Part shown: positions 1 to 64,000 of the stretch, one piece after another
Position numbering within the stretch: position 1 is the first letter of the stretch
How the letters are laid out: the number at the start of each line of letters is the position of its first letter
Origin: a virus
Virus genome (UHGV): UHGV-0310767
Length of the DNA: 64,000 bases
Strand: one strand, 5' to 3'
Notes under the pieces: generated by a model
Seen by the model: the letters and a program-made list of their open reading frames with translations, nothing else
Told to the model about the DNA's origin: nothing
The model's database searches: none
Translations under genes and position numbers: made by a program

Positions 1-185
1 TTGAAAGTAGGATAAAGATATTCCTGTGTATCTTTTATTCCAAACGCTTGTAAATATTGTTCAAGCCACATACTTATTTCTATATTTGGAACTAGTTCTT
101 TTACTTCCATTATTTTCCTCGTTTATTATATAGAGAAAGGTACTCCATGACAGAGTACCTTTTACATAGGGTTACAAAGTGGTAA

Positions 186-965
186 TTACAGGTTAAAACC
201 GTCCGCACCAGTTGAGACAGTAACTTCTACCTCTCCCACATTTACATCGTCCATAACCTCTGTTAGCGTGTTAATTGAAAGTTCATACGCCACACGGGTT
301 TCAAAGTGGCGGTCATTGTTTACCTTCTTATCTTCATCAGGCTGGATAAAGATTTCTTTACGGTATTCCCGGCTCTGCATCCTTCCTTTAACTGCAATCT
401 TATCACTTACTTTCAGATAAGATGCATGGTCAGCTTCTTTGTTCCAGGCAATGCAAGGGATATAGTAAGAAGCGTTTAACTGTTTGTTGTTTACTGCCAA
501 AAGAATGTCAGTGATTCTGCTGGGCTTCTTGATTACATTTCCCTTTTCATCTGTTCTTCCAGGAGTTTTACGATAGTTTACTTCTTTGCAGATATAGCCT
601 TTTAAGCTGATTTCATTTACATGCTTTGTATCTTTAGCCATTAAAGTCATAGTTTTAACTTTGATAAAGATACGAAGCTTAACCCGGTCTGAAAGCTTTT
701 CATTGAAAGAAGATAATCTTCCTTTAATCTCCACCACTGCACCAACAGGTTTCTTAATTGTTCTTTTAAATTCTCTTACGACCTGTTTTGGAACCATGAT
801 AGGGAGAACATCTTCTACTCCACTATCCCTTCTTACGATGATAGAGGAACTATACATTTTTGTTCCTCTACAGATGTGATTGAAAGAGAAATCTTCTTTC
901 AGTTCGCCAATTAAATGAGCCGCATTGTTGGTAGGAATTGTGGAAGTGGTCTGATTTTTGTTCAT
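186..965 (-). CDS. SSB-like ssDNA-binding protein (two OB-fold-like halves)
   Basis: 259-aa ORF; OB-fold-like pattern (KVSDKIAVKGRMQSREY); AAGGAG RBS upstream of ATG at 965; AT-rich near-palindromic motif in leader. Confidence 0.4.
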   Translation of the reverse strand: MNKNQTTSTIPTNNAAHLIGELKEDFSFNHICRGTKMYSSSIIVRRDSGVEDVLPIMVPKQVVREFKRTIKKPVGAVVEIKGRLSSFNEKLSDRVKLRIFIKVKTMTLMAKDTKHVNEISLKGYICKEVNYRKTPGRTDEKGNVIKKPSRITDILLAVNNKQLNASYYIPCIAWNKEADHASYLKVSDKIAVKGRMQSREYRKEIFIQPDEDKKVNNDRHFETRVAYELSINTLTEVMDDVNVGEVEVTVSTGADGFNL

Positions 966-1035
966 GTTTAAATCTCCTTTAGTTTTATTTTTTAAAATTT
1001 ATTTTTAAAACGTATACCGTTTTAAAATCGTTATC

Positions 1036-1233
1036 TTATACTAATTTCTTTTCTTTCCAACTTACATATAAATCATAAGCCGTTACAGATTCATTAAGTT
1101 TTAAAGTGTATTTGCCAGTCTTATTCTGGATTTTACCTTCGTTATTATTAAAGACAATCCTTTCATTTTTGTAAAAAGGATATCCATAATAATTGAAAGC
1201 TTTCTTAACTACACAATCAATTTTATCAATCAT
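1036..1233 (-). CDS. hypothetical protein
   Basis: 65-aa ORF in operon with SprT-like gene. Confidence 0.3.
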   Translation of the reverse strand: MIDKIDCVVKKAFNYYGYPFYKNERIVFNNNEGKIQNKTGKYTLKLNESVTAYDLYVSWKEKKLV

Positions 1234-1918
1234 CTTCTTCTCCTTTACGGTCTTTTGGTTCCATAGTCAAATTACAATCTTTACATAATATATTTAATCC
1301 TAACGACCCTCTTACTGCTTCACCACAACCAGAACATGTATACTTAGTAGTTTTTTTGCTAGGGTCTTTTTCTGATGGAACCTTCACTGAAATTTTTCTA
1401 AAGAAACTAAAAAGTTCTTTTTTAACTTTTATATTTTCTACAAAGTCCATAAATTCTTCTGTAGGTTCGGTTAATGACCATCCAATAGTTGGTGCTCTAT
1501 CAATATATAACCCTCTTAATTCAGCTTCTCTTTTAAATCTTTTGTTATGATAAACATTCCCATTTGATGTATCTTTAATATCATTAATATGACAATAAAG
1601 ATGAATCATTTCATGTTGTAGTGTAGCACATAAATGGTAAATATTACGCTTTAAATGTTCTGCCGCAATATTTATTTCATGATATTTTATTATTTCTTTT
1701 TTATCTTTAGCTACTTCTACTTCCTTATCTGGAATAATTTCGTTTTCTTCCGCTTTATTTTTCCATCTGTCACTAGAAAAATGTCCATATGCTTTAACCG
1801 AAGATTGAATAGTAATTACAACTTTTGGTAATTTACCATCAAAATAATTTTCATTTAAAGCATCAAATATTCTATATAATTCATTGGTTGCGTTTAATAT
1901 AAATCCTGCATCTGACAT
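1226..1918 (-). CDS. SprT-like zinc metalloprotease domain protein
   Basis: 230-aa ORF with HEMIH (HExxH) motif in SprT-like context (LCATLQHEMIHLYCH) and C-terminal Cys cluster. Confidence 0.55.
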   Translation of the reverse strand: MSDAGFILNATNELYRIFDALNENYFDGKLPKVVITIQSSVKAYGHFSSDRWKNKAEENEIIPDKEVEVAKDKKEIIKYHEINIAAEHLKRNIYHLCATLQHEMIHLYCHINDIKDTSNGNVYHNKRFKREAELRGLYIDRAPTIGWSLTEPTEEFMDFVENIKVKKELFSFFRKISVKVPSEKDPSKKTTKYTCSGCGEAVRGSLGLNILCKDCNLTMEPKDRKGEEDD

Positions 1919-2025
1919 AGTATAGGCTTCCTTTCTTTTTCTATATTATATCATACTTATCTTTAGAAGTCAATACAAAATCCATGATTTCTTCAATTTT
2001 TACATTTGTATTTCTTGTTATTTTT

Positions 2026-2478
2026 TTATAAAGTCTTATTAATTCTTTTGTGTCTTTTACCAATTCTTCTTTTTCCTTTTTTTTCTGTTAATTCTCTTTG
2101 TTTTTTTCTTTTATTTTCATAGTAAGATTTTATTTTTGAATTATAATTAGAAATAGCTAATTTCATTGCATTTTCAGAAACTTTATCTTCTATAAAAAAT
2201 CTATCTTTAGGATAATAATTAGCTATACAGTTATTAACTTCAAAATCATAAAGAGAATTTAAAGTATAATATATTCCATATTTTTCTCTAATACATAATT
2301 GTTCTTTTGTTAATTCTGAATCCCCATTTCTTTTATAATAAATATAATGAGAATTGATATAAACAATAGGAAATTTTTCTAATGCAAAATATATACAATC
2401 TCCATGTTTATTAAGTGTTAATTTATAAATGCGTTTAAATTTACTTAAATCTTTTCTATTGGGTACAAATACTGCCAT
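2026..2478 (-). CDS. hypothetical protein, MAVF(V/I)P family (paralog of 4609..5091)
   Basis: 150 aa; N-terminal ~60 aa about 55 percent identical to the 4609..5091 product. Confidence 0.45.
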   Translation of the reverse strand: MAVFVPNRKDLSKFKRIYKLTLNKHGDCIYFALEKFPIVYINSHYIYYKRNGDSELTKEQLCIREKYGIYYTLNSLYDFEVNNCIANYYPKDRFFIEDKVSENAMKLAISNYNSKIKSYYENKRKKQRELTEKKGKRRIGKRHKRINKTL

Positions 2479-2652
2479 AATTTTTCTCCTTTACATAAAA
2501 CAAATAGTGGCTCTAGCAATTTTTAAACAAAGAATATGAAAAATTTCTTTTAACTCTTTTATGTTAAGAGTATTTAATTGCTGATGATTAGTAGGATAAA
2601 ATAATTCTAATTCTTTTATCTTTTTGATATATTCTTCTTTTGTCATTTTCTT

Positions 2653-2976
2653 TTATTCAACAATTTTATAATTGTTTTCAAACTCCTTTTTTCTTATCAT
2701 GTGTACGATTCCTTCTTCATCTTCTACTATATAGTCTCCTACATAAATAATTTCATTAATACGCATAAAACTATCTACATACTTGAAACTATTCTTTATC
2801 ATGAAAGTGTTACCAACAAAATATAACACTTTACGTTTAAAAGCATTTATAAAAAAATTAGGCCGTTTTACTTCTACTGGAATATACATTCCTGTATACT
2901 GAAACACTTTATCTTTTTTAATCTCTTTCATTTTCATCTTTTCCTTTCTTAAAAAATTTTTTATATAAATATACAA
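2653..2976 (-). CDS. hypothetical protein
   Basis: 107-aa ORF. Confidence 0.3.
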   Translation of the reverse strand: MYIYIKNFLRKEKMKMKEIKKDKVFQYTGMYIPVEVKRPNFFINAFKRKVLYFVGNTFMIKNSFKYVDSFMRINEIIYVGDYIVEDEEGIVHMIRKKEFENNYKIVE

Positions 2977-3199
2977 CTATATCACATATCTTGAATGTTA
3001 TTATACTTACTAATAACAATGGAGAAATAATAATAAGAGTTAAAGCTTCTGCTAAATATCTAGCCCTACTTACTCCTTCTCTTGTAAAAAATATTGGCAT
3101 TAAAGCATCAATAATTTTTATCTCTAATATATCTTTTAAATTAATTACTTCTTTCTTTATCCTTACAGTATCTTTTAAATTCTTCACTTTCTCTTTCAT
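2918..3199 (-). CDS. hypothetical small membrane protein
   Basis: 93-aa ORF with hydrophobic segment LTLIIISPLLLVSIITF. Confidence 0.3.
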   Translation of the reverse strand: MKEKVKNLKDTVRIKKEVINLKDILEIKIIDALMPIFFTREGVSRARYLAEALTLIIISPLLLVSIITFKICDIVVYLYKKFFKKGKDENERD

Positions 3200-4334
3200 C
3201 TATACACTCCTTGTTTTTATATAGTAAATTCCAAATTTCCTCACCCTTATCCGATGGAGAATCTTTATAATCAAGTAAGGGGAAATCATCGTCTGCATCG
3301 TATATTACATTTACTTCTGCAAATCCTTTAAATTTATCAGCTATAGCTAATACTTTCTTTTTCCATAAAATAAATTTTTCTGTAAGTTCTCCCTTTTCAT
3401 CATACATTTTTTCGTACTGTTTGTCAAGAGCAATATTTACTTTATTTATACCTAGTTTTAATAACATATCTCTACGTTTATTTTGTAGATTCATTCCAAA
3501 CATTCCGACAGTATTATTCAGAAATAATATATCATTCATCTGCATCACACTTTTAGGGGCTTCAAATAAAGTAACTTCTCCCGTATAGTCTATATTTGAT
3601 TTTGTTAAATTTAATCCATAAAGTACATTAGATGTATTAAAGCGAAATTCAGTTCCATGATTTCCCTTTTCATCAACTCCATTTACTAATTTCACAGGTA
3701 AATATTTATATCCTGCTTCAATTAATTCTGGAACTAAGTTTCTCCCATGTAATCCTATAAGATTTCCATTTTCATCAAATACAGGAATTACTATTTGTTG
3801 TGCATAAGGATAGAAACAAATCTCAAACATTTCCATAGTAGGAATACTAATTCCATCGTCTATAAATGATTGATGATATATTTTTGGGAAAAAATTTAAT
3901 ATACTTTTATCATAAGTTTGTATTAAAGATTCACCATTTTTAATTCTGATGTATCTTCCTAAATCTTCTTCCCAATCATATATTTTAGTAGTCTCTTTAT
4001 GGATGCGTTCAATATTATCATAAGGTATGTTACATACATCACATACAAATTTTAAAGCATCTGGAAAACTGCAAGTTTCTCCCAAAACTCTTTTACGCTT
4101 TTGTACTAAACTGTAAGGAGTATATGAAACACTACAATGATAACATAAAAAGAATTTTCTATCTTTATAGAAATAAAGTTTATTTTTTAATCCATCTGGA
4201 TTTTTTTCATGGCAAATATTGGAAAACAATATTTCTTTATCATTCTCATGGTCAATTGTAGCCCCTAATGCTAAAGCAATTTGTCTATAATTATCTATAG
4301 TTAATTGTTTAGTTAATTTTTTGGCATCAATCAT
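3141..4334 (-). CDS. DNA primase (DnaG-like; zinc-binding domain plus TOPRIM)
   Basis: 397 aa; CHEKNPD...CYHCSVS zinc-ribbon pattern like DnaG CHC2; TOPRIM-like EAPKSVMQ and DADDDF motifs. Confidence 0.65.
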   Translation of the reverse strand: MIDAKKLTKQLTIDNYRQIALALGATIDHENDKEILFSNICHEKNPDGLKNKLYFYKDRKFFLCYHCSVSYTPYSLVQKRKRVLGETCSFPDALKFVCDVCNIPYDNIERIHKETTKIYDWEEDLGRYIRIKNGESLIQTYDKSILNFFPKIYHQSFIDDGISIPTMEMFEICFYPYAQQIVIPVFDENGNLIGLHGRNLVPELIEAGYKYLPVKLVNGVDEKGNHGTEFRFNTSNVLYGLNLTKSNIDYTGEVTLFEAPKSVMQMNDILFLNNTVGMFGMNLQNKRRDMLLKLGINKVNIALDKQYEKMYDEKGELTEKFILWKKKVLAIADKFKGFAEVNVIYDADDDFPLLDYKDSPSDKGEEIWNLLYKNKECIDERESEEFKRYCKDKERSN

Positions 4335-4380
4335 TATTTTTCTCTTTTCATTGAAAAATTACTGTGTATATTATATATAA

Positions 4381-4410
4381 TAATATATCATATAAAATAC
4401 TTTTTGTCAA
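4381..4410 (-). promoter_or_regulatory. sigma-A type promoter for primase gene (TTGACA-N17-TATATT on minus strand)
   Basis: plus-strand tgtcaa at 4405-4410 and aatata at 4381-4386, 17-nt spacer. Confidence 0.45.
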
Positions 4411-4426
4411 TAGTTTTTATCTTTAT

Positions 4427-4447
4427 CCTTCAATTCGTAAAGTAAAA
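4427..4447 (+). repeat. conserved 21-nt motif CTTCAATTCGTAAAGTAAAAT, copy 1
   Basis: identical 20-21 nt also at 19048, 34674 and (inverted) 33348. Confidence 0.6.
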
Positions 4448-4479
4448 TAACTCCCTAGTTTAAATCTGGGGAGTTATTT
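4443..4479. terminator. intrinsic terminator hairpin (aaaataactccc / gggagttatttt), bidirectional
   Basis: 12-bp stem, 12-nt loop, flanked by A/T runs; downstream of 4609..5091. Confidence 0.45.
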
Positions 4480-4608
4480 TTATTCACAATATTATTTACA
4501 CAATGCTTAAACTACCTATTTTGAATAAATGAAAACTGCTATCAGGTTCCCGGTGTTAGCCCACCGGGACTTTTTATATCATGTCCACATATCCAGTCAA
4601 TAATCATA

Positions 4609-5091
4609 TTAATCAAAAAATTGCTTTCGATATTTATGTTTTTTCTTACTATTATTATAGCGTTTTATTAAATTTTGTACATCTTCTTCTCTTTTTTTCT
4701 TTTCTTTTTTTATTTCTTCTTTTTCTAAATATTGTTTTATATTTCGATTATACATAGAAATAATTTTTTTCATTATTTCTATAGACAATATATCATCTAC
4801 GAAATATTCACGTAAAGAATAGTCATTCATATTTAAACAATAAATATCAAAAAGGCGTTCTAAAGTACATTGTAATCCATAATTATTATCTACGGTATTA
4901 TATATAGTTTCCCTAATTAATTTCATATTTCCATTTTGTTTAAAATAAATAAAAGAAGAATTAAGGTAAATAATGGGAAATTTTTCTAATGTGAAAAATA
5001 CATTCCCTTTAGATTTTTCAAGAGTTAATCTATAAATATGTTTAAATTTAGACAACTCTACTTCTTTTTCTTTAGGTATAAATACCGCCAT
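4609..5091 (-). CDS. hypothetical protein, MAVF(V/I)P family (paralog of 2026..2478)
   Basis: 160 aa; shared N-terminus MAVFIPK...LSKFK.IY.LTLEK...LEKFPI.Y.NS. Confidence 0.45.
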   Translation of the reverse strand: MAVFIPKEKEVELSKFKHIYRLTLEKSKGNVFFTLEKFPIIYLNSSFIYFKQNGNMKLIRETIYNTVDNNYGLQCTLERLFDIYCLNMNDYSLREYFVDDILSIEIMKKIISMYNRNIKQYLEKEEIKKEKKKREEDVQNLIKRYNNSKKKHKYRKQFFD

Positions 5092-5102
5092 AATTTTTCT
5101 CC

Positions 5103-6200
5103 TTATTTTAATCTTATTAAAACAACACCTGAACCTCCTGTAGAAATATATCCTTGATAATTTCCACCAGCACCACCGCCCGTATTAGTTCCTCCGTTAC
5201 CAGCTTGCCAACTGCCATTAGAACCTCCACCGCCGCCCCCGGCACCGCCGCCACCAGGGCTTCCTCCACTTCTTCCAAAACCACCACCACCACCACCGCC
5301 TGAATATATAGTTCCATTAGATTCCCCAAACGCTCTTGTAGTAGAACCTTGACCTAGGCCACCACCACCAGAACCACCTTGTCTACCTGCTGAATTAAAT
5401 CTAGGGTTTCCATCTCCACCATTAGCACTACATAATGTACTACTTCCTTTTTTTACAGTGGTAGTTCCTCCTTTATTACCTCCATATCCACCTCCACCAA
5501 TAGTTATAGATAACACATCTTTTTCAGCTACAGTTATATTATTAACAGTTTTGGTATATCCTGCACCGCCACCACCATTAGCATAATAACTAGAATCCCC
5601 ATATTCACTACCACCACCTCCGCCAACACAGAAAACATCTATTTTAGAATATCCTGCTGGAATTGTGTAATTAGAAGTTGCTTTGATAGTAATTATCTGA
5701 GAACTACCTGTATTTACTGTAGCTTTTAATTGTGTTCCTAAGATTTCCCCATTGGATGTTACACAATAAGAGTAAACAATGAAGTAATACATAGTATCAA
5801 GAGAAGGAAGGGATAAAGCTGTTGTAGATATCCCTCCACTCTCTTGTGATGTTCCTACTCCCTTGTACCCTTCTATACCTGTATCTGGTGTAGGATAGGA
5901 ACCTGTTTGATATCGGATATATACTCCACTATAAGGTCTACCTAGTTCTTCAATAGGATTAGTCCATTGGACTGTAATATTTCTACCACTAGAAACAGAC
6001 AAAATTAAATTGCTTACATTTCCTGGCTCTAGGGTGCCTGTTAGTGAATTTTTGGGGTCTACAGTGTAAAACGTAGTACCTTTGGTTACATGGTTTTTTA
6101 CAGCATCACCTGTCAACTGTAAGGAACCAGTCTCTACATCGTCTGTACTGGCCCCTACGAATTTGTAACCATCCATAACAACGGATGAATCGGCTGTCAA
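5103..6200 (-). CDS. glycine-rich protein with FN3-like domain (fibre-like)
   Basis: 365 aa; ITVQWTNP...YIRY FN3-like segment then long GGGGxG tracts; C-terminus GGSGVVLIRLK. Confidence 0.5.
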   Translation of the reverse strand: MTADSSVVMDGYKFVGASTDDVETGSLQLTGDAVKNHVTKGTTFYTVDPKNSLTGTLEPGNVSNLILSVSSGRNITVQWTNPIEELGRPYSGVYIRYQTGSYPTPDTGIEGYKGVGTSQESGGISTTALSLPSLDTMYYFIVYSYCVTSNGEILGTQLKATVNTGSSQIITIKATSNYTIPAGYSKIDVFCVGGGGGSEYGDSSYYANGGGGAGYTKTVNNITVAEKDVLSITIGGGGYGGNKGGTTTVKKGSSTLCSANGGDGNPRFNSAGRQGGSGGGGLGQGSTTRAFGESNGTIYSGGGGGGGFGRSGGSPGGGGAGGGGGGSNGSWQAGNGGTNTGGGAGGNYQGYISTGGSGVVLIRLK

Positions 6201-6262
6201 GCTATCAGGTATGCCCCCCAGTTGGGAAGCGGTTTAGTATTGGCATCTTAATCTCCTTTATT

Positions 6263-6541
6263 TTATTTAAGTTTTGCTTCAATAAGTTTTGTTAATCTCT
6301 TGTGTTCTTCACGAATTACGTTAATAGCTTCACTTAATTCGTAAGTTTTTCTCTTAAGTTTACGTCTGGTCAATTCTTCTACAGCCGCATGAATAGCCGC
6401 AGGAAGTGTCCCATAATATCCCAAATCTTTCCATTTAGTATATTCTTTTTTTGACGTTTTGAGTTTTGCCCCTGTATCTTCTCTTAAAATATATTGACAT
6501 GGGTCTACGTCAATATATAAATTTTCATAAACATGAATCAT
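6263..6541 (-). CDS. hypothetical protein
   Basis: 92-aa ORF. Confidence 0.35.
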   Translation of the reverse strand: MIHVYENLYIDVDPCQYILREDTGAKLKTSKKEYTKWKDLGYYGTLPAAIHAAVEELTRRKLKRKTYELSEAINVIREEHKRLTKLIEAKLK

Positions 6542-6554
6542 CTTTTTTCTCCTT

Positions 6555-7046
6555 TTATTTAATTAACAGTGAAGTTGTTTTTCTTAAAGGCCCTACTCCT
6601 TTAATTGTTTTTACTTTAGCATCTGCTAATAATTTCTTTTTATCCAGTTTTAAAGAAGCAGGAATCTTTTCAAAATATTTCTTTGGTATAAGGGTTTCAT
6701 CAATTTCACCCAACTGGTCTGCCCCATTTTTTAATGTGATGGTATAAATATTTCCACCACATTTTTTAGTTCCAGTAACTTCCATAGCCCCCTTAAGAGC
6801 ATCTTTAAGCCGATTCATAGAATTTTCCACTGTTTTCATTCTGGCATCCAATCTGGCTTTTTCTTTCTTGATTGCTTCAATCTGAATTTCATATTCCTTA
6901 ATTACATAAACATAATTTTCAGCTTTTGAATCAAGTTCCCCTCCTATTCCTTCCAAAGTATCTTTTAATACTTCTGAATCAGGTTCTTCCTCCAACATAA
7001 TCATAAGTTTAAGCATATCCCCTGTAATTTCTCTTAAACTTCCCAT
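6555..7046 (-). CDS. hypothetical coiled-coil protein
   Basis: 163-aa ORF, K/E-rich helical. Confidence 0.4.
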   Translation of the reverse strand: MGSLREITGDMLKLMIMLEEEPDSEVLKDTLEGIGGELDSKAENYVYVIKEYEIQIEAIKKEKARLDARMKTVENSMNRLKDALKGAMEVTGTKKCGGNIYTITLKNGADQLGEIDETLIPKKYFEKIPASLKLDKKKLLADAKVKTIKGVGPLRKTTSLLIK

Positions 7047-7068
7047 CTTTTAACCTCCTTTTATTATA

Positions 7069-7305
7069 TTATTTTTTGTTGTATATCATTCCAAACAAGA
7101 ATACATATATTCTAAAAAATCTACCCACTTCCTGGTCACTTTCAACAAAATAATTATCACACAAATGCTTCCCATTTTCACAAGTTCCCAAAAATATTTT
7201 AATTCTGCCAACCAAAATGAGATAACTCCCTCTATTAAGTTTAATCGTTTCATCGTATTTTCTTATTGTTCCTTTCTTCATTTTATATACTTCAATTTTA
7301 TTCAT
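7069..7305 (-). CDS. hypothetical protein
   Basis: 78-aa ORF. Confidence 0.3.
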   Translation of the reverse strand: MNKIEVYKMKKGTIRKYDETIKLNRGSYLILVGRIKIFLGTCENGKHLCDNYFVESDQEVGRFFRIYVFLFGMIYNKK

Positions 7306-8818
7306 TATTTATTATTGTCCTTTCTACACTCAATGGAGAATTGAATTGATTGGTACAAAATATATCTTCTGTTCTACCCGTTCCTAAGTCTATATACTGC
7401 CATACTTTAACACCTTGACCATACATAGAAAATCTGGTTTTATAATTATGAGTAATATGGGTAGGCCGCTTACATGTACCAAATCCTTTACGATTTAATA
7501 ATGTATCTACTAATTCCATTTCTTTAGGTCTTAAAGGAAGGATAATCCCTCCATCATCTAATTTAGTTTTAATCTGTTTTGAACCAAAAATACAATTTTC
7601 GTCAATAATATCATTGACAGATTCTTTTCCGTTAAGCTGAGTACCACTATAAGTTCCTATATCATATTCTTCTGATAATGATTTAAGAACTTTTGCAATC
7701 TCAAACAATACCATATCTTGACGAATAGGTGTACTGACTCTTTGTTTGTATTCGCTACCAAATTCTGAGTTATCCCAAATATAATCAAAGAAACAATATT
7801 TTGCACCCCATAAAAAACATTGCCTATAAATATCCTTTAACTTTGGCGTGGTAAAATCTGGCTGGTTAAAAATTTCAATATGAGATTCATATAAAATTTT
7901 TCCTGCTTCCAGTAATCTTTCTTTTTCTATTTTATTATAATTTCCATTAAGTATCCTATGATAAGGAATACCACTAATCCAAGAAATAAATTTAGGCTGT
8001 ACCTCCGTTTTCTGTTGCATTTCTGTGTGAATCATAAAACCGTCACCATCACGATTAGGATTATCTACATATCTTTCTTCTTTGTAATCCCAATACTTAG
8101 TGGCGCATACGTTGCACAAATCTCCTATAGTTGTGGTTGTTTTGCCCCCTCCACTTCCACCAGACCTCAATAATAAATGTCCTTGTTGCCATCCTCGATA
8201 AAAAGTATTCATATAAGGAGATTGTAACATAGCACCCATAACAGGATTACTTTCAAATTCAAGTAATGTATTTTCCCAATCAGCACCAGCCCTCATAGTT
8301 TCTTTACATAATTCTGTATCGTACTTCATGTTAAGCTTATCAGTTTTCTCACTAATTTTAGTCAACATTTTCTTTATATCAAATAAATTAAGATTCTCTC
8401 TTTGACTTTCTTCTGTTTTATCTTCATCATAAAATGAAGTTATATCAATTCCTAAATCTTTGGCATCTCTCAATAAACTATATTTTCTTACAATATTGTA
8501 ATGCAATTCATAATTATCTGGATTTACCAATTGTTTTGCAGTTGATATAAAATCCAAATAATTATTATCCATACATACTTCTAATTGCGAAGGATAATTT
8601 TGTAAGAATTTATCCAATATTATTTCATCTATTTCTTCTGCGCCATTTTTAAACAACCATGCAATAGATTTAAATAATATTTCATGAAATAGAATAGGTT
8701 TAAAATCATCTGAACAAATAGGAAATTTTCTACTTGTGACCAAAGAAGGATTTTGAAACAATATTCCTAATACCATAGAACTGTCAGAAGCAGAATAAAG
8801 CATTATAAATCCTCCCAT
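7298..8818 (-). CDS. replicative DNA helicase, DnaB-like
   Basis: 506 aa; DnaB N-terminal domain pattern (VLGILFQNP...DFKPILFHEILF...EEIDEIIL); Walker A GGSGGGKTT; Walker B FFDYIWDN. Confidence 0.65.
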   Translation of the reverse strand: MGGFIMLYSASDSSMVLGILFQNPSLVTSRKFPICSDDFKPILFHEILFKSIAWLFKNGAEEIDEIILDKFLQNYPSQLEVCMDNNYLDFISTAKQLVNPDNYELHYNIVRKYSLLRDAKDLGIDITSFYDEDKTEESQRENLNLFDIKKMLTKISEKTDKLNMKYDTELCKETMRAGADWENTLLEFESNPVMGAMLQSPYMNTFYRGWQQGHLLLRSGGSGGGKTTTTIGDLCNVCATKYWDYKEERYVDNPNRDGDGFMIHTEMQQKTEVQPKFISWISGIPYHRILNGNYNKIEKERLLEAGKILYESHIEIFNQPDFTTPKLKDIYRQCFLWGAKYCFFDYIWDNSEFGSEYKQRVSTPIRQDMVLFEIAKVLKSLSEEYDIGTYSGTQLNGKESVNDIIDENCIFGSKQIKTKLDDGGIILPLRPKEMELVDTLLNRKGFGTCKRPTHITHNYKTRFSMYGQGVKVWQYIDLGTGRTEDIFCTNQFNSPLSVERTIINNE

Positions 8819-9465
8819 TTCTTTATTTCTTTTATTGGCTTCTTTTTTGTGATTTTTACTATTCTATCACCTTCTTCCATAGTATTTACCATTTTTTGGA
8901 TTTCTTGTTTTTCATAATAAAATTTCTTAGCTTCTTCATAATATCGAGGAAAGATTTGGCCTAAGCCATAATCTGGATTCCAAGAATTTTGTAAAGTTTC
9001 AAACCAATATTGAAGGGTTAAAACCATTCCTGTCCATTTAAAATTATACTTGTCATGGTACATTCCTGCCTGTCTTTGAATGGAAGGATAATCACATTGT
9101 TTTACAGTAATATCAAAGTAAACATAATCTAAAAATGTTTCTTCCCAATAAGCTTCACTGCCTTTATATTTACTTTCATATTCTTGTTCTGAACAATAAT
9201 AATATCTTTCTTTTACGGCAAAAGCTTTCTCTCTTGCAATTCTTTTACCGCAACAGCGGCAAGTTACTATGCCATCTGCCGCTGTGCTATTAATTTTTCT
9301 TCCTTTATTAGTTTGAAGTTCATTATTATAACAATCTTCATTGCAGTAATAACTTCTAGGTTTTGTAGGATGCGGAAAAGCCTGTATCTTATTTATTTTT
9401 TCTCCACAATACTTACATTTTACCTGTATCCCTTTTGATTGTTTAGGATTTAAATTATCTGCCAA
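8803..9465 (-). CDS. zinc-finger (FCS/MYM-like) protein
   Basis: 220 aa; two C-x2-C ... YYC(N/S)E(D/Q) modules. Confidence 0.4.
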   Translation of the reverse strand: MADNLNPKQSKGIQVKCKYCGEKINKIQAFPHPTKPRSYYCNEDCYNNELQTNKGRKINSTAADGIVTCRCCGKRIAREKAFAVKERYYYCSEQEYESKYKGSEAYWEETFLDYVYFDITVKQCDYPSIQRQAGMYHDKYNFKWTGMVLTLQYWFETLQNSWNPDYGLGQIFPRYYEEAKKFYYEKQEIQKMVNTMEEGDRIVKITKKKPIKEIKKWEDL

Positions 9466-9522
9466 CTTTCCACCTCCTTAATAATTATTATATCATTTCA
9501 TTTATCTTTTGTCAATATAAAG

Positions 9523-9806
9523 TTAATGGATTCTTATAAGAACTAAACCAGTTCCACCACTACCTCCCATTCCTTCGGCTCTACCACCACTGGATGAAGT
9601 ACGAGAGCCGCCACCGCCCCCACCTCCACCGCCGCCTGTGTTAGCCGCGCCAGCAGTTCCAGAAGAAGCCCCACTACCACTACTTCCTGTACCACCTCTA
9701 CCGCCACCGCCAGAGCCACCGGTTGACCAGTATAGCTTTTATATGACGGTGAACTTCCAGCATTGAAGTCAAATCCGATTATTGAAGGAACCCTCATGTT
9801 CCACAC
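9523..9806 (-). pseudogene. truncated glycine-rich paralog remnant (C-terminal fragment related to 5103..6200)
   Basis: frame ending at TAA 9523 encodes ...GGSGGGGRGG...GGGGGGGGGG...GGSGGTGLVLIRIH, cf. ...GGSGVVLIRLK of 5103..6200; in-frame stop at 9739; the ORF-track frame (valine-rich) is an artifact. Confidence 0.4.
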
Positions 9807-9920
9807 TACTTTACAGCAGTATTCTCCTTATACCAGGTACAGAGGGTGACTTAATCAGGAATTTTCAACTTCTGCCCAGCATAGATGATAGTACCCTTGA
9901 TGCCGTTCAGGTTGGCAATC

Positions 9921-11305
9921 TCAGGCCAGCGCTTTCTGTTTCAAAGCAGTAACCTTGTTCTTTGTCGGTATCATTTGCGAAAACACCTTCATAAGAACTT
10001 GTTTTACAATACTGTTACCAGCTTGCTTATAGAGTTGGGTGTTGCTGTTCACAGAAGCAGCTTTCCAGTAATCTTCATCTGTGAAACCCATCAACCTCCA
10101 ACACTCAAGTGGTGTCAGCTTACGAATACGAATGAGATACAATTCTCCGTTAATCTCATAGATGAATTTGTGAAACTGCTCTGGAATTTCGTTTGCAAGT
10201 CTGCTTTCTAACAGAAAGTTATCCTTCTGTACAGTAGTTATAGTGTTGCAAACACCATCTAATCTAGGTTCGGCTTCTCTGTGTTCGTTATAGCCGTGGT
10301 GTACTTCTCCGGCTTCATACGCTTTTCTAAGACGTTTTCCTTTTCTTGTAGAACTTGAACCACAGTTTGATGTTAGAGTGGTCATTGTTTTCTGGTCTCT
10401 ATGAAACCCAATTCTCTTACATTCAATGGCTGCATTGCTACCGTAGTTGCTGAGTCCCTTGTAATCTCTGGACAAGAGTGTGGCTGCAACATCTGTTTGT
10501 CTTGCATCAGGTGTTCTGGCTTCATCGGAACTTCCGCAGTTACGCAAGATGATACCATCCCCCCCTGTTCAAGGAACGGAACTATCTTCCCAGAGAATAC
10601 CAGCTTATCAACAAGGTCTTTGGCTTTTTCGGATGTAAGATAGTATTTGTCCTCAACCTGAGGTTCAAGGAAATCAGCCATAACAGTTGTGAGAGGTTCA
10701 ATCTCCGGGAAAATGAACTCATAATCCCCTAAAATGCTTACTGCAATACAGCGATTTCTTGATTGGGGTATTCCATAGTTCATTGCGTTAAGGTCTTGCC
10801 AGAAAGTCTTATATCCTCTTGACTCAAGGTAATTAAGCCAGTTTTCAAAGTCTGGCATATTCTTCTTAGAGTGAACTTGAGGAACATTTTCCATAACCAG
10901 AACTTGCGGTAATTGCTCAGTTTCGTTAAGCAAACGCTCAACTTCCCACAAAAGACCAGAGCGTGTACCACTGTCTTTTCTCATACCTTTTCCCTTGCCA
11001 GCCACAGACAAATCTTGACAAGGAAAAGAATATATAAGCAAGTAAGTATAACGGTCTGTGTCAACAATACCAAGGTCTGCCCCTGATATTTTTGTAATAT
11101 CCATCGTTGGAAAGTTGGTTCCATGAATTGCGTTGTAGCTTGCAACCGGGTACTTATCGAACTCAACCACACGGTAGTGTTCAAAATCTACCCCTATGTC
11201 ACGCAATGCCATAGCTTGACTACCTACACCTGCGAACAGTTCAATAAGTCGAATAGGCTTATCAATCTCATATTTCATTAGTGCATCCTCCTCCTTCTTC
11301 CTCAC
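9921..11305 (-). CDS. DNA (cytosine-5) methyltransferase, interrupted by a frameshift at a G7/C7 homopolymer (10559-10565)
   Basis: N-part: FAGVGS (motif I), FPCQDLS (IV), ENV (VI), QSRNR (VIII); C-part: LTPLECWRLMGF (IX), GNSIV (X); frames rejoin if the tract has 8 G; local GC about 45 percent versus about 28 percent backbone. Confidence 0.7.
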
Positions 11306-11472
11306 ACCCCATAAAGGGGTGTGATTTTAGATTTTGAAAGCGGGACGCACACCGGCAGAGAGAGAAGCGGTTTAGTACTGCCATAATTTAACCAATTCCT
11401 TTCTTTATTTTTTTGATTGACAAGTTACATTTTATAAAAATAATCCCTCCACCAAACGGCAGAGAGATTAAT

Positions 11473-11811
11473 CTATCTCAACACGATTGGAGATATAACA
11501 TCAGGCGCAAATTCATCAAAGAAAGTGACTCCAATTATTTTGATATGCTCACAAGTTTTAAGAACTAAAACATCGTCATAAGCATCCAAATAATATTTGA
11601 ATTTTTCTTCCATGTTTTCTGCCATATTAATTATAATCTCAGGTTTTTTTAATCTATCGTCTTTTATAATAACAGCAATAAACTTATAATCATTTTCCAT
11701 TGCTATTAAAAAATAATTGACGAAAGATTCTCGGCTAATGTATGGATTAGCTACATTACTTTTTTTCTTTGGTTTTGGTTTACGATAAGGATAATAACCA
11801 CTTACTCCCAT
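11473..11811 (-). CDS. hypothetical protein
   Basis: 112-aa ORF. Confidence 0.35.
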   Translation of the reverse strand: MGVSGYYPYRKPKPKKKSNVANPYISRESFVNYFLIAMENDYKFIAVIIKDDRLKKPEIIINMAENMEEKFKYYLDAYDDVLVLKTCEHIKIIGVTFFDEFAPDVISPIVLR

Positions 11812-12854
11812 TATTCATCCTCCACTACAATTCCTCTGTCACAAGCAAAATCCACCAAAGTATTATAAATACTTTCCAGACAAGAAACTTCTTCGTCCGT
11901 GGCAGATGTTACAGTACGATTTTTACCTAACTGTCCATAAACCACATCATTTACAAAATCTGGATAAGGTTTATATAATCTAGCGATATAAGGTTTGATT
12001 AATTCAATCCAATCCTCTTTTGTATGTGCTGTATCTGTCACAGAAAATGTAGTTAATCCAACATTTTCATCTTCCGCTGATTTAATAATAGCTTTTTCCA
12101 TAGCTTCACACATATTAGCCGCTGTAAATGGGTCAATATAAGTCTGCATTGCATAACGGCTTCTTGCGAATACATGAGATGTTTCTTTACAAATTCCAGT
12201 AGACTTAATAGTCATATTTGTTTCTGGGTCAACACCATTTGCCTTTGTATAAATAGTGAAATCACAAATATCACGTATCATACGCATAGAAGATTTTTCA
12301 TTTCCACTTCCTTTTGGCTGTAAATAAGGAATAATTTCACCTGTTAATTCATTGAAATGCTTTTCATCTAATTCCTCATGAGCTATAAAAATAATAAAAT
12401 AACCCATAGACGTAAGTTTATTAATCTGTGTAGCGAACTGCCGTCTGGCTATTTTATAACCATTTGCTTTACCTTCAATTTCAGATAAATCTCTTACTCC
12501 AAAAGTTTTACATACTGACTGTTCACAAAGGTCAACAAGATTTTCTGCTGTATCAATTACAATTGTAAAGAATTTTTCTGACATTTCCTGATAAGTGGAA
12601 GGATTAGTTAGCAAAGATACATAATTTATAAAATCAGCCCATAAATTAACTGGCTTTTTATACCCTCTAATTCCATTTCCACCAGATTCAGTCATTAAGA
12701 GTAAGGCTCTATCACACTTCATGGCCTGGAAGGTTTTGCCTGTAGAATTTTTGCCATAAATTAAAACTTTTTGTCCTGCTAACCCACCAACCATATCCTC
12801 AATCTCTAAATCTAATAATGGATTTGATTTCTTTTTCTCAGTTTTTTCTGACAT
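11811..12854 (-). CDS. AAA_24-like P-loop ATPase (Sak4-type)
   Basis: 347 aa; Walker A GKNSTGKT, Walker B-like IVIDTAE. Confidence 0.45.
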   Translation of the reverse strand: MSEKTEKKKSNPLLDLEIEDMVGGLAGQKVLIYGKNSTGKTFQAMKCDRALLLMTESGGNGIRGYKKPVNLWADFINYVSLLTNPSTYQEMSEKFFTIVIDTAENLVDLCEQSVCKTFGVRDLSEIEGKANGYKIARRQFATQINKLTSMGYFIIFIAHEELDEKHFNELTGEIIPYLQPKGSGNEKSSMRMIRDICDFTIYTKANGVDPETNMTIKSTGICKETSHVFARSRYAMQTYIDPFTAANMCEAMEKAIIKSAEDENVGLTTFSVTDTAHTKEDWIELIKPYIARLYKPYPDFVNDVVYGQLGKNRTVTSATDEEVSCLESIYNTLVDFACDRGIVVEDE

Positions 12855-13006
12855 TTTATATTACCTTTCTTATTTTTATGATGATGAAGTTAAATTATTA
12901 AATGTTACAAGACAGTAGAGAGGTTTTAAGTTAATAGGCTACCCAATTCCCCACCTCTTACATTAAAACCTCTCCTATACCCTTTGTAACGTTTTTTAGC
13001 CTATGT

Positions 13007-14032
13007 TTAGAATGGCGCACCCTCCATGCCAGACATTGAGGCTACATTCGGCTTTCTGTTTCCTAATCCCTTAGACTTCCCGGCTTTAGAAGCAGGGGCC
13101 GCATTAGCAGTTGAACCATCTTTTGCTTTATCTTCAAGAACCTTAAGCTTCATTTCTCTTTCAACCATAAGAGATTTCATAATATCTGGCGTGAAAGGCT
13201 TTTTCTTTTCATCTTCTGTATCTTCATCATAGGCAGGTTCTCCACCTATAACAAGCAGTTCTAAAATCTCAAACCCTTCATTAGTATTGGCTTTTCTACC
13301 AAAGCCGCCTTTTTTCTGCTTCTGTCCTCCTATACGATGCATATTAAGTTCTACACCCAAACAGCACGTATCTCCTGGCGCATATCCTGGAACCTGTTCA
13401 CCTGTAATTTCATCTACATAGCCATCGACAAATGCTTCGGCTAAATCTTCTGGAACAATCAGAGTGAAAGGTTCTGCTTCTCCACGGAAATTGATGGTAA
13501 TAAATTCCACCATGTAGCGGCCTGTTTCTTCTGGTTCATCACTTTCATTTTTAGGAGGAATTGTTTCAGCCTTAATACTTCTGATTACTCCTTCTAACTG
13601 GAAGTCTGTCTGAGATTCCTTATCTGCATTTTCACGGTTCACCTTAATGATTCTTACCTGTGGGGAAGATACCATTTTTCCTGAGTTCTGATTGTATCTG
13701 TCCCAGCAACCTAAGTTTACAGTTGCGCTTATAACATCAGGAGTTAAATCTTTGTTCTTTGCCGCATCTGCCGCTGAAACATAAGAATTATGCAATGTTT
13801 CCATGTTTGCATAAAGTTTTGCTTTATCTCCTTTTCTGTTATATTCTGACTGATTGATTCTCAAATTGTAATCTCCATTCTTTGTAGAAATTACAATGTT
13901 GCCCTGTACCGCATTACAGGTCATTTTTGTGCCGTCCTCTTTTTCAATTTCCACCTGTTTGATTTCTGTAGATTTCTCAGACAGAACGCCGATGATAAGT
14001 CCATTATTGATTGTCGCTCTTACATTTTCCAT
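13007..14032 (-). CDS. hypothetical protein (possible ssDNA-binding/recombination protein), C-terminal ...GAPF tail
   Basis: 341 aa; acidic region and terminal APF reminiscent of SSB C-terminal tails; AAGGAG RBS. Confidence 0.3.
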   Translation of the reverse strand: MENVRATINNGLIIGVLSEKSTEIKQVEIEKEDGTKMTCNAVQGNIVISTKNGDYNLRINQSEYNRKGDKAKLYANMETLHNSYVSAADAAKNKDLTPDVISATVNLGCWDRYNQNSGKMVSSPQVRIIKVNRENADKESQTDFQLEGVIRSIKAETIPPKNESDEPEETGRYMVEFITINFRGEAEPFTLIVPEDLAEAFVDGYVDEITGEQVPGYAPGDTCCLGVELNMHRIGGQKQKKGGFGRKANTNEGFEILELLVIGGEPAYDEDTEDEKKKPFTPDIMKSLMVEREMKLKVLEDKAKDGSTANAAPASKAGKSKGLGNRKPNVASMSGMEGAPF

Positions 14033-14073
14033 TTAATATCTCCTTATTTTAAAAATTAATTTTAATTATTTTT

Positions 14074-14358
14074 TTACTGATTGGACTTTTTACCCTTAAG
14101 GTAAAGATTACGTGTTCCTTCTTCCAGCATACCTTTTTTATCAAGTTCTGCTGAACAAAATGCTTCAATGTCTGCAATAGTCTTTCCTGCCGTAATTAAA
14201 TCTTTTACAGTCTGAATGGCAGAATAGTAACTTGACAAAGCCGCATTAATAGCTATTGTTTTTTCACTTTCTTTAATTCCATTCATCATATAAGCTTTTT
14301 TAGTTTTAAAAGCTTTACTATTGCGATTGAAAACTTTTTTTGCTGGTGCACCACCCAT
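14074..14358 (-). CDS. hypothetical protein
   Basis: 94-aa ORF. Confidence 0.35.
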   Translation of the reverse strand: MGGAPAKKVFNRNSKAFKTKKAYMMNGIKESEKTIAINAALSSYYSAIQTVKDLITAGKTIADIEAFCSAELDKKGMLEEGTRNLYLKGKKSNQ

Positions 14359-14418
14359 TTATAAACCTCCTTCTCTGAATTAAATTGTTATTGTTTCTAT
14401 ATCATACAACAATTTAAT

Positions 14419-14655
14419 TTAATTGTCAAGAAGTTTCTGAAAATTTTCATAAAATTCTTTTGTTTCTTCATCCGAACAATGAAAAGTAACTACTAATTCC
14501 CTTGATAAATCCAAAGAGAATATTCCCATTATAGATTTTGCATCTATTGTGTAATGATTTAAAGAAATATCTATATCATAGTTCTGTTGAGAAGTAAATT
14601 CAACAAAAGCTTTTACTTCTTCTGGCGTATGAAAATGGATTTTATATTTTGTCAT
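14419..14655 (-). CDS. hypothetical protein
   Basis: 78-aa ORF. Confidence 0.35.
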   Translation of the reverse strand: MTKYKIHFHTPEEVKAFVEFTSQQNYDIDISLNHYTIDAKSIMGIFSLDLSRELVVTFHCSDEETKEFYENFQKLLDN

Positions 14656-14667
14656 ATATTTCCTTTC

Positions 14668-15114
14668 TTATTTTGTGCTGAACCAATGATTACCTAATTT
14701 GGTAAAATTGCGTCCATTGGATTTTCCTACAGAAAAATAAACATAATTAGTGGAGAAAATAGTTGGCCCATTTTCTACCACATATTTTACCGCTTCATAA
14801 TTTTCTTCATTAGGAACAGTACCTTTGAGTTTACTTGCTGTAGAAAATTGTCTCTTTTCGTATATAACGTCATAAACAGTATCTTCAAAATCACTGTCTA
14901 AAACTCGATTCAATACAACTTCTACTACTGCTTTTTGTCCATCTAGAGATTCGCCCCTAGCTTCATGGAAAACCAGAGCGGCAAGAAGGTCTATATCATC
15001 CTCTGAAATGGATATAGTTTCATAGGGGTTTGTAGTTTCTGCTTTTGCTATGTTTGTAAACATTAATGAAAAACTTAATGCTAACAAACATATAATTGAT
15101 TTTATTCCTTTCAT
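14668..15114 (-). CDS. cell wall hydrolase, SleB/CwlJ (Hydrolase_2) family, with signal peptide
   Basis: 148 aa; N-terminal signal peptide; LLAALVFHEARGES...GQKAVVEVVLNRV hallmark. Confidence 0.6.
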   Translation of the reverse strand: MKGIKSIICLLALSFSLMFTNIAKAETTNPYETISISEDDIDLLAALVFHEARGESLDGQKAVVEVVLNRVLDSDFEDTVYDVIYEKRQFSTASKLKGTVPNEENYEAVKYVVENGPTIFSTNYVYFSVGKSNGRNFTKLGNHWFSTK

Positions 15115-15157
15115 TTATACCTCCGTATTTTTTTATTTTTATCTTAGAACATTCAAT

Positions 15158-15358
15158 TTAACCACCTTCTTTCTTATTCTTATTTGAAAATATTCCTGGT
15201 TCATATTGTCTGGCACATCTCATAGCCATTACATATTGACATTTATGAATACTTTCCATAAAATCTTTTTGTTCATTAGGATGTTGGGAATCTAGTTCTA
15301 AAAATAAATTCCAACATCTAGTTAATAGTGTCATTACCATTATTTCTTTTATTTTCAT
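15158..15358 (-). CDS. hypothetical protein
   Basis: 66-aa ORF. Confidence 0.25.
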   Translation of the reverse strand: MKIKEIMVMTLLTRCWNLFLELDSQHPNEQKDFMESIHKCQYVMAMRCARQYEPGIFSNKNKKEGG

Positions 15359-15366
15359 TTTTCCTC

Positions 15367-16185
15367 CTATGCTAACTGCATATTAAGCATTACATTTTTC
15401 ACAGTTTCTTCTGTATTATGAGAATATCTCTGAGTAGTAGAGATATCAGAATGACAAATTACATCTTTAGCAATATTGATTCCATACTCATTACATATCT
15501 CACTAACATAAGTATGTCTTAAAGTATGATTACTAATATGTTCTTCAATATCTGCTTTTTCTGCAACCTTACGTAACATTTTAGAAATACAATCCCTTCT
15601 CATTGGGGTGCCATGATTACTAACAAATAAGTTAGGGATTCCTGAATTTTTACGTACTTTTATATATTCGTCTACAATTTTCCTACATTCTTCATTAAAG
15701 TATATTTTTCTCTCCCTATCCCCTTTAATTTTAATGGTTACAGTTTGAGAATTATACTGCTCTAAACTTAAATTAATAAGTTCACTAACACGCATACCCG
15801 TAGAAAGATATATAGCAATAATAGCTTTATCTCTAGGATTGCTGGCTTCTGTTAATAAGTTTTTAGCTTCCTTCATAGGAACATAGTCTTTCTTTTTATT
15901 CTTAATTGTTGGAGATTTTATTGTTGTTGCTGGGTTTAATGTCATAGTACCAACCTTACATAAAAAGTCATAGTAACTTTTTATAGCTGTAAGCTTTCTA
16001 GCGATTGTAGCACTGGCGTACCCTCTTTTAACCATCTCTGATTTCCAGTCATAAACTTCTCCATATGTAATTTTTGTTTCTTCTGTATTTACAAAATCAA
16101 AAAATTGATTAATGTCACTTTCGTAAGAAATTCTAGTATCTTCACTTTCAAACCCACCTAAAAATCTTTTAATATTGTTATTCAT
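15367..16185 (-). CDS. tyrosine site-specific recombinase (XerC/D-like integrase)
   Basis: 272 aa; C-terminal HTLRHTYVSE...HSDISTTQRYSH catalytic motif. Confidence 0.75.
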   Translation of the reverse strand: MNNNIKRFLGGFESEDTRISYESDINQFFDFVNTEETKITYGEVYDWKSEMVKRGYASATIARKLTAIKSYYDFLCKVGTMTLNPATTIKSPTIKNKKKDYVPMKEAKNLLTEASNPRDKAIIAIYLSTGMRVSELINLSLEQYNSQTVTIKIKGDRERKIYFNEECRKIVDEYIKVRKNSGIPNLFVSNHGTPMRRDCISKMLRKVAEKADIEEHISNHTLRHTYVSEICNEYGINIAKDVICHSDISTTQRYSHNTEETVKNVMLNMQLA

Positions 16186-16261
16186 AAGTATTACCTCCTT
16201 TATTTATATATTTATATTATCATACTTTCTTTAAAAAGTCAATAGTTTTCATCATAATTTT

Positions 16262-16292
16262 ATAAAAGCACCCTTATGAGGTGCTTTCTTTT
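16262..16292 (-). terminator. intrinsic terminator after 16274..16594
   Basis: hairpin aaagcacc/ggtgcttt overlapping the stop codon, followed by a T-run on the minus strand. Confidence 0.4.
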
Positions 16293-16594
16293 TCTGCCTG
16301 TATCATATTTCTATTTTTAAATTCTATATAATCTAAGACTTCTACGTCTTTATCTTCATTGATAGAGTACTGTATTTTAGGAATCTCCATACGACATTTC
16401 ATAGGAACGGTTTTATTTCTTATCTGTTTTATTAATTGTTTAAAAGTTCTTTTTAAAATTTCTTCTGAGCCTACTCTTTTTTCTCTATGGACTATTGTGT
16501 CCCCTGTCCATATGATAAATTCCACTTCATATTCTATAAAAATATTTCCAAAATTCATTCGTATCCAATCTTCCATATTAATGTTTGTATACAT
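16274..16594 (-). CDS. hypothetical protein
   Basis: 106-aa ORF. Confidence 0.35.
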   Translation of the reverse strand: MYTNINMEDWIRMNFGNIFIEYEVEFIIWTGDTIVHREKRVGSEEILKRTFKQLIKQIRNKTVPMKCRMEIPKIQYSINEDKDVEVLDYIEFKNRNMIQAEKESTS

Positions 16595-16603
16595 ATAGTT
16601 CTC

Positions 16604-17095
16604 CTATATCTCTAAATAATTTTCCCAATAATAATCCAGGTAATCATCCTGGTATACTTCTTTAACCTCCCTATCAGTATAATCATAACTAAAGTTGACA
16701 AAGATATTATCTTTTTTCTGTAGCCAATACACCTCAACAATATTTCTAACTTGTGGTCTATCTATTTTAAAATAGTCAGCCATCATATCAAAAATTTGTT
16801 CAGCTTCATACTGCGTTTGAGCCGCAATTACACATTTCTTTTTGTTTTTGGTTCTATGTCCGCATTCAACATACGTATAATAAAATGTATATAAGGTGAA
16901 ACTAGGATTCTTTTTATCCTCTTGTTCATCCAAAATTGCTCTTTGTCTTTGTTTCCACCTTTCATATTCATCTGAACTACCAAAATTCAAAGGCTTTTTT
17001 CTTATATAACTTTTTCTTGATTTACCACTCATATTTTTCTCCTTTCTTATTATGTAAATAAAGGGGATACTCACACTGGCAAGCACCCCCTCCAT
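16604..17095 (-). CDS. hypothetical protein
   Basis: 163-aa ORF. Confidence 0.35.
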   Translation of the reverse strand: MEGVLASVSIPFIYIIRKEKNMSGKSRKSYIRKKPLNFGSSDEYERWKQRQRAILDEQEDKKNPSFTLYTFYYTYVECGHRTKNKKKCVIAAQTQYEAEQIFDMMADYFKIDRPQVRNIVEVYWLQKKDNIFVNFSYDYTDREVKEVYQDDYLDYYWENYLEI

Positions 17096-17233
17096 TTTAG
17101 CATATATGACTGAATCCCTTATTGGGCGATTTGTTTTTCAACAATTGATTTTACATTCTTTTTTAAGGAGCCAGGATATCCTTTTGCGCGCGCGGCTCCG
17201 GACTCCTTTCTTAGTTTTCAAAAAAATCTCAGT

Positions 17234-17686
17234 TTACTTGATAAACACCAGCCATCTGGTTTTTCCTCTTTGGTCCCCTAAAAGCGGCTTTTTAGCAAAA
17301 CATTTTAATACTTCTGTTAATTTTATCTGGTTCTCACTCCATTTAAAAATCAGCAGCCCATCCGATTCTAAAACTCTCATGCACTCATTAAAACCTTGTT
17401 TCAGATACTCTGGCCAAGCCGCTGGCAGAATACCGTACTTACTGTCCAACCAGCTACCGGTTCCGGCATGGATAAGGTGCGGTGGGTCAAACACAACCAC
17501 CTTAAATGTATTGTCATGATACGGCATTTCCCGAAAATCCATTTGCACATCTGGTTTAATCAGCAGTGTGCGCCCATCACATAGTGTCGTTTCCAGCTCC
17601 CTGTTGTCGGCATATATTACCTCTGGATTCTGCCTGTCGAAATAAAACATTCGGCTGCCGCAACATGCATCTAAAATTCTTTTCAT
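17234..17686 (-). CDS. small SAM-dependent methyltransferase-like protein (motif I ILDACCGS, motif IV DPPH)
   Basis: 150 aa; spacing of motif I to DPPH as in RsmD and amino-MTases; region GC-enriched (about 45-50 percent). Confidence 0.4.
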   Translation of the reverse strand: MKRILDACCGSRMFYFDRQNPEVIYADNRELETTLCDGRTLLIKPDVQMDFREMPYHDNTFKVVVFDPPHLIHAGTGSWLDSKYGILPAAWPEYLKQGFNECMRVLESDGLLIFKWSENQIKLTEVLKCFAKKPLLGDQRGKTRWLVFIK

Positions 17687-17805
17687 TATTCACCTCTCCT
17701 AAATTTTAATTTTGTATCTCTTACAATAAAGAGTATATCACATACTTTATGATAAGTCAATCACTTTTTCAAAAAATTTTTTAATTTATTTTTTCATGTT
17801 CCGAA

Positions 17806-18393
17806 TTACTTTATATCCAATTCTTTTTTTAATTGTCTTATTAATTTATTTATAATTCTACTAATGTTAGAGTGAGTCGTGTTAAATTCTTTTGCGATTT
17901 CTATTTGTTTATAACCAGCAATAAATTTATATAATATCTTTTTTTCTTTTTCGTTTTTAATTTTATCCAAAAAATTCTCTAAAACTATTTTAATAATAGT
18001 TTCATTTTCTACATCACATCTTATATCAGAAATGCAATTTAATCCATCGTTTATTTCTTTATCATCATTAATTTTCCTAGATGTATTATAATGAAAAAGA
18101 TATTTTTCTCCTTCCCTCTTTTGCATGGTTTCTTTTCTCCATTGATGTTTTACTTCATTCCACATAATAAAATATGCATAAGTAGAAAATTTTGAACCTT
18201 GTTCTGGATTAAAAGTTCGTGCGGCTTTTACTAAACCGATAGCCGCAATATCATAGTAATCATCTATAGTTAAATTCCTACTTTTTAAAAAAGAATAAAT
18301 AAGATTATGATTTTCTGTAATAAAATAATCTAATTCATTCTTTGTGTAAGGGGGTAGTTTCAACGTTTCACTTCCTTTCTGAGTTTCAGACAA
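17806..18393 (-). CDS. sigma-70 family RNA polymerase sigma factor
   Basis: 195 aa; region 2 KFSTYAYFIMWNEVKHQWRK; region 4 HTH IAKEFNTTHSNISRI. Confidence 0.65.
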   Translation of the reverse strand: MSETQKGSETLKLPPYTKNELDYFITENHNLIYSFLKSRNLTIDDYYDIAAIGLVKAARTFNPEQGSKFSTYAYFIMWNEVKHQWRKETMQKREGEKYLFHYNTSRKINDDKEINDGLNCISDIRCDVENETIIKIVLENFLDKIKNEKEKKILYKFIAGYKQIEIAKEFNTTHSNISRIINKLIRQLKKELDIK

Positions 18394-18753
18394 TTAAAAC
18401 CGATTTAGATTTTATATATCTAAAAACCAATTTAAATTTTCTGATATCTTATATATTATATATCAACAATTATTTTAAAACCTATTATGCCATTCTCTAC
18501 ATAATAAGGAATAATAGAATTATACTCTGTGGTACATATTACCCTTAACATACATTCGGCATAATCTTTACCTGTCATATCACAAATTCTTCCTTTGTAT
18601 AAAGTTTCACCCCCCCACATACATTAAGATGAAGCCCTCTTGTGTCTAAATTAGATGAATAACTTTTGTTCTTGTGAATAAAGACATAAGTATTACTATC
18701 TAATTTATTTAATATATCCACTAAAAATATACTTTCCATAAATTTTCCTTTCT

Positions 18754-18930
18754 TTATTCTTTATTTACTTTTCTGACTTTTATATCCTTTAAAAAATCAC
18801 CAAAAGTTGCATAATATTCCCTTGCGCCTTTTAACCAAATAAGATATTTAGCTTTAGCATCTGATTCCGCTTCTATAAAATTTCCTTGCAGATGTTCTAC
18901 TGAGTTTGATTCATAATAATAAGTATTCAT
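18754..18930 (-). CDS. small hypothetical protein (58 aa)
   Basis: not in ORF track (under 60 aa); GAAGGAG RBS; preceded by consensus promoter. Confidence 0.4.
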   Translation of the reverse strand: MNTYYYESNSVEHLQGNFIEAESDAKAKYLIWLKGAREYYATFGDFLKDIKVRKVNKE

Positions 18931-19000
18931 TTTTTATCTCCTTCATAAAAAAATATTTTTTGATACTATCTTTAAAAATCCTATTTATAGATTTTATTAT

Positions 19001-19029
19001 ATTATAACATAAAAATAAAAAATTGTAAA
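19001..19029 (-). promoter_or_regulatory. sigma-A promoter (TTTACA-N17-TATAAT on minus strand)
   Basis: plus tgtaaa 19024-19029, attata 19001-19006, 17-nt spacer. Confidence 0.5.
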
Positions 19030-19047
19030 GAATAAAATAAATTTTTC

Positions 19048-19067
19048 CTTCAATTCGTAAAGTAAAA
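19048..19067 (+). repeat. conserved motif CTTCAATTCGTAAAGTAAAA, copy 2
   Basis: identical to copies at 4427 and 34674. Confidence 0.6.
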
Positions 19068-19812
19068 AAATAAAACAAAAAACGGCCGGGAATTTTTAAT
19101 ATCGCCATTACCGTTTTTTGTTTTATGTATTTTCGCCTGGAAATTTTCTTTATCGCCATTCTGGGATTTTTAGATTGCCCCAATTTACATACAAATTATT
19201 TATACAATTATTTACAAAAAATATTTTTCAAATTTAAATTGTAAGAATTTTCTGACTTTTAAAAATGGTCATAAAATTTCTGCTGTCTCGGTCCATCTTG
19301 TTTGCATCCTGTTATAAACTCGTAAAAAGCGTTTCTAGCCACTTTACATATGCGCTTGATATTTTATCCATCTTCACTATAAAGTGGCTAGAATTAGCTT
19401 ATAATGCGTTATACGGCATGTTAACATAATACTATGTGGTAAGGAGGATATAACGCCCCTCATTTTACATTGTCGGACATTTCCTCATGAACACTGTTAA
19501 AACTGGTCTTACTTGCTTTTACCGGGTTTTAACAACCTTCCTACATCGTCTAAACCTCTCAGAATCGCCATAGACGGCCTAAACACTCTTAAGCTTATAT
19601 AACTACCTTAAAGCCTTTAAACTCGACTCTCATTGATTCTGATAATCTCTAGTAAATTAATAGGAATGAATTTCAATTCATGACATACAGACTTTTACAC
19701 TTTACTTTATTAAATTATCAATGTCACATAAATAAAAATAAGTAACCCCTAAAGCTTTTACACTTTAAAGATTGCCTATACCTATTTAACGGTTTTATAG
19801 TGGCTATTTAAT

Positions 19813-19947
19813 TCAATGTTCCCATGTCAACCTTTTAATACCATTCACCCATATTTCTATATTACTACCTTCTCTAAACCACTCTACAGCGGTTTTATGG
19901 ACTTCTGTACATTCCCCTGTGGTAGTGTTCATGTAATATTTATTCAT
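19813..19947 (-). CDS. small hypothetical protein (44 aa)
   Basis: AAGGAG RBS; ATG at 19945-19947 (revcomp); TGA stop. Confidence 0.3.
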   Translation of the reverse strand: MNKYYMNTTTGECTEVHKTAVEWFREGSNIEIWVNGIKRLTWEH

Positions 19948-20183
19948 TTGTTGTTTACTCCTTTCTTCTCTTTCCTATAATGATATCATACATTTCATAT
20001 AAAGTCAAGTCTGAATATTTGCTATTTTAAACTGTAATTATCTGATAATTAAAAAATTGTACCTTCCATGTTTGCACAATCAAGTTTGCATTCCACACCA
20101 TACATTATGTAACTATTTAATTATGTAATAATTATATCATCATTTTATGAATCTGTCAATTACTTTTTTATATATTTTCATAA

Positions 20184-20214
20184 TAAAAACCTTCCATTTC
20201 TGGAAGGTTTTAAA
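20184..20214. terminator. bidirectional intrinsic terminator (aaccttcca / tggaaggtt)
   Basis: 9-bp stem, 4-nt loop, A-run before and T-run after. Confidence 0.5.
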
Positions 20215-20395
20215 AACTTAAACTTAATATGCATATGAAATTTTGTTCATAATAGCCCCGTACCGTGTCCCCTCTGGATTATATTTGAACATGGTATCAG
20301 TTGTAATAGCTGCCGGGTGGCGTTTCCCAGGTCTTTCTAAACAATGCTTTATACCTCCTCATACAAGAATACCCCGCACGGCGGCGGGGCTTCTT

Positions 20396-20686
20396 TTAGG
20401 CTTCTTTCTTCCAGTATGCCGGATATCTGCCCGTTTCGTTGGTGCAGTTGTAATACATGAAAGCATTAACCACGGTTTCAAATTCACGGTTGCGGGCTAT
20501 TGTAGTGTTGAACCCGTCCCCACTAACTTGCGTGTAGCTTTCCCGCTGTGCGTCTGAGTAGCAACCCCACGGGGAAACCGGGGACAGCTTGCAAGCTGTC
20601 AAGCGGATGACCTCACCCGCATTATAGCGGCGGGCGGCTTCCTTCTTACTAATGCGGATATAACCGCCTATTTGTATTTTATTCAT
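20396..20686 (-). CDS. hypothetical protein, GC-rich gene (likely horizontally acquired)
   Basis: 96 aa; local GC well above backbone. Confidence 0.4.
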   Translation of the reverse strand: MNKIQIGGYIRISKKEAARRYNAGEVIRLTACKLSPVSPWGCYSDAQRESYTQVSGDGFNTTIARNREFETVVNAFMYYNCTNETGRYPAYWKKEA

Positions 20687-20906
20687 GGTGCAACCTCCTA
20701 TTTGTGCATTTTGCTATTGTATGCGGTTCTTTCTGTGGTGCTAGTTGGGTAGAAGTAGGCTTGTAATCAGCATAAGGGGACTTCATTTTTTCCACCCGTG
20801 GAATGTCCTCAATTGCTTTGACATTTGCTTTGTGTATGGAATATCCTACCATTATACCTATACCTATCATAGATACTAATACGATTTTAGCAATTAATTT
20901 TTTCAT
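20679..20906 (-). CDS. small membrane protein
   Basis: 75 aa; N-terminal TM helix IAKIVLVSMIGIGIMVGY. Confidence 0.4.
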   Translation of the reverse strand: MKKLIAKIVLVSMIGIGIMVGYSIHKANVKAIEDIPRVEKMKSPYADYKPTSTQLAPQKEPHTIAKCTNRRLHHE

Positions 20907-21057
20907 TTTTTTATTCTCCTTTTTATTCTTTATTCATAAAATTTACCACTCTCGTAAAACCAATAGTTATTGGATTCACAAATTTCCTTTAAATCTTTAT
21001 CTGAAATTTCGTAAAAGAACTCATATCCCATCTTTTCAAATTCCCTAGTTAATGTAG

Positions 21058-21291
21058 TTAAGGAATCTGAAAAAAATCTTTGAAATTTCTTAACAAGACC
21101 GATAGGAAATTTAAGAAATCACTCTCTTGTCTATTGTATTCTTTCATTAAAGTACCTGTAATAAACGCTTTTGCGTCTTTTTCTGCATCTTCTTGTGAAC
21201 TAAATTCAAATTCCCCTTGTGTGCCAACGATAACATGGTTTAACAGAATATCGTAAAGCCATACAGTTTCTGTATTTTTATATGTATTCAT
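21058..21291 (-). CDS. hypothetical protein
   Basis: 77-aa ORF downstream of promoter at 21335-21363. Confidence 0.35.
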   Translation of the reverse strand: MNTYKNTETVWLYDILLNHVIVGTQGEFEFSSQEDAEKDAKAFITGTLMKEYNRQESDFLNFLSVLLRNFKDFFQIP

Positions 21292-21334
21292 TTATACCTC
21301 CTTTTGAAATTTTGTGCTGATTGATTATGTACTA

Positions 21335-21363
21335 AGTATAAAGCATTTATTTTATTTTGTCAA
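21335..21363 (-). promoter_or_regulatory. sigma-A promoter with AT-rich UP-like element (TTGACA-N17-TATACT on minus strand)
   Basis: plus tgtcaa 21358-21363, agtata 21335-21340; UP-like ttttttaaaatttatttttaaaaa immediately upstream. Confidence 0.55.
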
Positions 21364-21386
21364 TACTTTTTAAAAATAAATTTTAA

Positions 21387-21415
21387 AAAATCCCCATTGT
21401 TTAAATGGGGATTTT
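21387..21415 (-). terminator. intrinsic terminator after DUF262 gene
   Basis: hairpin tcccca-ttgtttaaa-tgggga flanked by A/T runs. Confidence 0.5.
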
Positions 21416-21422
21416 ACAGTCT

Positions 21423-22850
21423 TTAGAATGGTGCAATACCTAACTTCGACTTGTTTGCCTTTTCCTGCTCTTTGGCTTTTCTTTTTTCTTCTAATTGTTT
21501 GTTATAGTCTGCCGTAGACATAATAATGGGTTCCTCTTTTTTGGGGGCCGCTGTTTTAGGTGCAGTAGGTGCCTTTTCTTTTTCTTTTGGATTGGATACA
21601 GGTTTTTCTGGCTTTTTTACCGTTTTCTTCTTTAACTCCTGCTTTGGTTTTTCTACTTTTGGTTGTTCTGGCTCTGGTTCTGTGATAACAGGGGAATTAA
21701 AGTCAATTACTTCATCATAATTTACCCTTTTTTCCTTTTTGTTTTCTTCCTTTGTGTCCTCCTGGTCCTCGTTTTCAAAATCGGCTAAATCTGTACTATA
21801 GATATCCTCTTTTTCTCCATTGAAAAGCTTTTCATAATGGTTCATAAGGGCATTGTGCCTCACTCTTATGTGGCTACGGCTTGCACTTGCATTATCAAAA
21901 ATCCCATTATAAGCACTATTAATAGTAGGCTCTTTTGTGCTCTTGCCGTCATAAAAGCTTTCTACAAACTCGACAAATTTTGCCGGGTTTATATCATCTT
22001 CAATGGCCCTATCAATAATAGGAACCAATGATAAGAAATGAGTTTTTGTTATCATCCGCTTTGCAATTTTAACAATGGATAAATTATTATAAACCAGTAA
22101 CGCAAAGTCTAATACATTAGTGATACGACTAGATTCTTCGGGGGTAACATCAATGCTTTTCAACTCTGCCTTGATGTGACTACTCATTAAGTTTGGTTCA
22201 TCCTCATTTAACATGAACCACATTTTTGTAGCCATGTCAAAAGAACTGTTTACCAGAGCCTTTTCGCTGAACATTGTCGCAAAAAGTTTATGGTCACTTA
22301 AAGCTTTAAGAGTATCACGGCTTTTCGCCTGTGCTCTTGCCAACTCTGTATTGGTAAGAGATTTACCATTGTTAAGCTTAAAGAAAATCATATCCGCTTC
22401 AATGTCCGTTGCATTATCAATATAGTAGATAGAAATAGTTGCATCCTTGATTCTATCTTTTTCTTCCTCTGTTAAATCATTCCAGGATAATCCATTGATA
22501 TCCTGCAATTCTTCATTTTCTCCCCTGGCAATTCTAAAATCGAATTTATCACCCTCTTTGTACTCTGGAATCTTTGAAAGCTTAAACTCGCCTTTCATGA
22601 AACGGTATACAGTTGTACACCTCTGCTGTCCGTCCCTTGCTTCCATTTTGTATTGGTTTCCATCTTCCAGAGACAACCGCCTAATGAATAAAGGCGGTAT
22701 AATATCCCCATTAAATAAACTATGAATAAATAAAGACTGACGACCAATATCCCATACAAATCCGCGCTGAACGGGGCAACGAAAATTGATGTTGTTAAAC
22801 TCCTTTAATAACCTTTTCATCGTCCAAGTAGTAGTTGTAATACTATACAT
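21423..22850 (-). CDS. DUF262 / ParB-like nuclease domain protein (DGQQR motif), C-terminal KE-rich tail ending ...GIAPF
   Basis: 475 aa; RCPVQRGFVWD...EARDGQQR matches the DUF262 (GmrSD N-terminal domain) signature. Confidence 0.6.
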   Translation of the reverse strand: MYSITTTTWTMKRLLKEFNNINFRCPVQRGFVWDIGRQSLFIHSLFNGDIIPPLFIRRLSLEDGNQYKMEARDGQQRCTTVYRFMKGEFKLSKIPEYKEGDKFDFRIARGENEELQDINGLSWNDLTEEEKDRIKDATISIYYIDNATDIEADMIFFKLNNGKSLTNTELARAQAKSRDTLKALSDHKLFATMFSEKALVNSSFDMATKMWFMLNEDEPNLMSSHIKAELKSIDVTPEESSRITNVLDFALLVYNNLSIVKIAKRMITKTHFLSLVPIIDRAIEDDINPAKFVEFVESFYDGKSTKEPTINSAYNGIFDNASASRSHIRVRHNALMNHYEKLFNGEKEDIYSTDLADFENEDQEDTKEENKKEKRVNYDEVIDFNSPVITEPEPEQPKVEKPKQELKKKTVKKPEKPVSNPKEKEKAPTAPKTAAPKKEEPIIMSTADYNKQLEEKRKAKEQEKANKSKLGIAPF

Positions 22851-22932
22851 AATTCTTTCCTCCTGTTTTTCACTTACAATATTTATTTGTTAAATACATT
22901 TTACTATAAGAAATAATAAAAGTCAACACTTT

Positions 22933-23289
22933 TTACAAATTTTCATCTAAAATAAAATCAAAAAAACATTGCGCTTTATCAACAAAAATTTTGCAACCTT
23001 TAAAAGCTGATTCAATACTTTTTTTGCAAGATAAGTCTATACCTACATACTCCTTTAAAAATTGATAAAAATATTTTAAAGTAGTAATAGAATAATTCCA
23101 TTTGTTACTAACAACTATTTGCTTTTTGTTGTAATCTACCTTACAAATCAAAGAATCATAACTTTGAAAAATTTCTGTATGATTATCTTTTGTATTGATA
23201 ATCATTACAACTTGATTTTTAGCAGTGTTTCCCGCTCTTGTTCCTCTTAAAAATTCTGTCTTATATTCAACATTTTTTAATGTGCTCAT
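22933..23289 (-). CDS. hypothetical protein
   Basis: 118-aa ORF. Confidence 0.35.
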   Translation of the reverse strand: MSTLKNVEYKTEFLRGTRAGNTAKNQVVMIINTKDNHTEIFQSYDSLICKVDYNKKQIVVSNKWNYSITTLKYFYQFLKEYVGIDLSCKKSIESAFKGCKIFVDKAQCFFDFILDENL

Positions 23290-23306
23290 ATTAACAAATC
23301 TCCTTA

Positions 23307-23519
23307 TTATTTACTAGCATATAAACCACTTAATGATTTATAAAATTTATCACTTGACCATGGCAACAAAGGACTTCTTACAATTTCTGTAGTCCCATCT
23401 ACATAAAAAATTTTAGCTACTTTATTTCCGTTTTTGTCCAAAGTAGAGTACCATTTCCATACTGGTTTACCATTCCATGTTTTTAAATTAGACATAATTA
23501 TATCCCTTTCTATATCCAA
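23307..23519 (-). CDS. hypothetical protein
   Basis: 70-aa ORF. Confidence 0.3.
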   Translation of the reverse strand: MDIERDIIMSNLKTWNGKPVWKWYSTLDKNGNKVAKIFYVDGTTEIVRSPLLPWSSDKFYKSLSGLYASK

Positions 23520-24259
23520 GCTGGAACTTTGTTTGATTTTGGTAAATTAGTTAAAAAATCTATAACATCCTGTGGTATTTCTTCCTTCAACCAACCATGA
23601 CCATATTTATATCCACATATAGGACATTTCCTTCCTAATAATCCTAATTCATTTTCTGAATAATTTATATGTCCTCTAATTTTATGGTCAATATTGGAAT
23701 ATCCTAAACAGTTTTTCTCTGTATATTCATAGCATTCACTGTCTGAAAACTCATTACCATTATAAGATTTTTTCTCAAATGGTAAATTGTAAATTTTTGT
23801 TTCTTCCAAAGTAGGAAAGAATGGCTCATGATTTGTCAAACATTTTAAAGCACGATTTTTTGCTTCGTTCTGTTTTTCTCTGGTTTCTCTAGTAAGTTTA
23901 TAAGTTTTTACTTCAACTTTTTCCTCTGCCATTTTGTCCCATCCCATTTTTTTCATATGCTTACAGTATGGACGCATATCATTTAAATGCCATTCGTCCC
24001 ATATGTCACAAAACTTCTGTAACATTTCATCTGTCCAATTCTTTGTGGGGGTTCCTGTTCTTACTTCGTCTGAACACTGTCCACAACTTCCATAACAATT
24101 CCCATTAGACTTTGGGCCAACAACACCCGTGATATTTAATTTACCTTCTAAAAGTTCTATTTTACAAAAAACTGGAACCTCTGTCTCATGATTTCCCCAT
24201 AATTCAATTTTACTACATGGATTAACAATAATTTTCATTTTCGATTTTCTCCTTTTCAT
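23510..24259 (-). CDS. hypothetical Cys-rich protein
   Basis: 249 aa; many Cys including CYGSCGQC and CPICGYKYGHGW. Confidence 0.4.
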   Translation of the reverse strand: MKRRKSKMKIIVNPCSKIELWGNHETEVPVFCKIELLEGKLNITGVVGPKSNGNCYGSCGQCSDEVRTGTPTKNWTDEMLQKFCDIWDEWHLNDMRPYCKHMKKMGWDKMAEEKVEVKTYKLTRETREKQNEAKNRALKCLTNHEPFFPTLEETKIYNLPFEKKSYNGNEFSDSECYEYTEKNCLGYSNIDHKIRGHINYSENELGLLGRKCPICGYKYGHGWLKEEIPQDVIDFLTNLPKSNKVPAWI

Positions 24260-24382
24260 TTATACGTTTTTACGTTTTCTTTTCTCAATGCTAGAAGATA
24301 TGACTTTGTTTCGATATTCAATTTTTATTGAACCTTTAGAACTTTTTAGATTATGTAGAAGTGTGTTTCATTTGATGTACTA

Positions 24383-24411
24383 ATGATATCATACACATTT
24401 CTATATGTCAA
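24383..24411 (-). promoter_or_regulatory. sigma-A promoter with UP-like element (TTGACA-N17-TATCAT on minus strand)
   Basis: plus tgtcaa 24406-24411, atgata 24383-24388; same upstream AT-motif and downstream TTAGTACAT as promoter at 21335. Confidence 0.55.
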
Positions 24412-24442
24412 TACTTTTTTAAAAATAAATTTTAAAAAAATA

Positions 24443-24469
24443 AAAAAGCCTAACGATTAGGCTTTTTTT
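24443..24469 (-). terminator. intrinsic terminator
   Basis: hairpin aaaaaagcctaa-cga-ttaggctttttt. Confidence 0.5.
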
Positions 24470-24565
24470 ATAAGATACCCCCTAGTTTCAGCTATTACTA
24501 ATTTTCTCATACCATAGAAAACAAAAAGCAAAATAGATTTTCTTATGTCTTATATTATAAGATAG

Positions 24566-24757
24566 TTATTTTATTTTTACGGTTCCCTTCTTTACCACTA
24601 TACCCATTACAGATTCTAAACCATTTTGATTTAAGTATTCTTCAAATTCTTTATTGACTTTCCTCTGTAATTCTTCCATTTTATCATATATTCTTTTTTC
24701 TAATTTTTTATTGATAGATTCATCAACAAAAAATATTCCAAAAAAATTACTATCCAT
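24566..24757 (-). CDS. hypothetical protein
   Basis: 63-aa ORF. Confidence 0.3.
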   Translation of the reverse strand: MDSNFFGIFFVDESINKKLEKRIYDKMEELQRKVNKEFEEYLNQNGLESVMGIVVKKGTVKIK

Positions 24758-24827
24758 AACTTAAATTTTCCTTCCTTTATAATAAGAAATAAAAGATTAT
24801 TTATTATCATAAGTTGTATTCATTTTT

Positions 24828-25016
24828 TTATTTTACTATCCATCTATCTATAAAAGATTGCGTATGATTATTAGTAGCTTTTCTTAATTCTTCACCTGCT
24901 TTATTTGCTTTTTTCAAGGAGGAATAAACACCATGCATGATTGTATCTGTTTCATTTGTATAGGTGTAAAGTACGTATACATAATTTTTATAAGTTTTTC
25001 TTTTTGCTTTGTCCAT
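24828..25016 (-). CDS. hypothetical protein
   Basis: 62-aa ORF. Confidence 0.3.
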   Translation of the reverse strand: MDKAKRKTYKNYVYVLYTYTNETDTIMHGVYSSLKKANKAGEELRKATNNHTQSFIDRWIVK

Positions 25017-25349
25017 TTATTTATCTTCCCTTCTTTAATTTAAACTACAAAATTTTTATACTTTTATATTCTGCATCCTTGAAAAAATATAATATAGATA
25101 TAAACTGTCTTATTAACAAGCCGTCCATCACTATATTATTACTTTATATAAAAAAGAATATAATTATTACTAATACTACTATAACATAAGACCAATAAAA
25201 AAGCAAGCATAAAAATTATACTTGCATATAAAAAAGCCCCTGGAAATTTTCAAAACGTGGATTACCCCTTATTCCTGGATTTTCTGGACTTTTGTAAAAA
25301 TTGCTCTTGTATTTTCTTCCCAAAATTTTCCATTTTTAAATCTATCCAA

Positions 25350-25960
25350 CAATAAAAATAATTTGAATAGGCCTAAAAATTTTTAAGATTAAAGAAATGG
25401 TGCCAGCCAATGGGTAACTGCCGGCTTGTAATAGGGCTACAATGCACTACAATCACGCTACAACTGTTTTGATGATGATAGGTAAGGAAATGTACACCTA
25501 TGCCACAAAGTCCTGTTATACGGCCTTGTACGGACTTATAATCAAGGTTGACATAATACAGTCTTGCCCCATACGTCCCATCATAACGATTATTGCCACC
25601 TATCCATTGTCACATACACCCCACCATCAATCCATACAACGCCCTAGAATGCCTGTAAACGCTTTTAAATGAGTCAAGGGTAGAAATATACCATAATTAC
25701 CTTAAAACCCTTTAAAGGCCCTTTAAACGCTTTACAGGCAAGGTTTACATAATACAGCTTAAAAGATTGATTGCCCCATGCATCCTGCTGGCCTGTTATC
25801 TGTGACCAGCTTATGGCCCCTTGCGTCAATATGGTTACAAGGCCGTAAAAGGGACTACAAGCCGTTGTATGTCCCCATGTGGTGAAATATGCTACTGTAC
25901 CCCTAAAGGCCCTGGAAATGGCTTGTAATGCGTTGTAGGATAGGTTGACATAATTTTGTT
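25350..25960 (+). repeat. degenerate tandem repeat array, period ~195-200 bp, three units, each ending in a GGTTGACATAAT(A) core
   Basis: cores at about 25546, 25741 and 25941 (spacing 195 and 200 bp) preceded by AAAGGCCCT..AAACGCTTTACAGG-like segments; fourth partial copy at 29805-29850. Confidence 0.55.
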
Positions 25961-26080
25961 GTCATTGTGCTACGATTCTATAAAAATAATTTTCATAGAT
26001 TCATATGTGGTGAAAAAATTTTTCGTCACATATCAACCCACGAAAAAAAGGTGGTACACATGCACCACCTATGAAATTGA

Positions 26081-26368
26081 CTACTGATTGTTACTGATTA
26101 CATCCATGACAACATCATCTGCCGTATTGCTAGGAGTGTAATTGTCATGCATTTTGATGGTCACTGGCTCCCCCGGCAGGAAATAGCAGTTGTCCACTGT
26201 GATTGTATCCCCGTCCACTGTCTCAAACGTACATACAAGATTGCTGTCACAGTCCAGGCATACCGCCTGTAATGTGTAGCCCTGTGCCCATGTCTCCATC
26301 CGTCCCCATGCCATCATAAATAATCCAACAATAGCGCATGAACCTAAAAATTTTCTAAATTTTCTCAT
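26081..26368 (-). CDS. small secreted protein (signal peptide)
   Basis: start reassigned to internal ATG (MRKFRKFLGSCAIVGLFMMAWG...) with AAGGAG RBS; Cys-rich mature part. Confidence 0.45.
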   Translation of the reverse strand: MRKFRKFLGSCAIVGLFMMAWGRMETWAQGYTLQAVCLDCDSNLVCTFETVDGDTITVDNCYFLPGEPVTIKMHDNYTPSNTADDVVMDVISNNQ

Positions 26369-26381
26369 TATTAAATCTCCT

Positions 26382-26690
26382 TTACATATATTTACGATAG
26401 TATTTATTACAATGCGTGGCAACTTCGATACTTATGGACTTTTTTATGATTTCATCTAAAATTTTCTTATTTTTTTCAGATATTAAATCTAAATCTAACA
26501 TCATTTCTGCAATATGCCATGCTTTCAACATATGTGAGGTAGTTTTCTCATTTATCTTGTGTAATCTGTAAACACAGACAAGAGAAAGCCTAATTTCAGA
26601 CAAAAAATACCTTTGCAATTTAATCGCCTGAATATTTTTACATTTAATATTAATCTTCTGTTTTCTTTTCATAATCAATACCCCAGCCAC
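26382..26690 (-). CDS. hypothetical protein
   Basis: 102-aa ORF. Confidence 0.3.
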   Translation of the reverse strand: MAGVLIMKRKQKINIKCKNIQAIKLQRYFLSEIRLSLVCVYRLHKINEKTTSHMLKAWHIAEMMLDLDLISEKNKKILDEIIKKSISIEVATHCNKYYRKYM

Positions 26691-26857
26691 TCTCTAAGTG
26701 ACGTAATTGTGCCATTGACAGACAACTGTCCATTAATCAATGTTAATGTATCATAATTTGGACTATTAGCGTATACATAAGCCCTAATCTCACCATTGAC
26801 AGTCTTATGTATTATGCCATGTGATTTTAAATGATAAAGCAATTCTTTTTTAAGCAT
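26675..26857 (-). CDS. hypothetical protein
   Basis: 60-aa ORF. Confidence 0.25.
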   Translation of the reverse strand: MLKKELLYHLKSHGIIHKTVNGEIRAYVYANSPNYDTLTLINGQLSVNGTITSLREWLGY

Positions 26858-26867
26858 TGTGCACCCC

Positions 26868-27221
26868 CTATATGTTGACGTTGATAGATTTCAGATAATT
26901 CCTAGTTACTCGCTGGAATTTACTATAAAATAGTACTCCCTTAATCTTTTGATTCAGATAATAGTGACCATCGGCAGTCCTTTTGACTACCCATACTTTG
27001 TCAGGATTGAAAATATCTGTAATCTCTTTAGTATATCCTTTTTGCAATGCCTGGACGGCCTTGCTATAGATAGTTTTTGTTTTTTGCGCAAAGTCAACCA
27101 CGTTAGCTAATGTGTGGTATCCCCCTAATGTGCAGGACGTGTGATATTTTGTCCTTACCTCTTTATCCCTTTTGGCCTGCACTATCTCTAAATTTAAACT
27201 ATAATCATGATGCCCGTACAT
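26868..27221 (-). CDS. hypothetical protein
   Basis: 117-aa ORF. Confidence 0.35.
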   Translation of the reverse strand: MYGHHDYSLNLEIVQAKRDKEVRTKYHTSCTLGGYHTLANVVDFAQKTKTIYSKAVQALQKGYTKEITDIFNPDKVWVVKRTADGHYYLNQKIKGVLFYSKFQRVTRNYLKSINVNI

Positions 27222-27224
27222 AAT

Positions 27225-27674
27225 CTATATCCCCCTTATAATTGTTGTGATTATCTCTTTTTCCATGTCTTTTACGGTCATGCCGTCCAGATATCGGCTA
27301 TGGTCGTATATGTCCTTTGCAATGTCCTGTAACGTGATGCGTTGGCCCTTAATTGCCATTAACAAACGTGTATACTCGTCATTATCTCCCAACGTATACA
27401 ATGCCTTGTCAATACAGTATCGCCTTATATCCTCTGCCTGTATTGTATAGTGGCCCTCCGTATATAACCATTGCTTATAAGTATCTGTCAATCCCATATA
27501 ACGTATGCTATCCCGTAACCCTTGTGCTTTGCCGATAGTATACATTGCCATACTATTAGTCATGGTCGTTGGTAAGGATATGTCCTCCAACTCTCTTTGT
27601 GCTTCTTGCGCTTTTTTATTAATGGTGTAATACTCCCAAAAGAGAGTAGCCAATTTTTTGTTGGTAATTGTCAT
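27225..27674 (-). CDS. hypothetical protein
   Basis: 149-aa ORF; GC higher than backbone. Confidence 0.4.
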   Translation of the reverse strand: MTITNKKLATLFWEYYTINKKAQEAQRELEDISLPTTMTNSMAMYTIGKAQGLRDSIRYMGLTDTYKQWLYTEGHYTIQAEDIRRYCIDKALYTLGDNDEYTRLLMAIKGQRITLQDIAKDIYDHSRYLDGMTVKDMEKEIITTIIRGI

Positions 27675-27686
27675 TGTTTATCCTCC

Positions 27687-28145
27687 CTAATATCCCAAAA
27701 GCCTTGTATATTCACCCTCTGCACCTAATTCCCATGCCGTAGCGTTGTATCCGTATAAAGCGGGATTAAACAGTTCTCGCGCCCTTTTATCCATTGCGTT
27801 TTTGTCTGCAAAAAACTCCTCGTTTTTTAGATTGCCTTTGTTTGTCCCTGTCAAAACGTATGTGCGCAATTTATAGGCCACTAAATCATTGATGATAATA
27901 CGTAAGGTATCATCACGCATAACATCATGCTGTACCACCTTGTAACCATCATAGTTGTGATTGCCCATCACATGATGATAGTTACGGCTGTACAACTTAC
28001 CAGACAAACCTATAACCTGTACAAAATTGTATTGATTTGTTGATAAGTTGCTGTAATAATCCCTTAAAATTAATGTGTCTGTAGTTGCATCATGGTTGAT
28101 AAAATTAAATTGTTTTCTCGTTTCTTGCGCTATAGTCTTATTCAT
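27687..28145 (-). CDS. hypothetical protein
   Basis: 152-aa ORF. Confidence 0.4.
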   Translation of the reverse strand: MNKTIAQETRKQFNFINHDATTDTLILRDYYSNLSTNQYNFVQVIGLSGKLYSRNYHHVMGNHNYDGYKVVQHDVMRDDTLRIIINDLVAYKLRTYVLTGTNKGNLKNEEFFADKNAMDKRARELFNPALYGYNATAWELGAEGEYTRLLGY

Positions 28146-28160
28146 GTTAATTACTCCTTT

Positions 28161-28457
28161 CTAGGCTTTGTCTATCTTTTTTCTTATAAATTCTATTATC
28201 GCTTTAGTTTCTTCCCAAAATCTCGCGTTACTTTCTGCATTTTTATACTTTGGCTTCCCGTCTTCGTCTTTTTCTTGTGCTAATTTCGCCCATGCTTTCG
28301 CTTCCTCGTTTCTATAATTTGTACTCATAAGTAAATATGATGTCAGGCTATTCCATTGCCCTTTTGTAAGTGTTACTGTTTTTTCCTCTGCTTCCCACTT
28401 TTCCAAGTCTTTTAATTCTTCCGTTGTTAATTTTTCCATTTTTATAACTCCTTTCAT
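28161..28457 (-). CDS. hypothetical protein
   Basis: 98-aa ORF. Confidence 0.35.
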   Translation of the reverse strand: MKGVIKMEKLTTEELKDLEKWEAEEKTVTLTKGQWNSLTSYLLMSTNYRNEEAKAWAKLAQEKDEDGKPKYKNAESNARFWEETKAIIEFIRKKIDKA

Positions 28458-29174
28458 CTTTTATTTAGTTAAATGTATTTACATTTGTCAATGTACATTA
28501 TAATACCATTCACCTCATACTTTCTTATATATTGGATACGGCAGAACGCCTATAACTTATGTTTCCGACTTGGAAGAGATATTTATTTTTGATTGTGTCG
28601 TGTTGACCACGGTTATACAATACCGCTTACACAATTTCCTGTCAATATGTAAAAATAACTAAATTGCAATCAATTTATTATACATAATAGCTAAAAATAA
28701 ATAGTTGAAATGTTGCAAAAATCACAGTTAGTAATGCCTATTGGTACATTCATATACATATACGTCCACACAATTTTATTTTATTGTATATAATCACATG
28801 TCAAAAAATACCCCTAAAACTTATGCAAAGTGTACAATTATATATGCCTAACTTAAATCATGCACAAAAACCATGTAAGAAAAAATATTTATTTTGTCTA
28901 TTATTTATATTAGCATTCTGAAAAAGTAATCTGATAATTCCCAACACTTTCAGAATTGATTAAATTGTGTTGCCCCATTATCGCACTATTAAATGTATTA
29001 GTCCCCAATAGTTTTAATATACATCAAATCTCGCTACTGTTTAAAAGAATTATCTGATAACTTATTGGGCCAATATACAATTCAATTTAAGTTGCGTATA
29101 GAATTTAAAAGATTGTATATAATTATAAATACAAAACTTGATACCATTAAATTAAATAAGGAGGAATAATATTC

Positions 29175-29471
29175 ATGAGTAACAAATATCAGACAATTAG
29201 AGAAATTTATATTGACCTTTACATTCGCAATAAAGCCATTGTAAGGGCCAACAAGAAAGAAAAACCAGAGGATTTTCCTATTATTAAGGTAAGTGGAAAA
29301 CGGCTCATGCAATTGTCCAGGATGAATTTTTTAAGGAGGAAAGAGATAACCAATGATTTTTCTAATGGTTTACTCACTGATAAGGGATACAAAGAAGAAA
29401 TGACTATTTGCCAATATATTAGTTATCAGATAACCAATACAGAACATTCACAGAAAATTTTGTTTGTTTAG
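29175..29471 (+). CDS. hypothetical protein (lone plus-strand gene; possible regulator)
   Basis: 98 aa; strong RBS AAGGAGGAATAATATTC-ATG; TTATCNGATAA palindromes upstream and inside its 3' end. Confidence 0.45.
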   Translation: MSNKYQTIREIYIDLYIRNKAIVRANKKEKPEDFPIIKVSGKRLMQLSRMNFLRRKEITNDFSNGLLTDKGYKEEMTICQYISYQITNTEHSQKILFV

Positions 29472-29869
29472 AAATTTTTTGCTAATAAAATCACGTCTTT
29501 CAGATTTTTTATCTGTCTAGTTTTTTCTTAATGTTTTATTATGTGCAAATTGTGTTTAGTGCTTCTCAAAACGTGCAGTATTTAAAAGATAGATTAGTAC
29601 TATACGATTACACAAGCACTAAATGCGATTTGCATATACAATTTCAATTACTTTTTCAATAGGTGTGACTGTATAGGCCATTCAAATAAAACCATTACCA
29701 AAATCCCCATTGTCAGATAATAACATAGTATAGCATACTACGTATCATAGTTTCGATTGGAAAAGGGTGAGTGATAATATATGAGGGTAAAAACTAAAAG
29801 CCCAGGAAATGGCCTTTAAACGCTTTACAGGGCATGTTGACATAATAAGAGCGCGGGATTCCACCTCTA

Positions 29870-31450
29870 TATATTATAATAGATTATATATAATGATGGG
29901 ATTAATAAGTGAATATGATAAGTGGAAGTGCTTACAAATTGTGTGGGAATTGTGTAGGATTATGTAAACCTTTATGTTAGCACTGTCAATAGGTGAGTGC
30001 CAAAAGGTAAGTAAATGATTACAATAAGTATGTGGTGATTATCGACAACGATTTATATTTTGTGGCTGTGAATTGTAAATAGGGATTCATAATTCATAGT
30101 GGATGATAGTAAACACTTGCTTACTATATGGAGAGGGCAGAGGTACATATAATATAATATTATATAATATATAATATGAAAATGAAAATAGGAATCGTTA
30201 TCAATATGTTTCACGTGGAACAATAGGTGGGGAATATGGATGAATGTGTGAGCGTGCAGAGGATGGTATAAAGGAGTACAGAGATGTTACAAGGGCGTGT
30301 ATGGGGTGATGTGGACAATTGTGTAGGGATGGGGTGATTGTGGGTATATGGGCGTTGTACTGCGTGATAGGGAAGATGGGAGATTGAGGGATGGAGAATG
30401 TAAGGGGATTGTGGGGAGAATGTGGGGATAGGGTGGATGGAGATAAGGGAGAGTGTAGGATATGTGAGTGAGAGGATGGAGAAAATGGAATGGGAAGATA
30501 TAGGAAAGTATAGGGTGAGAGGTGGGAAGTGTAGGGAGATATGGGAGAGGTGAGAGTGGGAGAATGTGGGTGAATGTATCTCATATTTTGAGGGTTCGCC
30601 ATTACCCTATTATAATATATACATATGTACTCTGTGACATTTCGGACGGACTGAAAACGCTTTCAACCAATACTTTTCATTAGGTAGCGTCAAAAAATTA
30701 ACAAAAACTCAAGGTTTTACCTTAAAAGTGTACATAATATGTATTATGGACGCTTTTTGGATATGGATACACCAACTGCGCATCCCCCCATTCCCCGGCC
30801 TTTTGGCAATTGTCAGAAAATTCACCTTAGATGGGGGGGTACTTTCAGACAATTCGGATATACGAATTTCAAGAATGAGGTATAGCTGTCCCACCACGAA
30901 CTATTTCACTATCTCACCCTCCATCTCATTTATTAATATATATTAATATACTATTATATATTATATTTATATATACCCCTCTATCCCCCTCCTATCTCCC
31001 CTCTCCTATCCATCTCCCACTCAACACATCCCCTACCCTTCCCCCATACTTTTAAAATTTAATTTTAACTCTACACCCTATCCCTTACACTACTATAATT
31101 TATACCACTCCCCTCAGTTTCCCCTATACCTTTCCCTACACTTTTAATCTTCCCTACTCAACTGCACTTTTTATCAATACTTCCGCACCTTGCCTACCTC
31201 AACTTTTTCAATCTCCATTGACGGCAACTCCAATTTTTTCATAAATCACTTCTACGCCTTACACTTTTTAGTAGCACCCCTCTAATTTTCATAACAATTC
31301 AGTACCACTTTTAACCACCCCAAAATTGAGCAAAATTTCTCAAAAATTTTTTGATGCCACCCAAATTTTGGAATCTTAAGCCCCATTCTGATTTGAGCGG
31401 ATTGTGGTGTGATTCTGTCTGGTTACAACCTCATACACGCCATATCTGGC
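29870..31450. other. strand-asymmetric noncoding block: plus strand G/A/T-rich and nearly C-free (about 29870-30600, pure over about 30370-30588), ~350-bp centre, then C/A/T-rich and nearly G-free (about 30960-31450)
   Basis: direct reading of base composition; G3+ tract clusters (e.g. gggatggggtgattgtgggtatatggg); C7...G7 inverted tracts at the centre (about 30786-30850). Confidence 0.6.
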
Positions 31451-31654
31451 CCTTTTACATCTTATCGTGACCAATCCTCCATTTCGCCTATTGAGCCGCT
31501 TCTACTCTCTTGTACTCGTTCATATTTTTTTAAAAATTAAATTTAAAAAAAGAGAACCGACTAAATTCGATTCTCTTATAAGCGTTTTAAGTTTATTTTT
31601 CTAAACATTGCTAAATATAAAGTTTTTATTTAAATCTTTTTTTATTACAATTTA

Positions 31655-32221
31655 TCAATGATAGCCGTTTTCTCTGTCCCACACTTTTCTGTAGTGGTCG
31701 AACATGCCAATATCTGCCGCAAAACTAGTAGTATAGATTGCATCAATATCAAAACTATCATCTTCATCTTCTTCATTGTTTCGATTGGTCAAATCGCTTT
31801 TGTAGGTGTTTAAATCCATCCATCCATGACCATTTAATCTGCCGCTTGTTCCAATGCCCCGTAACACGCCAGTACTGGAAACTGGGGTATTTTTCATATC
31901 TGTATTAAGCATTACTAAATATAAACTTCCGCTTCGTGTCTCCACAATCATTCCTGACTTTAGGAAATCTTTGGGGGCGATATCTTCTTCTTTTGGAGGG
32001 GCCGGGATTGGGGCCGTGTCTGTGAACTGAATATGCTCCACTCTGGGGATTACCATTTTTCCGCTGGGGAGTTTTACCAAGGCAACAGGATATTGTCCTA
32101 ACGAACCTCCTGTCTGATAATCCTTATCATAATTGGTGCTAAAGCCGCAAAACTCGCCGTCTTTGAAAAGTACATATCCTAATTTTTCATCCCAATATTT
32201 ACCACAACATTTACCTTCCAT
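31655..32221 (-). CDS. hypothetical protein
   Basis: 188-aa ORF. Confidence 0.4.
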   Translation of the reverse strand: MEGKCCGKYWDEKLGYVLFKDGEFCGFSTNYDKDYQTGGSLGQYPVALVKLPSGKMVIPRVEHIQFTDTAPIPAPPKEEDIAPKDFLKSGMIVETRSGSLYLVMLNTDMKNTPVSSTGVLRGIGTSGRLNGHGWMDLNTYKSDLTNRNNEEDEDDSFDIDAIYTTSFAADIGMFDHYRKVWDRENGYH

Positions 32222-32232
32222 ATTTTTCCTCC

Positions 32233-32574
32233 TTAAAATGAAAATGGGTCTTTATTTTCCAGGGATTCCACTTCTTCCCAATCCTCGTTTTCTGATGGGA
32301 ATAATGGGGTTTTCTTATTGGGGTTCTTTGGTTCCTTTGGAGTGGGAGTTTCATAGCGGTCGGCATAAATAACCAATTCATTGATTATTTCTTTCCTGCC
32401 ATCCGTAGTGAAACCAACTATATTTAATAGTTGTGCACCAAACTCATTGTGGCGTACAGAATAATCAGCGAATACCACTCTCAGATTCTTCCCTTTGATT
32501 TCATCATCATTAAGTATGTTTCTTAAAGCGTCTGTTGTTAAAAACATTTTGTTGGGTTGGGGATTTTTCATCAT
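32233..32574 (-). CDS. hypothetical protein
   Basis: 113-aa ORF. Confidence 0.35.
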   Translation of the reverse strand: MMKNPQPNKMFLTTDALRNILNDDEIKGKNLRVVFADYSVRHNEFGAQLLNIVGFTTDGRKEIINELVIYADRYETPTPKEPKNPNKKTPLFPSENEDWEEVESLENKDPFSF

Positions 32575-33116
32575 GATTTTTCTCCTTCATCAATTAGATA
32601 TTTGTAGCGGTCAAGTAATTTTTTAATATCACTAGACCTACAGTGGCACCAGAATCTTTCTCCATTTTCATATTCAGCGCATACGCCTACATCCAATATG
32701 TCACCAGAAAACATTGCCATTTTAGGAATGATTTCAGTAGAGTGGCCTATTACGTTCATCTTATTCTTAACACAATAACTTGCCATTTCATAAGGAGTCC
32801 CATAAACCCATGCATTCCACATTTCGTGATAGCCGATTTCATCCCTATGCAATCTGTTCTGAATGTTTTTCAAAATTTCTTTAGCTTTGTCTTTGTATTT
32901 TTCTTCAATTTCCTTTTCTGTTAATTCTACGTAGAACATATAGGATGCATCTATTTTTTCTTCTCTTTCTCCTTTACCCCACATATCCACTGTAACATAG
33001 GCGGCATTAACAGATTTGACAATACCAGAAAACATTCTTTGCCAGCCACCACCTTTTGTACCTTTAATTTCCTGGCCTACTTTTAAATTTTTAGAAGTTA
33101 TCAATTTAGTTTCCAT
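32571..33116 (-). CDS. hypothetical protein
   Basis: 181-aa ORF. Confidence 0.4.
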   Translation of the reverse strand: METKLITSKNLKVGQEIKGTKGGGWQRMFSGIVKSVNAAYVTVDMWGKGEREEKIDASYMFYVELTEKEIEEKYKDKAKEILKNIQNRLHRDEIGYHEMWNAWVYGTPYEMASYCVKNKMNVIGHSTEIIPKMAMFSGDILDVGVCAEYENGERFWCHCRSSDIKKLLDRYKYLIDEGEKS

Positions 33117-33347
33117 TTATTTTTCCTTCTTGCGAAATTTGCAATTGATGGTTATGGCCCTCATATATTGGCTGAATATTTCTAATTCATCTGCTGTTAA
33201 ACCATCCTCCGTCTGAGAAATATATGCTGTGGAATTTTTTATTATAGGAACCATTCTTACACCTATTTGGTTGCCACGAGTTTTTAAAAATAAAATAACT
33301 TTAATTAAACCAAAGGAACCAGTTCAGTCAATAATCATGCCAGTGAG

Positions 33348-33368
33348 ATTTTACTTTACGAATTGAAG
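33348..33368 (-). repeat. conserved 21-nt motif, copy 4 (inverted orientation; minus strand reads CTTCAATTCGTAAAGTAAAAT)
   Basis: plus strand attttactttacgaattgaag; overlaps the stop codon of small ORF 33356..33511. Confidence 0.6.
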
Positions 33369-33511
33369 AAGTAAATACATCTAGGTTCACTTTTAAAATT
33401 CATAGCATATGCTTTTACTGTAATAGAATCAATTTCTTTTACAAATTTTTCAAAATCATTTCTATGAGTACAAACATTTCTATGAATACAATTTTCACAA
33501 GCGTCACTCAT
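33356..33511 (-). CDS. small Cys-containing protein (51 aa, CxxC...C)
   Basis: not in ORF track; strong AGGAGG RBS 6 nt upstream of ATG; MSDACENCIHRNVCTH... Confidence 0.45.
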   Translation of the reverse strand: MSDACENCIHRNVCTHRNDFEKFVKEIDSITVKAYAMNFKSEPRCIYFFNS

Positions 33512-33525
33512 AACCGTTCCTCCTT

Positions 33526-33762
33526 TTAAGCTGGTGTATAACTGTTGTACAGCTTTATAGCATCTTTTAATTTAATGAATGAGGTTTCAACCACTTTTAA
33601 GGGGCCGTTCTCCACAAAAGATTCTTTAATGACCACATAAGAAATTTTGTCGAAATTGGGAATCTGAGGATTGATACAGCCAAATAACATTACTCTCATT
33701 TCGCTGTCCTTATACTCACTCATGATGAACTTCTTAAACAATTCTTCTCTTACTTTATTCAT
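33526..33762 (-). CDS. hypothetical protein
   Basis: 78-aa ORF. Confidence 0.35.
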   Translation of the reverse strand: MNKVREELFKKFIMSEYKDSEMRVMLFGCINPQIPNFDKISYVVIKESFVENGPLKVVETSFIKLKDAIKLYNSYTPA

Positions 33763-33779
33763 TTCTTATTCTCCTTTTA

Positions 33780-34064
33780 TTATAATATTTTTATTGTTTT
33801 TATGTTATAATGAAAATTTAAATAATCTTTAAGAATATTTAAATCATCATTTTCATTTTCTCCACTTATTCTAAATTCTATTGTGTCTTTTAGTAATTCA
33901 GTATTGCGGTTAAATTCAGTAATGCCTAATAAACTTTTGGCATTTACTTCTTTTCTTATGGTTTTATTAACCAATCTTACATCACTGTTTAAAGTACAGG
34001 TGCAAGAAACAACAGATGGAAAATTATGGGGATAACTTTTAAAACAAAATGAAAATATTTTCAT
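33780..34064 (-). CDS. hypothetical protein
   Basis: 94-aa ORF. Confidence 0.3.
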   Translation of the reverse strand: MKIFSFCFKSYPHNFPSVVSCTCTLNSDVRLVNKTIRKEVNAKSLLGITEFNRNTELLKDTIEFRISGENENDDLNILKDYLNFHYNIKTIKIL

Positions 34065-34082
34065 AATATTTTTCTTCTTTCT

Positions 34083-34367
34083 TTACAAGAACAGCCAGGA
34101 GTACAGGCGGAAAAATGGATACAGGATAACCCTGATGATTGATAGGATACAAGTTAGTACAAACAAGAATAAGAAACTCAACACATCAAAGGATAACATC
34201 CACCAGCGTGTATAAACATTTACCTTGTGCTTCGTTTTACCATGCCACCAGCATTTTAAATGAAACAATTGATAAATAAAACCCTGATTAAAACATGTAC
34301 CTTTAACAGATATTGTTTTTTCACAAATAGAACATTTTGCTTCCATTTTAGTAATTATATCCATCAT
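34083..34367 (-). CDS. hypothetical protein with C-terminal TM segment
   Basis: 94-aa ORF; Cys-rich N-terminus, hydrophobic C-terminus. Confidence 0.3.
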   Translation of the reverse strand: MMDIITKMEAKCSICEKTISVKGTCFNQGFIYQLFHLKCWWHGKTKHKVNVYTRWWMLSFDVLSFLFLFVLTCILSIIRVILYPFFRLYSWLFL

Positions 34368-34370
34368 AGT

Positions 34371-34598
34371 TTATTTAATTCCCTTCCTTTCTTTTTTATA
34401 TTTTATATATTTTTCATATATTTCATTCATTTGTTTCATAATATTTTCATCGTTAAAATCTTTTTCAGATAATTGTGCTCTACTTCTTCCTACAGCACAT
34501 GGAGAAACTTTATATTCTTTATCAAATAAATTAAAATCGGATATTACTGTACATTCTCCCATACTGTTCTCAAATTTACAGCCACTTCCATAACACAT
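34371..34598 (-). CDS. hypothetical protein
   Basis: 75 aa; TAGGAGG RBS; downstream of promoter 34628-34656. Confidence 0.4.
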   Translation of the reverse strand: MCYGSGCKFENSMGECTVISDFNLFDKEYKVSPCAVGRSRAQLSEKDFNDENIMKQMNEIYEKYIKYKKERKGIK

Positions 34599-34627
34599 AT
34601 ATTGTTCCTCCTAAAGATTATATTTAT

Positions 34628-34656
34628 ACTATATCATATAAATTATAATATGTCAA
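34628..34656 (-). promoter_or_regulatory. sigma-A promoter (TTGACA-N17-TATAGT on minus strand)
   Basis: plus tgtcaa 34651-34656, actata 34628-34633. Confidence 0.5.
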
Positions 34657-34673
34657 TAGATTTATTTTATTTT

Positions 34674-34694
34674 CTTCAATTCGTAAAGTAAAAT
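34674..34694 (+). repeat. conserved 21-nt motif, copy 3
   Basis: CTTCAATTCGTAAAGTAAAAT identical to copy 1. Confidence 0.6.
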
Positions 34695-34784
34695 AACTTC
34701 CCAGCACAAACCGGAATCACGTAACAAAAAATATTTTTGTATATGAAACTATTACTGTGAGTTCGTATATGCGAATTTTAGGGG

Positions 34785-34813
34785 TTGACAAGAGGGCCGA
34801 GAGGGGGTATAAA
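34785..34813 (+). promoter_or_regulatory. consensus sigma-A promoter on plus strand (TTGACA-N17-TATAAA) in a minus-strand gene block
   Basis: ttgaca 34785-34790, 17-nt GC-rich spacer, tataaa 34808-34813. Confidence 0.5.
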
Positions 34814-34819
34814 TGAGAA

Positions 34820-35037
34820 AAGCCAACCCCTCGTTGCCTGAGAGGACCTCTGTTGTGAGAGGAACAGCTTTTACTCACTACCTAGTTATCGTCTAGGCCA
34901 TGAACAAAAGTGGGAACTAATATCTTCCCATTTTCCAAACCTAAAGCGTTGAATAGTTTTTAATCATCTATTTTTTATTTATAGGGATTTCTCCCCTATG
35001 AAACAGAAAACCTCCCAATTACTGGGAGGTTTTTAAT
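34820..35037 (+). ncRNA. candidate small RNA (~220 nt) with own promoter and terminator, GC-rich relative to surroundings
   Basis: no ORF with RBS; GAGAGG repeats; internal hairpin atagggatttctcccctat; ends at terminator 35007-35035. Confidence 0.3.
35007..35035. terminator. bidirectional intrinsic terminator (aacctccca / tgggaggtt, then TTTTT)
   Basis: 9-bp GC-rich stem, 5-nt loop, T-run. Confidence 0.55.
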
Positions 35038-35225
35038 TTTATTAATATTTCTTCCATGTCTAAAATTTTTTCAATATTTCCACTACAACATGGAGGTTCA
35101 ATAGGTGGCCCACCATAACAAGTCATTGCATGAGGACAATCTTCATCGTAAATACAATATTTACATATATCTTCTGGATTTTCTTCTACCCAATTTAAAA
35201 CTTTCTTTCTATCATTTTCATTCAT
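35019..35225 (-). CDS. hypothetical Cys-rich small protein
   Basis: 68 aa; CKYCIYDEDCPH...CCSGN. Confidence 0.35.
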   Translation of the reverse strand: MNENDRKKVLNWVEENPEDICKYCIYDEDCPHAMTCYGGPPIEPPCCSGNIEKILDMEEILIKLKTSQ

Positions 35226-35241
35226 TAATTCACCTTATTGT

Positions 35242-35553
35242 TTACTGTAACTTTCCACAATATTTGCAATATTTATCAAGAATATTAATTGTGGATTTAC
35301 ATGAGTTACATTTTCTTTTACCACCAGCTTCATGTAGAATAATAGGAGAAACAGGTTCAATTCTAAATTGAGAAGATTCCCATTCTTTTCCAAACCCGGC
35401 AGAAGCAATTTTAACAGATGGTCTACTTGTATCAGATTTTCCATCCAAAGTAATTAATACTTCTTTGTCTTTAATATTTCCAGTATACATTTGGCTAAAT
35501 TCTTTTAAGATAATAGCCCTGTCAATTTGTTTTTGTAACTCTCCCAATGTCAT
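35242..35553 (-). CDS. hypothetical protein with C-terminal zinc-ribbon
   Basis: 103 aa; CNSCKS...CKYCGK. Confidence 0.35.
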   Translation of the reverse strand: MTLGELQKQIDRAIILKEFSQMYTGNIKDKEVLITLDGKSDTSRPSVKIASAGFGKEWESSQFRIEPVSPIILHEAGGKRKCNSCKSTINILDKYCKYCGKLQ

Positions 35554-35558
35554 AAATA

Positions 35559-36281
35559 TTATTCCTCCTTTCTTTCAAGGGTAATAAAATGACTTACTTC
35601 TTCTTCGTAGGGCAAAGTTTCAAAAAAGATAGCTAAGTCTCTTAATTCTTTCTGTTTGTGGTTTCTTCTTGCAAAATAAAAGGCTCTTGCAGTTTGTGCA
35701 GAACAAGTGTAACTTGAAGTAAAATTAAAACTCTGGGGTAAATCCTGTATAATTTGCCTAAATATATCTTCCCTTTCTTCTGAATCTGTAGGTAAAGAAT
35801 TAAATTCTTCGATAAGATTATTCAAATGTAAAAGAGTTGTTTCACGGTAGATATTAGATATTACATTTCCCTTTGAATCATCATAACTAAAATCATCAAT
35901 AGTCAAAGGACGGCTTACAATCTTATGCATACGACTGGTTGAATTTTTTACAGTAGCAACTTTATAGGTATCTATGTCCCACCATGCTGTCATAGGGGCA
36001 GTAAGCAAAAAAGAAAGCTGTACCTGTCTAAGCCATTTTCCATGGTCTGTTCCTGCCAGTATTAAGTTTTCTGCCAGTTTCTTATCTTTGGGGCCAATAA
36101 AAACATCTAAGACTTTATGAAAACTTTTTACCTGATTAAGTTTGATTATTTTAGTAAATTGGTTATAACGATTATAAACATAGCATTCACTATCTGATAA
36201 ATGATTGCTATTCATTGGCAATCTCATACCATATAAAGCATTTGCTAATCCAGATACTTCTAATTTTTCAACTTTTATCAT
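35559..36281 (-). CDS. ThyX-like (flavin-dependent thymidylate synthase fold) protein with degenerate RHR motif
   Basis: 240 aa; aligns to ThyX HG...F.F..AP...W.RHRIAS....SGR as HGKW..SFLLTAPMTAWW.TYKVAT....STSR; RH replaced by TY. Confidence 0.3.
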   Translation of the reverse strand: MIKVEKLEVSGLANALYGMRLPMNSNHLSDSECYVYNRYNQFTKIIKLNQVKSFHKVLDVFIGPKDKKLAENLILAGTDHGKWLRQVQLSFLLTAPMTAWWDIDTYKVATVKNSTSRMHKIVSRPLTIDDFSYDDSKGNVISNIYRETTLLHLNNLIEEFNSLPTDSEEREDIFRQIIQDLPQSFNFTSSYTCSAQTARAFYFARRNHKQKELRDLAIFFETLPYEEEVSHFITLERKEE

Positions 36282-36379
36282 TATGATTCCTCCACTTATT
36301 TATCGTTAACAGTTATTTTAACATTAGTAACTTCTATGTTGAAATTTTTAATTTTTCCTAACCATTCTAAATCCTAATT

Positions 36380-36649
36380 TTATATAGTAAAGCACATATT
36401 CTGCCACTTTTTGTAGGCATCCATATAAAGTTCGTTTCTATCACCGTTAAAGGTCAGTTCGTAATACATACCATCCGGCGCATTTGTTGATAATAATGCC
36501 TTATGATTTTGCAAAGTTTTGCAGTACCAAACCACATACACATCCTCAACCGAAATGCTTACATTGTCAGTCCTCTCACTATGTGCATTAAAATACCCAG
36601 CAACATGCTCTTTGCAAATCTCTAAAAATTCTTTACTTCCCATATTCAT
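36380..36649 (-). CDS. hypothetical protein
   Basis: 89-aa ORF. Confidence 0.35.
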   Translation of the reverse strand: MNMGSKEFLEICKEHVAGYFNAHSERTDNVSISVEDVYVVWYCKTLQNHKALLSTNAPDGMYYELTFNGDRNELYMDAYKKWQNMCFTI

Positions 36650-36827
36650 AATCCTCCAAATCCTGTTTTACTTGGGTTTCAATGGTTTCTGTCATTCTTT
36701 TTTTATCTTTGCAAACTTCTTTTAATTCTTCTTCTGTAAAAATATCGGCATCAAAAGTTTCTTTTGAGAAAGCTTCCAATATAATTTTTACATCACATTC
36801 TCCTATCAATGTTTTCTTTTTATTCAT
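36633..36827 (-). CDS. hypothetical protein
   Basis: 64-aa ORF. Confidence 0.3.
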   Translation of the reverse strand: MNKKKTLIGECDVKIILEAFSKETFDADIFTEEELKEVCKDKKRMTETIETQVKQDLEDYEYGK

Positions 36828-37743
36828 ATTTTTCCTCCAATTTTCCCATTAATTTTAAATTTTCTTTAATACGAAATGGACATGAAAGATTAATTGTAGC
36901 GTCAATAATCTTTTTAAGTTCTGTTACTTGGGATAACATTTCACTTCGTAATAATTTAGATTGTATCCTATAGTTTAATTCTTTATATATATTTTCTTTA
37001 TTGGTGGATAGCCCACTTTTATTTAAAGTTAGATGATAAACTTTATAATAACCTTCCCACCCAGGGAAATTTTCTCTTAATTTTTGTGAAGCAATTTTTT
37101 TAAATAAATAAATACGATTTTCATTTCTGTAAATTTCACTCATTTTAGTGAATCCTAATTCTTTTAAAGTTTCTTCTTCAAGTCTAATAATTTTGGATTC
37201 TTCTAGTGATTCCATAGGAATTGTATAGGTATCTGTATAAGTATTATAGCTTTTATAAATTCTATACCCTTGACGGCATTTAATCAAAGATTTAGATTCT
37301 AAACTCTTTAGTATATCTTTTACAAGTCTGCTTAAAAGATTATAAGATTTAATCATATAGTCTTTTAATTCCATGGGGTCACTATTCAAAATACTAGAAG
37401 AATCATCAATGTTATAACGACAATAGCCATAGTCACTATTTACAATTCCACATGACGTAAGAATTTCCATCATGGAAAGACATTGATTATGTCCTTCTTG
37501 TTGAGATAATAGATTGCTTAATATGGCTTCTAGGAGTTTTTGATACATTCCTCTTAATTCTTTTTCGTTTTTTTCATCTTCTGTATATTGTTTTTTAAAA
37601 TTATAGAATCCATTTTTGACAGTAAATTCATAATCTTTTTTTAATATATTTATTTGGCTTCGCTGTTTTGAACCACTACAAGGAACCCAATTAAAGATAG
37701 CACAAATATCACGATAACGATAATTTTTGCCATACTCAATCAT
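36820..37743 (-). CDS. hypothetical protein
   Basis: 307-aa ORF. Confidence 0.45.
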   Translation of the reverse strand: MIEYGKNYRYRDICAIFNWVPCSGSKQRSQINILKKDYEFTVKNGFYNFKKQYTEDEKNEKELRGMYQKLLEAILSNLLSQQEGHNQCLSMMEILTSCGIVNSDYGYCRYNIDDSSSILNSDPMELKDYMIKSYNLLSRLVKDILKSLESKSLIKCRQGYRIYKSYNTYTDTYTIPMESLEESKIIRLEEETLKELGFTKMSEIYRNENRIYLFKKIASQKLRENFPGWEGYYKVYHLTLNKSGLSTNKENIYKELNYRIQSKLLRSEMLSQVTELKKIIDATINLSCPFRIKENLKLMGKLEEKYE

Positions 37744-38332
37744 AAATATATTTACCTATCTGCTGTTCAAACAAATGATGATAAAATAATTTTGCTTTAT
37801 CCTCTAAAGATTCAAGGTCTTTGTTATTGTATACTACAAAATCATAGCGATAATTCTCTATGTCTTTATCGGCATGATTAGAGGTAACAGTGGGAACATT
37901 GGGATTTTTTACAAGTAAAGTATGACAAGTATTAGAACCAAAATAATTTACATATCTTTGAATTTCTTTTGGTTCGCGTGAATGAACAAAAATAAGTCCA
38001 TCACCATTATTAAAATCATTAATATTTTTTATTGCCGTATTAATGTTTTTTATAGTTTCTTTGTAAGGTACATCATCCCAGCTAGAAAGTAAATCTTTTA
38101 AATCACTTAAAAATTTACGATTACTTTCAATTTTTGAACCATCCCATCCAGCTATAATAGCTAGACTTTTAACTAAATTAACAGAATCAATATTACACAT
38201 AATTCGTAGGGAAATAAGGGTATTTTCATCTATTGCTGAATTATTTGAATTATATGCTAATTTTAAACATAATTTAGCAAAAGTATCTTTACCTTTTCCT
38301 CCACTACCATTGATGATGATAACATGATACAT
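37736..38332 (-). CDS. P-loop nucleotide kinase-like protein (putative dNMP kinase)
   Basis: 198 aa; N-terminal Walker A IINGSGGKGKDT. Confidence 0.45.
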   Translation of the reverse strand: MYHVIIINGSGGKGKDTFAKLCLKLAYNSNNSAIDENTLISLRIMCNIDSVNLVKSLAIIAGWDGSKIESNRKFLSDLKDLLSSWDDVPYKETIKNINTAIKNINDFNNGDGLIFVHSREPKEIQRYVNYFGSNTCHTLLVKNPNVPTVTSNHADKDIENYRYDFVVYNNKDLESLEDKAKLFYHHLFEQQIGKYIYD

Positions 38333-38339
38333 ATTTAAC

Positions 38340-39146
38340 CTCCTTTTAGTCTATTTTATTTTAATAATAACAGAATATAATATAAATGTCAATATGTAAT
38401 TTTTTATTATATATTTTATATTATATGTATATTAATTAAATATATGTATAATAATTATATAATATTATAAAATATATAAATATAATATAATTAATAATAA
38501 TTTATATTTAATTAATATTGTTATTACTAATTCCCCAAAATATTTGTATTGTTATTTTAGTTTTTTTGCAAGCAAAAAAACCAAATAACGAAAACAAATA
38601 TTTTTTCAATTGATATAATTAATATTTTTTATAAACATAAATTCACAAATTTCTTGGTTTTATATATAATAATAGTTATCTATAAACAATTACTAATATA
38701 AATTTATATAACTCTTTCCACTTCGTTACAAGAGTTATATAAATTTCTAAAGTAATTGTAATTATATCTAATTATTATTATATATAAAACAGAAATTTAT
38801 AAATTTATATAAAAAATATTAATTATATCAATTGGATAGGGGTATTTTTTATATAATAATTATATAATTAATAATATATAATATATATTATTTATATTAT
38901 TAAATATATTATATATTATTATATTTTATAATAATATTTATATATTATATTTTATATATAGTATATAGTATTACCTCCGAATTTTTTCTTATACCGTTAT
39001 TTTTTAAAAAATTTTTTATGTAATAAAAACAATTAATAAAATTAGTATAAAATGTCTTTATTTTTTAATATTAAAATATATATTGACAAAATTGTATATA
39101 TAATATATAATACAATCATCACAAGAAATATTAAGAAAGGGACAAT
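38340..39146. other. ultra-AT-rich (about 10 percent GC) divergent intergenic region with perfect inverted repeats; candidate origin or switch region
   Basis: 16-bp perfect IR aatttatataactctt (38701-38716) / aagagttatataaatt (38730-38745), 13-nt spacer; palindrome tttttttgc-aa-gcaaaaaaa (38561-38580); many (ATATAAT)n-like repeats. Confidence 0.4.
39083..39111 (+). promoter_or_regulatory. consensus sigma-A promoter for RNAP gene (TTGACA-N17-TATAAT)
   Basis: ttgaca 39083-39088, tataat 39106-39111; 35 nt before ATG 39147. Confidence 0.55.
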
Positions 39147-41642
39147 ATGCAAAATAGTAGAAGAAAAATATTTAAGATTTCTACAGAGAGATTAGCTTCT
39201 AACAATTGGGATATTAAGTTAGACCAAAAATTAGCTGTAAGGTTAGATGAATTAGTAGATTTATTTGATAATCAGTCTTTTAGGTTGTTGGATATTATTT
39301 CCAAAGCTTACAAATCCAATCTTACAGATAAAGTGCTGGCAGTAGAAATATCTAAGAAAAAAGATTATGCCAGGGCTACTTCTCCAAAAGGCATTTATGT
39401 AAATGGTTTTAATTTCCAATGGTTTGTAGGAACTACAGGAGGATTGAAAAATGAAACTATTTTATTTGTTCGTTCTGACCTTTTAGGAGAATTAGACAAA
39501 AGATGTGAATGCGGCAGAAAAAAAGATTATAAACTGGTTCCTGCAAAGTATGAAGCTTATAAATCTCTTACTTGTTCTGCATCTTTAGAAATTGTGGAAC
39601 CTAGAGATGTACTTGTGGTTTCTGATTGTTTTGTTGATTTTTATGACAGTGTAATCAATATAGATGATACTAACAATGATGAACCAGAAGTAACAATATT
39701 GGAAAATATTTTACTTAAAAATAATGGCAGTGATGGTTTAAATTTATGTACGCCAGAATATATGCAGAGAGTAGCAGAAAAGCTTAAGTTAGATTATATT
39801 CCTGCTGGTGGTTGTTTAAGAAATGCGTGGCTTAAAGGAATGCTGTATGTGTTCGATATTCTTGATTTTGCTGAGAAAATAGCCCATACTTACGAAGTGA
39901 AAGATATTTGGGGGCATATTCATGATATTCGTAATGTGGATATGATTATTACAGAATCCAGTTTAAAGATTTGGGATAATTATGATAGTTGGGAAGATTA
40001 TCATAGCAATTATATAAAAAATGGTTATCGTTTTGCCATGACTAAAGTTACACCTAAAGTTTTGGATGATGTAAGAGAAATAAATTATCAGTACTTACAA
40101 TCTTACGAATTGACAGATGAAGATATTAAAGAGTTGGCTAAACCTACTGTTGATTGGCTTAAGCAATCTTTGACTGGCGATTATGAACAAACTTTAAAAT
40201 TTCTGGGAATAAGTGAAAAAACAAAGAGTAATGATTATGCACAAGCATTATATCTTAATCCAGAAATGATGAAAGACCCTTATGTAATTGACAGAATTAA
40301 TAAAATGATAAAGAAAAAAATCAATAATGCTAAGATTGGTAAATTATTGGTTAATGGAAATTATCAGCTTGTAAGTGGCGACCCTTATGCTTTAATGCAA
40401 CATGTTTTTGGGTTAGAAGTTACAGGTCTTTTAGAAGCAAAAGAAGTTTATTCCAAATATTGGAATGATAAAGAAGATGCAGAAGAATTAGTATGTTTTC
40501 GTAGTCCTATGACAAGTCATAACAATATTCGTAAAATGAAAAGAATTAATAATGATACTGTGAATTATTGGTATCGTCATATGGATACTATATTTATTAT
40601 TAACAACAAAGATACGTTTTGTATGGCTATGAATGGTTGCGATTTTGATGGCGATGCTATTTATTCTACAAATAATAAAGTTTTATTGAGAAAGTATGTA
40701 GAATTATTAGCTATTCAGTGTGTTCAGCGTAAAGCCCAAAAACAAATTGTTACTAGGTCTATGATAAAAAAGAGCAATTACAAAGGATTGGGAAATGGGG
40801 TTGGTAAAATTACCAACGATGTATCCAGTATGATTGATATTCTCTTTGGGTTACAAAAGGGTACAATTGAGTACGAGACACTTTACAAACGTATTCTATG
40901 TGGTCAGCTATTCCAACAGAACGAATTGGATAAGTTGAAGGGAATCATTGCAAAAGATATGCCTAAAAACTGGTATATGAAAAATCATTGCCAAACAGAA
41001 TTAGATTTAGCTATTGTAGCTGATAAAAAGCCTTATTATTTTATGTATAATTATCCTGTCATTAAAAGAGATTATGATAATTACATTAAACATACAAGAG
41101 AAAAATGTTTAATGATATATGGATGTACTGTGGAAGAATTGAAAAATAAAGAAAATTTAACAAAAGAAGAAGAAGAATTTTTATATTGGTATAATGTTCA
41201 AATGCCAGTTAATTGTTCTCCATCTACAATGAATCGTTTATGTTGGTATATTGAATCTGAGTTTAATGGATATGTTACTCAACTAAAGAATCAAAATTTT
41301 GATTATTCTTTTTTAAAGAGTGATAAAGTTATTCGATATCCAAAAGCAAAAAAAGAAGAAATTGAAAAATTAGAAAAAGAATATGTACGCAGAATTAAAA
41401 ACTTTAAAATAATTGCTAAAGAAAATAATTTATCTGCCGAAGAAGCAAATAAAAAGACAGAAGTATTACAGCAGGAATTTAGAGATGAAGCAATAAAGAT
41501 TTGTTCTAATAAGTGGCAGTTAATGAATATAGTATTAGATTTATGCTATGGAAAGAATAAGAACAAATATTTTTGTTGGGCTGTTATTGGAGATTTAATA
41601 ATTGAAAAATTAAAAGAAGATGGAGAGAAAGAAAATGAATAA
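39147..41642 (+). CDS. YonO-like single-subunit two-barrel (DPBB) DNA-dependent RNA polymerase
   Basis: 831 aa (YonO about 840 aa); AMNGCDFDGDAIY carries the beta-prime-type DFDGD catalytic motif; first gene of late arm. Confidence 0.55.
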   Translation: MQNSRRKIFKISTERLASNNWDIKLDQKLAVRLDELVDLFDNQSFRLLDIISKAYKSNLTDKVLAVEISKKKDYARATSPKGIYVNGFNFQWFVGTTGGLKNETILFVRSDLLGELDKRCECGRKKDYKLVPAKYEAYKSLTCSASLEIVEPRDVLVVSDCFVDFYDSVINIDDTNNDEPEVTILENILLKNNGSDGLNLCTPEYMQRVAEKLKLDYIPAGGCLRNAWLKGMLYVFDILDFAEKIAHTYEVKDIWGHIHDIRNVDMIITESSLKIWDNYDSWEDYHSNYIKNGYRFAMTKVTPKVLDDVREINYQYLQSYELTDEDIKELAKPTVDWLKQSLTGDYEQTLKFLGISEKTKSNDYAQALYLNPEMMKDPYVIDRINKMIKKKINNAKIGKLLVNGNYQLVSGDPYALMQHVFGLEVTGLLEAKEVYSKYWNDKEDAEELVCFRSPMTSHNNIRKMKRINNDTVNYWYRHMDTIFIINNKDTFCMAMNGCDFDGDAIYSTNNKVLLRKYVELLAIQCVQRKAQKQIVTRSMIKKSNYKGLGNGVGKITNDVSSMIDILFGLQKGTIEYETLYKRILCGQLFQQNELDKLKGIIAKDMPKNWYMKNHCQTELDLAIVADKKPYYFMYNYPVIKRDYDNYIKHTREKCLMIYGCTVEELKNKENLTKEEEEFLYWYNVQMPVNCSPSTMNRLCWYIESEFNGYVTQLKNQNFDYSFLKSDKVIRYPKAKKEEIEKLEKEYVRRIKNFKIIAKENNLSAEEANKKTEVLQQEFRDEAIKICSNKWQLMNIVLDLCYGKNKNKYFCWAVIGDLIIEKLKEDGEKENE

Positions 41643-42357
41643 AATAGTAGTAAATGAAAAAAAGTATGTATTAGATGCTTTGAATGGTACTGAAAAACCT
41701 GATATTGGGTTTTATTCTTTTCTTAATTTGATATCTAAATATTATGCGGCTCAATGTGCTACAGTAGAAGAAACGATTTACAATGTAGACGAACAGATGA
41801 AAAAACTTTATAAAGAAGAATATTTAAAAGAAAAATGGTATGTGTATATTTCTGGAATATTCAAAAAGGTAAAAGAAGGAATTACCGGAATTAATGATAG
41901 AGAAGATGTGGTAGTTTACACATGGGATATGTGTCAAGTATTCAAAGGAGAAACCGACCAGGAACGTAAGCTATTGTTTTCAGCCTATGTTATAGCGCAT
42001 TACATGGGGTGTAACGGCTGGCTAAACACTAAGACCAGTAAAAGTATCGCTAACTGGTTTGAAATGGCTAATGTGGCTTGTACTGGCTCAGATAGGTTCC
42101 TTCTTTTAGGAGAGATGAAAAAGAAGGGATTAATAGAAATCACAAAAAAATGCGATAACTTAAATGTAAGGGTAAATATGCTTTCTGAGTATTTTGGAGA
42201 AACCCCGGTATTTAGAATCACTGAGTTAGAAAATTTAGGCAATCTATTAATAGCCACTTATAAGGATGGATATAAACAATGCAAGTGCGGCAGACTAATA
42301 AAAATTAATTCAAATAGACAGACCATGTGTAGATTTTGCGCTTCAAAAACCGTCTAA
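41635..42357 (+). CDS. hypothetical protein (C-terminal Cys cluster)
   Basis: start set to second ATG with GGAGAG RBS; C-terminal CKCGRLIKINSNRQTMCRFCASK. Confidence 0.4.
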   Translation: MNKIVVNEKKYVLDALNGTEKPDIGFYSFLNLISKYYAAQCATVEETIYNVDEQMKKLYKEEYLKEKWYVYISGIFKKVKEGITGINDREDVVVYTWDMCQVFKGETDQERKLLFSAYVIAHYMGCNGWLNTKTSKSIANWFEMANVACTGSDRFLLLGEMKKKGLIEITKKCDNLNVRVNMLSEYFGETPVFRITELENLGNLLIATYKDGYKQCKCGRLIKINSNRQTMCRFCASKTV

Positions 42358-42576
42358 AAATGAGGGAGATAGGAGAAATAAGTATGAAAAAATAGGAATT
42401 AGAGGGTGTTAAAAAAGATAATAAAAACTATTGAAAAAACATCCCTAAAAATTCAAATGACTTTGATTTGTTATAAGGGAGTAACAAAGAAACCAAAAGT
42501 GAATTGAGGATGTAAACTCACAATGAGTTACAATCCTTACACAGAATAAAAAAGAATTTAAAAGGAGATTAAGATT

Positions 42577-42933
42577 ATGGCAAAGAAAGTAATTAAGGTA
42601 ACTAACATGACTTCCGCAGAGATGGTAAAGGCTGTTGCGGCAAAATCTGGGGCTACTCAGGTTCAGACTAAGAATGTTCTGGATGCTATGGGTGAGGTTT
42701 GCCGGGAGTGTGCCGCCGCTGGTAAGCAGTTTAATCTGTTTGGATTCGGCAAGTTAAAGTTTGCTATCGTCAAGGGCAAACCTGAGAGAGAAGGAATTAT
42801 CAATCCCAGCACCGGGGAAATGGGTACTCTCCCAGCAACACCTTCTTATACGAAGCCTGTATTTAGGGTTTCTAAGAGTTTAGCAGACGAAATTAAAGAA
42901 TCCACCAAGGGCTGTCCGTTTGTCCAGGAGTAA
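42577..42933 (+). CDS. HU/IHF family DNA-binding protein
   Basis: 118 aa; GFGKLKF...REGINPSTGE...P.FR.SK.L matches HU/IHF arm; GC-rich. Confidence 0.75.
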   Translation: MAKKVIKVTNMTSAEMVKAVAAKSGATQVQTKNVLDAMGEVCRECAAAGKQFNLFGFGKLKFAIVKGKPEREGIINPSTGEMGTLPATPSYTKPVFRVSKSLADEIKESTKGCPFVQE

Positions 42934-42991
42934 TAATTTTTAAAAATAAATTTTAATTATTATTATTTTAATGTGAAGATTGGAGATTTTT

Positions 42992-43486
42992 ATGGCAAAG
43001 ACAGGAGCGTCTAAAGCGAATGCGTTGACCTTAAGAGAAATCTCTGACCGTTTAGCCGTTTCAGTGAAGAAGCAAGGAAAGAAAATAACTTCTGAAACGG
43101 CTAAACTTTGCTATTTGGCTTTTGTTGAATTGATGGCTGATGAAATAAAACACAATGGAAAGTTCAGTATTACCAATATAGGTAGTTTTGAAACTGAAAT
43201 GCGTGGAAGTTATACTAGGAATAGTTTTAATGTGCAGACCAGAGAATACACTTTAGAAACTGTTCCAGAAGTTGTAATGGTTAGATTCAGACCATCTCCA
43301 TATATAAAGGGATATATCAATAACAAAGAAGTTCCTTTAAGTATGGGCAGAAGGAATAGAGAAGTTGAGAAAGAGATAAAAAGAGGTAGCACCAGAAAAG
43401 AATTGCTGGAAAAAGAAATGAAAGCAAAAAAAAGGCAGAAATATGAGAAACTTATTCAACCTACAGAAGTTGAAGTAGATGATTAA
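42992..43486 (+). CDS. second HU/IHF-like protein with basic C-terminal extension
   Basis: N-terminal 100 aa follow the HU fold pattern (LTLREI...GKFSITNIGSFE...R..RN....E....V.FRPS..IK); ATG at 42992 with GGAG RBS. Confidence 0.5.
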   Translation: MAKTGASKANALTLREISDRLAVSVKKQGKKITSETAKLCYLAFVELMADEIKHNGKFSITNIGSFETEMRGSYTRNSFNVQTREYTLETVPEVVMVRFRPSPYIKGYINNKEVPLSMGRRNREVEKEIKRGSTRKELLEKEMKAKKRQKYEKLIQPTEVEVDD

Positions 43487-43646
43487 TTTCTCCTTAAACA
43501 TAGTTTTTAAAGTGAAGGTAAAATTAAGTTTGATAATTGAGTGTGGGTATAATGAAGATTCCGTCAGGAAAAGAGCCACTTAAGATTACAAACTTAATTT
43601 TACCTTCATTTTTTGACATTTTATTTTTAATACATAAATAAAAAGA

Positions 43647-44555
43647 ATGGAAGTGATTAAAATAGCCACGGTTGTTAAAAAAATTAGACCTATAACTGAT
43701 TCATATTGTATCAAGTGCAATAGACCATATCCTATAGAAGATTTTTATAAAAGTGATAATCCACATCACGTTACAGGAGTAATGCCCTATTGTAAGACTT
43801 GTACTAAGGTAATGTATCAGGATAATTTAAAAAGATTTAAAGATATAAGAAGTGCTTTATGGGTAACTTGTAGTGAGGTTGGTATACCTTTTATGGAAAA
43901 GGTTTATGACAATCTTATGGAAAAAGTAAATAAAGCTAGAGATGAAAAAGTTTTAACTGGTACATATAACTATTGGGGAAATTTTATTTCAAGTTATATG
44001 GCATTAAAGAAAAAAACTGATAAATGGGATAGCTTTGGTGTAACTGATGTAGACAAATCAGAAGCTATTGTAGACGTTAATCAAGAAAAATTAAGAAAAG
44101 AAAAACTCAAACAGTTTATTTTAGACTGGGGAGAACAAGATGAAGATGATTATGCTTATCTTGAGTATCGTTGGGATTTCTATACGGAAGATATAAATTT
44201 AACTCCCGCACAAGAGAGTTTGTATAGGAAGTTATGTATTTCTGAGTTAGATTATCGTAGAGCAAAAGAAAAGGATGAAACTGGAAAAGAACAGCAGGAA
44301 TCTATTCTTAAGCTTATGAAAACATTGAAAATAGATAACTTTACTCAGAAGAAGGAAAAAACACTTACAGAACAAATGCTGGAAAAACAGATTTGGGAGA
44401 TTGAGAACACTACCCCGGCTGAATGTGAAGATTTGAATAAATACAAAGATTTTTGTAATATTGAATCTGATTGGTTTAAGTATATTGTTTCTGCTGTTAA
44501 GAATTTGATTGCAGGAACTAAGGAATACCCTTTAATTCCAAAGAAACGTGATTAG
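43647..44555 (+). CDS. hypothetical protein (possible terminase small subunit by position)
   Basis: 302 aa; immediately upstream of terminase large subunit; N-terminal Cys4. Confidence 0.25.
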   Translation: MEVIKIATVVKKIRPITDSYCIKCNRPYPIEDFYKSDNPHHVTGVMPYCKTCTKVMYQDNLKRFKDIRSALWVTCSEVGIPFMEKVYDNLMEKVNKARDEKVLTGTYNYWGNFISSYMALKKKTDKWDSFGVTDVDKSEAIVDVNQEKLRKEKLKQFILDWGEQDEDDYAYLEYRWDFYTEDINLTPAQESLYRKLCISELDYRRAKEKDETGKEQQESILKLMKTLKIDNFTQKKEKTLTEQMLEKQIWEIENTTPAECEDLNKYKDFCNIESDWFKYIVSAVKNLIAGTKEYPLIPKKRD

Positions 44556-44566
44556 GAGGGTATAAA

Positions 44567-45140
44567 GTGAAAGAAGAAAATAATGAAGAAATTGAGTTGA
44601 TAAAACCAACTATAACTCAATTAATCGAAGAAAGAAAAAGGAAAAATTTAGAAAAGAGAAAAAGAAATCAGAAAAAACCATATGAGCAGAGAAGAAAAAA
44701 TATTATAGAATGGGCTACATTTTATAGACGAAATTGGAATCTTTATGCTGTTCATAGATTAATGATTTCTTTATATCCATTTCAGCATATTATGCTTTAT
44801 TTGATGGGTATAAGTAGTACCTTTTTTGCTATTTGTAGTAGAGGTTTGAGTAAAACATTTATTGTTGCATTAGGTGCTTTAATTCATGCTTTACTTTATC
44901 CTTATGCAGAAGTTGTTATTACTTCTTCTACAATACCACAGGCAAAGAAAATGGTAGAAAAGAAAATGGAGAATGAACTTTGTAAAAAACTTTCTCCTGT
45001 ATTACAATATTATTATGATAACGAAGATATAAAATTTTCGTATAATGATAATGAGATAAAAGTAGAAGTTAAGCCGACAAGTTCAACTATTTTAGTACTT
45101 CCTTGTTTGGACTCGGCTAGAGGTGAAAATAATTTTAGAA
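44567..45140 (+). CDS. terL: terminase large subunit, exon 1 (ATPase N-part with Walker A-like SRGLSKT); 3' boundary approximate
   Basis: GTG start with AGGAGGG RBS; reading frame runs into intron and stops at 45160. Confidence 0.55.
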
Positions 45141-46277
45141 GTGAAATATTATATAATTAAATCTTTAAGAGAGGAAAATATAATATAATGAGAAAAGAAT
45201 GGAATGATTCTGAAATAGAATTTATAAAAGATAATTTACAAAAGTTATCATTTGCTGAAATGGCTGTACATCTTAATAGAACAAGAAACTCAGTTCAATT
45301 AAAGTGTTCAAAAATGGGAATTAAAAAGGGTAGTAAGTATTTTTACAATAAAGATTATTTTGAAAAAATTGATAGCGAAGAAAAAGCTTATTGGTTAGGT
45401 TTTATTGCTGGGGATGGATATATAGTTAAAGCAGAAAGAAATGCTGAATTAGGCATAGAATTGAATGAAATAGATTATGAACATTTAAAGAAATTTAATA
45501 AATGTTTAAAAGGAAATGTTGAAGTTGGATTTAGGAAAAGATTTGATGAAAGAACTAAAAATGAGTATAAAATGTGTTTCATTAGATTTTATTCTAATAA
45601 ATTAGTTGACGATTTGATTAAATTGGGTATTACTCCTAATAAATCTTTATCTATTTGTTTTCCAACTATTCAACAAAAATATTATGTTCCATTTCTAAGA
45701 GGATATTTTGATGCTAATGGATGTATTTCATTTAATAAAAAAAGGAATTGTATAAGTTGTGATTATGCATCTGGTTCTATAGATATGATTAATTCTTTAA
45801 GAAAAATTTTATTTGAAGAATATGGAATAAATTCTTATATAATTCAAGAGAAAACTAAAACTATAAGACTTTATATTAAAGGAATGAAGAATGCTTTTAA
45901 TTTTTGTAATTTAATTTATAAAGATAGCAATATTCATTTACCTAGAAAATATAATAAGTTTTATTTGTTAACTAAAGAATGTAATATAGAACAAAGGATT
46001 AAATAAAAATAGAGTTGCACAACTCGCCTCTCTGGTTGGTGACAATCAGTAAAAATAAATTGGGAAAGAAATCTGGAAACCTGAAATGGTAATCAGAATG
46101 GAAGGATATGTGTAATAGCATATTCACATGCAGAGCGTAGACATTGAACCTGTTTGAATCAGAATATAATATGTCCAAGAGTTCCCAACCCTTTAAATAT
46201 AAAGGTGAAAAGGTACGCCGACCTTGCTAGAAATACAATAGCAAGAACTATGGGATAAAAAGCCTATAGGATAACAT
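45141..46277 (+). mobile_element. group I intron 1 in terL carrying a LAGLIDADG homing endonuclease gene; boundaries approximate (within about 50 nt)
   Basis: HEG with own RBS; downstream core has R-like cagagcgtagac (46131-46142) and S-like tataatatgtcc (46165-46176); in-frame stop at 46272 just before exon 2. Confidence 0.55.
45188..46006 (+). CDS. LAGLIDADG homing endonuclease (intron-encoded)
   Basis: 272 aa; LGFIAGDGYI and LRGYFDANGCIS motifs; GAGAGG RBS. Confidence 0.75.
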   Translation: MRKEWNDSEIEFIKDNLQKLSFAEMAVHLNRTRNSVQLKCSKMGIKKGSKYFYNKDYFEKIDSEEKAYWLGFIAGDGYIVKAERNAELGIELNEIDYEHLKKFNKCLKGNVEVGFRKRFDERTKNEYKMCFIRFYSNKLVDDLIKLGITPNKSLSICFPTIQQKYYVPFLRGYFDANGCISFNKKRNCISCDYASGSIDMINSLRKILFEEYGINSYIIQEKTKTIRLYIKGMKNAFNFCNLIYKDSNIHLPRKYNKFYLLTKECNIEQRIK

Positions 46278-47036
46278 TTGGAACGTGCAACTTTATTAAT
46301 ATATGAAGAATGCAGACTTTTGAAGAAAACTATAATTGATAGTGTTTTCCAAAAAATGGCACATCCACGTCAAGCTAAATTCTTAACTTTACCAGAATAT
46401 CAAGATGAAGATGGAAAACCACTGTCTCGATGGTTGGAGGAATGTAAATCAGTTTATATTACTTCTGCAAGATTTAAGATTGAATGGTTTTGGACAGAAT
46501 TTAAAAAAGTAGTTCAACAATGTATGATATCTTCAAAACATAAGTATAATTTCTTTGCTGGAAATATATTCTTGGCTATATTGTTTGGTTTGAAAACATG
46601 GCAGGATTATTACCATGCTAAAGAATTTGATGGTGAAATAGACCATAAAACAGAGGATTTGAATGAAATGATAGGAGAAGCCGATGGGGCATTCTTCTCT
46701 TTGGAATCGTTTAAAAAGAATCAAACTATTATTACTGCTTTTAAACCTCCTACTTTATTGGATTTATATTCTGATGTAGATTTAGGAAATAGGGTTAAGA
46801 AAGAAAATGAAAAACGTTTGATTTTTATTGACTACGCTTTTGCGAATACTACATCAAAATCTAAGAACGATAACAGTGTTATTGGTTGTATGTCTGTTAT
46901 TTTTAGAGATGATGGAAAAACTTTAAGAGAAATAGATTATATAGGTACTCACCCAGCAGGAGATAGTATAGGTTTCAACTTGAAAATTAGAGAATTTTTC
47001 TTTGATTATCAAGCTGACTATATTGTATTGGATTAA
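46278..47036 (+). CDS. terL: terminase large subunit, exon 2 (Walker B LLIYEE, C-motif ITSAR, start of nuclease domain IFIDYAF); 5' boundary approximate
   Basis: 252-aa ORF segment between two introns. Confidence 0.55.
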   Translation: MERATLLIYEECRLLKKTIIDSVFQKMAHPRQAKFLTLPEYQDEDGKPLSRWLEECKSVYITSARFKIEWFWTEFKKVVQQCMISSKHKYNFFAGNIFLAILFGLKTWQDYYHAKEFDGEIDHKTEDLNEMIGEADGAFFSLESFKKNQTIITAFKPPTLLDLYSDVDLGNRVKKENEKRLIFIDYAFANTTSKSKNDNSVIGCMSVIFRDDGKTLREIDYIGTHPAGDSIGFNLKIREFFFDYQADYIVLD

Positions 47037-48426
47037 TTCTGAGGTCCACTTTTATGGTGACATAAAATGAATAAATGTGTTGAATTGCTGGAAACCCCTA
47101 AAGCCACATGAACCACAACGTAAGTATGAAATAAGACTAAGCGTGATGGTGACGAAAGTAGAAAGAATCATGTGGATGGCATAAGGTTAAATCCTAAGTG
47201 CTTTAAAATGGGCAATCAGCCGCCAAGCTCTGAATAGGAGAAGGTTCAACGACTATCCCGCAAGGGAGTACACTGCAAGCGATTGGCAGTGGAAGTGGCA
47301 CACATCTTATGAAATTAAGATGAAGATATAGTCTGCTCTATATGGAAACATATAGTATCTAACGTGTAGCGGCGTTTTCTTAACTTATAAAAAGTAAATA
47401 AGACAGAGGGTAGCTCCCTTTTCTTGTACTGCAATACAGGATTATTATTTACTTTTTATCATATCTTTTTGCAGAAAGGTTTAAGGTAGAAATTATGAAA
47501 ATTTGGGAAGTAAATTCTAGTAAGCGTTTTAGTTTTGGTTGTATTTATTTATGGACTAATCTTATTAATGGTAAACATTATGTTGGACAGACAGTTAATT
47601 TTTATCAACGTATTCAACGATATAAGAAAGGTTTAATTAATTCTTATATGAAAGAAGATATTGATAAATATGGTATGGAAAATTTTAAAGTTGAAATATT
47701 GGAAAAAAATAGAAGATATTTCAAATGAAGATTTTCTTACTGAAAGAGAGCAATATTGGATGGATTATTATCAGTCTTATGATTTAGAAAAAGGCTATAA
47801 TATATTTGATGTTGCTGGCAATGTCTGTTATTTAAAACGTAGTGATACTATTAAAGAAAGATTTTGTGGAGAAGGAAATGGAATGTATGGTAAACATCAT
47901 TCTGATGAATGGAAACAAAATCATTCTGATTGCGTAAAAGGTTTGTGGGAAAAAGAAGAATATAGAAAAGTTCAGACAGAAAGGATGCAAGGAGAAAATA
48001 ATCCTATGTATGGGGTATCTTTAGATGGTGAGAAAAATGGAATGTATGGTAAACATCATTCTGATGAAACCAAAAGAAAGATAGCTGAAAGTAAAATAGG
48101 GAAAACTCATGCACCTACTCATTTTAAAAGAGTGAGATGTGTTGAAACTGGAAAAATCTATAATAGTCAGAGTGAAGCCGCACAAGAGTATGGCATAACT
48201 CAGGCCGCAATCAGTGCAGTTTGTAAAGGTAAAAATAAGACAGCCAAGAAAATGCATTGGGAATTTGTAGACTAATCTCAAAAATAGTAATAGAAACAAT
48301 ACAAGACTTAGAAATGGTGGTGAAGTAAACTATAATGACCTTACTACAATTCTTGAACATCCACAAAGAGATGAAAAGCATTGGAATAGTCATGGTTTTA
48401 CAGTTTCTTATGAAGAAAGATTACAT
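47037..48426 (+). mobile_element. group I intron 2 in terL carrying a GIY-YIG homing endonuclease gene; boundaries approximate
   Basis: canonical R element ggttcaacgactatccc (47242-47258) and S element gaagatatagtc (47332-47343) upstream of the HEG. Confidence 0.6.
47495..48275 (+). CDS. GIY-YIG homing endonuclease with NUMOD3-like repeats, split by a +1 frameshift at an A7 tract (47703-47709); possible pseudogene
   Basis: ORF1 CIYLWTN...KHYVGQT...R GIY-YIG core; ORF2 carries the EDISNEDFLTEREQYWMDYY...GYN continuation and GxxNGMYGKHHS NUMOD3 repeats; an A6 tract would make a single ORF. Confidence 0.65.
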
Positions 48427-48894
48427 GTGGTTCCAAAAGCTAAGATTGAAGATTTAAAAAGTAGAGCGGTTGACCCACAAGCTATTCCCTGTATTATTCC
48501 AATTCAAGGTACAGAAGAATTGAATAGTAATATGTGGTTAGATTTACAAAAGGCTCTTAAGGGTGAATATATTCACTTCTTAATTGATGAACTTAATTTG
48601 GAAACTTTGATGGAAGAAGATTTAAGCTATTTTGATTTAAATAGTGAAGAAAAAGCAATTATTAAGTTACCTTATGTTCATACATTAGAAATGATAGGTG
48701 AAGCTATCAGTCTTAATCAAACATGGAATGGTGGAAAGGTTAAACTTCATGAACCCCCTACCACCAATGCAACAAAGGATAAAATAGTGGCAGTAAGTTA
48801 TTGTAACTATATTGCTACTCAATTAGAGAATAAATATGCTATACAAAATCAAAGTGATGGAAGTTGGGATGATGTGTGGCAATTAGTATTTTAA
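48427..48894 (+). CDS. terL: terminase large subunit, exon 3 (C-terminal nuclease part); 5' boundary approximate
   Basis: 155-aa segment ending just before the portal gene. Confidence 0.5.
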   Translation: MVPKAKIEDLKSRAVDPQAIPCIIPIQGTEELNSNMWLDLQKALKGEYIHFLIDELNLETLMEEDLSYFDLNSEEKAIIKLPYVHTLEMIGEAISLNQTWNGGKVKLHEPPTTNATKDKIVAVSYCNYIATQLENKYAIQNQSDGSWDDVWQLVF

Positions 48895-48993
48895 TTATGA
48901 GGGACGGCTGATTCAATTGCTATGAGTTGGCTGTCCTTTCTTTTAAATATATACATAAATAAATTTATGAAGAAAGGAGAGAATAAAATATAA

Positions 48994-50619
48994 ATGAAAA
49001 ATAGCCCAAGAATGCTTCCTAAACAACAGCAAGATAATATTTCCATTCCAAATGCTAATATGTTATCAGAAGAAGAAACATATGACGTAATAAAATTTGC
49101 AAGCAATTTATATGGATATGAAGGTTTTGGTGTATATACTCCATGGCTTTCTAATGAAAATTTAATTAACCTTAACAATAATCCACGTATTCCTGGCAAT
49201 TTAGATGCTATTATTAAGGCGTTAAAAGATTATAAAAGAGAAGCTGGCAATTTACAAGCTTATAGTGAGTTTATGGAAGTATTCGATATGCTCTATAATC
49301 GAACTGTTGAATACTATACTAATCTTCTTTCTTTTGATTTGCAGATTACATGTAAAAACGTAAAAAATCCAAAAGAGGATTATGGTTCTTCCAGATATTT
49401 AGAAGATAAAGCAAGAGTATATAAATTTCTTGACAATTTTGATTATAAATCAGAATTTAGGAGGGTTGTAAAACAGGTATTACGTCATGAAACTCATTAT
49501 GTAAGTTTCAGAAATAATATGAATAAAAATGACCCTAAGTATACATTGCAGACTTTACCTCAAGATAGGTGTTTATTAACAGGATATTTTGAAACTGGCT
49601 TGTTATTTGATTTTGATATGATGTATTTCATTGGAACGCCAGGAGTAGATATAGATTGTTATGACCCAATTTTCAAAAAATATTTAAGTGAAGTATGGGC
49701 CACAGAAGGATTGATGGATTATATACCTTCTAATCCTTTGGATAGTCGAGATGGTACATTTACTCTTTATCATCAGACTAGCCCTATGGATAATTTCTGG
49801 GCTTTTAAGTTCGATATGTCTAATTTTTCCTCTGTTCCTTTTCTTTCTCCATTTTTGAAGAATGTTTTCAATAATACAGAGATTGCTAAGTTACAGAAAA
49901 ATAAAGATATCGCTTCTGCTTTTGGTTTATTGTATGGTGAAATGCGTATGCAGGAATCGGCTAAATCTGGTGAGGTTCCTGATAGGTTTTCGCTAAAGCC
50001 AGAAACATTAGGTAAATTTATGAAATTGGTTTCTACAGGATTAAAAAGTGTTATGACTTCTGATTCTGTAATTAAATCTGTAGCTTTACCTTTAGAGGAA
50101 GCAGAATTTAAACAGTTTGAAGATAAAAATACAGGAATGGCTATAGATGCCGCTAAAGATACTATGGCTAATGGAGTATCAGCAAGTAGACTTTTATATG
50201 CTACAGATAGAATGTCTAATGAGGAACTTATTGCCGCAGTAACAGCAGATTACGAAATTGTAGCTAAACTTTATTCACAATTTAATAATTTCTTAGAGTT
50301 CTACGTCAATCAGAAAACAAAACAGTATAAATTTAAGTTTACTTTTGATGGATGTACTCAACCATTTTGGAGAAAACGTAAGCAAGAATCTATAATGAAA
50401 CTTGCTGATGTTGGATTAGTTCTTAATTCAAGCGCATATGCGGCGGCATTTGGATATAAACCTACAGATTTTGATAGATTATTGGAAGAAGGTCATAATG
50501 GAGGAATGTTGGAAAATCTTTCTCAGTTACTTTCTATTCATAATATGTCTAATCCTGGGGGACGTCCACCATCTGATGAACCTTTATCAGATAGTGGTGA
50601 GAGAAGCCGCAATCAGTAG
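48994..50619 (+). CDS. portal protein (by position and size)
   Basis: 541 aa directly after terL; AAGGAGAG RBS. Confidence 0.5.
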   Translation: MKNSPRMLPKQQQDNISIPNANMLSEEETYDVIKFASNLYGYEGFGVYTPWLSNENLINLNNNPRIPGNLDAIIKALKDYKREAGNLQAYSEFMEVFDMLYNRTVEYYTNLLSFDLQITCKNVKNPKEDYGSSRYLEDKARVYKFLDNFDYKSEFRRVVKQVLRHETHYVSFRNNMNKNDPKYTLQTLPQDRCLLTGYFETGLLFDFDMMYFIGTPGVDIDCYDPIFKKYLSEVWATEGLMDYIPSNPLDSRDGTFTLYHQTSPMDNFWAFKFDMSNFSSVPFLSPFLKNVFNNTEIAKLQKNKDIASAFGLLYGEMRMQESAKSGEVPDRFSLKPETLGKFMKLVSTGLKSVMTSDSVIKSVALPLEEAEFKQFEDKNTGMAIDAAKDTMANGVSASRLLYATDRMSNEELIAAVTADYEIVAKLYSQFNNFLEFYVNQKTKQYKFKFTFDGCTQPFWRKRKQESIMKLADVGLVLNSSAYAAAFGYKPTDFDRLLEEGHNGGMLENLSQLLSIHNMSNPGGRPPSDEPLSDSGERSRNQ

Positions 50620-50745
50620 ATAGGTATAAAATGGTACAAAGCAGTAAAGTGATGTTTAGAGGACTATGTGAAGAAGTATTTAACACTTTGTGTTTCATGT
50701 ACCTTTTTATACTTGTTGGTAAAAAAGAAAGAGGTGAGAAATTTT

Positions 50746-51252
50746 ATGTTGATGAATGAAGAAACGTCAGAAGCATTAGATATTTTATATGGTGCTTTTT
50801 TCGATTTGAACGCTACTTTGGATAGAGTAGCCAGTGTTATGATGAATGGTTTTTCTATGCCAATTGCAGGAGATATTGTACATCATAAATTAAGTCATTT
50901 GATGCCTTTGTTTGCAGATATGATATCTGAGATAAAAGATAATTATAATATTTCATCTATTCGTCCTCCCGTACACAAGGATGATAGAAATTATGATAAT
51001 TTATTAACTATGTTTGAAACTGTATTGAAAGAGTTTTCAGACGTATACGAAATGATTAATAAAGTGGATGATATTGCTATTAAACATAGAGATAGAAATG
51101 TTTCTTCTGATTTAGTAAAAGTATTTCAGAAGTTCAACATTGTTATGGGCCAAGTTATAACTTTACGTGATAAAGCGGCTCAGATGCCTACAGATTTTGA
51201 TAAGTTTGATTTCCATTCTTCTGAATGGGGTATAAAAGGGGTGAAGCTGTAA
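50746..51252 (+). CDS. hypothetical head-morphogenesis protein
   Basis: start at ATG 50746 with GAGGTGAG RBS. Confidence 0.35.
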   Translation: MLMNEETSEALDILYGAFFDLNATLDRVASVMMNGFSMPIAGDIVHHKLSHLMPLFADMISEIKDNYNISSIRPPVHKDDRNYDNLLTMFETVLKEFSDVYEMINKVDDIAIKHRDRNVSSDLVKVFQKFNIVMGQVITLRDKAAQMPTDFDKFDFHSSEWGIKGVKL

Positions 51253-51482
51253 TGGTAATTAGAAAAACACCAGCAGATATTACTTCTTATTGGATTGTAA
51301 AAGATACACAAGAAAATTTACTTTTACAGGCAAATGGTTTATTTCCTAAATATATGGATGAACAATTTTCCTATTATACTATTGATGAATATTTCATAAT
51401 TCTATATTTACAGTTAGTGGATGGATATGGAGTTTGTGGAAAAAGAAGTGAAGATTTGAAAAATATAATGAGAAAGGTGTAG
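51252..51482 (+). CDS. hypothetical protein
   Basis: 76 aa from ATG 51252. Confidence 0.3.
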   Translation: MVIRKTPADITSYWIVKDTQENLLLQANGLFPKYMDEQFSYYTIDEYFIILYLQLVDGYGVCGKRSEDLKNIMRKV

Positions 51483-51490
51483 AATCGTGA

Positions 51491-53323
51491 GTGAAAGAGA
51501 CAGAGGGTAGTATTGTAAAAAATGGTACAATTCGTAATTTTTCTATAGACCTTATCGAAAATTTCATTGAGGATTCTGACCCTGAGTTTGCATATGGTAC
51601 TATGGTATTTTTATCCACAAAACCTAACAGTCATGAGTTAGATATCAGTGAAGATGTGTTACGTGAATGCGCTTCAAGTATATTAGGTAAGTGGGTAGTA
51701 TGTAGGGTGAATCCTTATACAAAAGAAGCAGAAGGTCATTCTCCTTTAGAAGTTATTGTAGGGCAAGTTCCTAAAGACCAGGAAATAAAGTTTAGTTATG
51801 ATAAAGATGGTTATTTATTAGCAAGTGCTGATTTCATTTTGTCTAAAATTTATGCTGTAGACACTTACAATTTGTTTAAAAATGGTAACTTTAGAAATGT
51901 TTCTGTTGAAATGTTGACTAGTGGAACCATAATGGCAGATGGTAGAGAAGATGAAAAAGATGTTTCTCATTTAAGTATTTGTGGAGTTACTATTTTAGGA
52001 AAAAGAATTAATGGAAGTTGCCCTAGTGCAAATGCTCAGTTAGTTCAGTTTGAAGAAAAAGTAACAGAATTTTATGAAAACCATCATATTAATGAACTAG
52101 AAGCACTGAAAAAGTTTGCCGAAGAAGGGAGAAAAGCAATGGCAGATAAGACATATAGAGTAGATAAATCAAAAGATGCAATGTCTGATACTCCATGGGG
52201 AGATGTCAACAAGGAAGAATTAAGAAAAAAGATTATGGAAGCAAGTAATAAAGCTTCTTTAGTCAAAGATGTATATATGGTAGTTGAGGATGGGTGGGAA
52301 GATGCCCCATCTGAAAAGCTTAAATATCCTGTTATGCAGTTTAAGGGTGACACTTTAGTGTATAACAAAGGTGGTTTAAGTTCTGCTTTGGGTTATGCAA
52401 AGGCAGAAAATGATTCAGCAGTAGTAAGTAAAGTAGAAAAAATCCGTAAGGATTTAGACATTGAAGATGAAAATAATGACAATGATAAAAATAAAAATGG
52501 GAAGGAGCGTAAAATGGCAACAGCACAGTTTGAAATTGAAGGGCGTGAAGCCTGGGGCGAAATAATTAAAAAGGTTCAGTCCCATGAAGGAAAAGGCGTT
52601 TATGTTGACAGTGTAGAGAAAGACCATATCATTTTTACCAAAGATGATATTCGCTACAGAGTAGACGCAGATGTAAAAGTGGGTAAGGATGATAAGACCG
52701 TTGATGCGGAAATTCATTGGGGGACAAAAAAGAAGGATAAGGTTCAGAAAATGTCTAAGAAGTCCAAGTTAGATGATGACGAAGATGACGAGGACGAGGA
52801 TGATAATGACGAAGATGAAGGCGGAGAGGGACATAGTGACGAGGACGAGGATAAGAAGCATAGGGCTAATCTTCGTAAATGTTCAAAGTTCATCGAGAAA
52901 CTTTCATCTGATGCCAATGTAGATGCGTCTGCATATATGGAAATGTTAGAGAAGGAAGCTAAAAGAAATAAAGCTTTAGCTGAAAAACTCGCTGAAAAAG
53001 ACCATATCATTATGGAACACGATAAAGAACTTAAAGAATTAAGAAAGTTCAAAGAAGATAAAGATAAAGAAAGAGTTGAAATGGAAGTTTCTAAGACCAT
53101 GGAAGAAGTAAAAGAGTTCGTGGACAAAGAATCTTTTGAGACTCTTAAATCAGAAGGAATGGCTTGTAAGATGGAAGCTATTGATGGCTGGAAGAATAAG
53201 GCCAGAAGTATAGCTTTTGAAAAGAGTCATGGTAAATCACAGAAGTTTAGTTCTGCTGGTTTATGGAGAATGGGCGCACCTATTACGGAACCACATCGTA
53301 AGAGTGGCCTGTGGGAAGATTAA
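51491..53323 (+). CDS. putative prohead protease / scaffolding fusion protein
   Basis: 610 aa between portal and capsid genes; C-terminal half is acidic (DDDEDDEDEDDNDEDE) and coiled-coil, like scaffolds. Confidence 0.4.
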   Translation: MKETEGSIVKNGTIRNFSIDLIENFIEDSDPEFAYGTMVFLSTKPNSHELDISEDVLRECASSILGKWVVCRVNPYTKEAEGHSPLEVIVGQVPKDQEIKFSYDKDGYLLASADFILSKIYAVDTYNLFKNGNFRNVSVEMLTSGTIMADGREDEKDVSHLSICGVTILGKRINGSCPSANAQLVQFEEKVTEFYENHHINELEALKKFAEEGRKAMADKTYRVDKSKDAMSDTPWGDVNKEELRKKIMEASNKASLVKDVYMVVEDGWEDAPSEKLKYPVMQFKGDTLVYNKGGLSSALGYAKAENDSAVVSKVEKIRKDLDIEDENNDNDKNKNGKERKMATAQFEIEGREAWGEIIKKVQSHEGKGVYVDSVEKDHIIFTKDDIRYRVDADVKVGKDDKTVDAEIHWGTKKKDKVQKMSKKSKLDDDEDDEDEDDNDEDEGGEGHSDEDEDKKHRANLRKCSKFIEKLSSDANVDASAYMEMLEKEAKRNKALAEKLAEKDHIIMEHDKELKELRKFKEDKDKERVEMEVSKTMEEVKEFVDKESFETLKSEGMACKMEAIDGWKNKARSIAFEKSHGKSQKFSSAGLWRMGAPITEPHRKSGLWED

Positions 53324-53349
53324 TTAAAAAATAAAGGAGAGAAATTATT

Positions 53350-53898
53350 ATGGCTAACACAATTTTAGTTTTAACGAGAGTTGCGGCTGACAATGTAGAT
53401 GCTTACAATAGGTCAGCTATTGCTACTACTGATGTAATGAATGGAGCATTACTGACTTTGGAGACAGGATTAAGCACTGCCCCTGGAAAACCTTTCGTAT
53501 TCAACGCTACACCTCTGGCAGATGTAAATGCTCATAAGCAGTATTGGATGGCATGTGCGCCAGAAGTAAATACTTTAACTGACGGCACTCTGATTTACAA
53601 AGGCATTAACAATGACCCCAGGAGTTTTACCAATCCTGCTAACATTGAGTTTGATGTATTTGCTGTTCAGATTGGTGATATCGTTCAGTTAAGCGCGCCT
53701 TTCTTTGTGGCGAATTTTGACCCAGGAACCGTTAAGGATGCAACAGTGGTTGAATACGATGCAGTTAACAATGGTATGGTGGCTAAGGTTGCCGCTACAG
53801 AAAGTTATGAGGGGATTCAGTTCAAGATTATTAAGTCCTTCCCATTTGTTGTAGGTAGCGAAAGCGTTCCTGGCTGGTTGTTAGAGCGTGTAAACTAA
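53350..53898 (+). CDS. hypothetical head protein (decoration or scaffold-like)
   Basis: 182 aa; AAAGGAGAG RBS; higher GC. Confidence 0.35.
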   Translation: MANTILVLTRVAADNVDAYNRSAIATTDVMNGALLTLETGLSTAPGKPFVFNATPLADVNAHKQYWMACAPEVNTLTDGTLIYKGINNDPRSFTNPANIEFDVFAVQIGDIVQLSAPFFVANFDPGTVKDATVVEYDAVNNGMVAKVAATESYEGIQFKIIKSFPFVVGSESVPGWLLERVN

Positions 53899-53928
53899 TT
53901 GCGAATAAAATAAGGAGAGTGTAAATTT

Positions 53929-55032
53929 ATGAGAGATTTAAGTATTGTAAAATTCGCCGCAGGAGATGAAACAACTCTGAAATTTGTTGACAGAGTTAGA
54001 GACTATTATTTCCACTATATGTCAGAGGTGGCAAAAAAGACATTGGGAACGTTTGATTCTTCCGTGTCTTTACAGGCGAAAGAGGAAAAGATTAACAAAG
54101 ATTTTATGTTGGAGGTTCAGAAGTTTGCGAACTTCCAGATTCCAGAAAATCTTGAACCAGTTCACATTGCAACCAATCCTACTATCGGCTGGGCCGCTTT
54201 TGCTATTGCGGACATGATTATTCAGGCTGTTTTACCTGAGACAATTATAAATTCCATTGGAGTTTATACTGATATTCGTAATATTGGCTGGGGCGATTCG
54301 GCTCAGTTTGAAATTAAGCCAAGAGCACTTATGACCATTTCTACGGCTGGTCATGGTCAGAGAACCACTTTCAGACAGAAAGAGTTCAGTGCAAACAAGA
54401 CTCTTTTACCTGTAAACCATAACATCACCGTATATGCATCTTTATATAAGGTGTTAGCTGGTAAGGAAAGTCTGGCAGAGTATATTCGTAAGGCTATCCT
54501 GTCTATGGATACAGAAATGACCCGTGATGCTTATAACGCTTTCCATGCTGGCCTTAACGCCGCAGATTATCCTTCTGCCCTGGTTAAAACAGGGTACACC
54601 CAGGATACGCTTTTAAATCTGTGTCAGGTTGTTACTGCTTATAATCAGGGCGATAAAGCGGTTATTGTAGGTACTACTGCCGCTCTGTCTAAGGTTCTTC
54701 CTGATGCCGCCGCAGGATACAGAATTGTTACTAATTCAGAAGCTATTGGAATCCAGCTTATTCGTAACTTCTTTGATTACGATATTCTGGTACTTCCACA
54801 GGTGGCTACTGCTAATTACCAGGATTACAGCTTACTTCTGGATGATAAGGAGATTTATGTTATTTCTCCATCCACTGATAAGCTGGTTAAGGGTGTTATT
54901 GAGGGTGTTACCCTTAACAACAGCAACAACTATTATGATAATGCAAACCTGACCTCCAACTCTACTATTAATAAGAGTTGGGCTTATGAGTTTGTTTCCA
55001 ATGCTACTGCTGGTCTTTTGAAGCTGGCTTAA
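53929..55032 (+). CDS. major capsid protein (putative HK97-fold)
   Basis: 367 aa; strong RBS; elevated GC and codon bias; followed by strong terminator. Confidence 0.5.
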   Translation: MRDLSIVKFAAGDETTLKFVDRVRDYYFHYMSEVAKKTLGTFDSSVSLQAKEEKINKDFMLEVQKFANFQIPENLEPVHIATNPTIGWAAFAIADMIIQAVLPETIINSIGVYTDIRNIGWGDSAQFEIKPRALMTISTAGHGQRTTFRQKEFSANKTLLPVNHNITVYASLYKVLAGKESLAEYIRKAILSMDTEMTRDAYNAFHAGLNAADYPSALVKTGYTQDTLLNLCQVVTAYNQGDKAVIVGTTAALSKVLPDAAAGYRIVTNSEAIGIQLIRNFFDYDILVLPQVATANYQDYSLLLDDKEIYVISPSTDKLVKGVIEGVTLNNSNNYYDNANLTSNSTINKSWAYEFVSNATAGLLKLA

Positions 55033-55052
55033 GCATAAATAATTGATATTTT

Positions 55053-55090
55053 AACGCTGGGAGAAGTCACATTCTTCCAGCGTTTTTTAA
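55053..55090 (+). terminator. intrinsic terminator after capsid gene
   Basis: hairpin aacgctgggagaag...cttcccagcgtt then TTTTTTAAAT. Confidence 0.55.
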
Positions 55091-55117
55091 ATAAAAGAAA
55101 GAAAGGAATGAAAGGAA

Positions 55118-55810
55118 ATGGCAAAAACAAGTACATCTGCACCAAAAACTGGTACAACTAAAAGGGCTGTATCATCTATTGAATCTACAGAAGTAGAAGT
55201 AAATGAAGGAGAAGATAATATGGAAAAGAAAATGGAAGTTTCTAATGATTCAGTTTCAAGAGAAGATTATGAAAAGCTTTTGGCTCAGGTTCAACAGCTT
55301 ACACAGATGGTAGCTATGAATAATTCTAAAACAGCGGCCCCATCTGAATATGCTTCTCCATTAGAAAAAGAAGTAGTTGTGGTAAGCATGTGTTTAGGCG
55401 AACTTAATTTATCTACAGGAAGAAATGGTAAAGGAACTGTTTATAACTTTAAAGAGTTTAATCAGGCTTTAGATATTCCTTTTGGAGATTTAAAGGATAT
55501 TGTAAGAAATAATGCTCGTTTTGTAGACGAAGGATATTTCTATATTGCCGATGCCGAAGCTGTTAAGAAATTAAGAAAAGCTTATAATTACAAGAAGATT
55601 TTAACTCCTGATACTATATCCAGGATTTTTGATTATGATTCCAATACAATTGTATCTATGTATAAAGATGCGCCCAGAGGTCAGCAGGAACTTATTATAC
55701 AGATGATTCGTGATAAGCGACTGAACGCTGAAAAGGTAGATGCAAATGTTATGATGGAATTAGGTAAACTGACGGGTATTGACTTTTTAGGAATGGAACC
55801 TACTGCTTAA
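55118..55810 (+). CDS. hypothetical structural protein
   Basis: 230-aa ORF. Confidence 0.4.
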   Translation: MAKTSTSAPKTGTTKRAVSSIESTEVEVNEGEDNMEKKMEVSNDSVSREDYEKLLAQVQQLTQMVAMNNSKTAAPSEYASPLEKEVVVVSMCLGELNLSTGRNGKGTVYNFKEFNQALDIPFGDLKDIVRNNARFVDEGYFYIADAEAVKKLRKAYNYKKILTPDTISRIFDYDSNTIVSMYKDAPRGQQELIIQMIRDKRLNAEKVDANVMMELGKLTGIDFLGMEPTA

Positions 55811-55833
55811 TAAAAGATAGGAGGTATACTTTT

Positions 55834-56283
55834 ATGGCAACTTCCTTTGATGTGATAAAAGATTCCGCTCTTATTATTATCAGAGATTACAAACTGGATA
55901 AATTATATCAAACTAATCAAGAGAAGTTTCAAGAGTATACTGACGGTATCTTGATTAAAGCTATACCAAAATTTATTGATTGTATCCACCCTTTGGATTA
56001 CAATTTAGCAAATAGAGAATTTATAGGAGATTTAACCATACATGAGCAAAGTATTTTAGCTGACTGGTTTGTATATGTATGGTTAGAAACTCAAATAAAC
56101 GATGTTACACAATTTCAACTTCATCTTACCAATACAGATTTCAAACATTATGCAGAAGCTAATAATTTACAACAAAAGTCTGAATATTTAGACAGAATAA
56201 GAGAAAAAATCAAACAAGATGCTGTAGATTATCAGCTTTTGTATGTGAAAGAGTTTGATTTTTTTAAGGATTTTGTTTATTAA
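55834..56283 (+). CDS. hypothetical protein (head-tail connector region)
   Basis: 149 aa; TAGGAGG RBS. Confidence 0.4.
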   Translation: MATSFDVIKDSALIIIRDYKLDKLYQTNQEKFQEYTDGILIKAIPKFIDCIHPLDYNLANREFIGDLTIHEQSILADWFVYVWLETQINDVTQFQLHLTNTDFKHYAEANNLQQKSEYLDRIREKIKQDAVDYQLLYVKEFDFFKDFVY

Positions 56284-56525
56284 TGGATAGAAAAGCTGTT
56301 ATAAATAAAATATTTAAAACCTTGTATATTTATGAAGATTCTGTAGAGAAGTATTCTAAATATATAGGGAAGTTATTAATTGTTTTATCTGGATTGGAAG
56401 ATGATGAAATAGACAAAGAAGCAATAACCATGATAAAGGGATTGAAAGCTTTAGGAACGGAAGTTGACCATGATATGGTTAAGTCTACAGTTTTTAAAGT
56501 AATCAATATGGTTAAATTAAAATAA
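56283..56525 (+). CDS. hypothetical protein
   Basis: 80-aa ORF. Confidence 0.35.
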   Translation: MDRKAVINKIFKTLYIYEDSVEKYSKYIGKLLIVLSGLEDDEIDKEAITMIKGLKALGTEVDHDMVKSTVFKVINMVKLK

Positions 56526-56540
56526 AAGGAGGATATAGTT

Positions 56541-57812
56541 ATGGCTTTGAAATATTATTTAAATTACATTGACAATTTAGCTATGTCCCCTAATACAGAA
56601 TACAGAAGTGGTATGCAAGCATTAGTGGATGCTCAATGGGATAATACCACTACTAAATACACTATTCAAGAAGAAGCAAATATAGGAACTTCTATCTATA
56701 CTGATATTGAAGTGTATATTAATCATGTAATTAATGAATCCTTTACGGTCCGTAAAAACGGAGATGATTTTAGGAGGCTTATTTTTAAAGAGATTATTCA
56801 AAGCGGACAGAAATCATTTAGAAATGCAAGAGGTCATATGTACAAATTTGATAATAACTATTGGATTACTACATTTACAGATAACTACAATGGAGACTCG
56901 GTTTCTGTAGTTGTACGTAGATGTAATAATATAGCAAAATATGTAGATAAAGAAACGGGAGATATTATAGAAGTTCCATGTGTATTAGATTATACAGCTA
57001 CTTCTCCTTCTCCTAAATATAGTGAAGATATAGTTACTCCTGATAACCATGTTGTTCTTATTGTGCAAGGAAACAATAATACAAAATGGTGGAAACAAAA
57101 TCAAAGGTTTATTTTTAATGGTAGACCTTTTAAAATTACAGGATTTAACAATTATCTTCAAAACAATTATGTAACTCAGGATACTACAATATTATATTTT
57201 GATTTATACCTGGATGAAATTCAACCTAGTGATGATATTGAAAATAGTATTGCTAATCGTTATGATTATGTTTATTCTGTAAATATTTTACAGGGTAATT
57301 TTAGTGCTAAAAAGGGTGATTCTGGTACATTAACAGCAGAAGTAAGGTTGAATAACGAAGTAGTTAGTCGGCCTATTATTTGGAGTTGTATTCCCCCTAC
57401 AGGGGCAAATATTGACTCTGATGGAAATTATACCATATTGGCTGAACCAGGAACAGAAGTGGAGTTTAAGGCCAGTATAAGTCAGTACGAACAAGTAACA
57501 GGCGTTGTAACCTGTCAAGTGGTAGAATCCTTGCCAGAAATCAAAAAGCTTGTAATCGACCCTGTACTAAGTTCTATACCACAGGAACAGAGTAAAACTT
57601 TCAGTGTAAACCTTTATATAGATGGAATAAAACAGACAGATATTGTAAATTATTCTGTTGAAGGAGTGAGTACAAGTTATTATAGTGTAAAAAGAAATAG
57701 TAATGATTTTACTGTTTCCGCTCTAAGGGCTTCTACAAATCCTTTAGTTTTTAATTTCTCTGTTGGAGATATAAAAGAAACTTTAGAAATTAAGTTAAAA
57801 TCGGCATTCTAA
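56541..57812 (+). CDS. structural protein with C-terminal Ig-like (Big_2-type) domains
   Basis: 423 aa; AAGGAGG RBS; C-terminal beta-rich repeats. Confidence 0.4.
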   Translation: MALKYYLNYIDNLAMSPNTEYRSGMQALVDAQWDNTTTKYTIQEEANIGTSIYTDIEVYINHVINESFTVRKNGDDFRRLIFKEIIQSGQKSFRNARGHMYKFDNNYWITTFTDNYNGDSVSVVVRRCNNIAKYVDKETGDIIEVPCVLDYTATSPSPKYSEDIVTPDNHVVLIVQGNNNTKWWKQNQRFIFNGRPFKITGFNNYLQNNYVTQDTTILYFDLYLDEIQPSDDIENSIANRYDYVYSVNILQGNFSAKKGDSGTLTAEVRLNNEVVSRPIIWSCIPPTGANIDSDGNYTILAEPGTEVEFKASISQYEQVTGVVTCQVVESLPEIKKLVIDPVLSSIPQEQSKTFSVNLYIDGIKQTDIVNYSVEGVSTSYYSVKRNSNDFTVSALRASTNPLVFNFSVGDIKETLEIKLKSAF

Positions 57813-57823
57813 GGAGGGACGTT

Positions 57824-58393
57824 ATGTTTAACAATTTTGCAATGTTGCCATCCGTCCCTTATAACATTATAATGACGTTGGCACAAAATAATGAAAATAT
57901 CTTTAAAATGCTAAAGTATAATACTTATGATTGTTTATCCCAGCCTAATTTAACATTTGAAGAAAAAATGGAAATGATTTATAAAAATCAAGACCAGCAA
58001 CAAGACTATAGGATTTTTCTTAATCCTTTAGTTGAGAATATGCAATATGATGCTACTACAATTTTAAAATGTTTTCGCTATGATAATTGGCCTAAAAATC
58101 ATTTGATTGCTGTAGTGGTATATGAGTTTGACATTCTTTTTGGTGATAAGATAGCCATGGTAGAATACAATGGAATCCCTTGTAATAGAGCAGACGTTAT
58201 GGAAATGGAAATAATGAAAACTCTTAATGGGGCTGATATTGGTGGTATTGGACAATTTCAGTTTAATGCTGATTTATCTCAGTATTGTCGTTCAAGAATG
58301 GCTTTAAATAACACAAGAAATTATAACGGATGTACTATTTTTATGGCAGTACAAATTGGTTCTATAGCTGAAAGTGGGTGTTTTAATGTTTGA
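57824..58393 (+). CDS. hypothetical protein
   Basis: 189-aa ORF. Confidence 0.4.
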   Translation: MFNNFAMLPSVPYNIIMTLAQNNENIFKMLKYNTYDCLSQPNLTFEEKMEMIYKNQDQQQDYRIFLNPLVENMQYDATTILKCFRYDNWPKNHLIAVVVYEFDILFGDKIAMVEYNGIPCNRADVMEMEIMKTLNGADIGGIGQFQFNADLSQYCRSRMALNNTRNYNGCTIFMAVQIGSIAESGCFNV

Positions 58394-59186
58394 TATAACG
58401 CCTTATCAAAATTATATTGAAATTGATTCACCCATTCCCTATATAACCAGAAAAAAAGAAACTGTAATGTTATATCCTGTTTTAACAAAAGACGCTAATA
58501 AATTTGTTCCTTCTTATGATATTTTAAGAATAGATAAGAATAAAATTGGTGATGTTAATATTATCCAAAGTTCTTATTTACAGTTTTTATTACAAGTTGT
58601 TTTGTATGATGATTTGTTTGGAGAAGCAGATGGTATTAAATCGCCACATACAATATTTTATTGGAAATTTATTCATATTTTAGAAATGTGTTTTCATTTA
58701 GACAACATAGCAGAACAATTTTTAATAAAAATAAATGACAAAGGAAAATTTATTCTTTTTATAAAAGGTGTTTTAGTAGATTATAAAGATTTTGATAATA
58801 TCATTCAATTGATTATGTATCAAAATGTTTATGGCTATGAAGATGATACTGATATGAACCCAGATATAAAACAGGCTATAGATGAATATTATTCTTTAGT
58901 GAATAAAGGTAAGGAACCAATAACACTTGAACGAAAGATTTCTGTAGTTACGGCTCATAACGGTATAATGAAAAAAGAATTGTTACTTATGACTTATTAT
59001 AGTTTCATGTCTTTATTTGAAGCAGTAGTGGATGAAATTGACTACATTGTAAATAAAAATATTGAAGCTAACGGAGGAAAATTTAAACAACCTATAGAAC
59101 ATTTTGTATATAGAGATAAAAAGAGCAAGTATAGTAATGCTTTTGGAAAGAAAGAAAGTTTAGAAAAAGGATTCAAAAAAATATAG
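58374..59186 (+). CDS. hypothetical protein
   Basis: 270-aa ORF. Confidence 0.4.
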   Translation: MGVLMFDITPYQNYIEIDSPIPYITRKKETVMLYPVLTKDANKFVPSYDILRIDKNKIGDVNIIQSSYLQFLLQVVLYDDLFGEADGIKSPHTIFYWKFIHILEMCFHLDNIAEQFLIKINDKGKFILFIKGVLVDYKDFDNIIQLIMYQNVYGYEDDTDMNPDIKQAIDEYYSLVNKGKEPITLERKISVVTAHNGIMKKELLLMTYYSFMSLFEAVVDEIDYIVNKNIEANGGKFKQPIEHFVYRDKKSKYSNAFGKKESLEKGFKKI

Positions 59187-59214
59187 TTTTAAAATAAGAA
59201 AGGGGCAAAAATAA

Positions 59215-60261
59215 ATGGCTGATATTTATTTAGCAGGTGTAGCCACGGTTGATTTGTTTGATGGACAGGAATTATTTTCCACAGCAAAAACCCTGGTAAA
59301 TTCTTCGGTTTCTTTAAATGTATCTTTGGAGGAAATTCGTGCAGGACAGGGCGCAAAGCTTTATGGCAAATATGCGCATTCTTCTGTAATGAATATTACC
59401 CTTACTGATGCTATGTTTCGTCTGGAATATATCGCAAAGAATATAGGTGGTGAAATTTCTATTGGAGGTACGGCAACTTTTAACGAACAGGTTACAGTAA
59501 CCACACCAGGAAGTATTGAGGTAACTAATACCCCGGTGGCATTTGGAACTTATGGTACAGTTGGTTGGTATAAGAAGCCTACTGATTCTGCATGGACTTC
59601 TGGTGTATTCAGTGGTAAAACACTTACTATTGCTGGGGCAACTGTAGGTGAGATTTATTGTGTGAAGTATGTAAACACTTATGATTCTATGCGGCAGTTA
59701 GTAGTAAACGCTAATTTTATCCCGGCAACAGTTCATGCAGTTATGACGGCTTCTCTTTTCCAGGGTAACAGTAATAATCCTAATGATGCCAATACAACTA
59801 AGATTGGTGAGGTTCAGATTGATATTCCTCGGCTTATGCTTTCTGGTGCACAGGATATTACTATGAACATGACAGGTGCGGCGCAGACACCTCTTACTGG
59901 TTCTGCATTGGCTTCTAGTAGCACAGAGAGTTGCGAAGATGATGCTATTTATGGAACCATTAAGGAGATTATTAATGGTTCTAACTGGATGGATGATGCA
60001 TATGCTTTAGCTATCACTCCACCTGACATTGAACTTACTATTGGAGAAAAAGAAACTATTGGTGCTTATGCATTGATTAGGAATGCTTCTCCCAAAAAGG
60101 TAAGTCCAACTCAGTTGACTTTCACTAGTGCGGCTACCGCTACTGCTACAGTAAGCAATACAGGTGAGGTATCTGGTGTAGCGGCTGGTAAAACCACGAT
60201 AAACGTAACTTTGACCGCCAAGCCAACAGTAGAAGGTTTCGCCAATATAACCGTGGCTTAA
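59215..60261 (+). CDS. putative major tail protein with C-terminal Ig-like domain
   Basis: 348 aa; C-terminal Big_2-like segment SPTQLTFTSAATATATVSNTGEVSGVAAGKTTINVTL. Confidence 0.4.
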   Translation: MADIYLAGVATVDLFDGQELFSTAKTLVNSSVSLNVSLEEIRAGQGAKLYGKYAHSSVMNITLTDAMFRLEYIAKNIGGEISIGGTATFNEQVTVTTPGSIEVTNTPVAFGTYGTVGWYKKPTDSAWTSGVFSGKTLTIAGATVGEIYCVKYVNTYDSMRQLVVNANFIPATVHAVMTASLFQGNSNNPNDANTTKIGEVQIDIPRLMLSGAQDITMNMTGAAQTPLTGSALASSSTESCEDDAIYGTIKEIINGSNWMDDAYALAITPPDIELTIGEKETIGAYALIRNASPKKVSPTQLTFTSAATATATVSNTGEVSGVAAGKTTINVTLTAKPTVEGFANITVA

Positions 60262-60348
60262 CTTAGTTGTACTGGTTTTTAACCTTATTTATGGGGCAGA
60301 TATGTTTCTGTCCCATAGTACATAATTTTTGAAAGGAGGTATGCATTC

Positions 60349-60696
60349 ATGTATACATTTATTTGTCCAGATTCTTATAGAGGAAAAGTTGGAAATAGAG
60401 AGATGGTTAAATGTCGTAAACAAGGAGGAAATGTATGTCCTTTTGTTTATTGGTGTGAAAATGCTCAAGATTGGAAACCTATAAGAAATACGCAAGAAAC
60501 ATGTTTGCTTAGAACCAAAATAAATAAACCTGATAATGCCAGTGTTGTTAGATTTATGAAAAAAGGAAAACTTTATATAGAATATAAAGATGGTGTAGTG
60601 GTATTAGATAATCCTTTTGATTTTGTTCCTAAGTATGTAACTCTTATTCATAAAGGCGAAAAGTTTTATATTGATAAGAAAAAAGGTTTTGCTTAA
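60349..60696 (+). CDS. hypothetical protein
   Basis: 115-aa ORF. Confidence 0.35.
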   Translation: MYTFICPDSYRGKVGNREMVKCRKQGGNVCPFVYWCENAQDWKPIRNTQETCLLRTKINKPDNASVVRFMKKGKLYIEYKDGVVVLDNPFDFVPKYVTLIHKGEKFYIDKKKGFA

Positions 60697-60761
60697 AAAC
60701 CATTGACTTAATGATAATATTATGATATAATTATCCTATAAAAAATAAGGAGGATTATATT

Positions 60762-61208
60762 ATGAAACTTACATTTAAACATTTAGTGGATGCTTATAAG
60801 GAATACGAAAGTATTCAAAGTAGTTATAAGGGGGAGAAAACAGATTGGTATGAAGTCCATTTAAGACTTTACAATCTTAAGAAAAGTTTGAATTGGGAAA
60901 TGTCCCAATCTAATAATTTTTCTTTTAATCTTTTTATTAAAAGAAGTTTAATGAATTTGTTTGAAGAAGAATATAATCGTATAACTATTATTATTGATGA
61001 ATTGGAAAAACGGGACAGAGAAAAAATGGAACTTAATAAAAGATTCTGTCCCAAATGTGGAAATCGGTTATCTTTTTCACGTAAAAGAATTAATGGAATA
61101 TCGAAATATGTTTGTGAATGTGAACATTGTCAATATCAACCAAAATGTGAAGCTGGTATGTCTTTAGAAGAGGCTGTGTGGTATTTTGATGCATGGCTTA
61201 ACCTTTAA
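60762..61208 (+). CDS. hypothetical zinc-ribbon protein
   Basis: 148 aa; CPKCGN...CECEHC. Confidence 0.4.
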   Translation: MKLTFKHLVDAYKEYESIQSSYKGEKTDWYEVHLRLYNLKKSLNWEMSQSNNFSFNLFIKRSLMNLFEEEYNRITIIIDELEKRDREKMELNKRFCPKCGNRLSFSRKRINGISKYVCECEHCQYQPKCEAGMSLEEAVWYFDAWLNL

Positions 61209-61239
61209 ACCAAATTACATAAATAAGGAGATATTTTTT

Positions 61240-61596
61240 ATGGAATACAAACAGCGTATTAATCGTGGAGATGTTTTTTATGCAGATTTACGTCCTATTG
61301 TCGGAAGTGAACAGGGGGGGATTCGCCCCGTATTAGTATTACAGAATAATGTAGGAAATAAATTTAGTCCTACTATTATAGTTGTTCCTTTGACAACTAA
61401 ACCCAAAAAGTGTTTACCTATGCACCATGTTATAAATAAAGGCAAATATGATTTTCTTTTAGCTGATAGTGTAGCATTGGTGGAACAGATAAGAAGTATT
61501 GATAGAAGCCGATTTAAGGAATGGATTGGTTCATTATCAGGCTGGGATGTTGAACAAATTTATAGAAAGGCTATTATCAATTTGGCTAGAGACTAA
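61240..61596 (+). CDS. mazF: MazF/PemK/EndoA-family endoribonuclease toxin
   Basis: start ATG 61240 with AAGGAG RBS; RGDVFYADLRPIVGSEQGGIRPVLVLQNNVGNKFSPTIIVVPLTT closely matches the conserved MazF/EndoA motif. Confidence 0.8.
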   Translation: MEYKQRINRGDVFYADLRPIVGSEQGGIRPVLVLQNNVGNKFSPTIIVVPLTTKPKKCLPMHHVINKGKYDFLLADSVALVEQIRSIDRSRFKEWIGSLSGWDVEQIYRKAIINLARD

Positions 61597-61624
61597 TTTT
61601 TTAAAAGAGAGGGGAGGTAGCTTT

Positions 61625-62002
61625 TTGGTGGATGAAGCGGCAGTGCAGGAAATTAAAGTAGACTTAAAAGTCGCAAATGAAAAAATAAACGAACATGAAA
61701 TTAAATTGGTTCGTTTGGAGGAATCGCACAAATACATTACACAAATGGCAGAAGATGTTATAGGGGTGACAAAAGAATTAAATAACACTATGCAGAATGT
61801 TCAGCTTGCCATGATAGGTATACAAGGAAATATGGAAAATTTAACAACAGATATAGGAGATATTAAAGACCGCATGAATAAGTTTGAAGATGATAGTAAT
61901 ATCAATATTCTTTCTGCAATTAAAAAGAATTGGAAAACAATAATTCTTGCGTTAGCTTTTGTAGGTTATGTTATGTTGAGTAAATATGGAATCCATATTT
62001 AA
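61625..62002 (+). CDS. XhlA-like protein (coiled-coil plus C-terminal TM; lysis-associated)
   Basis: TTG/GTG start after GAGGGGAGG RBS; ends ...TIILALAFVGYVMLSKYGIHI. Confidence 0.4.
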   Translation: MVDEAAVQEIKVDLKVANEKINEHEIKLVRLEESHKYITQMAEDVIGVTKELNNTMQNVQLAMIGIQGNMENLTTDIGDIKDRMNKFEDDSNINILSAIKKNWKTIILALAFVGYVMLSKYGIHI

Positions 62003-62050
62003 TTCATAGAAACTTAAAATTTAATTTTAAAGAATGAAAGGAAGGGTTGA

Positions 62051-62318
62051 TATGCCAGATTTTGGAATTGTTTCTATTCCTGCAATTGTAGTGATTGCTT
62101 ATCTTGCAGGAAGCATTGTAAAGAATTACACCAAACTTGATAACAACAAAATCTTACCTATTGTGGGTATTGTGGGAGGTATTTGTGGAGCATTGGCGTT
62201 TAGGATAATGCCAGAGTTCCCAGCGCAGGATATCATGACCGCAGTGGCTATTGGTATTGTTTCGGGAATGGCTTCCACATGGGTAGACCAGACGGTAAAG
62301 AAGGTTACAACCAAGTAA
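62051..62318 (+). CDS. holin (phage_holin_4-like, two TM)
   Basis: 89 aa from ATG 62051; two hydrophobic helices; basic C-terminus. Confidence 0.55.
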
Positions 62319-62433
62319 CAAAAAGTAGAAGCCGTTTAAAGACTTGTTGTTGACAACTTATAATTGAAGGGGAGAGCGAAGGGTTTACTCTTTTGTACTC
62401 TCCCATACATATTAACATATTTAAAGAAAGGAA

Positions 62434-62874
62434 ATGAATGCTATGAAAAAAATAGAAGTTAAACCAGTTTATATTGAGGAATTTGATGTACATGTTTCTC
62501 CCTATTTATTGCCAGCAGAAATAGAATTAATTGCTAAAAAGATGATGGGAGGTAAGAATTATGCCGAAGAAATTTATATCCGTGATATTCTTATCATTAA
62601 ATTGCTTACAGATATAACGGATGAAGAAGCCGAAGATTATGATTATCTGGTGCAGAGCGGTGTAATGGATAAGATATTAGCCAATGTTAAGAATTTGTAT
62701 TTGATTCAGTGTTATATCAGTTATGCACGTAGTACTTCTTTGGCAGTTATTAAGTTTCTTGATACTTTATCTAAGAATTTGGATAAGTATGGTAAGAAGC
62801 TTCCTTCAAGTAAAGAATTACAGGAAATGATGAAAGAAATTAAAAACATTGAAATTCCAAGCGTTAAGAATTAG
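62434..62874 (+). CDS. hypothetical protein
   Basis: 146-aa ORF. Confidence 0.4.
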   Translation: MNAMKKIEVKPVYIEEFDVHVSPYLLPAEIELIAKKMMGGKNYAEEIYIRDILIIKLLTDITDEEAEDYDYLVQSGVMDKILANVKNLYLIQCYISYARSTSLAVIKFLDTLSKNLDKYGKKLPSSKELQEMMKEIKNIEIPSVKN

Positions 62875-62883
62875 GAGAAAAAT

Positions 62884-63396
62884 ATGCCAATAGCTAAAAA
62901 TGCGGCGGAATTTTATGGAATATTCAATGAGCCAGTTCATAATGCGGTTGAATATGTAATGAGTAAAATATTAACCAATTATAAACATCTTATTAATCAG
63001 ATTGTTTATGGAAGAAGTCCAGAAGAATATGAAAGAACTTATGAATTTCTGGAATCATGGGAAGCCAAGTCTAAAAAAACAAGACAAGGTGCTGTAGGGG
63101 AAATGAGTCAAGATGTATCTTTTATGAGTTATAACCCAGAAGCTTTTCAGCATGGAAGTTTATATACTTCTTATGGAGATGTAAGAGATGAATTGGCAGG
63201 AATTATTTATCAGGGATTAGGTGGAAATCTATTTGGAGATGGATGGTGGACTAATCCCCGTGACCCCTGGACACCATTAATTCAGCAATTAAATGAAGGG
63301 AAGAAACTAAGAGAGTGGTTTATTGAAGGAATGGAAAAACAAGGAATACAATGCCGTTCTGTTGGAGTAGGCCATAACATTAGTTCATTTTGGTAG
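62884..63396 (+). CDS. hypothetical protein
   Basis: 170-aa ORF. Confidence 0.4.
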   Translation: MPIAKNAAEFYGIFNEPVHNAVEYVMSKILTNYKHLINQIVYGRSPEEYERTYEFLESWEAKSKKTRQGAVGEMSQDVSFMSYNPEAFQHGSLYTSYGDVRDELAGIIYQGLGGNLFGDGWWTNPRDPWTPLIQQLNEGKKLREWFIEGMEKQGIQCRSVGVGHNISSFW

Positions 63397-63402
63397 AAAG
63401 TT

Positions 63403-63978
63403 ATGAAAAATACAATATTAGGTTTAGATATGAGTACCCTTTCGTCAGGGTACTCTGTTTTTAATTGTAAGAAAAAGTTAGTTGATTATGGAGTTTGGAA
63501 ACAAGATAAAAAAGTTTTATGGAGAGACAGATGTATAAATATGGGGAATGAACTATCTAAATTAATAGATGTTTGTTCCCCTTCTTTGATTTATTGCGAA
63601 GATACTATTCTCAATGGAGAATTAGGTGGTAATGTTCAGACGATTAAAATGCTTTCTGTTTTACAGGGGATTGTATTAGGAGTTTCTAATGTTCATGGAG
63701 TAGAAATAGAATTTCTTATGCCGTCTGCATGGCGTAGGGATTTAGGAGTATACGATGGAACGAGAGAAGGAACTAAACGTCCTATGATGAAATATAAAAC
63801 AATTCAAGTAGTAAATCAAATTTATGGACTTGATTTATTTTATAATTTAAATATACCTAAGTCTGTAAAGAATCAAGATGATATAGGAGATGCTATTGGT
63901 ATAGTACATTCTCAATTATTTCCAGTTGAAAACATAACAAAACAGAAAGGAATGGGACGAAAAGCCAAAACAAAATAA
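63403..63978 (+). CDS. RuvC-like Holliday junction resolvase
   Basis: 191 aa; N-terminal ILGLDMSTLSSGYSVF (first catalytic Asp) and C-terminal DIGDAIGIV motif. Confidence 0.55.
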   Translation: MKNTILGLDMSTLSSGYSVFNCKKKLVDYGVWKQDKKVLWRDRCINMGNELSKLIDVCSPSLIYCEDTILNGELGGNVQTIKMLSVLQGIVLGVSNVHGVEIEFLMPSAWRRDLGVYDGTREGTKRPMMKYKTIQVVNQIYGLDLFYNLNIPKSVKNQDDIGDAIGIVHSQLFPVENITKQKGMGRKAKTK

Positions 63979-64000
63979 AAGGAGTGAGTTATTGTGGCTT

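Follow-up and report, generated by a model that had tools for sequence, protein, structure and literature searches.

MIC231 mobile insertion cassettes and MITEs are non-autonomous derivatives that are mobilised in trans. The PeSL (promoter-early stem-loop) cassettes of T4-type phages, reportedly described by Arbiol and co-workers in 2010, are conserved promoter and stem-loop sequences that act through homologous recombination. The mycobacteriophage mobile elements MPME1/2, said to have been described by Sampson and co-workers in 2009, measure ~440 bp, with 11-bp repeats and a small ORF of their own, and make no target duplication. The IS4 family, whose subgroups include IS10/Tn10, IS50/Tn5, IS231 and ISPepr1, is defined by a Y(2)R(3)E(6)K motif, a D(60-110)D(100-150)E spacing, target-site duplications close to one helical turn in length and terminal inverted repeats (TIRs) with 5'-CT or 5'-CA tips (PMC2266710).

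The window analysed here, the whole 64,000-nt stretch of virus genome UHGV-0310767, is a ~99% relative of the virulent Enterocloster phage PMBT24. It contains four exact copies of a 20-mer, CTTCAATTCGTAAAGTAAAA, three in plus orientation (4428-4447, 19048-19067 and 34674-34693) and one in minus orientation (33349-33368); its minus-strand (gene-strand) form is TTTTACTTTACGAATTGAAG. The expectation by chance is 0.01 matches in the window and none of 100 shuffles held four or more, bearing out the original prediction that such conservation is far beyond chance. That prediction had described a perfect 21-nt element beginning at 4427. The four exact copies stand, but the conserved length is 20 nt, since the 21st base, a T, is found in the copies at 4428, 33349 and 34674 and not in the second copy (19048-19067), and the first copy starts one base later, at 4428. 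A motif search of the kind it had proposed, run across the window with up to three mismatches, returned the same four copies and no others. We consider it highly likely that the 20-mer is the TIR of an IS4-like cut-and-paste DDE transposon family that is widespread in gut Clostridia and has repeatedly entered PMBT24-like virulent Enterocloster phages, and that the copies in the window are non-autonomous remnants; their adjacency to promoters most likely comes from preferred insertion ~17 nt upstream of -35 hexamers. The copies and their surroundings are annotated as follows.

4382-4410, minus strand: primase promoter, TTGACA-N17-TATATT with a TG extension (TGaTATATT)
4428-4447, minus strand: TIR copy 1, exact match; its outer tip (4428) faces the primase promoter, 17 nt from the -35 hexamer
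4448-4607, no strand: putative interior of a truncated, miniature, transposase-less element, with a hairpin at its left end and subterminal sequence of the right end, but no right TIR
19001-19029, minus strand: promoter P19029, TTTACA-N17-TATAAT, TG-extended (TGtTATAAT), 18 nt from the tip of copy 2
19048-19067, minus strand: TIR copy 2, a bare solo TIR between the native terminator and the native promoter
19071-19125, no strand: native bidirectional terminator hairpin abutting copy 2 (-20.8 kcal/mol, z -4.4)
33325-33368, plus strand: TIR copy 3 with 24 nt of subterminal sequence, a putative 44-bp solo transposon end
34628-34656, minus strand: promoter of gene 34371..34598, TTGACA-N17-TATAGT, TG-extended (TGaTATAGT)
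34674-34693, minus strand: TIR copy 4, exact match; outer tip at 34674, 17 nt from the -35 hexamer
34694-35000, no strand: putative remnant of an autonomous IS end with its transposase gene deleted, matching the end of L083

Sequence matches at the copies suggest that all four are transposase-less remnants: a truncated miniature element (copy 1), a bare TIR (copy 2), a 44-bp end with a 419-bp deletion (copy 3) and a 100%-identical IS end (copy 4). At copy 1, positions 4448-4480 and 4524-4607 match both ends of the autonomous 3010-bp element L103, and the counterpart in PMBT24 (73405-73615) is retained as a complete 211-bp unit with a TIR at each end. Beside copy 4, a stretch of 134 nt (34712-34845) matches subterminal sequence in L083 at 100% identity, L083 being a 3210-bp element with a transposase and an 8-bp target-site duplication; a second block of 33 nt also matches, and the PMBT24 interior matches the bacterial element L029 at equal distance from its TIR. 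The 24 subterminal nt of copy 3 recur at 100% identity at the ends of L166 and L074, both autonomous, and the sister contig L015 has 419 bp (7282-7700) where the window has the 44-bp end; this copy has no adjoining promoter, and ORF 33356..33511 takes its final codons and its stop from it. Comparison of the surroundings of copy 2 with transposon interiors found no homology, and phage CB457P2 has both flanks without the ~24-27 nt that include the 20-mer. None of the four copies is an intact TIR pair with a target duplication, all being single ends or truncated units, and a search for degenerate partner TIRs (up to five errors) of copies 2 and 4 gave only noise. A tblastn search for the transposase found none in the window, PMBT24, CB457P1 or CB457P2 (first 100 kb of the latter).

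The hairpin at copy 1 (4444-4480; -15.8 kcal/mol, z -5.6) and that at copy 2 both have as their U-tract the TTTT of the TIR itself, and an Rfam scan of the whole window had no match at the copies, its sole hit being a group I intron elsewhere. Like PeSLs, the copies lie between stem-loop terminators and early promoters, recur in variable regions and mark mosaic junctions of related phages. A PeSL repeat unit would itself hold the conserved early promoter and stem-loop, and the copies do not fit that description: the hairpins and promoter spacers flanking the window copies are not mutually homologous, and conservation ends sharply at the 20-mer. The 20-mer alone is conserved, and it is accompanied by target duplications, by inverted copies at element ends and by a transposase.

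The same sequence occurs with a transposase in many Clostridia families and in unrelated genomic contexts. In 25 TIR-bounded units from bacterial, metagenome and phage contigs, an invariant TIR core, CTTCAATTCGTAAAGTA, with the outer tip 5'-CT stands at both ends of a unit carrying a 458-470 aa DDE/YREK transposase, and this core is unvarying while the transposases diverge to ~50% identity. Perfect target-site duplications of 8-11 bp were found in 18 of 37 TIR pairs: 8 bp in six, 9 bp in eight, 10 bp in three and 11 bp in one. Among small TIR pairs (40-1800 bp), to which those upstream of the primase promoter belong, most have no such duplication. The TIR pairs in L022, L026 and L011 enclose a DDE_Tnp_1 transposase (Pfam match at 4e-15) with the Y-2-R-3-E-6-K motif YELRPEIEEDYRQLK, and candidate DDE residues, assigned by motif alone, are D157 (LDCT), D238 (DRGF) and E355. 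The L011 transposase is encoded at 2128..3510. In all, 1136 clusters belong to the transposase family at E<=1e-20; in Lachnospiraceae, Hungatella and Emergencia their only name is 'transposase'. The transposon family comprises simple insertion sequences (1.5-1.8 kb), transposons of 3-5 kb with passenger genes, and transposase-less cassettes and miniature elements; the passengers, present in many members, include an XRE regulator, Fic, DUF3990 and choline-binding proteins. A search for more independent insertion sites through contigs encoding P0032 and P0059 gave repeated copies of the same two loci, their TIRs varying slightly. Matches of an 18-mer genome scan outside the Firmicutes (Shewanella, Bacteroidetes and others) were taken as chance because they have tip mismatches and no hairpin or promoter context, and were left out of the statistics.

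These features agree with the IS4 family in the single-ORF DDE transposase with Y(2)R(3)E(6)K, in TIRs that start with 5'-CT as in the IS10, IS50 and ISPepr1 subgroups (PMC2266710), and in target duplications of about one helical turn (here a mode of 9 bp among 18 pairs); the candidate triad would have D-81-D-117-E spacings, inside the family range. By contrast, the TIR fits no subgroup consensus in PMC2266710, passenger genes are present in many members, and a set distance upstream of promoter -35 hexamers appears to be the target. The best NCBIfam match is to NF033592, at 73 bits where the cut-off is 115, and the other IS4, IS701, IS982 and IS1634 models score lower still; the transposon therefore appears to be IS4-like yet outside the curated NCBIfam subgroups. 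A PDB sequence search with the transposase returned no relatives, and full-text literature searches for the element sequence found nothing.

Sister phages provide filled counterparts of sites that are empty in the window, and the window in turn has a promoter without a TIR where a relative has one.

4896-4903, minus strand: empty target site ATATAATA, uninterrupted in the window; occupied in a sister phage contig by an autonomous transposon with a 460-aa transposase
20130-20177, minus strand: promoter P20159, with no TIR; at the orthologous promoter in L009 a TIR tip lies exactly 17 nt upstream of the -35 hexamer
31624-31633, no strand: empty target site TTTTATTTAA; occupied in L015 (4782-5581) by a 0.8-kb version of the PMBT24 1077-2176 cassette
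31652-31659, no strand: empty target site TTATCAAT; occupied in PMBT24 (1077-2176) by a 1.1-kb TIR-bounded cargo cassette

For three sister-phage insertions the window thus has the matching empty site, and one of the three is an autonomous copy. This copy, which corresponds to window 4896-4903, is flanked by L011 and L007 (IMGVR_UViG_3300023717_000001) with an 8-bp duplication; TTATCAAT is duplicated over 8 bp in PMBT24 and single in the window, and TTTTATTTAA is a 10-bp duplication in L015. The TIRs, the duplicated targets, the transposase genes and the unoccupied sites are all direct observations. No transposase gene of this family was found in 50,697 GenBank phage records, and the PMBT24 genome paper makes no mention of repeats or transposons. 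As in MIC231 and MITEs, the units PMBT24 1077-2176, L015 4782-5581 and PMBT24 73405-73615 are TIR-bounded and transposase-less, have unrelated passengers or none, and have ends identical to those of autonomous relatives; the first two combine both TIRs with a target duplication (8 and 10 bp). They differ from those systems in residing in virulent phage genomes. Window regions 4428-4607 and 34674-35000 likewise have the ends of an autonomous element and no transposase, but all four window copies, as single ends or truncated units, fall short of intact cassettes with both TIRs and a target duplication. The elements resemble MPME1/2 as small inverted-repeat mobile elements that are polymorphic among close phage genomes, although MPMEs have neither a DDE/YREK transposase partner nor a link to promoters.

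The inverted terminal copies, the 8-11 bp duplications and the internal DDE transposase also led us to set aside a target of the XerD-like tyrosine recombinase encoded at 15367..16185 (Pfam Phage_integrase), for which the element in addition lacks dif- or att-like core symmetry, and, on the same grounds, a homing-endonuclease target. Among the candidates originally listed, a recombination site came nearest, in that the element is probably the TIR of a mobile element, the end that a transposase recognises and cleaves.

Where the window, PMBT24, CB457P1/P2 and IMG/VR contigs differ as mosaics, the breakpoints fall at the 20-mer, and the phage encodes RecA-like and Gam-like proteins. These observations would fit a PeSL-like portable block of homology, a short terminator-promoter linker at which co-infecting phages swap modules by homologous recombination with no transposase involved. 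One inner flank pairs with different outer flanks and vice versa (L015 9006 versus L016 6882), and the primase promoter is found with two different hairpins, but independent targeted insertions at one promoter explain such swaps equally well. Since neither 8-11 bp duplications nor inverted copies at the ends arise by homologous exchange, which also leaves the transposase gene inside bounded units unexplained and would have to act on a very short 20 bp, we regard this explanation as quite unlikely; recombination at the TIRs may occur as a secondary process.

The original prediction had placed the element 15-30 nt upstream of three minus-strand promoters, which proved correct with a tighter spacing of 17, 18 and 17 nt to the -35 hexamer; all three are strong promoters of sigma-70 type. 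It had suggested an activator, repressor, sigma-factor or HU/IHF-dependent site. Such a site, bound by a phage or host protein that acts at about -54 to -73 on some of the early promoters, would account for the constant spacing of 17-18 nt at three promoters and for 20 nt that are much better conserved than the promoter hexamers. An operator would be expected at a co-regulated set and confined to the regulon; the element is carried by only 3 of the 13 strong early-type minus-strand promoters of the window, one copy is coding and has no promoter, and orthologous promoters may have it or lack it: P20159 lacks it in the window and has it in L009, and P19029 has it in the window and lacks it in CB457P2. 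The same sequence bounds transposons with target duplications in unrelated contexts across Clostridia families, and a regulatory site is accordingly unsupported and very unlikely.

Adjacency to promoters extends beyond this phage and is general for the family. An outward promoter whose -35 hexamer starts 16-21 nt from the TIR tip (mode 17) was found in 43 of 146 distinct outer flanks, and just eight had one at any other position within 0-60 nt; at 16-21 nt no promoter was present on inner flanks or on the opposite strand, and random positions had one in 0.65% of cases. For the first 49 flanks the promoter-spacing test gave p~4e-29, and an exact TTGACA occurs at offsets 15-20 in 25 flanks versus three at all other offsets. 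When the empty sites of duplication-verified insertions were rebuilt, the promoter belonged to the target DNA and not to the element. As a statistical finding, targeted insertion upstream of promoters is the likeliest cause of the fixed spacing. The original prediction had named as contrary evidence a dispersed repeat with no positional relation to promoters; the element is a dispersed mobile repeat, but its relation to promoters persists well beyond this phage, and the earlier reading of the conserved element is, as a whole, partly supported.

Selection, as distinct from target choice, could also account for part of the tight promoter spacing.

Under the transposon reading, and going by the chemistry of the family, the transposase would bind the TIR, cut at its CTTCAA tip and insert with an 8-11 bp target duplication, and the window copies could be mobilised only in trans, if at all. 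The preferred target would be ~9 bp lying ~8 nt upstream of a -35 hexamer whose promoter is directed away from the element, and the site may be recognised through TTGACA itself or through promoter-bound RNA polymerase. This preference would explain why three window copies precede early-type promoters by 17-18 nt. At many element ends a terminator hairpin faces outward and has the TTTT of the TIR as its U-tract, and insertions therefore fit between terminator and promoter with both unbroken, which probably explains their tolerance in a compact lytic phage. We are evenly divided on a stronger proposal, in which the family is promoter-homing: its transpososome would recognise sigma-70-type promoters via the -35 hexamer or bound RNA polymerase and integrate in a constant register, its tip 17+/-1 nt upstream of -35 and the promoter facing away, a safe harbour from which it colonises compact virulent phages and shuttles passenger genes between gut Clostridia and phages. 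A literature search, of incomplete coverage, for insertion sequences targeting -35 regions found no precedent.

The bare TIR of copy 2 is retained in at least five related genomes (the window, PMBT24, CB457P1, L009 and L013). Together with the contribution of the TIR's TTTT to the hairpins at copies 1 and 2, this could indicate that promoter-side solo TIRs are kept for a function, as insulators that extend the terminator U-tract or through a bound, host-encoded transposase that modulates early transcription. Retention among genomes that are 91-99% identical is expected from descent alone, and CB457P2 has the same terminator hairpin and promoter with no TIR, making such exaptation extremely unlikely.

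To our knowledge, DDE transposons have rarely been reported in lytic phage genomes, and these comparisons suggest that an apparent phage regulatory motif is the footprint of an apparently active transposon family common to gut Clostridia and their virulent phages. Filled and empty sites, cargo cassettes and an autonomous copy occur in one phage lineage, and the family is therefore a tractable example of genes passing between host and phage, and also of how phage variable regions are built. The 17-mer core is a ready annotation marker for these elements and for mosaic junctions in Clostridia and phage genomes. Polymerase-directed integration is known from yeast retrotransposons; if the fixed -35 spacing reflects target choice, the family would be a bacterial counterpart and could become a tool for placing cargo at promoters.

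The exact 20-mer CTTCAATTCGTAAAGTAAAA occurs four times in the window, as follows.

Copies of the 20-mer in the window
4428-4447, plus strand, exact match (copy 1)
19048-19067, plus strand, exact match (copy 2)
33349-33368, minus strand, exact match (copy 3)
34674-34693, plus strand, exact match (copy 4)

The number of matches expected by chance is 0.01, and a motif search of the window returned no further copies when up to three mismatches were allowed. Gene direction across window 1-38000 is that of the minus strand, on which the three same-orientation copies (1, 2 and 4) read TTTTACTTTACGAATTGAAG; strong promoters of the sigma-70 type with a TG extension lie downstream of them, at gaps of 17, 18 and 17 nt. 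The noted arrangement of four copies, three of them beside promoters, was therefore confirmed, with one coordinate off by a single base. Strong terminator-like hairpins were found directly before copies 1 and 2 (z -5.6 and -4.4, respectively), their U-tract being the TTTT of the element itself; the hairpin at copy 4 is weak, and there is none at copy 3.

The window is ~99% identical to PMBT24 (OQ326496.2), a virulent phage of Enterocloster bolteae, with CB457P1 and CB457P2 as looser relatives. The element is present six times in PMBT24, and when that genome was aligned with the window, copies and indel breakpoints coincided. A 1.1-kb PMBT24 segment (1077-2176) that is missing from the window has inverted copies at its bounds, 30 bp of PMBT24 that include one copy are replaced by window 4608-6124, and window 32589-33368 and PMBT24 3129-3724 are alternative segments with copy 3 as their boundary. 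An 8-bp direct duplication, TTATCAAT, lies on both sides of the 1.1-kb unit, the uninterrupted site of which is window 31652-31659. At a distance of 27 bp, L015, a relative from IMG/VR, has a shorter form of this unit (0.8 kb) with a 10-bp direct duplication, TTTTATTTAA, at its two ends, and here too the site in the window is empty; the two units have common ends and different passenger ORFs, and neither contains a transposase. In IMGVR_UViG_3300023717_000001 (loci L011 and L007), an insertion bounded by the 20-mer interrupts an ORF matching the 160-aa ORF of the window, with an 8-bp duplication (ATATAATA) whose empty site is window 4896-4903. Two proteins are encoded in this insertion, a transposase of 460 aa and a passenger of 230 aa. 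No transposase gene was found in the window, PMBT24, CB457P1 and CB457P2 (first 100 kb searched), or among 50,697 GenBank phage records.

In the window, the 1.5 kb at 4608-6124 contain the 160-aa ORF together with the greater part of the gene for a 365-aa glycine-rich protein (Pfam Gly_rich_2). This segment has no counterpart in PMBT24, where a terminal inverted repeat (TIR) sits directly against codon ~25 of the gene for the glycine-rich protein, a junction resembling a deletion next to the end of a transposon. Two stretches of the window are poor in ORFs, 19068-20000 (~1 kb) and 28500-31600 (~3 kb). The latter possibly holds the pac region, since the PMBT24 record starts and ends within it (window 30581/30582), and its edge is the landing place of both PMBT24-lineage cassette insertions.

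When the 18-mer core was searched for in species-representative genomes and in metagenomes, the full 20-mer turned up in many Clostridia, among them Lachnospiraceae, Oscillospiraceae, Erysipelotrichaceae and Clostridium. Direct duplications that are perfect and 8-11 bp long, most commonly 9 bp, were present at 18 of 37 left-right TIR pairs, and 25 TIR-bounded units of 1.5-5.2 kb encode homologous proteins of 458-470 aa that match Pfam DDE_Tnp_1 (4e-15). The IS4 family is defined by a Y-2-R-3-E-6-K signature and by ranges for the D-D-E spacing (PMC2266710). The transposases contain this signature (YELRPEIEEDYRQLK), and their candidate catalytic residues, assigned by motif only, are spaced D-81-D-117-E, inside the defining ranges; the best NCBIfam match is an IS4 model, at 73 bits against a cut-off of 115 bits. 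By most of the features compared, the element behaves like an IS4-family transposon with the non-autonomous forms derived from it (MIC231-like cassettes and MITEs); as the NCBIfam cut-offs are not reached, it is best termed IS4-like, of an unclassified subgroup. Even where the transposases are only ~50% identical, the TIR core CTTCAATTCGTAAAGTA does not vary, which argues for functional constraint rather than recent common descent alone, and for a constraint that would act through recognition by the transposase.

At E<=1e-20 the transposase family comprises 1136 clusters, with 'transposase' as the sole annotation. Passenger genes of the larger members include an XRE-type regulator beside the transposase, and Fic, DUF3990, zinc-ribbon and choline-binding proteins. 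An autonomous element in Clostridium sp. AM22-11AC is ~82% identical to the phage cassette over its left end and first ORF, and its transposase gene shares 81% DNA identity with the phage-borne one. Remoter members on metagenome and genome contigs (L056-L069) have the variant TIRs TTTTACTTTGCGAATTGAAG and AGGTACTTTGCGAATTGAAG; an XRE-type HTH gene is consistently found divergent from the transposase, and toxin-like passengers (Fic, DUF3990) accompany it. In loci from Oscillibacter and Roseburia MAGs, inverted TIRs enclose a 19-nt hairpin as a 59-bp palindrome (L036 258-316) or abut directly over 40 bp (L023 2758-2797). Both lack a target duplication and could represent either miniature elements of minimal size or end-to-end junctions that have become integrated.

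The interior of copy 1 (4428-4607) matches both ends of an autonomous element (L103), one on each side, and is therefore that of an internally deleted miniature element. The complete 211-bp unit is kept in PMBT24; in the window the right TIR is lost, with 1.5 kb of other DNA in its place. The inner flank of copy 4 (34674 to ~35000) includes 134 nt that are 100% identical to the subterminal region of a second autonomous element (L083), which makes copy 4 what is left of an IS that resided there recently and has lost its transposase gene. Copy 3 (33325-33368) is a 44-bp solo end that substitutes for 419 bp found in L015; a small ORF takes its stop codon from this copy. Copy 2 is a bare TIR; in CB457P2 its orthologous terminator and promoter are present, and ~24-27 nt including the 20-mer are absent.

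The original prediction had named regulatory readings of the element, beside a recombination site. A census of the window's minus strand gave 13 strong promoters, of which just 3 have the element. At one promoter, P20159, the element is absent from the window and present in a compared locus (L009), where homology starts exactly at the TIR tip, and P19029 is a promoter without the element in CB457P2. Because of these promoters, the low census and a sequence that is not specific to this phage, a phage regulator site is unsupported and was rejected; the conserved element is instead read, with high confidence, as a transposon end.

The outer flanks compared, 146 distinct ones from loci in phages, genomes and metagenomes, included 43 with a strong outward-facing promoter and its -35 starting 16-21 nt away from the TIR tip, most often at 17; only 8 had one elsewhere within 0-60 nt. 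No promoter was found at 16-21 nt on inner flanks or on the opposite strand, and the frequency at random positions in the same loci was 0.65%. Exact TTGACA was present in 25 flanks at offsets 15-20, versus 3 at all other offsets. This promoter spacing is a general property of the transposon family. In duplication-verified insertions the reconstructed target DNA contains the promoter, outside the duplicated stretch, and the promoter is therefore not element-borne. Since purifying selection alone would give a lower distance bound and not a 4-nt-wide peak, we infer target-site choice, with a ~9-bp target ~8 nt upstream of the -35 hexamer. The cue recognised would be the hexamer sequence or RNA polymerase bound at the promoter. 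A literature search of incomplete coverage found no precedent for insertion sequences targeting -35 regions. Across the genomes of the phage lineage, the element occupies no fewer than five different early-type promoters. Repeated targeted insertion would account for the swapping of flanks at the 20-mer no less well than would recombination there, a process that may operate in addition.

A second promoter-associated repeat of ~30 nt (ttttaaaatttatttttaaaaagtaTTGACA), unrelated to the TIR, is common to promoters 24411 and 21363 on the minus strand, directly after terminator hairpins. The window also has two insertions in the terminase large-subunit gene, 45128-46280 and 47025-48300, both missing from PMBT24.

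Features of the terminase-gene insertions
45188..46006, LAGLIDADG endonuclease ORF, within one insertion
47025-47355, group I intron (Rfam RF00028, 96.6 bits), in the other insertion
47661..48275, NUMOD3-motif endonuclease ORF, after the group I intron

The PMBT24 annotation calls an 831-aa ORF (39147-41642, plus strand) 'RNA-dependent RNA polymerase'. Pfam gave no match for it, and it might encode a single-subunit RNA polymerase of the YonO type that transcribes late genes, which would fit the limitation of sigma-70-type promoters to the early/middle (minus-strand) block. A XerD-like tyrosine recombinase (Phage_integrase and SAM-like N-terminal domains) is encoded at 15367-16185 on the minus strand, in a phage described as virulent.

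The element resembles the PeSL cassettes of T4 in its location, with a stem-loop on one side and an early promoter on the other, and in acting as a mosaic junction. It differs in having TIRs, target duplications and a transposase, none of which T4 PeSL cassettes are known to have. Mycobacteriophage MPMEs, too, are small mobile elements carried by phages, of another class and with a structure different from that described here. No paper containing the 20-mer sequence was found in a literature search of incomplete coverage, and the PMBT24 genome paper does not mention the element. The kind of element is already known; what is new is that an active family occurs in virulent phages, together with its apparent promoter-homing register.

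Follow-up and report, generated by a model that had tools for sequence, protein, structure and literature searches.

Phage methyltransferases are usually regarded as fixed anti-restriction cargo, and phase-variable methyltransferases as a trait of bacterial pathogens. The C5-methyltransferases of phages SPR, phi3T, rho11s, SPbeta and H2 reportedly combine one core with tandem, exchangeable recognition domains (TRDs) placed between motifs VIII and IX, and we know of no repeats or frame switching described for these multispecific enzymes of Bacillus phages. In some Type I hsdS genes (NgoAV), a change in a poly-G tract alters specificity instead of abolishing activity. Phase variation driven by a mid-gene poly(G) of 6–11 G has been demonstrated for CpG C5-methyltransferases of Mycoplasma agalactiae (PMC9465063). 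Phasevarion methyltransferases include Type III mod genes, Type I hsdS and hsdM genes with repeats, and Campylobacter cj0031 (PMC7383803, PMC4889913). C5-methyltransferases can also be split, and fragments divided within the proximal part of the variable region complement one another (PMC3404938). The multispecific enzymes of Bacillus subtilis phages are the subject of Trautner et al. (1996 EMBO J 15:1434), taken here as cited in PMC12707154.

Here, we examine a C5-cytosine methyltransferase gene in viral genome UHGV-0310767; the window is the whole stretch of DNA that was analysed, 64,000 nucleotides in length. Comparison with relatives makes it probable that the window comes from a PMBT24-like phage with an orphan C5-methyltransferase cassette switched by a poly-G tract, and that the window carries the OFF variant.

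The split gene and its cassette

The gene lies at 9921–11278 on the minus strand, and its frame is broken precisely at a run of seven G (C7 at plus-strand positions 10559–10565), as the original prediction had stated. In Pfam, the ORFs on both sides match PF00145: that at 10382..11305 (minus strand) covers profile positions 2–209 of 324 (E 1.1e-44), and that at 9921..10547 (minus strand) positions 234–322 (E 7.3e-11). The motifs stand in the canonical order of a Dcm-type C5-methyltransferase, with I, IV, VI and VIII before the tract and IX and X after it, a division between frames that had also been foreseen.

11219–11236, minus strand: motif I, FAGVGS
11006–11026, minus strand: motif IV, FPCQDLS
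10874–10891, minus strand: motif VI, ENVPQV
10751–10765, minus strand: motif VIII, QSRNR
10083–10124, minus strand: motif IX, RKLTPLECWRLMGF
10005–10019, minus strand: motif X, GNSIV

The two frames are fused by the addition of one G or the loss of two, reading ...FLEQGGDGIILRNCGSS..., and G8 yields one continuous ORF. This part of the original prediction stood, but its estimate of ~480 aa was too high: the probable start is ATG 11278 (MKYEID), which has an AGGAGG-type ribosome-binding site upstream, while GTG 11305 is disfavoured, and the intact enzyme therefore has 452 aa and the N-terminal ORF 298 aa. Repaired to G8, the gene translates into a protein that matches P0001, encoded on four other contigs, at 100% identity from end to end. 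Product length by tract state is 452 aa at G8, 298 aa at G7, 246 aa at G9 and 245 aa at G6. Only four G or C runs of at least 7 occur in the 64 kb, with ~0.3 expected from base composition. The parts of the G7 allele are as follows.

9921..11278, minus strand: whole methyltransferase coding region, in two frames in the window (PF00145)
10382..11278, minus strand: N-terminal ORF, 298 aa plus stop (PF00145), identical to P0009 and P0149
10559..10565, minus strand: poly-G tract, G7 (C7 on the plus strand), at the junction of core and recognition region
10422..10558, minus strand: TRD1 module, (D)GIILRNCGSSDE...ATLLSRDYKGLSNYGSNAAIE, dN/dS 0.00–0.19
10338..10397, minus strand: TRD4 remnant (DQKTMTTLTSNCGSSSTRKG), identified against the long allele of L008 and L218
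10206..10337, minus strand: TRD5 module (KRLRKAYEAG...GVCNTITTVQKDNFLLE), with homologous modules in other combinations (e.g. P0023, L012)
9921..10205, minus strand: conserved C-terminal part with motif IX, motif X and the stop codon at 9921–9923 (PF00145 profile 234–322)
9921..10385, minus strand: candidate downstream ORF, 154 aa (MTTLTSN...), predicted by gene callers on L004 and L005, contigs identical to the window
11281..11324, minus strand: 5′ leader of the cassette, fold z-score −3.2

The N-terminal ORF comprises the catalytic core with motifs I–VIII, followed by 58 out-of-frame residues (MVSS...ETRKQ). The tract covers the last position of the Gln codon and the whole of the two Gly codons in ...EQGG, and TRD1 is joined in frame to the core only at G8 or G5. 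The core's own frame passes through the TRD1 DNA with zero stop codons. Among the TRD1 sequences compared, only the six that stand immediately after the poly-G site share such a stop-free alternative frame, one of them (L090) behind an interrupted tract, and the remaining 58 contain 1–8 stops. A deletion took out TRD2, TRD3 and a second poly-G tract, leaving the TRD4 remnant, and the ATG of the candidate downstream ORF overlaps the upstream stop as ATGA. The 5′ leader contains a 9-bp G+C-rich hairpin (11302–11324) followed by the ribosome-binding site GAAGGAGGAGGA, with 5 nt between it and the ATG; between the upstream terminator (11441–11470) and the gene, a search for a sense-strand promoter gave no convincing candidate.

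By its sequence, the window is closely related to PMBT24, a virulent phage of Enterocloster bolteae to which it is 98% identical, in keeping with the phage origin originally proposed. The foreign cassette sits inside a PMBT24-type glycine-rich gene, the middle of which it has replaced. Positions 8500–9724 align to PMBT24 at 99.8% and 11364–12500 at 95.9%; between these flanks, only 9704–9765 aligns.

9766..11363, minus strand: foreign cassette, ~1.6 kb, with boundaries approximate from comparison with PMBT24 (43% GC across 9480–11400)
9854..9919, minus strand: LysM domain fragment (IANLNGIKGTIIYAGQKLKIPD), PF01476, E 7.4e-6, profile 22–43 of 43
9523..9765, minus strand: 3′ remnant of the disrupted glycine-rich (Gly_rich_2) gene
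11364..11384, minus strand: 5′ remnant of the same gene (MAVLNRF), upstream of the cassette

The LysM fragment begins one base past the methyltransferase stop codon and is a scar of the donor locus. The GC island described originally does have higher GC (43.0% at 9480–11400), but the window has 32.0% GC, not 28%, and the foreign DNA spans ~1.6 kb, not ~1.8 kb. The flanking genes are AAA_24, a 112-aa ORF, YorH-like and DnaB helicase, of which AAA_24, YorH-like and DnaB helicase are replication genes. No nuclease ORF was found inside or beside the cassette, so the locus does not qualify as a Type II restriction–modification system and the methyltransferase is an orphan, as had been claimed. The cassette is missing from PMBT24 itself and from five CB-series Enterocloster phages and is therefore dispensable. 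Among annotated phage records the best match has 48% identity (Dulem virus 39), and the cassette occurs in no isolated phage of the INPHARED collection.

Tract length and selection among relatives

Near-identical contigs carry either G7 or G8, and close alleles also G6 or G9. Contigs L004 and L005 are 100% identical to the window over 4.1 kb, G7 included, while L002 (over 4.1 kb) and L003 (over its 3.3 kb) each show 1 mismatch plus G8 and encode the intact 452-aa P0001. G7, G8 and G9 are all seen in DNA with identical flanks, G9 in three ENA assembly records (L215–L217); G6 is deduced from protein P0147. Each of four indel backbones is found in two or more tract states, G7 and G8 among them.

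452-aa backbone: P0001 (G8), P0009/P0149 (G7)
399-aa backbone: P0003 (G8), P0129/P0153 (G7)
387-aa backbone: P0005 (G8), P0128 (G7)
Long backbone: P0006 (G8), P0017 (G7), P0141 (G9), P0147 (G6)

The exact G7 allele of the window is represented by three records (L004, L005 and P0149) that are maybe assemblies of one sample and so may not replicate this genotype independently. Among the contigs retrieved, no sample accession was common to G7 and G8 contigs; G7 is linked to run SRR2565985 and G8 to run ERR8081499. Homopolymer variation was counted at sites with identical 30-nt flanks in at least two loci: length varied in 19 of 31 G-tracts of modal length at least 7, in 4 of 89 A runs of at least 6 and in 1 of 41 T runs. 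Across 14 related genes, every small indel lies at a poly-G tract except one 3-nt block. As judged from these alignments, the tract is hypermutable and not a one-off lesion.

The coding sequence is, by its substitution pattern, under purifying selection, with dN/dS of 0.05–0.19 in the core, TRD1 and C-terminus (0.05–0.07 in the C-terminal part where calculable). L009, L011 and L012, at a synonymous difference of ~0.8, each have an uninterrupted 7–8 G at the same codons; in L090 the tract is interrupted. This retention indicates that selection has preserved the tract to a degree not expected under neutrality. All five TRD-region length alleles (387, 392, 399, 432 and 452 aa) stay in frame beyond the tract. 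As in a contingency locus, an in-frame repeat sets the frame and the polymorphism recurs on different backgrounds. The phase-variable switch favoured in the original prediction thus gains support from the tract states in relatives, the retention of the tract and purifying selection.

What we infer from the anatomy, tract polymorphism, tract conservation, purifying selection and family pattern observed here concerns the slippage mechanism, switching rate, methylation targets and selective benefit. A PMBT24-like phage of Enterocloster bolteae would have acquired a ~1.6-kb cassette encoding the orphan C5-methyltransferase, and the window copy would be a deletion derivative keeping one repeat, G7 at the core/TRD1 junction. 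Slipped-strand mispairing in replication would alter tract length, such that G8 (or G5) gives the full 452-aa enzyme (ON) and G7, G6 or G9 ends translation before motifs IX–X (OFF). Because G7 terminates before these motifs, the window would hold an OFF variant, one slippage step away from the ON allele of near-identical contigs. With the G8 version present in those contigs, the phage is probably able to turn anti-restriction methylation on or off. The likely benefit, reasoned from general restriction biology, is bet-hedging: methylated progeny would evade host Type II restriction, and unmethylated progeny would be spared both Type IV restriction, which depends on methyl-cytosine, and the expense of methylating their DNA.

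The wider family and alternative readings

What the original prediction missed is that the gene derives by deletion from a family of multi-TRD enzymes, for which repeats of this kind are the norm. Members occur in phages and prophages of gut Firmicutes and possess one catalytic core, then several tandem TRDs; P0005 has TRD1 alone, and L008 and L012 have five or six modules. TRD1, TRD5 and the TRD4 remnant of the window gene are each homologous to modules differently combined in relatives; with one core and at least two tandem TRD modules, the gene shows the architecture of the multispecific Bacillus phage enzymes. Across 180 loci, the variable regions contain 262 G-tracts of at least 6 on the coding strand versus 1 C-tract, the N-terminal cores 2 G-tracts, and the flanks, at three times the length, 26 G-tracts with 4 C-tracts. 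Other coding-strand repeats are (GACA)n, (AGAGC)n and a 7-nt unit. Repeats are placed between core and TRDs and between TRDs, and the TRDs are encoded in overlapping frames. Where poly-G is lacking, the loci are genuinely split between frames and have other repeats, and tetra- and pentanucleotide repeats at the equivalent position vary in length too. Many members have overlapping stop and start codons near the variable region. We rejected the view that every frame break simply reflects the repeat state of a single-chain enzyme: one-unit repeat changes rescued 5 of 167 broken loci (window included), so a split, multi-frame layout is preferred for the family. The family's candidate internal start is an ATG inside GGAGTGATTGAATGG.

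Tentatively, and a little short of an even chance, the G7 tract of the window may be the last remnant of a three-state, family-wide repeat switch that chooses TRDs and has a split second subunit. A repeat (poly-G, (GACA)n, (AGAGC)n or a 7-nt unit) would follow the core, with two alternative TRDs in overlapping frames. One state would join the core to the first TRD; another would cross this DNA in a frame free of stops, up to the next TRD; the last would terminate. The remaining TRDs and motifs IX–X would be made as a second subunit from a conserved internal GGAG-plus-ATG start, and further poly-G tracts would gate single downstream TRDs. The outcome would be a stochastic, combinatorial choice of methylated sequences, beyond ON/OFF, and the G7 state of the window might still yield a TRD5-only split enzyme.

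A related possibility is that G7 switches specificity in the window gene itself: the 298-aa core and a 154-aa fragment with TRD5 and motifs IX–X would form a split enzyme like M.AquI, and a G7 phage would give up methylation at TRD1 sites alone, with TRD5 sites still methylated. The ATGA overlap of stop and start codons and the natural two-polypeptide C5-methyltransferases M.AquI and M.EcoHK31I (PMC3404938) agree with this. So does the wider family, where the split looks designed: a conserved 17-mer, GGAGTGATTGAATGGAA, found in 105 of 180 loci, supplies the GGAG and the ATG that opens the downstream ORF, the synonymous bases making these are 96% and 99% fixed, respectively, and repeat changes fail to restore a single ORF in 150 of 180 loci. 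The window's lineage, however, is without the 17-mer, its ATGA overlap was made by the deletion junction and may be accidental, its internal ATG is without a clear ribosome-binding site, and its core would bear the 58-residue out-of-frame tail, all of which makes a specificity switch rather unlikely here. Recoding would leave the phage with a low, constitutive level of full-length enzyme, by −1 frameshifting or transcriptional slippage. Formally, G GGG GGG fits the slippery X XXY YYZ heptamer perfectly, and a −1 shift on it gives exactly ...QGGDGIIL..., yet programmed frameshifting is unsupported by the 89 nt downstream, which fold no better than shuffles (z = +0.94); moreover, DNA-level tract variation is directly observed and sufficient, and the equivalent repeats of other members are 4–7-nt units, not slippery sites. 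Recoding is accordingly very unlikely.

Two further explanations deny the frameshift any function. Were the gene a plain pseudogene, G7 would be the first inactivating lesion in decaying cargo, as might be suspected from the absence of the cassette in related phages, from its scars (the LysM fragment, the TRD4 remnant and a replaced C-terminus) and from the fact that most family members in assemblies are not single ORFs. We think this distinctly improbable, since dN/dS is low in all parts, the tract is the sole lesion between the window and intact P0001, four different backbones toggle at this same tract, the tract is conserved despite synonymous saturation, and the TRD-region indels of this phage lineage are all in frame. 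G7 could nevertheless be a stable inherited lesion of this sub-lineage, which is conceivable because the G8 contigs are also one SNP away from it. A miscalled homopolymer, with a true tract of G8, would be a natural suspicion, as homopolymers are error-prone and the G7 records of the exact allele may all come from one dataset. Against such an error, G7 of this allele is present in each of three distinct assemblies (ENA, Logan and JGI/IMG), as is G7 on other backbones in other samples (P0128, P0129/P0153, L007/L008), A and T homopolymers of similar length in the same loci are almost invariant, and the variation of tetra- and pentanucleotide repeats is inexplicable by homopolymer error; we regard it as very unlikely.

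On the reading that a tract-switched cassette underlies these observations, a virulent phage of a common gut commensal bears a C5-methyltransferase apparently set by a slippery tract, in a family that seems to vary its recognition domains via repeats and overlapping frames. If this is true, phage populations would by design be mixtures of epigenetic states, a hedge between hosts that use classical restriction and hosts that use the methylation-dependent kind. Many 'frameshifted' methyltransferases of viromes and metagenome-assembled genomes would probably be mis-annotated as pseudogenes or split hypothetical proteins, and prophage copies like that of the commensal Diplocloster hominis CSJ-3 (L188) could serve as switchable 5mC methylomes in the gut.

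Comparison with known systems

Mid-gene poly-G switches in C5-methyltransferases are already known from Mycoplasma, and a phage-borne version with repeat-selected recognition domains appears to be undescribed; the literature searched gave no description of repeat-switched TRDs in phage C5-methyltransferases, which is weak evidence of novelty given its incomplete coverage. The Mycoplasma CpG C5-methyltransferases (M. agalactiae, M. pulmonis and M. crocodyli; PMC9465063) have a mid-gene poly(G) or poly(GA). The window gene resembles them in its C5 class and in a mid-gene G-tract whose length decides between truncated and complete product and differs among strains. The Mycoplasma enzymes are chromosomal bacterial genes of a single specificity (CpG), with switching seen by fragment-length analysis, whereas the window gene is the cargo of a virulent phage, has multiple TRDs and bears its tract at the junction of core and recognition region, its switching being deduced from comparison alone.

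With the SPR, phi3T, rho11s, SPbeta and H2 enzymes, the gene shares a phage-encoded, orphan status and one core with tandem, exchangeable TRD modules between motifs VIII and IX, and an anti-restriction role is assumed for both; the window's phage also has SPbeta-like replication genes (YorF, YorH). The repeats of the window gene's family, and the frame switching predicted for it, have to our knowledge no described counterpart in the Bacillus enzymes. As in phasevarion genes, an intragenic repeat (poly-G or 4–5-nt units) is predicted to move the frame and switch methylation stochastically. Phasevarion enzymes, however, are N6-adenine methyltransferases of bacterial restriction–modification systems, mostly in host-adapted pathogens, and act as gene regulators, whereas the window gene encodes a C5 enzyme with no nuclease in a phage of a gut commensal. 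Finally, the coding sequence is split within or near the variable region, with motifs I–VIII apart from IX–X, as in M.AquI and M.EcoHK31I (PMC3404938); M.AquI is a fixed two-gene enzyme of a restriction–modification system, while in the window a repeat would determine the split, as one state among several.

The methyltransferase gene and its setting in the phage

The gene was originally predicted as a minus-strand C5-cytosine methyltransferase at 9921–11305 that is broken at a run of seven G residues (G7), and this is borne out by two open reading frames (ORFs), each matching Pfam PF00145, and by a change of frame inside the run (C7 on the plus strand, 10559–10565).

10382–11305, minus strand: upstream ORF, 307 aa counted from GTG; PF00145 profile 2–209, E 1.1e-44
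9921–10547, minus strand: downstream ORF, 208 aa; PF00145 profile 234–322, E 7.3e-11

In ...FLEQGG, the tract provides both codons for Gly and the final base of the codon for Gln, and translation yields one continuous protein from a tract with one G more or two fewer; that eight G (G8) would repair the frame had been foreseen and holds. The start codon is likely the ATG at 11278 (MKYEID), with GAAGGAGGAGGA 5 nt upstream, which gives an intact enzyme of 452 aa, not the ~480 aa first estimated, and an upstream ORF of 298 aa. The gene does lie in a GC-richer island (9480–11400, 43.0%), although the window as a whole is at 32.0% and not ~28%; with these small corrections the earlier observation stands. 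A G+C-rich hairpin of 9 bp (11302–11324) is found just 5′ of the ribosome-binding site and resembles an intrinsic terminator on the plus strand, where a T-run follows, and not on the sense strand.

From base composition, ~0.3 G or C runs of at least 7 nt are expected in the 64-kb window and four are observed. Besides the methyltransferase tract, these are a C7 (18610–18616) towards the 3′ end of an ORF of 61 codons on the minus strand, a G7 (30833–30839) that is 44 nt from a C6 (30784–30789) in a stretch without a long ORF, and an in-frame G7 (61314–61320) in a PemK/MazF-like toxin ORF (61168–61596, plus strand; Pfam E 5e-28), where it encodes ...SEQGG..., a peptide shared with the methyltransferase junction.

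Most of the window's first 25 kb is 98% identical to PMBT24 (L001), a virulent phage of Enterocloster bolteae (PMC11035940). The methyltransferase is absent from PMBT24, and the corresponding slot in the replication module, flanked by a YorH-like gene and a gene for a 112-aa protein, is occupied by a glycine-rich gene (Pfam Gly_rich_2). Alignment to PMBT24 covers 8500–9724 at 99.8% and 11364–12500 at 95.9% with only a 62-bp piece between them; the middle of the glycine-rich gene has therefore given way to a cassette of ~1.6 kb (9766–11363).

11364–11384, minus strand: leftover 5′ end of the glycine-rich gene, first seven codons (comparison with PMBT24)
9523–9765, minus strand: leftover 3′ end of the glycine-rich gene (comparison with PMBT24)
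9854–9919, minus strand: C-terminal half of a LysM domain (E 7.4e-6), beginning one base past the methyltransferase stop

The LysM fragment is a recombination scar at the cassette end and shows the cassette to derive from a donor locus adjoining a LysM gene; at this scar the methyltransferase C-terminus diverges, ending in ...KALA in the window and in ...KALALLDF in relatives. No nuclease gene was found near the methyltransferase, which is thus an orphan enzyme, as had been proposed.

In PMBT24 itself the glycine-rich gene is undisrupted (4124–5550) and bears a separate G9 tract following MAVLNRFPT; in the genome as deposited this G9 is out of frame, and consequently the annotation covers the 3′ part only. 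Of its IMG/VR relatives, L223 and L226 are in frame (G9 then ATA), while L224 and L225 are out of frame like PMBT24. Another Gly_rich_2 gene with an fn3-like domain (5103–6246, minus strand; PMBT24 100% identical) starts MPILNRFPT followed by G6 (6214–6219), which leaves the ATG out of frame with a 376-codon body that G5 or G8 would join to it, making this a candidate second repeat-controlled gene of the phage.

Tract length and selection among close relatives

A protein search recovered a 452-aa homologue (P0001) that is 100% identical, over its full length, to the G8-repaired protein; it is encoded by four contigs, one of 105,872 bp, with the phage context unchanged, and the tract is the sole difference between the window gene and this intact allele. 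Database entries exist for the frameshifted N-terminal ORF as well: P0009, and JGI/IMG protein P0149, which is encoded on a contig of 106,342 bp and matches the window's ORF exactly when the latter is counted from GTG. Two DNA loci (L004, L005) are 100% identical to the window over 4.1 kb, G7 included, and two others carry G8 and a single mismatch (L002 over 4.1 kb, L003 over its 3.3 kb). Comparison of the tract in related genomes, proposed with the original prediction, gave lengths from G6 to G9: G7 in the window, L004, L005, L007 and L008; G8 in L002, L003, L006, L010 and L218–L221; G9 in L215–L217, from three different ENA assembly records; and a G6 allele implied by protein P0147.

Table. 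Tract states by indel backbone (retrieved proteins).
452 aa: G8, P0001; G7, P0009 and P0149
399 aa: G8, P0003; G7, P0129 and P0153
387 aa: G8, P0005; G7, P0128
Long: G8, P0006; G7, P0017; G9, P0141; G6, P0147

The presence of at least two states on every backbone indicates repeated, independent length changes, and a single fixed lesion does not fit this comparison. Estimates of dN/dS (window against L008, L009, L011, L012 and L090) are 0.05–0.19 in the N-terminal core, in the first target-recognition domain (TRD1) and in the C-terminus. Synonymous difference in the core is saturated (~0.8) against L009, L011 and L012, which nonetheless keep an unbroken tract of 7–8 G at the corresponding codons, unlike L090, where it is interrupted. 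The five TRD-region length alleles of the family (387, 392, 399, 432 and 452 aa) are all in frame 3′ of the tract, those of 452, 399 and 387 aa being confirmed in the window's phage slot. Synonymous difference in TRD1 (10422–10558) against L009 and L090 is 0.36–0.39, about half the 0.82–0.85 of the adjoining core, and would fit either constraint by an overlapping open frame or recent module exchange.

Tract states on several backbones, conservation of the tract and purifying selection together give comparative support to the phase-variable switch that was put forward at the outset. With G8, the phage would make a 452-aa enzyme with TRD1 and TRD5; with G7, translation would leave TRD1 for the other frame and, 58 codons later, stop at 10382, ahead of motifs IX–X. 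The window would thus hold an OFF variant that a single slippage step could turn ON. Type II restriction is blocked by methylation, and Type IV enzymes attack methylated DNA; the benefit may be that methylation would shield the phage from the former yet expose its DNA to the latter.

A weaker possibility is that TRD5 activity is left in the G7 state, a 154-aa downstream ORF being also translated, from an ATG at 10385 that overlaps the upstream stop as ATGA, and complementing the core. That the gene is a pseudogene is disfavoured by purifying selection, by the recurrent toggling of the tract and by the lack of any other lesion. A sequencing error is conceivable for the window record taken singly, since one dataset may underlie all three G7 assemblies, but such an error is not needed and cannot account for G7 on other backbones or for variation at repeats of 4–5 nt. 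Programmed −1 frameshifting at G7 is not supported: although G GGG GGG has the form of a slippery site, no structure lies downstream (z +0.94).

Modules, repeats and overlapping frames in the family

Relatives of the gene are multi-TRD C5-methyltransferases, in which tandem recognition modules, combined differently from member to member, lie between a conserved core and motifs IX–X. In L008 and L218, which carry the long allele, modules TRD1 to TRD5 are accompanied by a second poly-G tract. A deletion in the window allele removed TRD2, TRD3 and the second tract, leaving TRD1 joined in frame to a remnant of TRD4, with TRD5 after it. Within its family, the window gene is a simple, derived member. 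Intein/Hint domains or an HNH_3 domain in some homologues (P0033, P0117, P0120, P0061) show that the family is also targeted by selfish elements.

Metagenomes, IMG/VR and GTDB genomes supplied 205 related loci, and counts use the 180 in which both core and motif IX were located; tract lengths in these range from 6 to 11.

Table. Tracts of at least 6 nt in 180 loci.
Variable regions, 174 kb: 262 G-tracts, 1 C-tract
N-terminal cores, 102 kb: 2 G-tracts, 0 C-tracts
Flanks, 504 kb: 26 G-tracts, 4 C-tracts

At sites with identical 30-nt flanks in at least two loci, length varied at 19 of 31 G-tracts of modal length at least 7, 1 of 15 G5 runs, 4 of 89 A runs and 1 of 41 T runs (A and T runs of at least 6). 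Among 14 aligned genes (82–99.6% identical), one of them from the Diplocloster hominis CSJ-3 isolate genome, small indels are confined to five or six poly-G tracts, except for one 3-nt block. Members without poly-G instead have other repeats at the core/TRD junction, among them (GACA)n, (AGAGC)n, (AGAAC)n and 7-nt units, in 3 to 19 copies. Such repeats directly follow the core in L057, L092, L046, L099, L186 and ~70 other loci and, whichever of the three frames is read, translate as EQSRA... or DRQT...; a difference of one 5-nt unit separates L057 from the near-identical L092. Across L188, L148 and L154–L169, TRD modules are gained or lost as indels of 181–182 nt and 190 nt, sizes not divisible by three, and the coding frame of L188 shifts at a plain GGG between two poly-G tracts, with no long tract there; however the tract lengths of this group are combined, a single ORF does not result.

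The module 3′ of the repeat (TRD-X) is encoded in one frame, and the +1 frame over that DNA is free of stops in 71 of 74 distinct repeat-bearing sequences, the +2 frame being open in 0 of 74. The open alternative frame runs on into a TRD1-like module. Of 91 distinct loci, 18 have the core in the frame of TRD-X, 54 have it in the open alternative frame and 19 in the closed one. Through TRD1, the alternative frame is stop-free only in six sequences at the poly-G junction of the window's sub-clade, five of them directly 3′ of an intact poly-G (interrupted in L090); the other 58 TRD1-like sequences have 1–8 stops. At the level of sequence comparison, this shows the sub-clade's poly-G to follow the repeat/alternative-frame logic of the family. 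Single-ORF loci account for 13 of 180, and one-unit repeat changes rescue 5 more, including the window.

A 17-mer, GGAGTGATTGAATGGAA, which contains GGAG, 7 nt and then ATG, terminates the TRD1-like module in 105 loci (at most 3 mismatches) and is absent from the window's own lineage. Its ATG opens an ORF with the remaining TRDs and motifs IX–X, which is uninterrupted as far as its end in 50 of 103 cases. The four-fold degenerate base completing GGAG is A in 96% and the base completing ATG is A in 99%, and another four-fold site in the TRD1-like module has evenly mixed bases; the repeat test of these bases used sequences picked by protein match only. This pattern points to a selected internal start and hence to a putative two-polypeptide enzyme in many family members, for which M.AquI, M.EcoHK31I and fragment-complementation work provide precedents (PMC3404938).

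Relation to known systems

The literature, including recent reviews and a preprint, yielded within incomplete coverage no report of a phage-borne poly-G-switched C5-methyltransferase or of repeat-selected TRDs in overlapping frames, and both may conceivably be novel. The family behind the window gene is a more interesting result than the gene itself. The multispecific methyltransferases of Bacillus phages, reportedly studied by Trautner et al. (1996, cited in PMC12707154), likewise combine a core with tandem TRDs, and the relatives of the window gene match this architecture. The ON/OFF principle is already known from Mycoplasma agalactiae, where a poly(G) of 6–11 G phase-varies a C5-methyltransferase (PMC9465063); the tract is mid-gene there as in the window gene, which differs in being phage-borne.

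Follow-up and report, generated by a model that had tools for sequence, protein, structure and literature searches.

The repeat array near 25 kb of this phage DNA consists of three copies of a short polar cassette, which belongs to a family whose five full elements are spread over three non-coding islands of the early gene block. Comparison of sequences indicates that the element is real, conserved and probably regulatory, and as to its function we infer, with about even chances of being right, that the elements are factor-dependent, non-canonical rightward promoters which were locally amplified. The argument draws on family membership, architecture, a locked orientation, a conservation footprint, variation in copy number and mosaic junctions, all of which were observed directly; that the elements are active as promoters, which polymerase or factor serves them and what the transcripts do is presumed from them.

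Genomic setting

The window, by which we mean the whole analysed stretch of 64,000 nucleotides, comes from a phage closely related to PMBT24, which is a virulent phage of Enterocloster bolteae. Between 24 and 31 kb it is 93% identical to PMBT24 (OQ326496.2, 99,962 bp) and 75-86% identical to the phages CB457P1/P2 and CB473P1/P2/P3. PMBT24 itself, a siphovirus of the pac type with circular permutation, was proposed as the type of "Kielvirus/Kielviridae", and its database record starts at the pac site (PMC11035940). In the window, the genes from about position 1 to 38.4 kb point leftward and comprise replication and recombination genes and many small unknowns; from 39.1 kb onward the genes point rightward and encode an RNA polymerase, HU-like proteins, the terminase and structural proteins. 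Three long non-coding islands break the leftward block:

18935-20390, non-coding: island I19, holds the element c0
25017-26080, non-coding: island I25, holds the array of elements c1-c3
28458-31655, non-coding: island I29, holds the element c4; 30581/30582 is the equivalent of the PMBT24 pac site

In alignments of the islands their mean column identity was 83-85%, which is better than the conservation of the adjacent genes. The array had been described as the border of a higher-GC island. The GC content of that island is indeed raised, but modestly so (36.6% versus 32.0% for the window, 89th percentile), and the array itself reaches 41%, which places it at the 94th percentile of the window.

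Copies of the repeated element

The 10-nt core GTTNACATAA has exactly six matches in the 64 kb, where 1.4 are expected. Five are on the plus strand (19420, 25547, 25743, 25944 and 29836) and one is on the minus strand (29960). When at most one mismatch was allowed, GGTTGACATAAT was found five times versus 0.5 times expected, a number that none of 100 shuffles reached; its plus-strand sites are 25546-25557, 25742-25753, 25943-25954 and 29835-29846. Resemblance among the copies reaches about 40 bp upstream of the core (repeat family D1, 54 nt, 63-80% identity). With a 74-nt nhmmer profile, the full elements c1-c4 were retrieved at E values of 1e-14 to 1e-18, and the same five plus-strand sites, and only these, were retrieved in the window and in the complete 99,962-bp genome of PMBT24. 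The copies of the window are:

19370-19432, plus strand: c0, a weaker full element in island I19, core GTTAACATAA at 19420-19429, nhmmer E = 4e-6
25486-25559, plus strand: c1, first element of the array, core at 25546-25557, nhmmer E = 8e-18
25683-25755, plus strand: c2, second element of the array, core GGTTTACATAAT at 25742-25753, nhmmer E = 3e-16
25884-25955, plus strand: c3, third element of the array, core at 25943-25954, nhmmer E = 4e-16
29777-29847, plus strand: c4, outlying full element in island I29, core TGTTGACATAAT at 29835-29846, nhmmer E = 3e-16
29959-29970, minus strand: c5, a core-only copy (GGTTTACATAAT), convergent with c4 across 112 bp

The three spaced units with a conserved core that the preliminary description had reported were found again on the plus strand, with cores 196 and 201 bp apart, and the outlying copy at 29.8 kb proved to be real and a full element (29777-29847). 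Two copies had been overlooked, namely the weaker c0 on the plus strand and the core-only c5 on the minus strand. The motif AAAGGCCCT.. had been ascribed to all three units; it is present in copies 2 and 3 but not in copy 1.

The idea of a tandem repeat of about 197 bp did not hold up. TRF shows no such period, even at a score of 30, and on self-alignment of the 197-bp units (Smith-Waterman versus dinucleotide shuffles) significance was limited to the last ~50 nt. Once the final 20 nt had been taken away, the alignments u1-u2, u1-u3 and u2-u3 gave z values of only 0.8-1.6. Since the units align significantly over the last ~50 nt only and a TRF period is lacking, the array is a set of three cassettes of about 55 bp, placed 196 and 201 bp apart. 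Units 1 and 2 share about 35 nt directly after the core (ACAG..TTGCCCCAT.C.TCC), and this is the trace of an old local duplication.

Anatomy of the cassette

Each full element (c0-c4) contains four direct hexamers of the consensus TTKWAM that start at 0, 10/11, 20 and 32/33. The hexamers take the forms TTATAC, TTGTAC, TTATAA, TTGACA, TTTAAA, TTTACA, TTGTAA and TTGTAG, with TTATAC/TTGTAC/TTATAA/TTGACA as the row in c1, and are separated by G+C-rich linkers (GGCC, TGCG, CGC). TTGACA, the last of the four, continues directly into TAAT to give GTTKACATAAT, and a comparison of about 30 distinct copies, both paralogues and orthologues, showed GTT-N-ACATAA to be invariant. Direct hexamer repeats with a periodicity of 10-11 bp upstream of a -10, as in promoters of the OmpR/PhoB type, are present.

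On the suggested likeness to an extended -10 the copies give a mixed picture. CATAAT, a 5/6 match to the sigma-A -10 with A at -11, occurs in all five plus-strand copies of the window, and TG is found at -15/-14 in three of the five (c1, c3 and c4, but not c2 and c0). The T at -7 varies, several orthologues having C or A in its place (c1 and c4 of CB473P3, c2 of CB473, and c0 of the relatives L006, L008 and L009). The C at -12 is invariant. A -35-like hexamer (TTGTAC, TTTAAA, TTGTAA or TTATAA) lies 20 bp upstream of CATAAT, or 19 bp in c5 of the window, and no -35 hexamer was found at the canonical sigma-A spacing of 16-18 bp upstream of the -10. Overlapping -35 and -10 hexamers, with the TTGACA of the core as -35, had also been proposed; this was abandoned, as no copy has a -10 (TAnnnT) 16-18 bp downstream of TTGACA. 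Thirteen strong gene promoters on the minus strand show the textbook arrangement TTGACA-N17-TGnTATAAT, and hence the cassettes form a distinct class.

Bending by A-tracts was considered as a common feature and rejected: phasing at 10.5 bp is strong at c2 (99th percentile), weak at c4 and not seen at c0, c1 and c3. Inspection by eye for sigma-K, -E, -G and -H motifs, IHF and cre sites and MerR-type dyads gave none that was consistent over the copies. In its more upstream part, each array unit has a GAAATAT box as well as (C/T)TACAA boxes, two or three in number and spaced by about 10 bp. The following ones are kept even in relatives with a single array copy:

25434-25466, plus strand: three CTACAA boxes, spaced by 10-11 bp, which precede the c1 core by about 95-125 bp, TRF period 10

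Orientation and neighbouring features

All five full copies share one orientation, which is antisense to the flanking genes and the same as that of the late genes, and every full cassette opposes incoming leftward transcription. Thus, c3 faces the 3' end of a leftward 7-gene operon, and c0 faces canonical minus-strand promoters at 20008 and 20159. Neither RBS nor ORF follows the full elements. Since no gene and no conserved small RNA is located directly downstream of the cassettes, the benefit of transcription from them is conjectural. The neighbouring features are:

25203-25225, minus strand: terminator-like hairpin at the left border of the array island, conserved in the alignment
25558-25630, plus strand: unconstrained spacer directly downstream of c1; likewise 25754-25830 after c2
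26003-26033, plus strand: conserved hairpin ATATGTGGTGA/TCGTCACATAT, about 50 nt downstream of c3
26049-26070, minus strand: intrinsic terminator that ends the leftward 7-gene operon, with a T-run on the minus strand only; right border of the array
29866-29897, no strand assigned: invariant AT-rich block of 32 bp (CTATATATTATAATAGATTATATATAAT) between c4 and c5 in the alignment

In the alignment, the terminator at 26049-26070 shows compensatory changes among the relatives (GGTGGT../GACGGC..). Because its T-run is restricted to the minus strand, rightward transcripts would read into the operon as antisense RNA. The hairpin at 26003-26033 shows one compensatory change from G-C to C-G and G-T pairs that are valid on the plus strand only. 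About 500 nt downstream of c4, a 216-nt tract free of C has about 48% G on the plus strand and is mirrored by a 218-nt tract free of G; this pair is kept in all relatives.

Conservation in related phages

The elements are kept in about 12 related phages. They were found at the same places and on the same strand in PMBT24, in four to five of the CB457/CB473 phages, in four IMG/VR contigs and in at least five to six metagenome contigs; c0 is kept in PMBT24 and in L006-L009. The core of c5 is kept as well, with variable upstream sequence and spacing. A metagenome pattern scan yielded, among the matches listed, mostly chance hits and at least six true relatives, one of them contig L133. No match to the cassette patterns was obtained in 185,579 bacterial genomes, and in the viral collection unrelated phages gave only chance matches inside genes, for example in a tail gene.

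Between PMBT24-like and CB473-like lineages, the elements are 68-96% identical and the distal upstream parts 64-87%, as compared to 33-51% for the 73-77 bp that directly follow each core. Conservation thus has a polar footprint, which breaks off sharply on its 3' side, at the core. In the comparison of c1 with CB473P1, for instance, identity drops from 96% in the element to 33% in the next 73 bp, and the spacers after c1 and c2 are 33-34% and 48-51% identical to those of the CB473 phages. The relatives L008 and L009 have a version of c4 without the two middle hexamers, which indicates that those two are not indispensable.

A more distant relative, the 199-kb contig L010, encodes a neighbouring protein with 32% identity to that of the window. 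Here, at least eight repeated cassettes are placed before small genes in sense orientation, in the order terminator hairpin, T-run, nACATAAT, conserved leader and RBS. This layout indicates that CATAAT without a -35 sits at promoter positions in this phage or host group.

Copy number and recombination

Most of the phages carry three array copies. In CB457P1 there are two, unit 2 (c2) having been removed precisely from core to core; the metagenome contig L133 also has two, with breakpoints unlike those of CB457P1, and L008 and L009 have a single one. Two lineage switches were found exactly at cores as well. CB473P1 changes at the c1 core from 97-99% PMBT24-like sequence on the left to 92-96% CB473P3-like sequence on the right, and CB457P1 changes at a core from 88% CB473P3-like on the left to 94-95% PMBT24-like on the right. 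From these sequence comparisons it appears that the cassettes mark recombination junctions in the variable region, as PeSL cassettes do.

The core as a general mosaic breakpoint was rejected, as only one of six junctions between the window and PMBT24 (24-31.7 kb) falls at a core-like site. This junction, at 27033, coincides with the coding-region sequence GTTTACATAAT, which is present in PMBT24 and in CB473P1/P3, and may be due to chance (roughly p = 0.03-0.05 by our own estimate).

Interpretation as promoter cassettes

Among the functions offered in the preliminary description, repeated promoters antisense to the gene block at 26.1-28.5 kb fit best, because the cassette is a polar block that ends in CATAAT, has TG in three of five copies, is followed by unconstrained sequence and occurs in one orientation, and because of the cassettes of L010. 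To judge from the sequence, such promoters would not be canonical sigma-A promoters.

The elements would then be one-directional promoter cassettes of a non-canonical kind and form a small family confined to PMBT24-like (proposed Kielvirus) phages. In a cassette of about 55 bp, the row of four helically phased TTKWAM hexamers would serve a factor whose subunits dock in tandem, and the last hexamer would be fused to a -10-like (T)KACATAA(T). Each non-coding island between leftward early/middle operons would hold one such cassette, firing rightward, against leftward transcription and toward the late genes. In the 25-kb island, local amplification may have led to three copies about 200 bp apart, after which the intervening DNA would have drifted freely. 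The likely output would be antisense or non-coding transcription for which the sequence near the 5' end is irrelevant and which could interfere with the leftward operons or insulate against them; a transcript from c4 would enter conserved non-coding DNA adjoining the pac site. As islands of near-identity in diverged DNA, the cassettes could also act as crossover points that allow changes in copy number and the joining of segments of different phage lineages. In the PMBT24 paper, promoters were predicted in silico, and no cassette sequence is among those listed in its PhagePromoter table (PMC11035940).

Counted against a promoter function are the -35-like hexamer at 20 bp, the missing TG in c2 and c0 and the variable T at -7. 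Moreover, a polar protein-binding site without transcription would give the same comparative pattern.

Alternative explanations

We consider it possible, if somewhat unlikely, that the cassettes are such binding-site arrays, in which phased hexamers and core load a multimer of a phage or host DNA-binding protein and no transcript starts. The bound protein could be a repressor or roadblock versus read-through between leftward operons or an architectural HU-like protein, or the sites could be a titration sink. Four direct hexamers about one helical turn apart are a classic layout for tandem binding, the invariant positions are those of GTTNACATAA and not the key positions of sigma-A, and the elements lie at operon boundaries adjoining terminators. 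Among the proteins of the phage are two HU-like ones and a small sigma factor, and the copy number varies as would be expected of a dosage or titration element. However, no cognate protein was found; strict polarity, together with conservation that ends sharply at a -10-like hexamer, is seen more typically in promoters; and the cassettes of L010 carry CATAAT at promoter positions. The only plus-strand gene nearby, at 29175-29471, encodes a 98-aa protein that has no Pfam or PHROG match. It was rejected as the cognate factor, as it is not co-conserved: PMBT24, CB457P2, L133 and L008/L009 lack it and keep the elements.

An RNA-level element is very unlikely. It would require that the islands are transcribed as long non-coding RNAs, either leftward from canonical minus-strand promoters or by read-through, or rightward from further upstream, and that the element acts in the RNA, for instance in protein binding or processing. 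The surroundings would allow for this: I19 lies downstream of strong minus-strand promoters (20159, 20008), and a terminator-like hairpin near 19085-19120 marks its end, I25 has a minus-strand terminator on either side, and the islands are more conserved than neighbouring genes. In addition, the distal half of c0 pairs with 19333-19346 in a perfect inverted repeat of 14 bp, and the pairing of this stem (19333-19346/19380-19393) is kept in L007 and L008 by G-U pairs that form on the plus strand only, with RNAalifold energies of -15.9 kcal/mol for the plus and -12.4 for the minus strand. Together, the plus-strand-compatible variation in this stem and in that at 26003-26033 makes some plus-strand transcription of the islands plausible, but it does not make the cassette an RNA motif. 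The folding energy of the array did not differ significantly from that of shuffles on either strand (z = -0.08 and -0.58), Rfam gave no family at the gathering threshold and only chance-level matches at E <= 1, and no intramolecular pairing is common to the five paralogues. Hexamers at 10-11 bp with free linkers are a signature of DNA recognition, not of helices. The lack of an RNA structure signal and of an Rfam match indicates a function at the level of DNA.

Least probable is a function in replication, be it as iteron-like initiator sites or as promoters that prime replication, with c4 and c5 as convergent promoters around an AT-rich unwinding block and a c4 transcript that forms an R-loop in the C-free, G-rich tract by pac. 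Designs of promoter plus unwinding element are found in the origins of T4 and T7, the cores of c4 and c5 flank the invariant AT-rich block of 32 bp, and the conserved C-free/G-free pair follows c4. However, c0 and c1-c3 have no AT-rich or G-rich sequence downstream. The iteron-type origin once envisaged for the array found no support, since the spacing of about 200 bp is unlike that of iterons, an adjacent AT-rich unwinding region is missing and the replication genes lie at about 1-8 kb of the window and beyond, with helicase, primase and polymerase at least 17 kb from the array. The minimum of the cumulative GC skew, at about 38.5 kb, coincides with the flip in gene orientation and not with the array, and the nearby PhageTerm read-start peak was assigned to pac in PMBT24 (PMC11035940).

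Comparison with known systems

The closest known analogue would appear to be the promoter-early stem-loop (PeSL) cassettes of T4-like phages (PMC2839356, PMC4122927), to which the cassettes are dissimilar in orientation and architecture. In both systems, short and conserved cassettes of the promoter type recur among variable regions of small unknown genes and are crossover points that join unrelated sequence and alter gene content, here in two lineage switches and two unit deletions. However, PeSLs are canonical sigma-70 early promoters with a terminator hairpin, in sense orientation to the genes they serve. The cassettes described here run antisense to every flanking gene, have no -35 at the correct spacing, contain phased hexamers and number five to six per genome, and most of the junctions (five of six between the window and PMBT24) lie away from them.

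Among sites of the OmpR/PhoB family, those of B. subtilis PhoP are TT(A/T/C)ACA repeats with a periodicity of about 11 bp, and that of CiaR is TTTAAG-N5-TTTAAG. Promoters of this type resemble the cassettes in that three to five direct TTnACA-like hexamers, one per helical turn, take the place of a -35 and are followed by a -10-like hexamer. They differ in that response-regulator sites normally end near -20 to -35, whereas the last hexamer here overlaps the -10. Furthermore, the hexamers here are degenerate (TTKWAM), c4 of L008/L009 tolerates the loss of two, and the regulator is only presumed.

With the extended -10 (TGn) sigma-A promoters of Firmicutes the cassettes share TGACATAAT in c1, c3 and c4, which matches TGnTATAAT at 8/9 positions, including A at -11 and T at -7. 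Unlike these, they have an invariant C at -12, no TG in c2 and c0 and a T at -7 that is unconserved in orthologues, and the phage's own genes use perfect TTGACA-N17-TGnTATAAT promoters. The iteron arrays of plasmid and phage origins are likewise direct repeats in one orientation, but their units of 17-22 bp lie 0-12 bp apart and adjoin an AT-rich region and usually an initiator gene. In the present case, the units are about 200 bp or kilobases apart and a region of the unwinding type is found only at c4/c5.

Candidate readers and significance

The phage encodes a divergent sigma factor of 214 aa with regions 2 and 4, two HU-like proteins, and a protein of 831 aa that has the DFDGD motif of two-barrel polymerases and is 100% identical to the "RNA-dependent RNA polymerase" of PMBT24. 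The order of the 831-aa polymerase gene, the HU-like genes and the late operon is syntenic with yonO-yonN(HU)-late operon of SPbeta; no core-like motif was visible in the yonN-yonK gap of SPbeta. For YonO, a single start site has been mapped, very few promoters are used and the promoter sequence is undefined (PMC5467207).

That the cassettes are initiation sites of a YonO-like single-subunit two-barrel RNA polymerase or of the small divergent sigma factor is a doubtful proposition. If this were the case, antisense transcripts from the early region would cross the leftward operons on their way to the late genes and could shut off early expression, those from c4 would enter the C-free, G-rich tract at pac, and the cassettes would supply the first promoter consensus for that class of polymerase. 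We regard the clues from polymerase, sigma factor, SPbeta and the late intergenic region as leads and not as tests.

The cassettes are the most conserved non-coding DNA of a newly described group of gut phages ("Kielviridae") and run against the flow of the early genes. Should they be promoters, they would point to a transcription programme dedicated to an antisense or insulating role, for which the phage might use its unusual RNA polymerase or sigma factor, and would offer testable promoter parts for Lachnospiraceae, which are poor in genetic tools. If they are merely protein-binding sites or weak promoters, the finding is an ordinary one. The cassettes also illustrate how, in phages other than the T4-like ones, changes in copy number and mosaicism are driven by short conserved regulatory cassettes.

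Just upstream of the late genes, CATAAATAA occurs four times and has ACATAA in common with the core, a likeness that is suggestive only.

Motifs related to the cassette core

Over positions 6800-20362 of the distant 199-kb relative (L010, IMGVR_UViG_3300045988_180675), at least eight repeated cassettes of ~65 nt lie ahead of small genes in sense orientation. Each follows the same order of terminator hairpin, T-run, nACATAAT, a conserved leader (TTATTTGATGATCATGGAGAA) and RBS, and together they are a system in a Firmicutes phage that resembles the PeSL (promoter-early stem-loop) cassettes of T4-like phages.

The hexamer ACATAA is common to the cassette core of the window and to CATAAATAA, which occurs seven times on the plus strand and once on the minus strand of the PMBT24 genome. 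Four copies (14098, 16990, 23070 and 29258 in L011, a PMBT24 record) are situated 10-90 nt upstream of the following late genes, and CATAAATAA is possibly a T4-late-like promoter motif of the -10-only type:
14112, gene
portal gene
gene after the major capsid gene
29280, gene

A further motif, GTTTACATAAT, resides within a minus-strand coding region of PMBT24 (L001 5720-5730; PMBT24 ~95,896) and of CB473P1/P3, though not of the window. Its position coincides exactly with the point, window 27033, at which homology between the window and PMBT24 restarts. The agreement could be due to chance, or it could hint that breaks or crossovers occur preferentially at the core.

Repeated boxes and conserved stretches in the non-coding islands

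In I29, the non-coding island that carries the cassette copies c4 and c5, AATTGTGT boxes are recurrent:
29549 (+), within a long hairpin (29540-29638)
29935 (+) and 29946 (+), tandem copies with an 11-bp period, immediately left of the core-only copy c5
28630 (-), inside the spacer of a candidate leftward promoter, TTGACA-17-TATTGT (28645-28617)
These boxes may be operators of some regulator. Island I19 contains ~750 bp of non-coding sequence (19060-19815) with a mean column identity of 83% in an alignment of six phages; its segment 19740-19812, which begins with CCCCTAAAGCTTTTACACTTTAAAGATTGCCTATACC, is near-invariant. Another box, CCTGGAAATTTTC, is common to I19 (19136) and to I25 (25239), the island of cassettes c1-c3.

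I29 also holds a pair of strongly biased tracts. The first (30364-30579) comprises 216 nt without any C and with ~48% G, and is built of GGGAGAATGTGG-type repeats with G4-like G-runs. After a gap of 319 nt it is followed by a G-free tract of 218 nt (30899-31116) with AT-rich palindromes at 30931-30975. The pair is kept in PMBT24, CB473P1/P3, CB457P1/P2 and the contigs L008 and L009, each tract measuring 150-230 nt. The pac site of PMBT24, which is position 1 of its record, corresponds to window 30582, 3 nt past the end of the C-free run.

Switch region and late operon

The segment 38001-39000, where the leftward gene block gives way to the rightward one, is extremely AT-rich (16% GC) and contains long C-free and G-free runs (38830-38973). 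Two canonical promoters diverge here, at 38392 (-) and 39083 (+), and the cumulative GC skew reaches its minimum in this segment. With these features it is a candidate for an origin of replication or for a region of early control.

The 831-aa protein encoded at 39147-41642 (+) contains the two-barrel RNA polymerase motif NGCDFDGD and bears the name 'RNA-dependent RNA polymerase' in the PMBT24 annotation; sequence searches of Pfam and PDB gave no match for it. Downstream of its gene come two HU-like genes, listed here, and then the packaging/structural operon:
42577-42933, HU-like gene
42980-43486, HU-like gene
Since this order is identical to the yonO-yonN-late operon order of SPbeta, the protein is identified as a YonO-like phage RNA polymerase.

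The large terminase gene (44606-48891) is broken into three exons, which share 99.5-100% identity with the unsplit TerL of PMBT24:
44606-45127, exon 1
46281-47033, exon 2
48307-48891, exon 3
The two insertions of ~1.2 kb carry one ORF apiece (45188-46006 and 47661-48275), and the second starts with a group I intron (47025-47355; Rfam RF00028, 96.6 bits).

Absence of GATC sites

GATC is wholly missing from the window (0 sites versus ~189 expected), from the complete PMBT24 genome (99,962 bp, L011+L012) and from the loci of all relatives, which suggests that a host restriction system specific for GATC has been under strong counter-pressure from selection on these phages. In 20 kb of the distant relative L010 there are 88 GATC sites.
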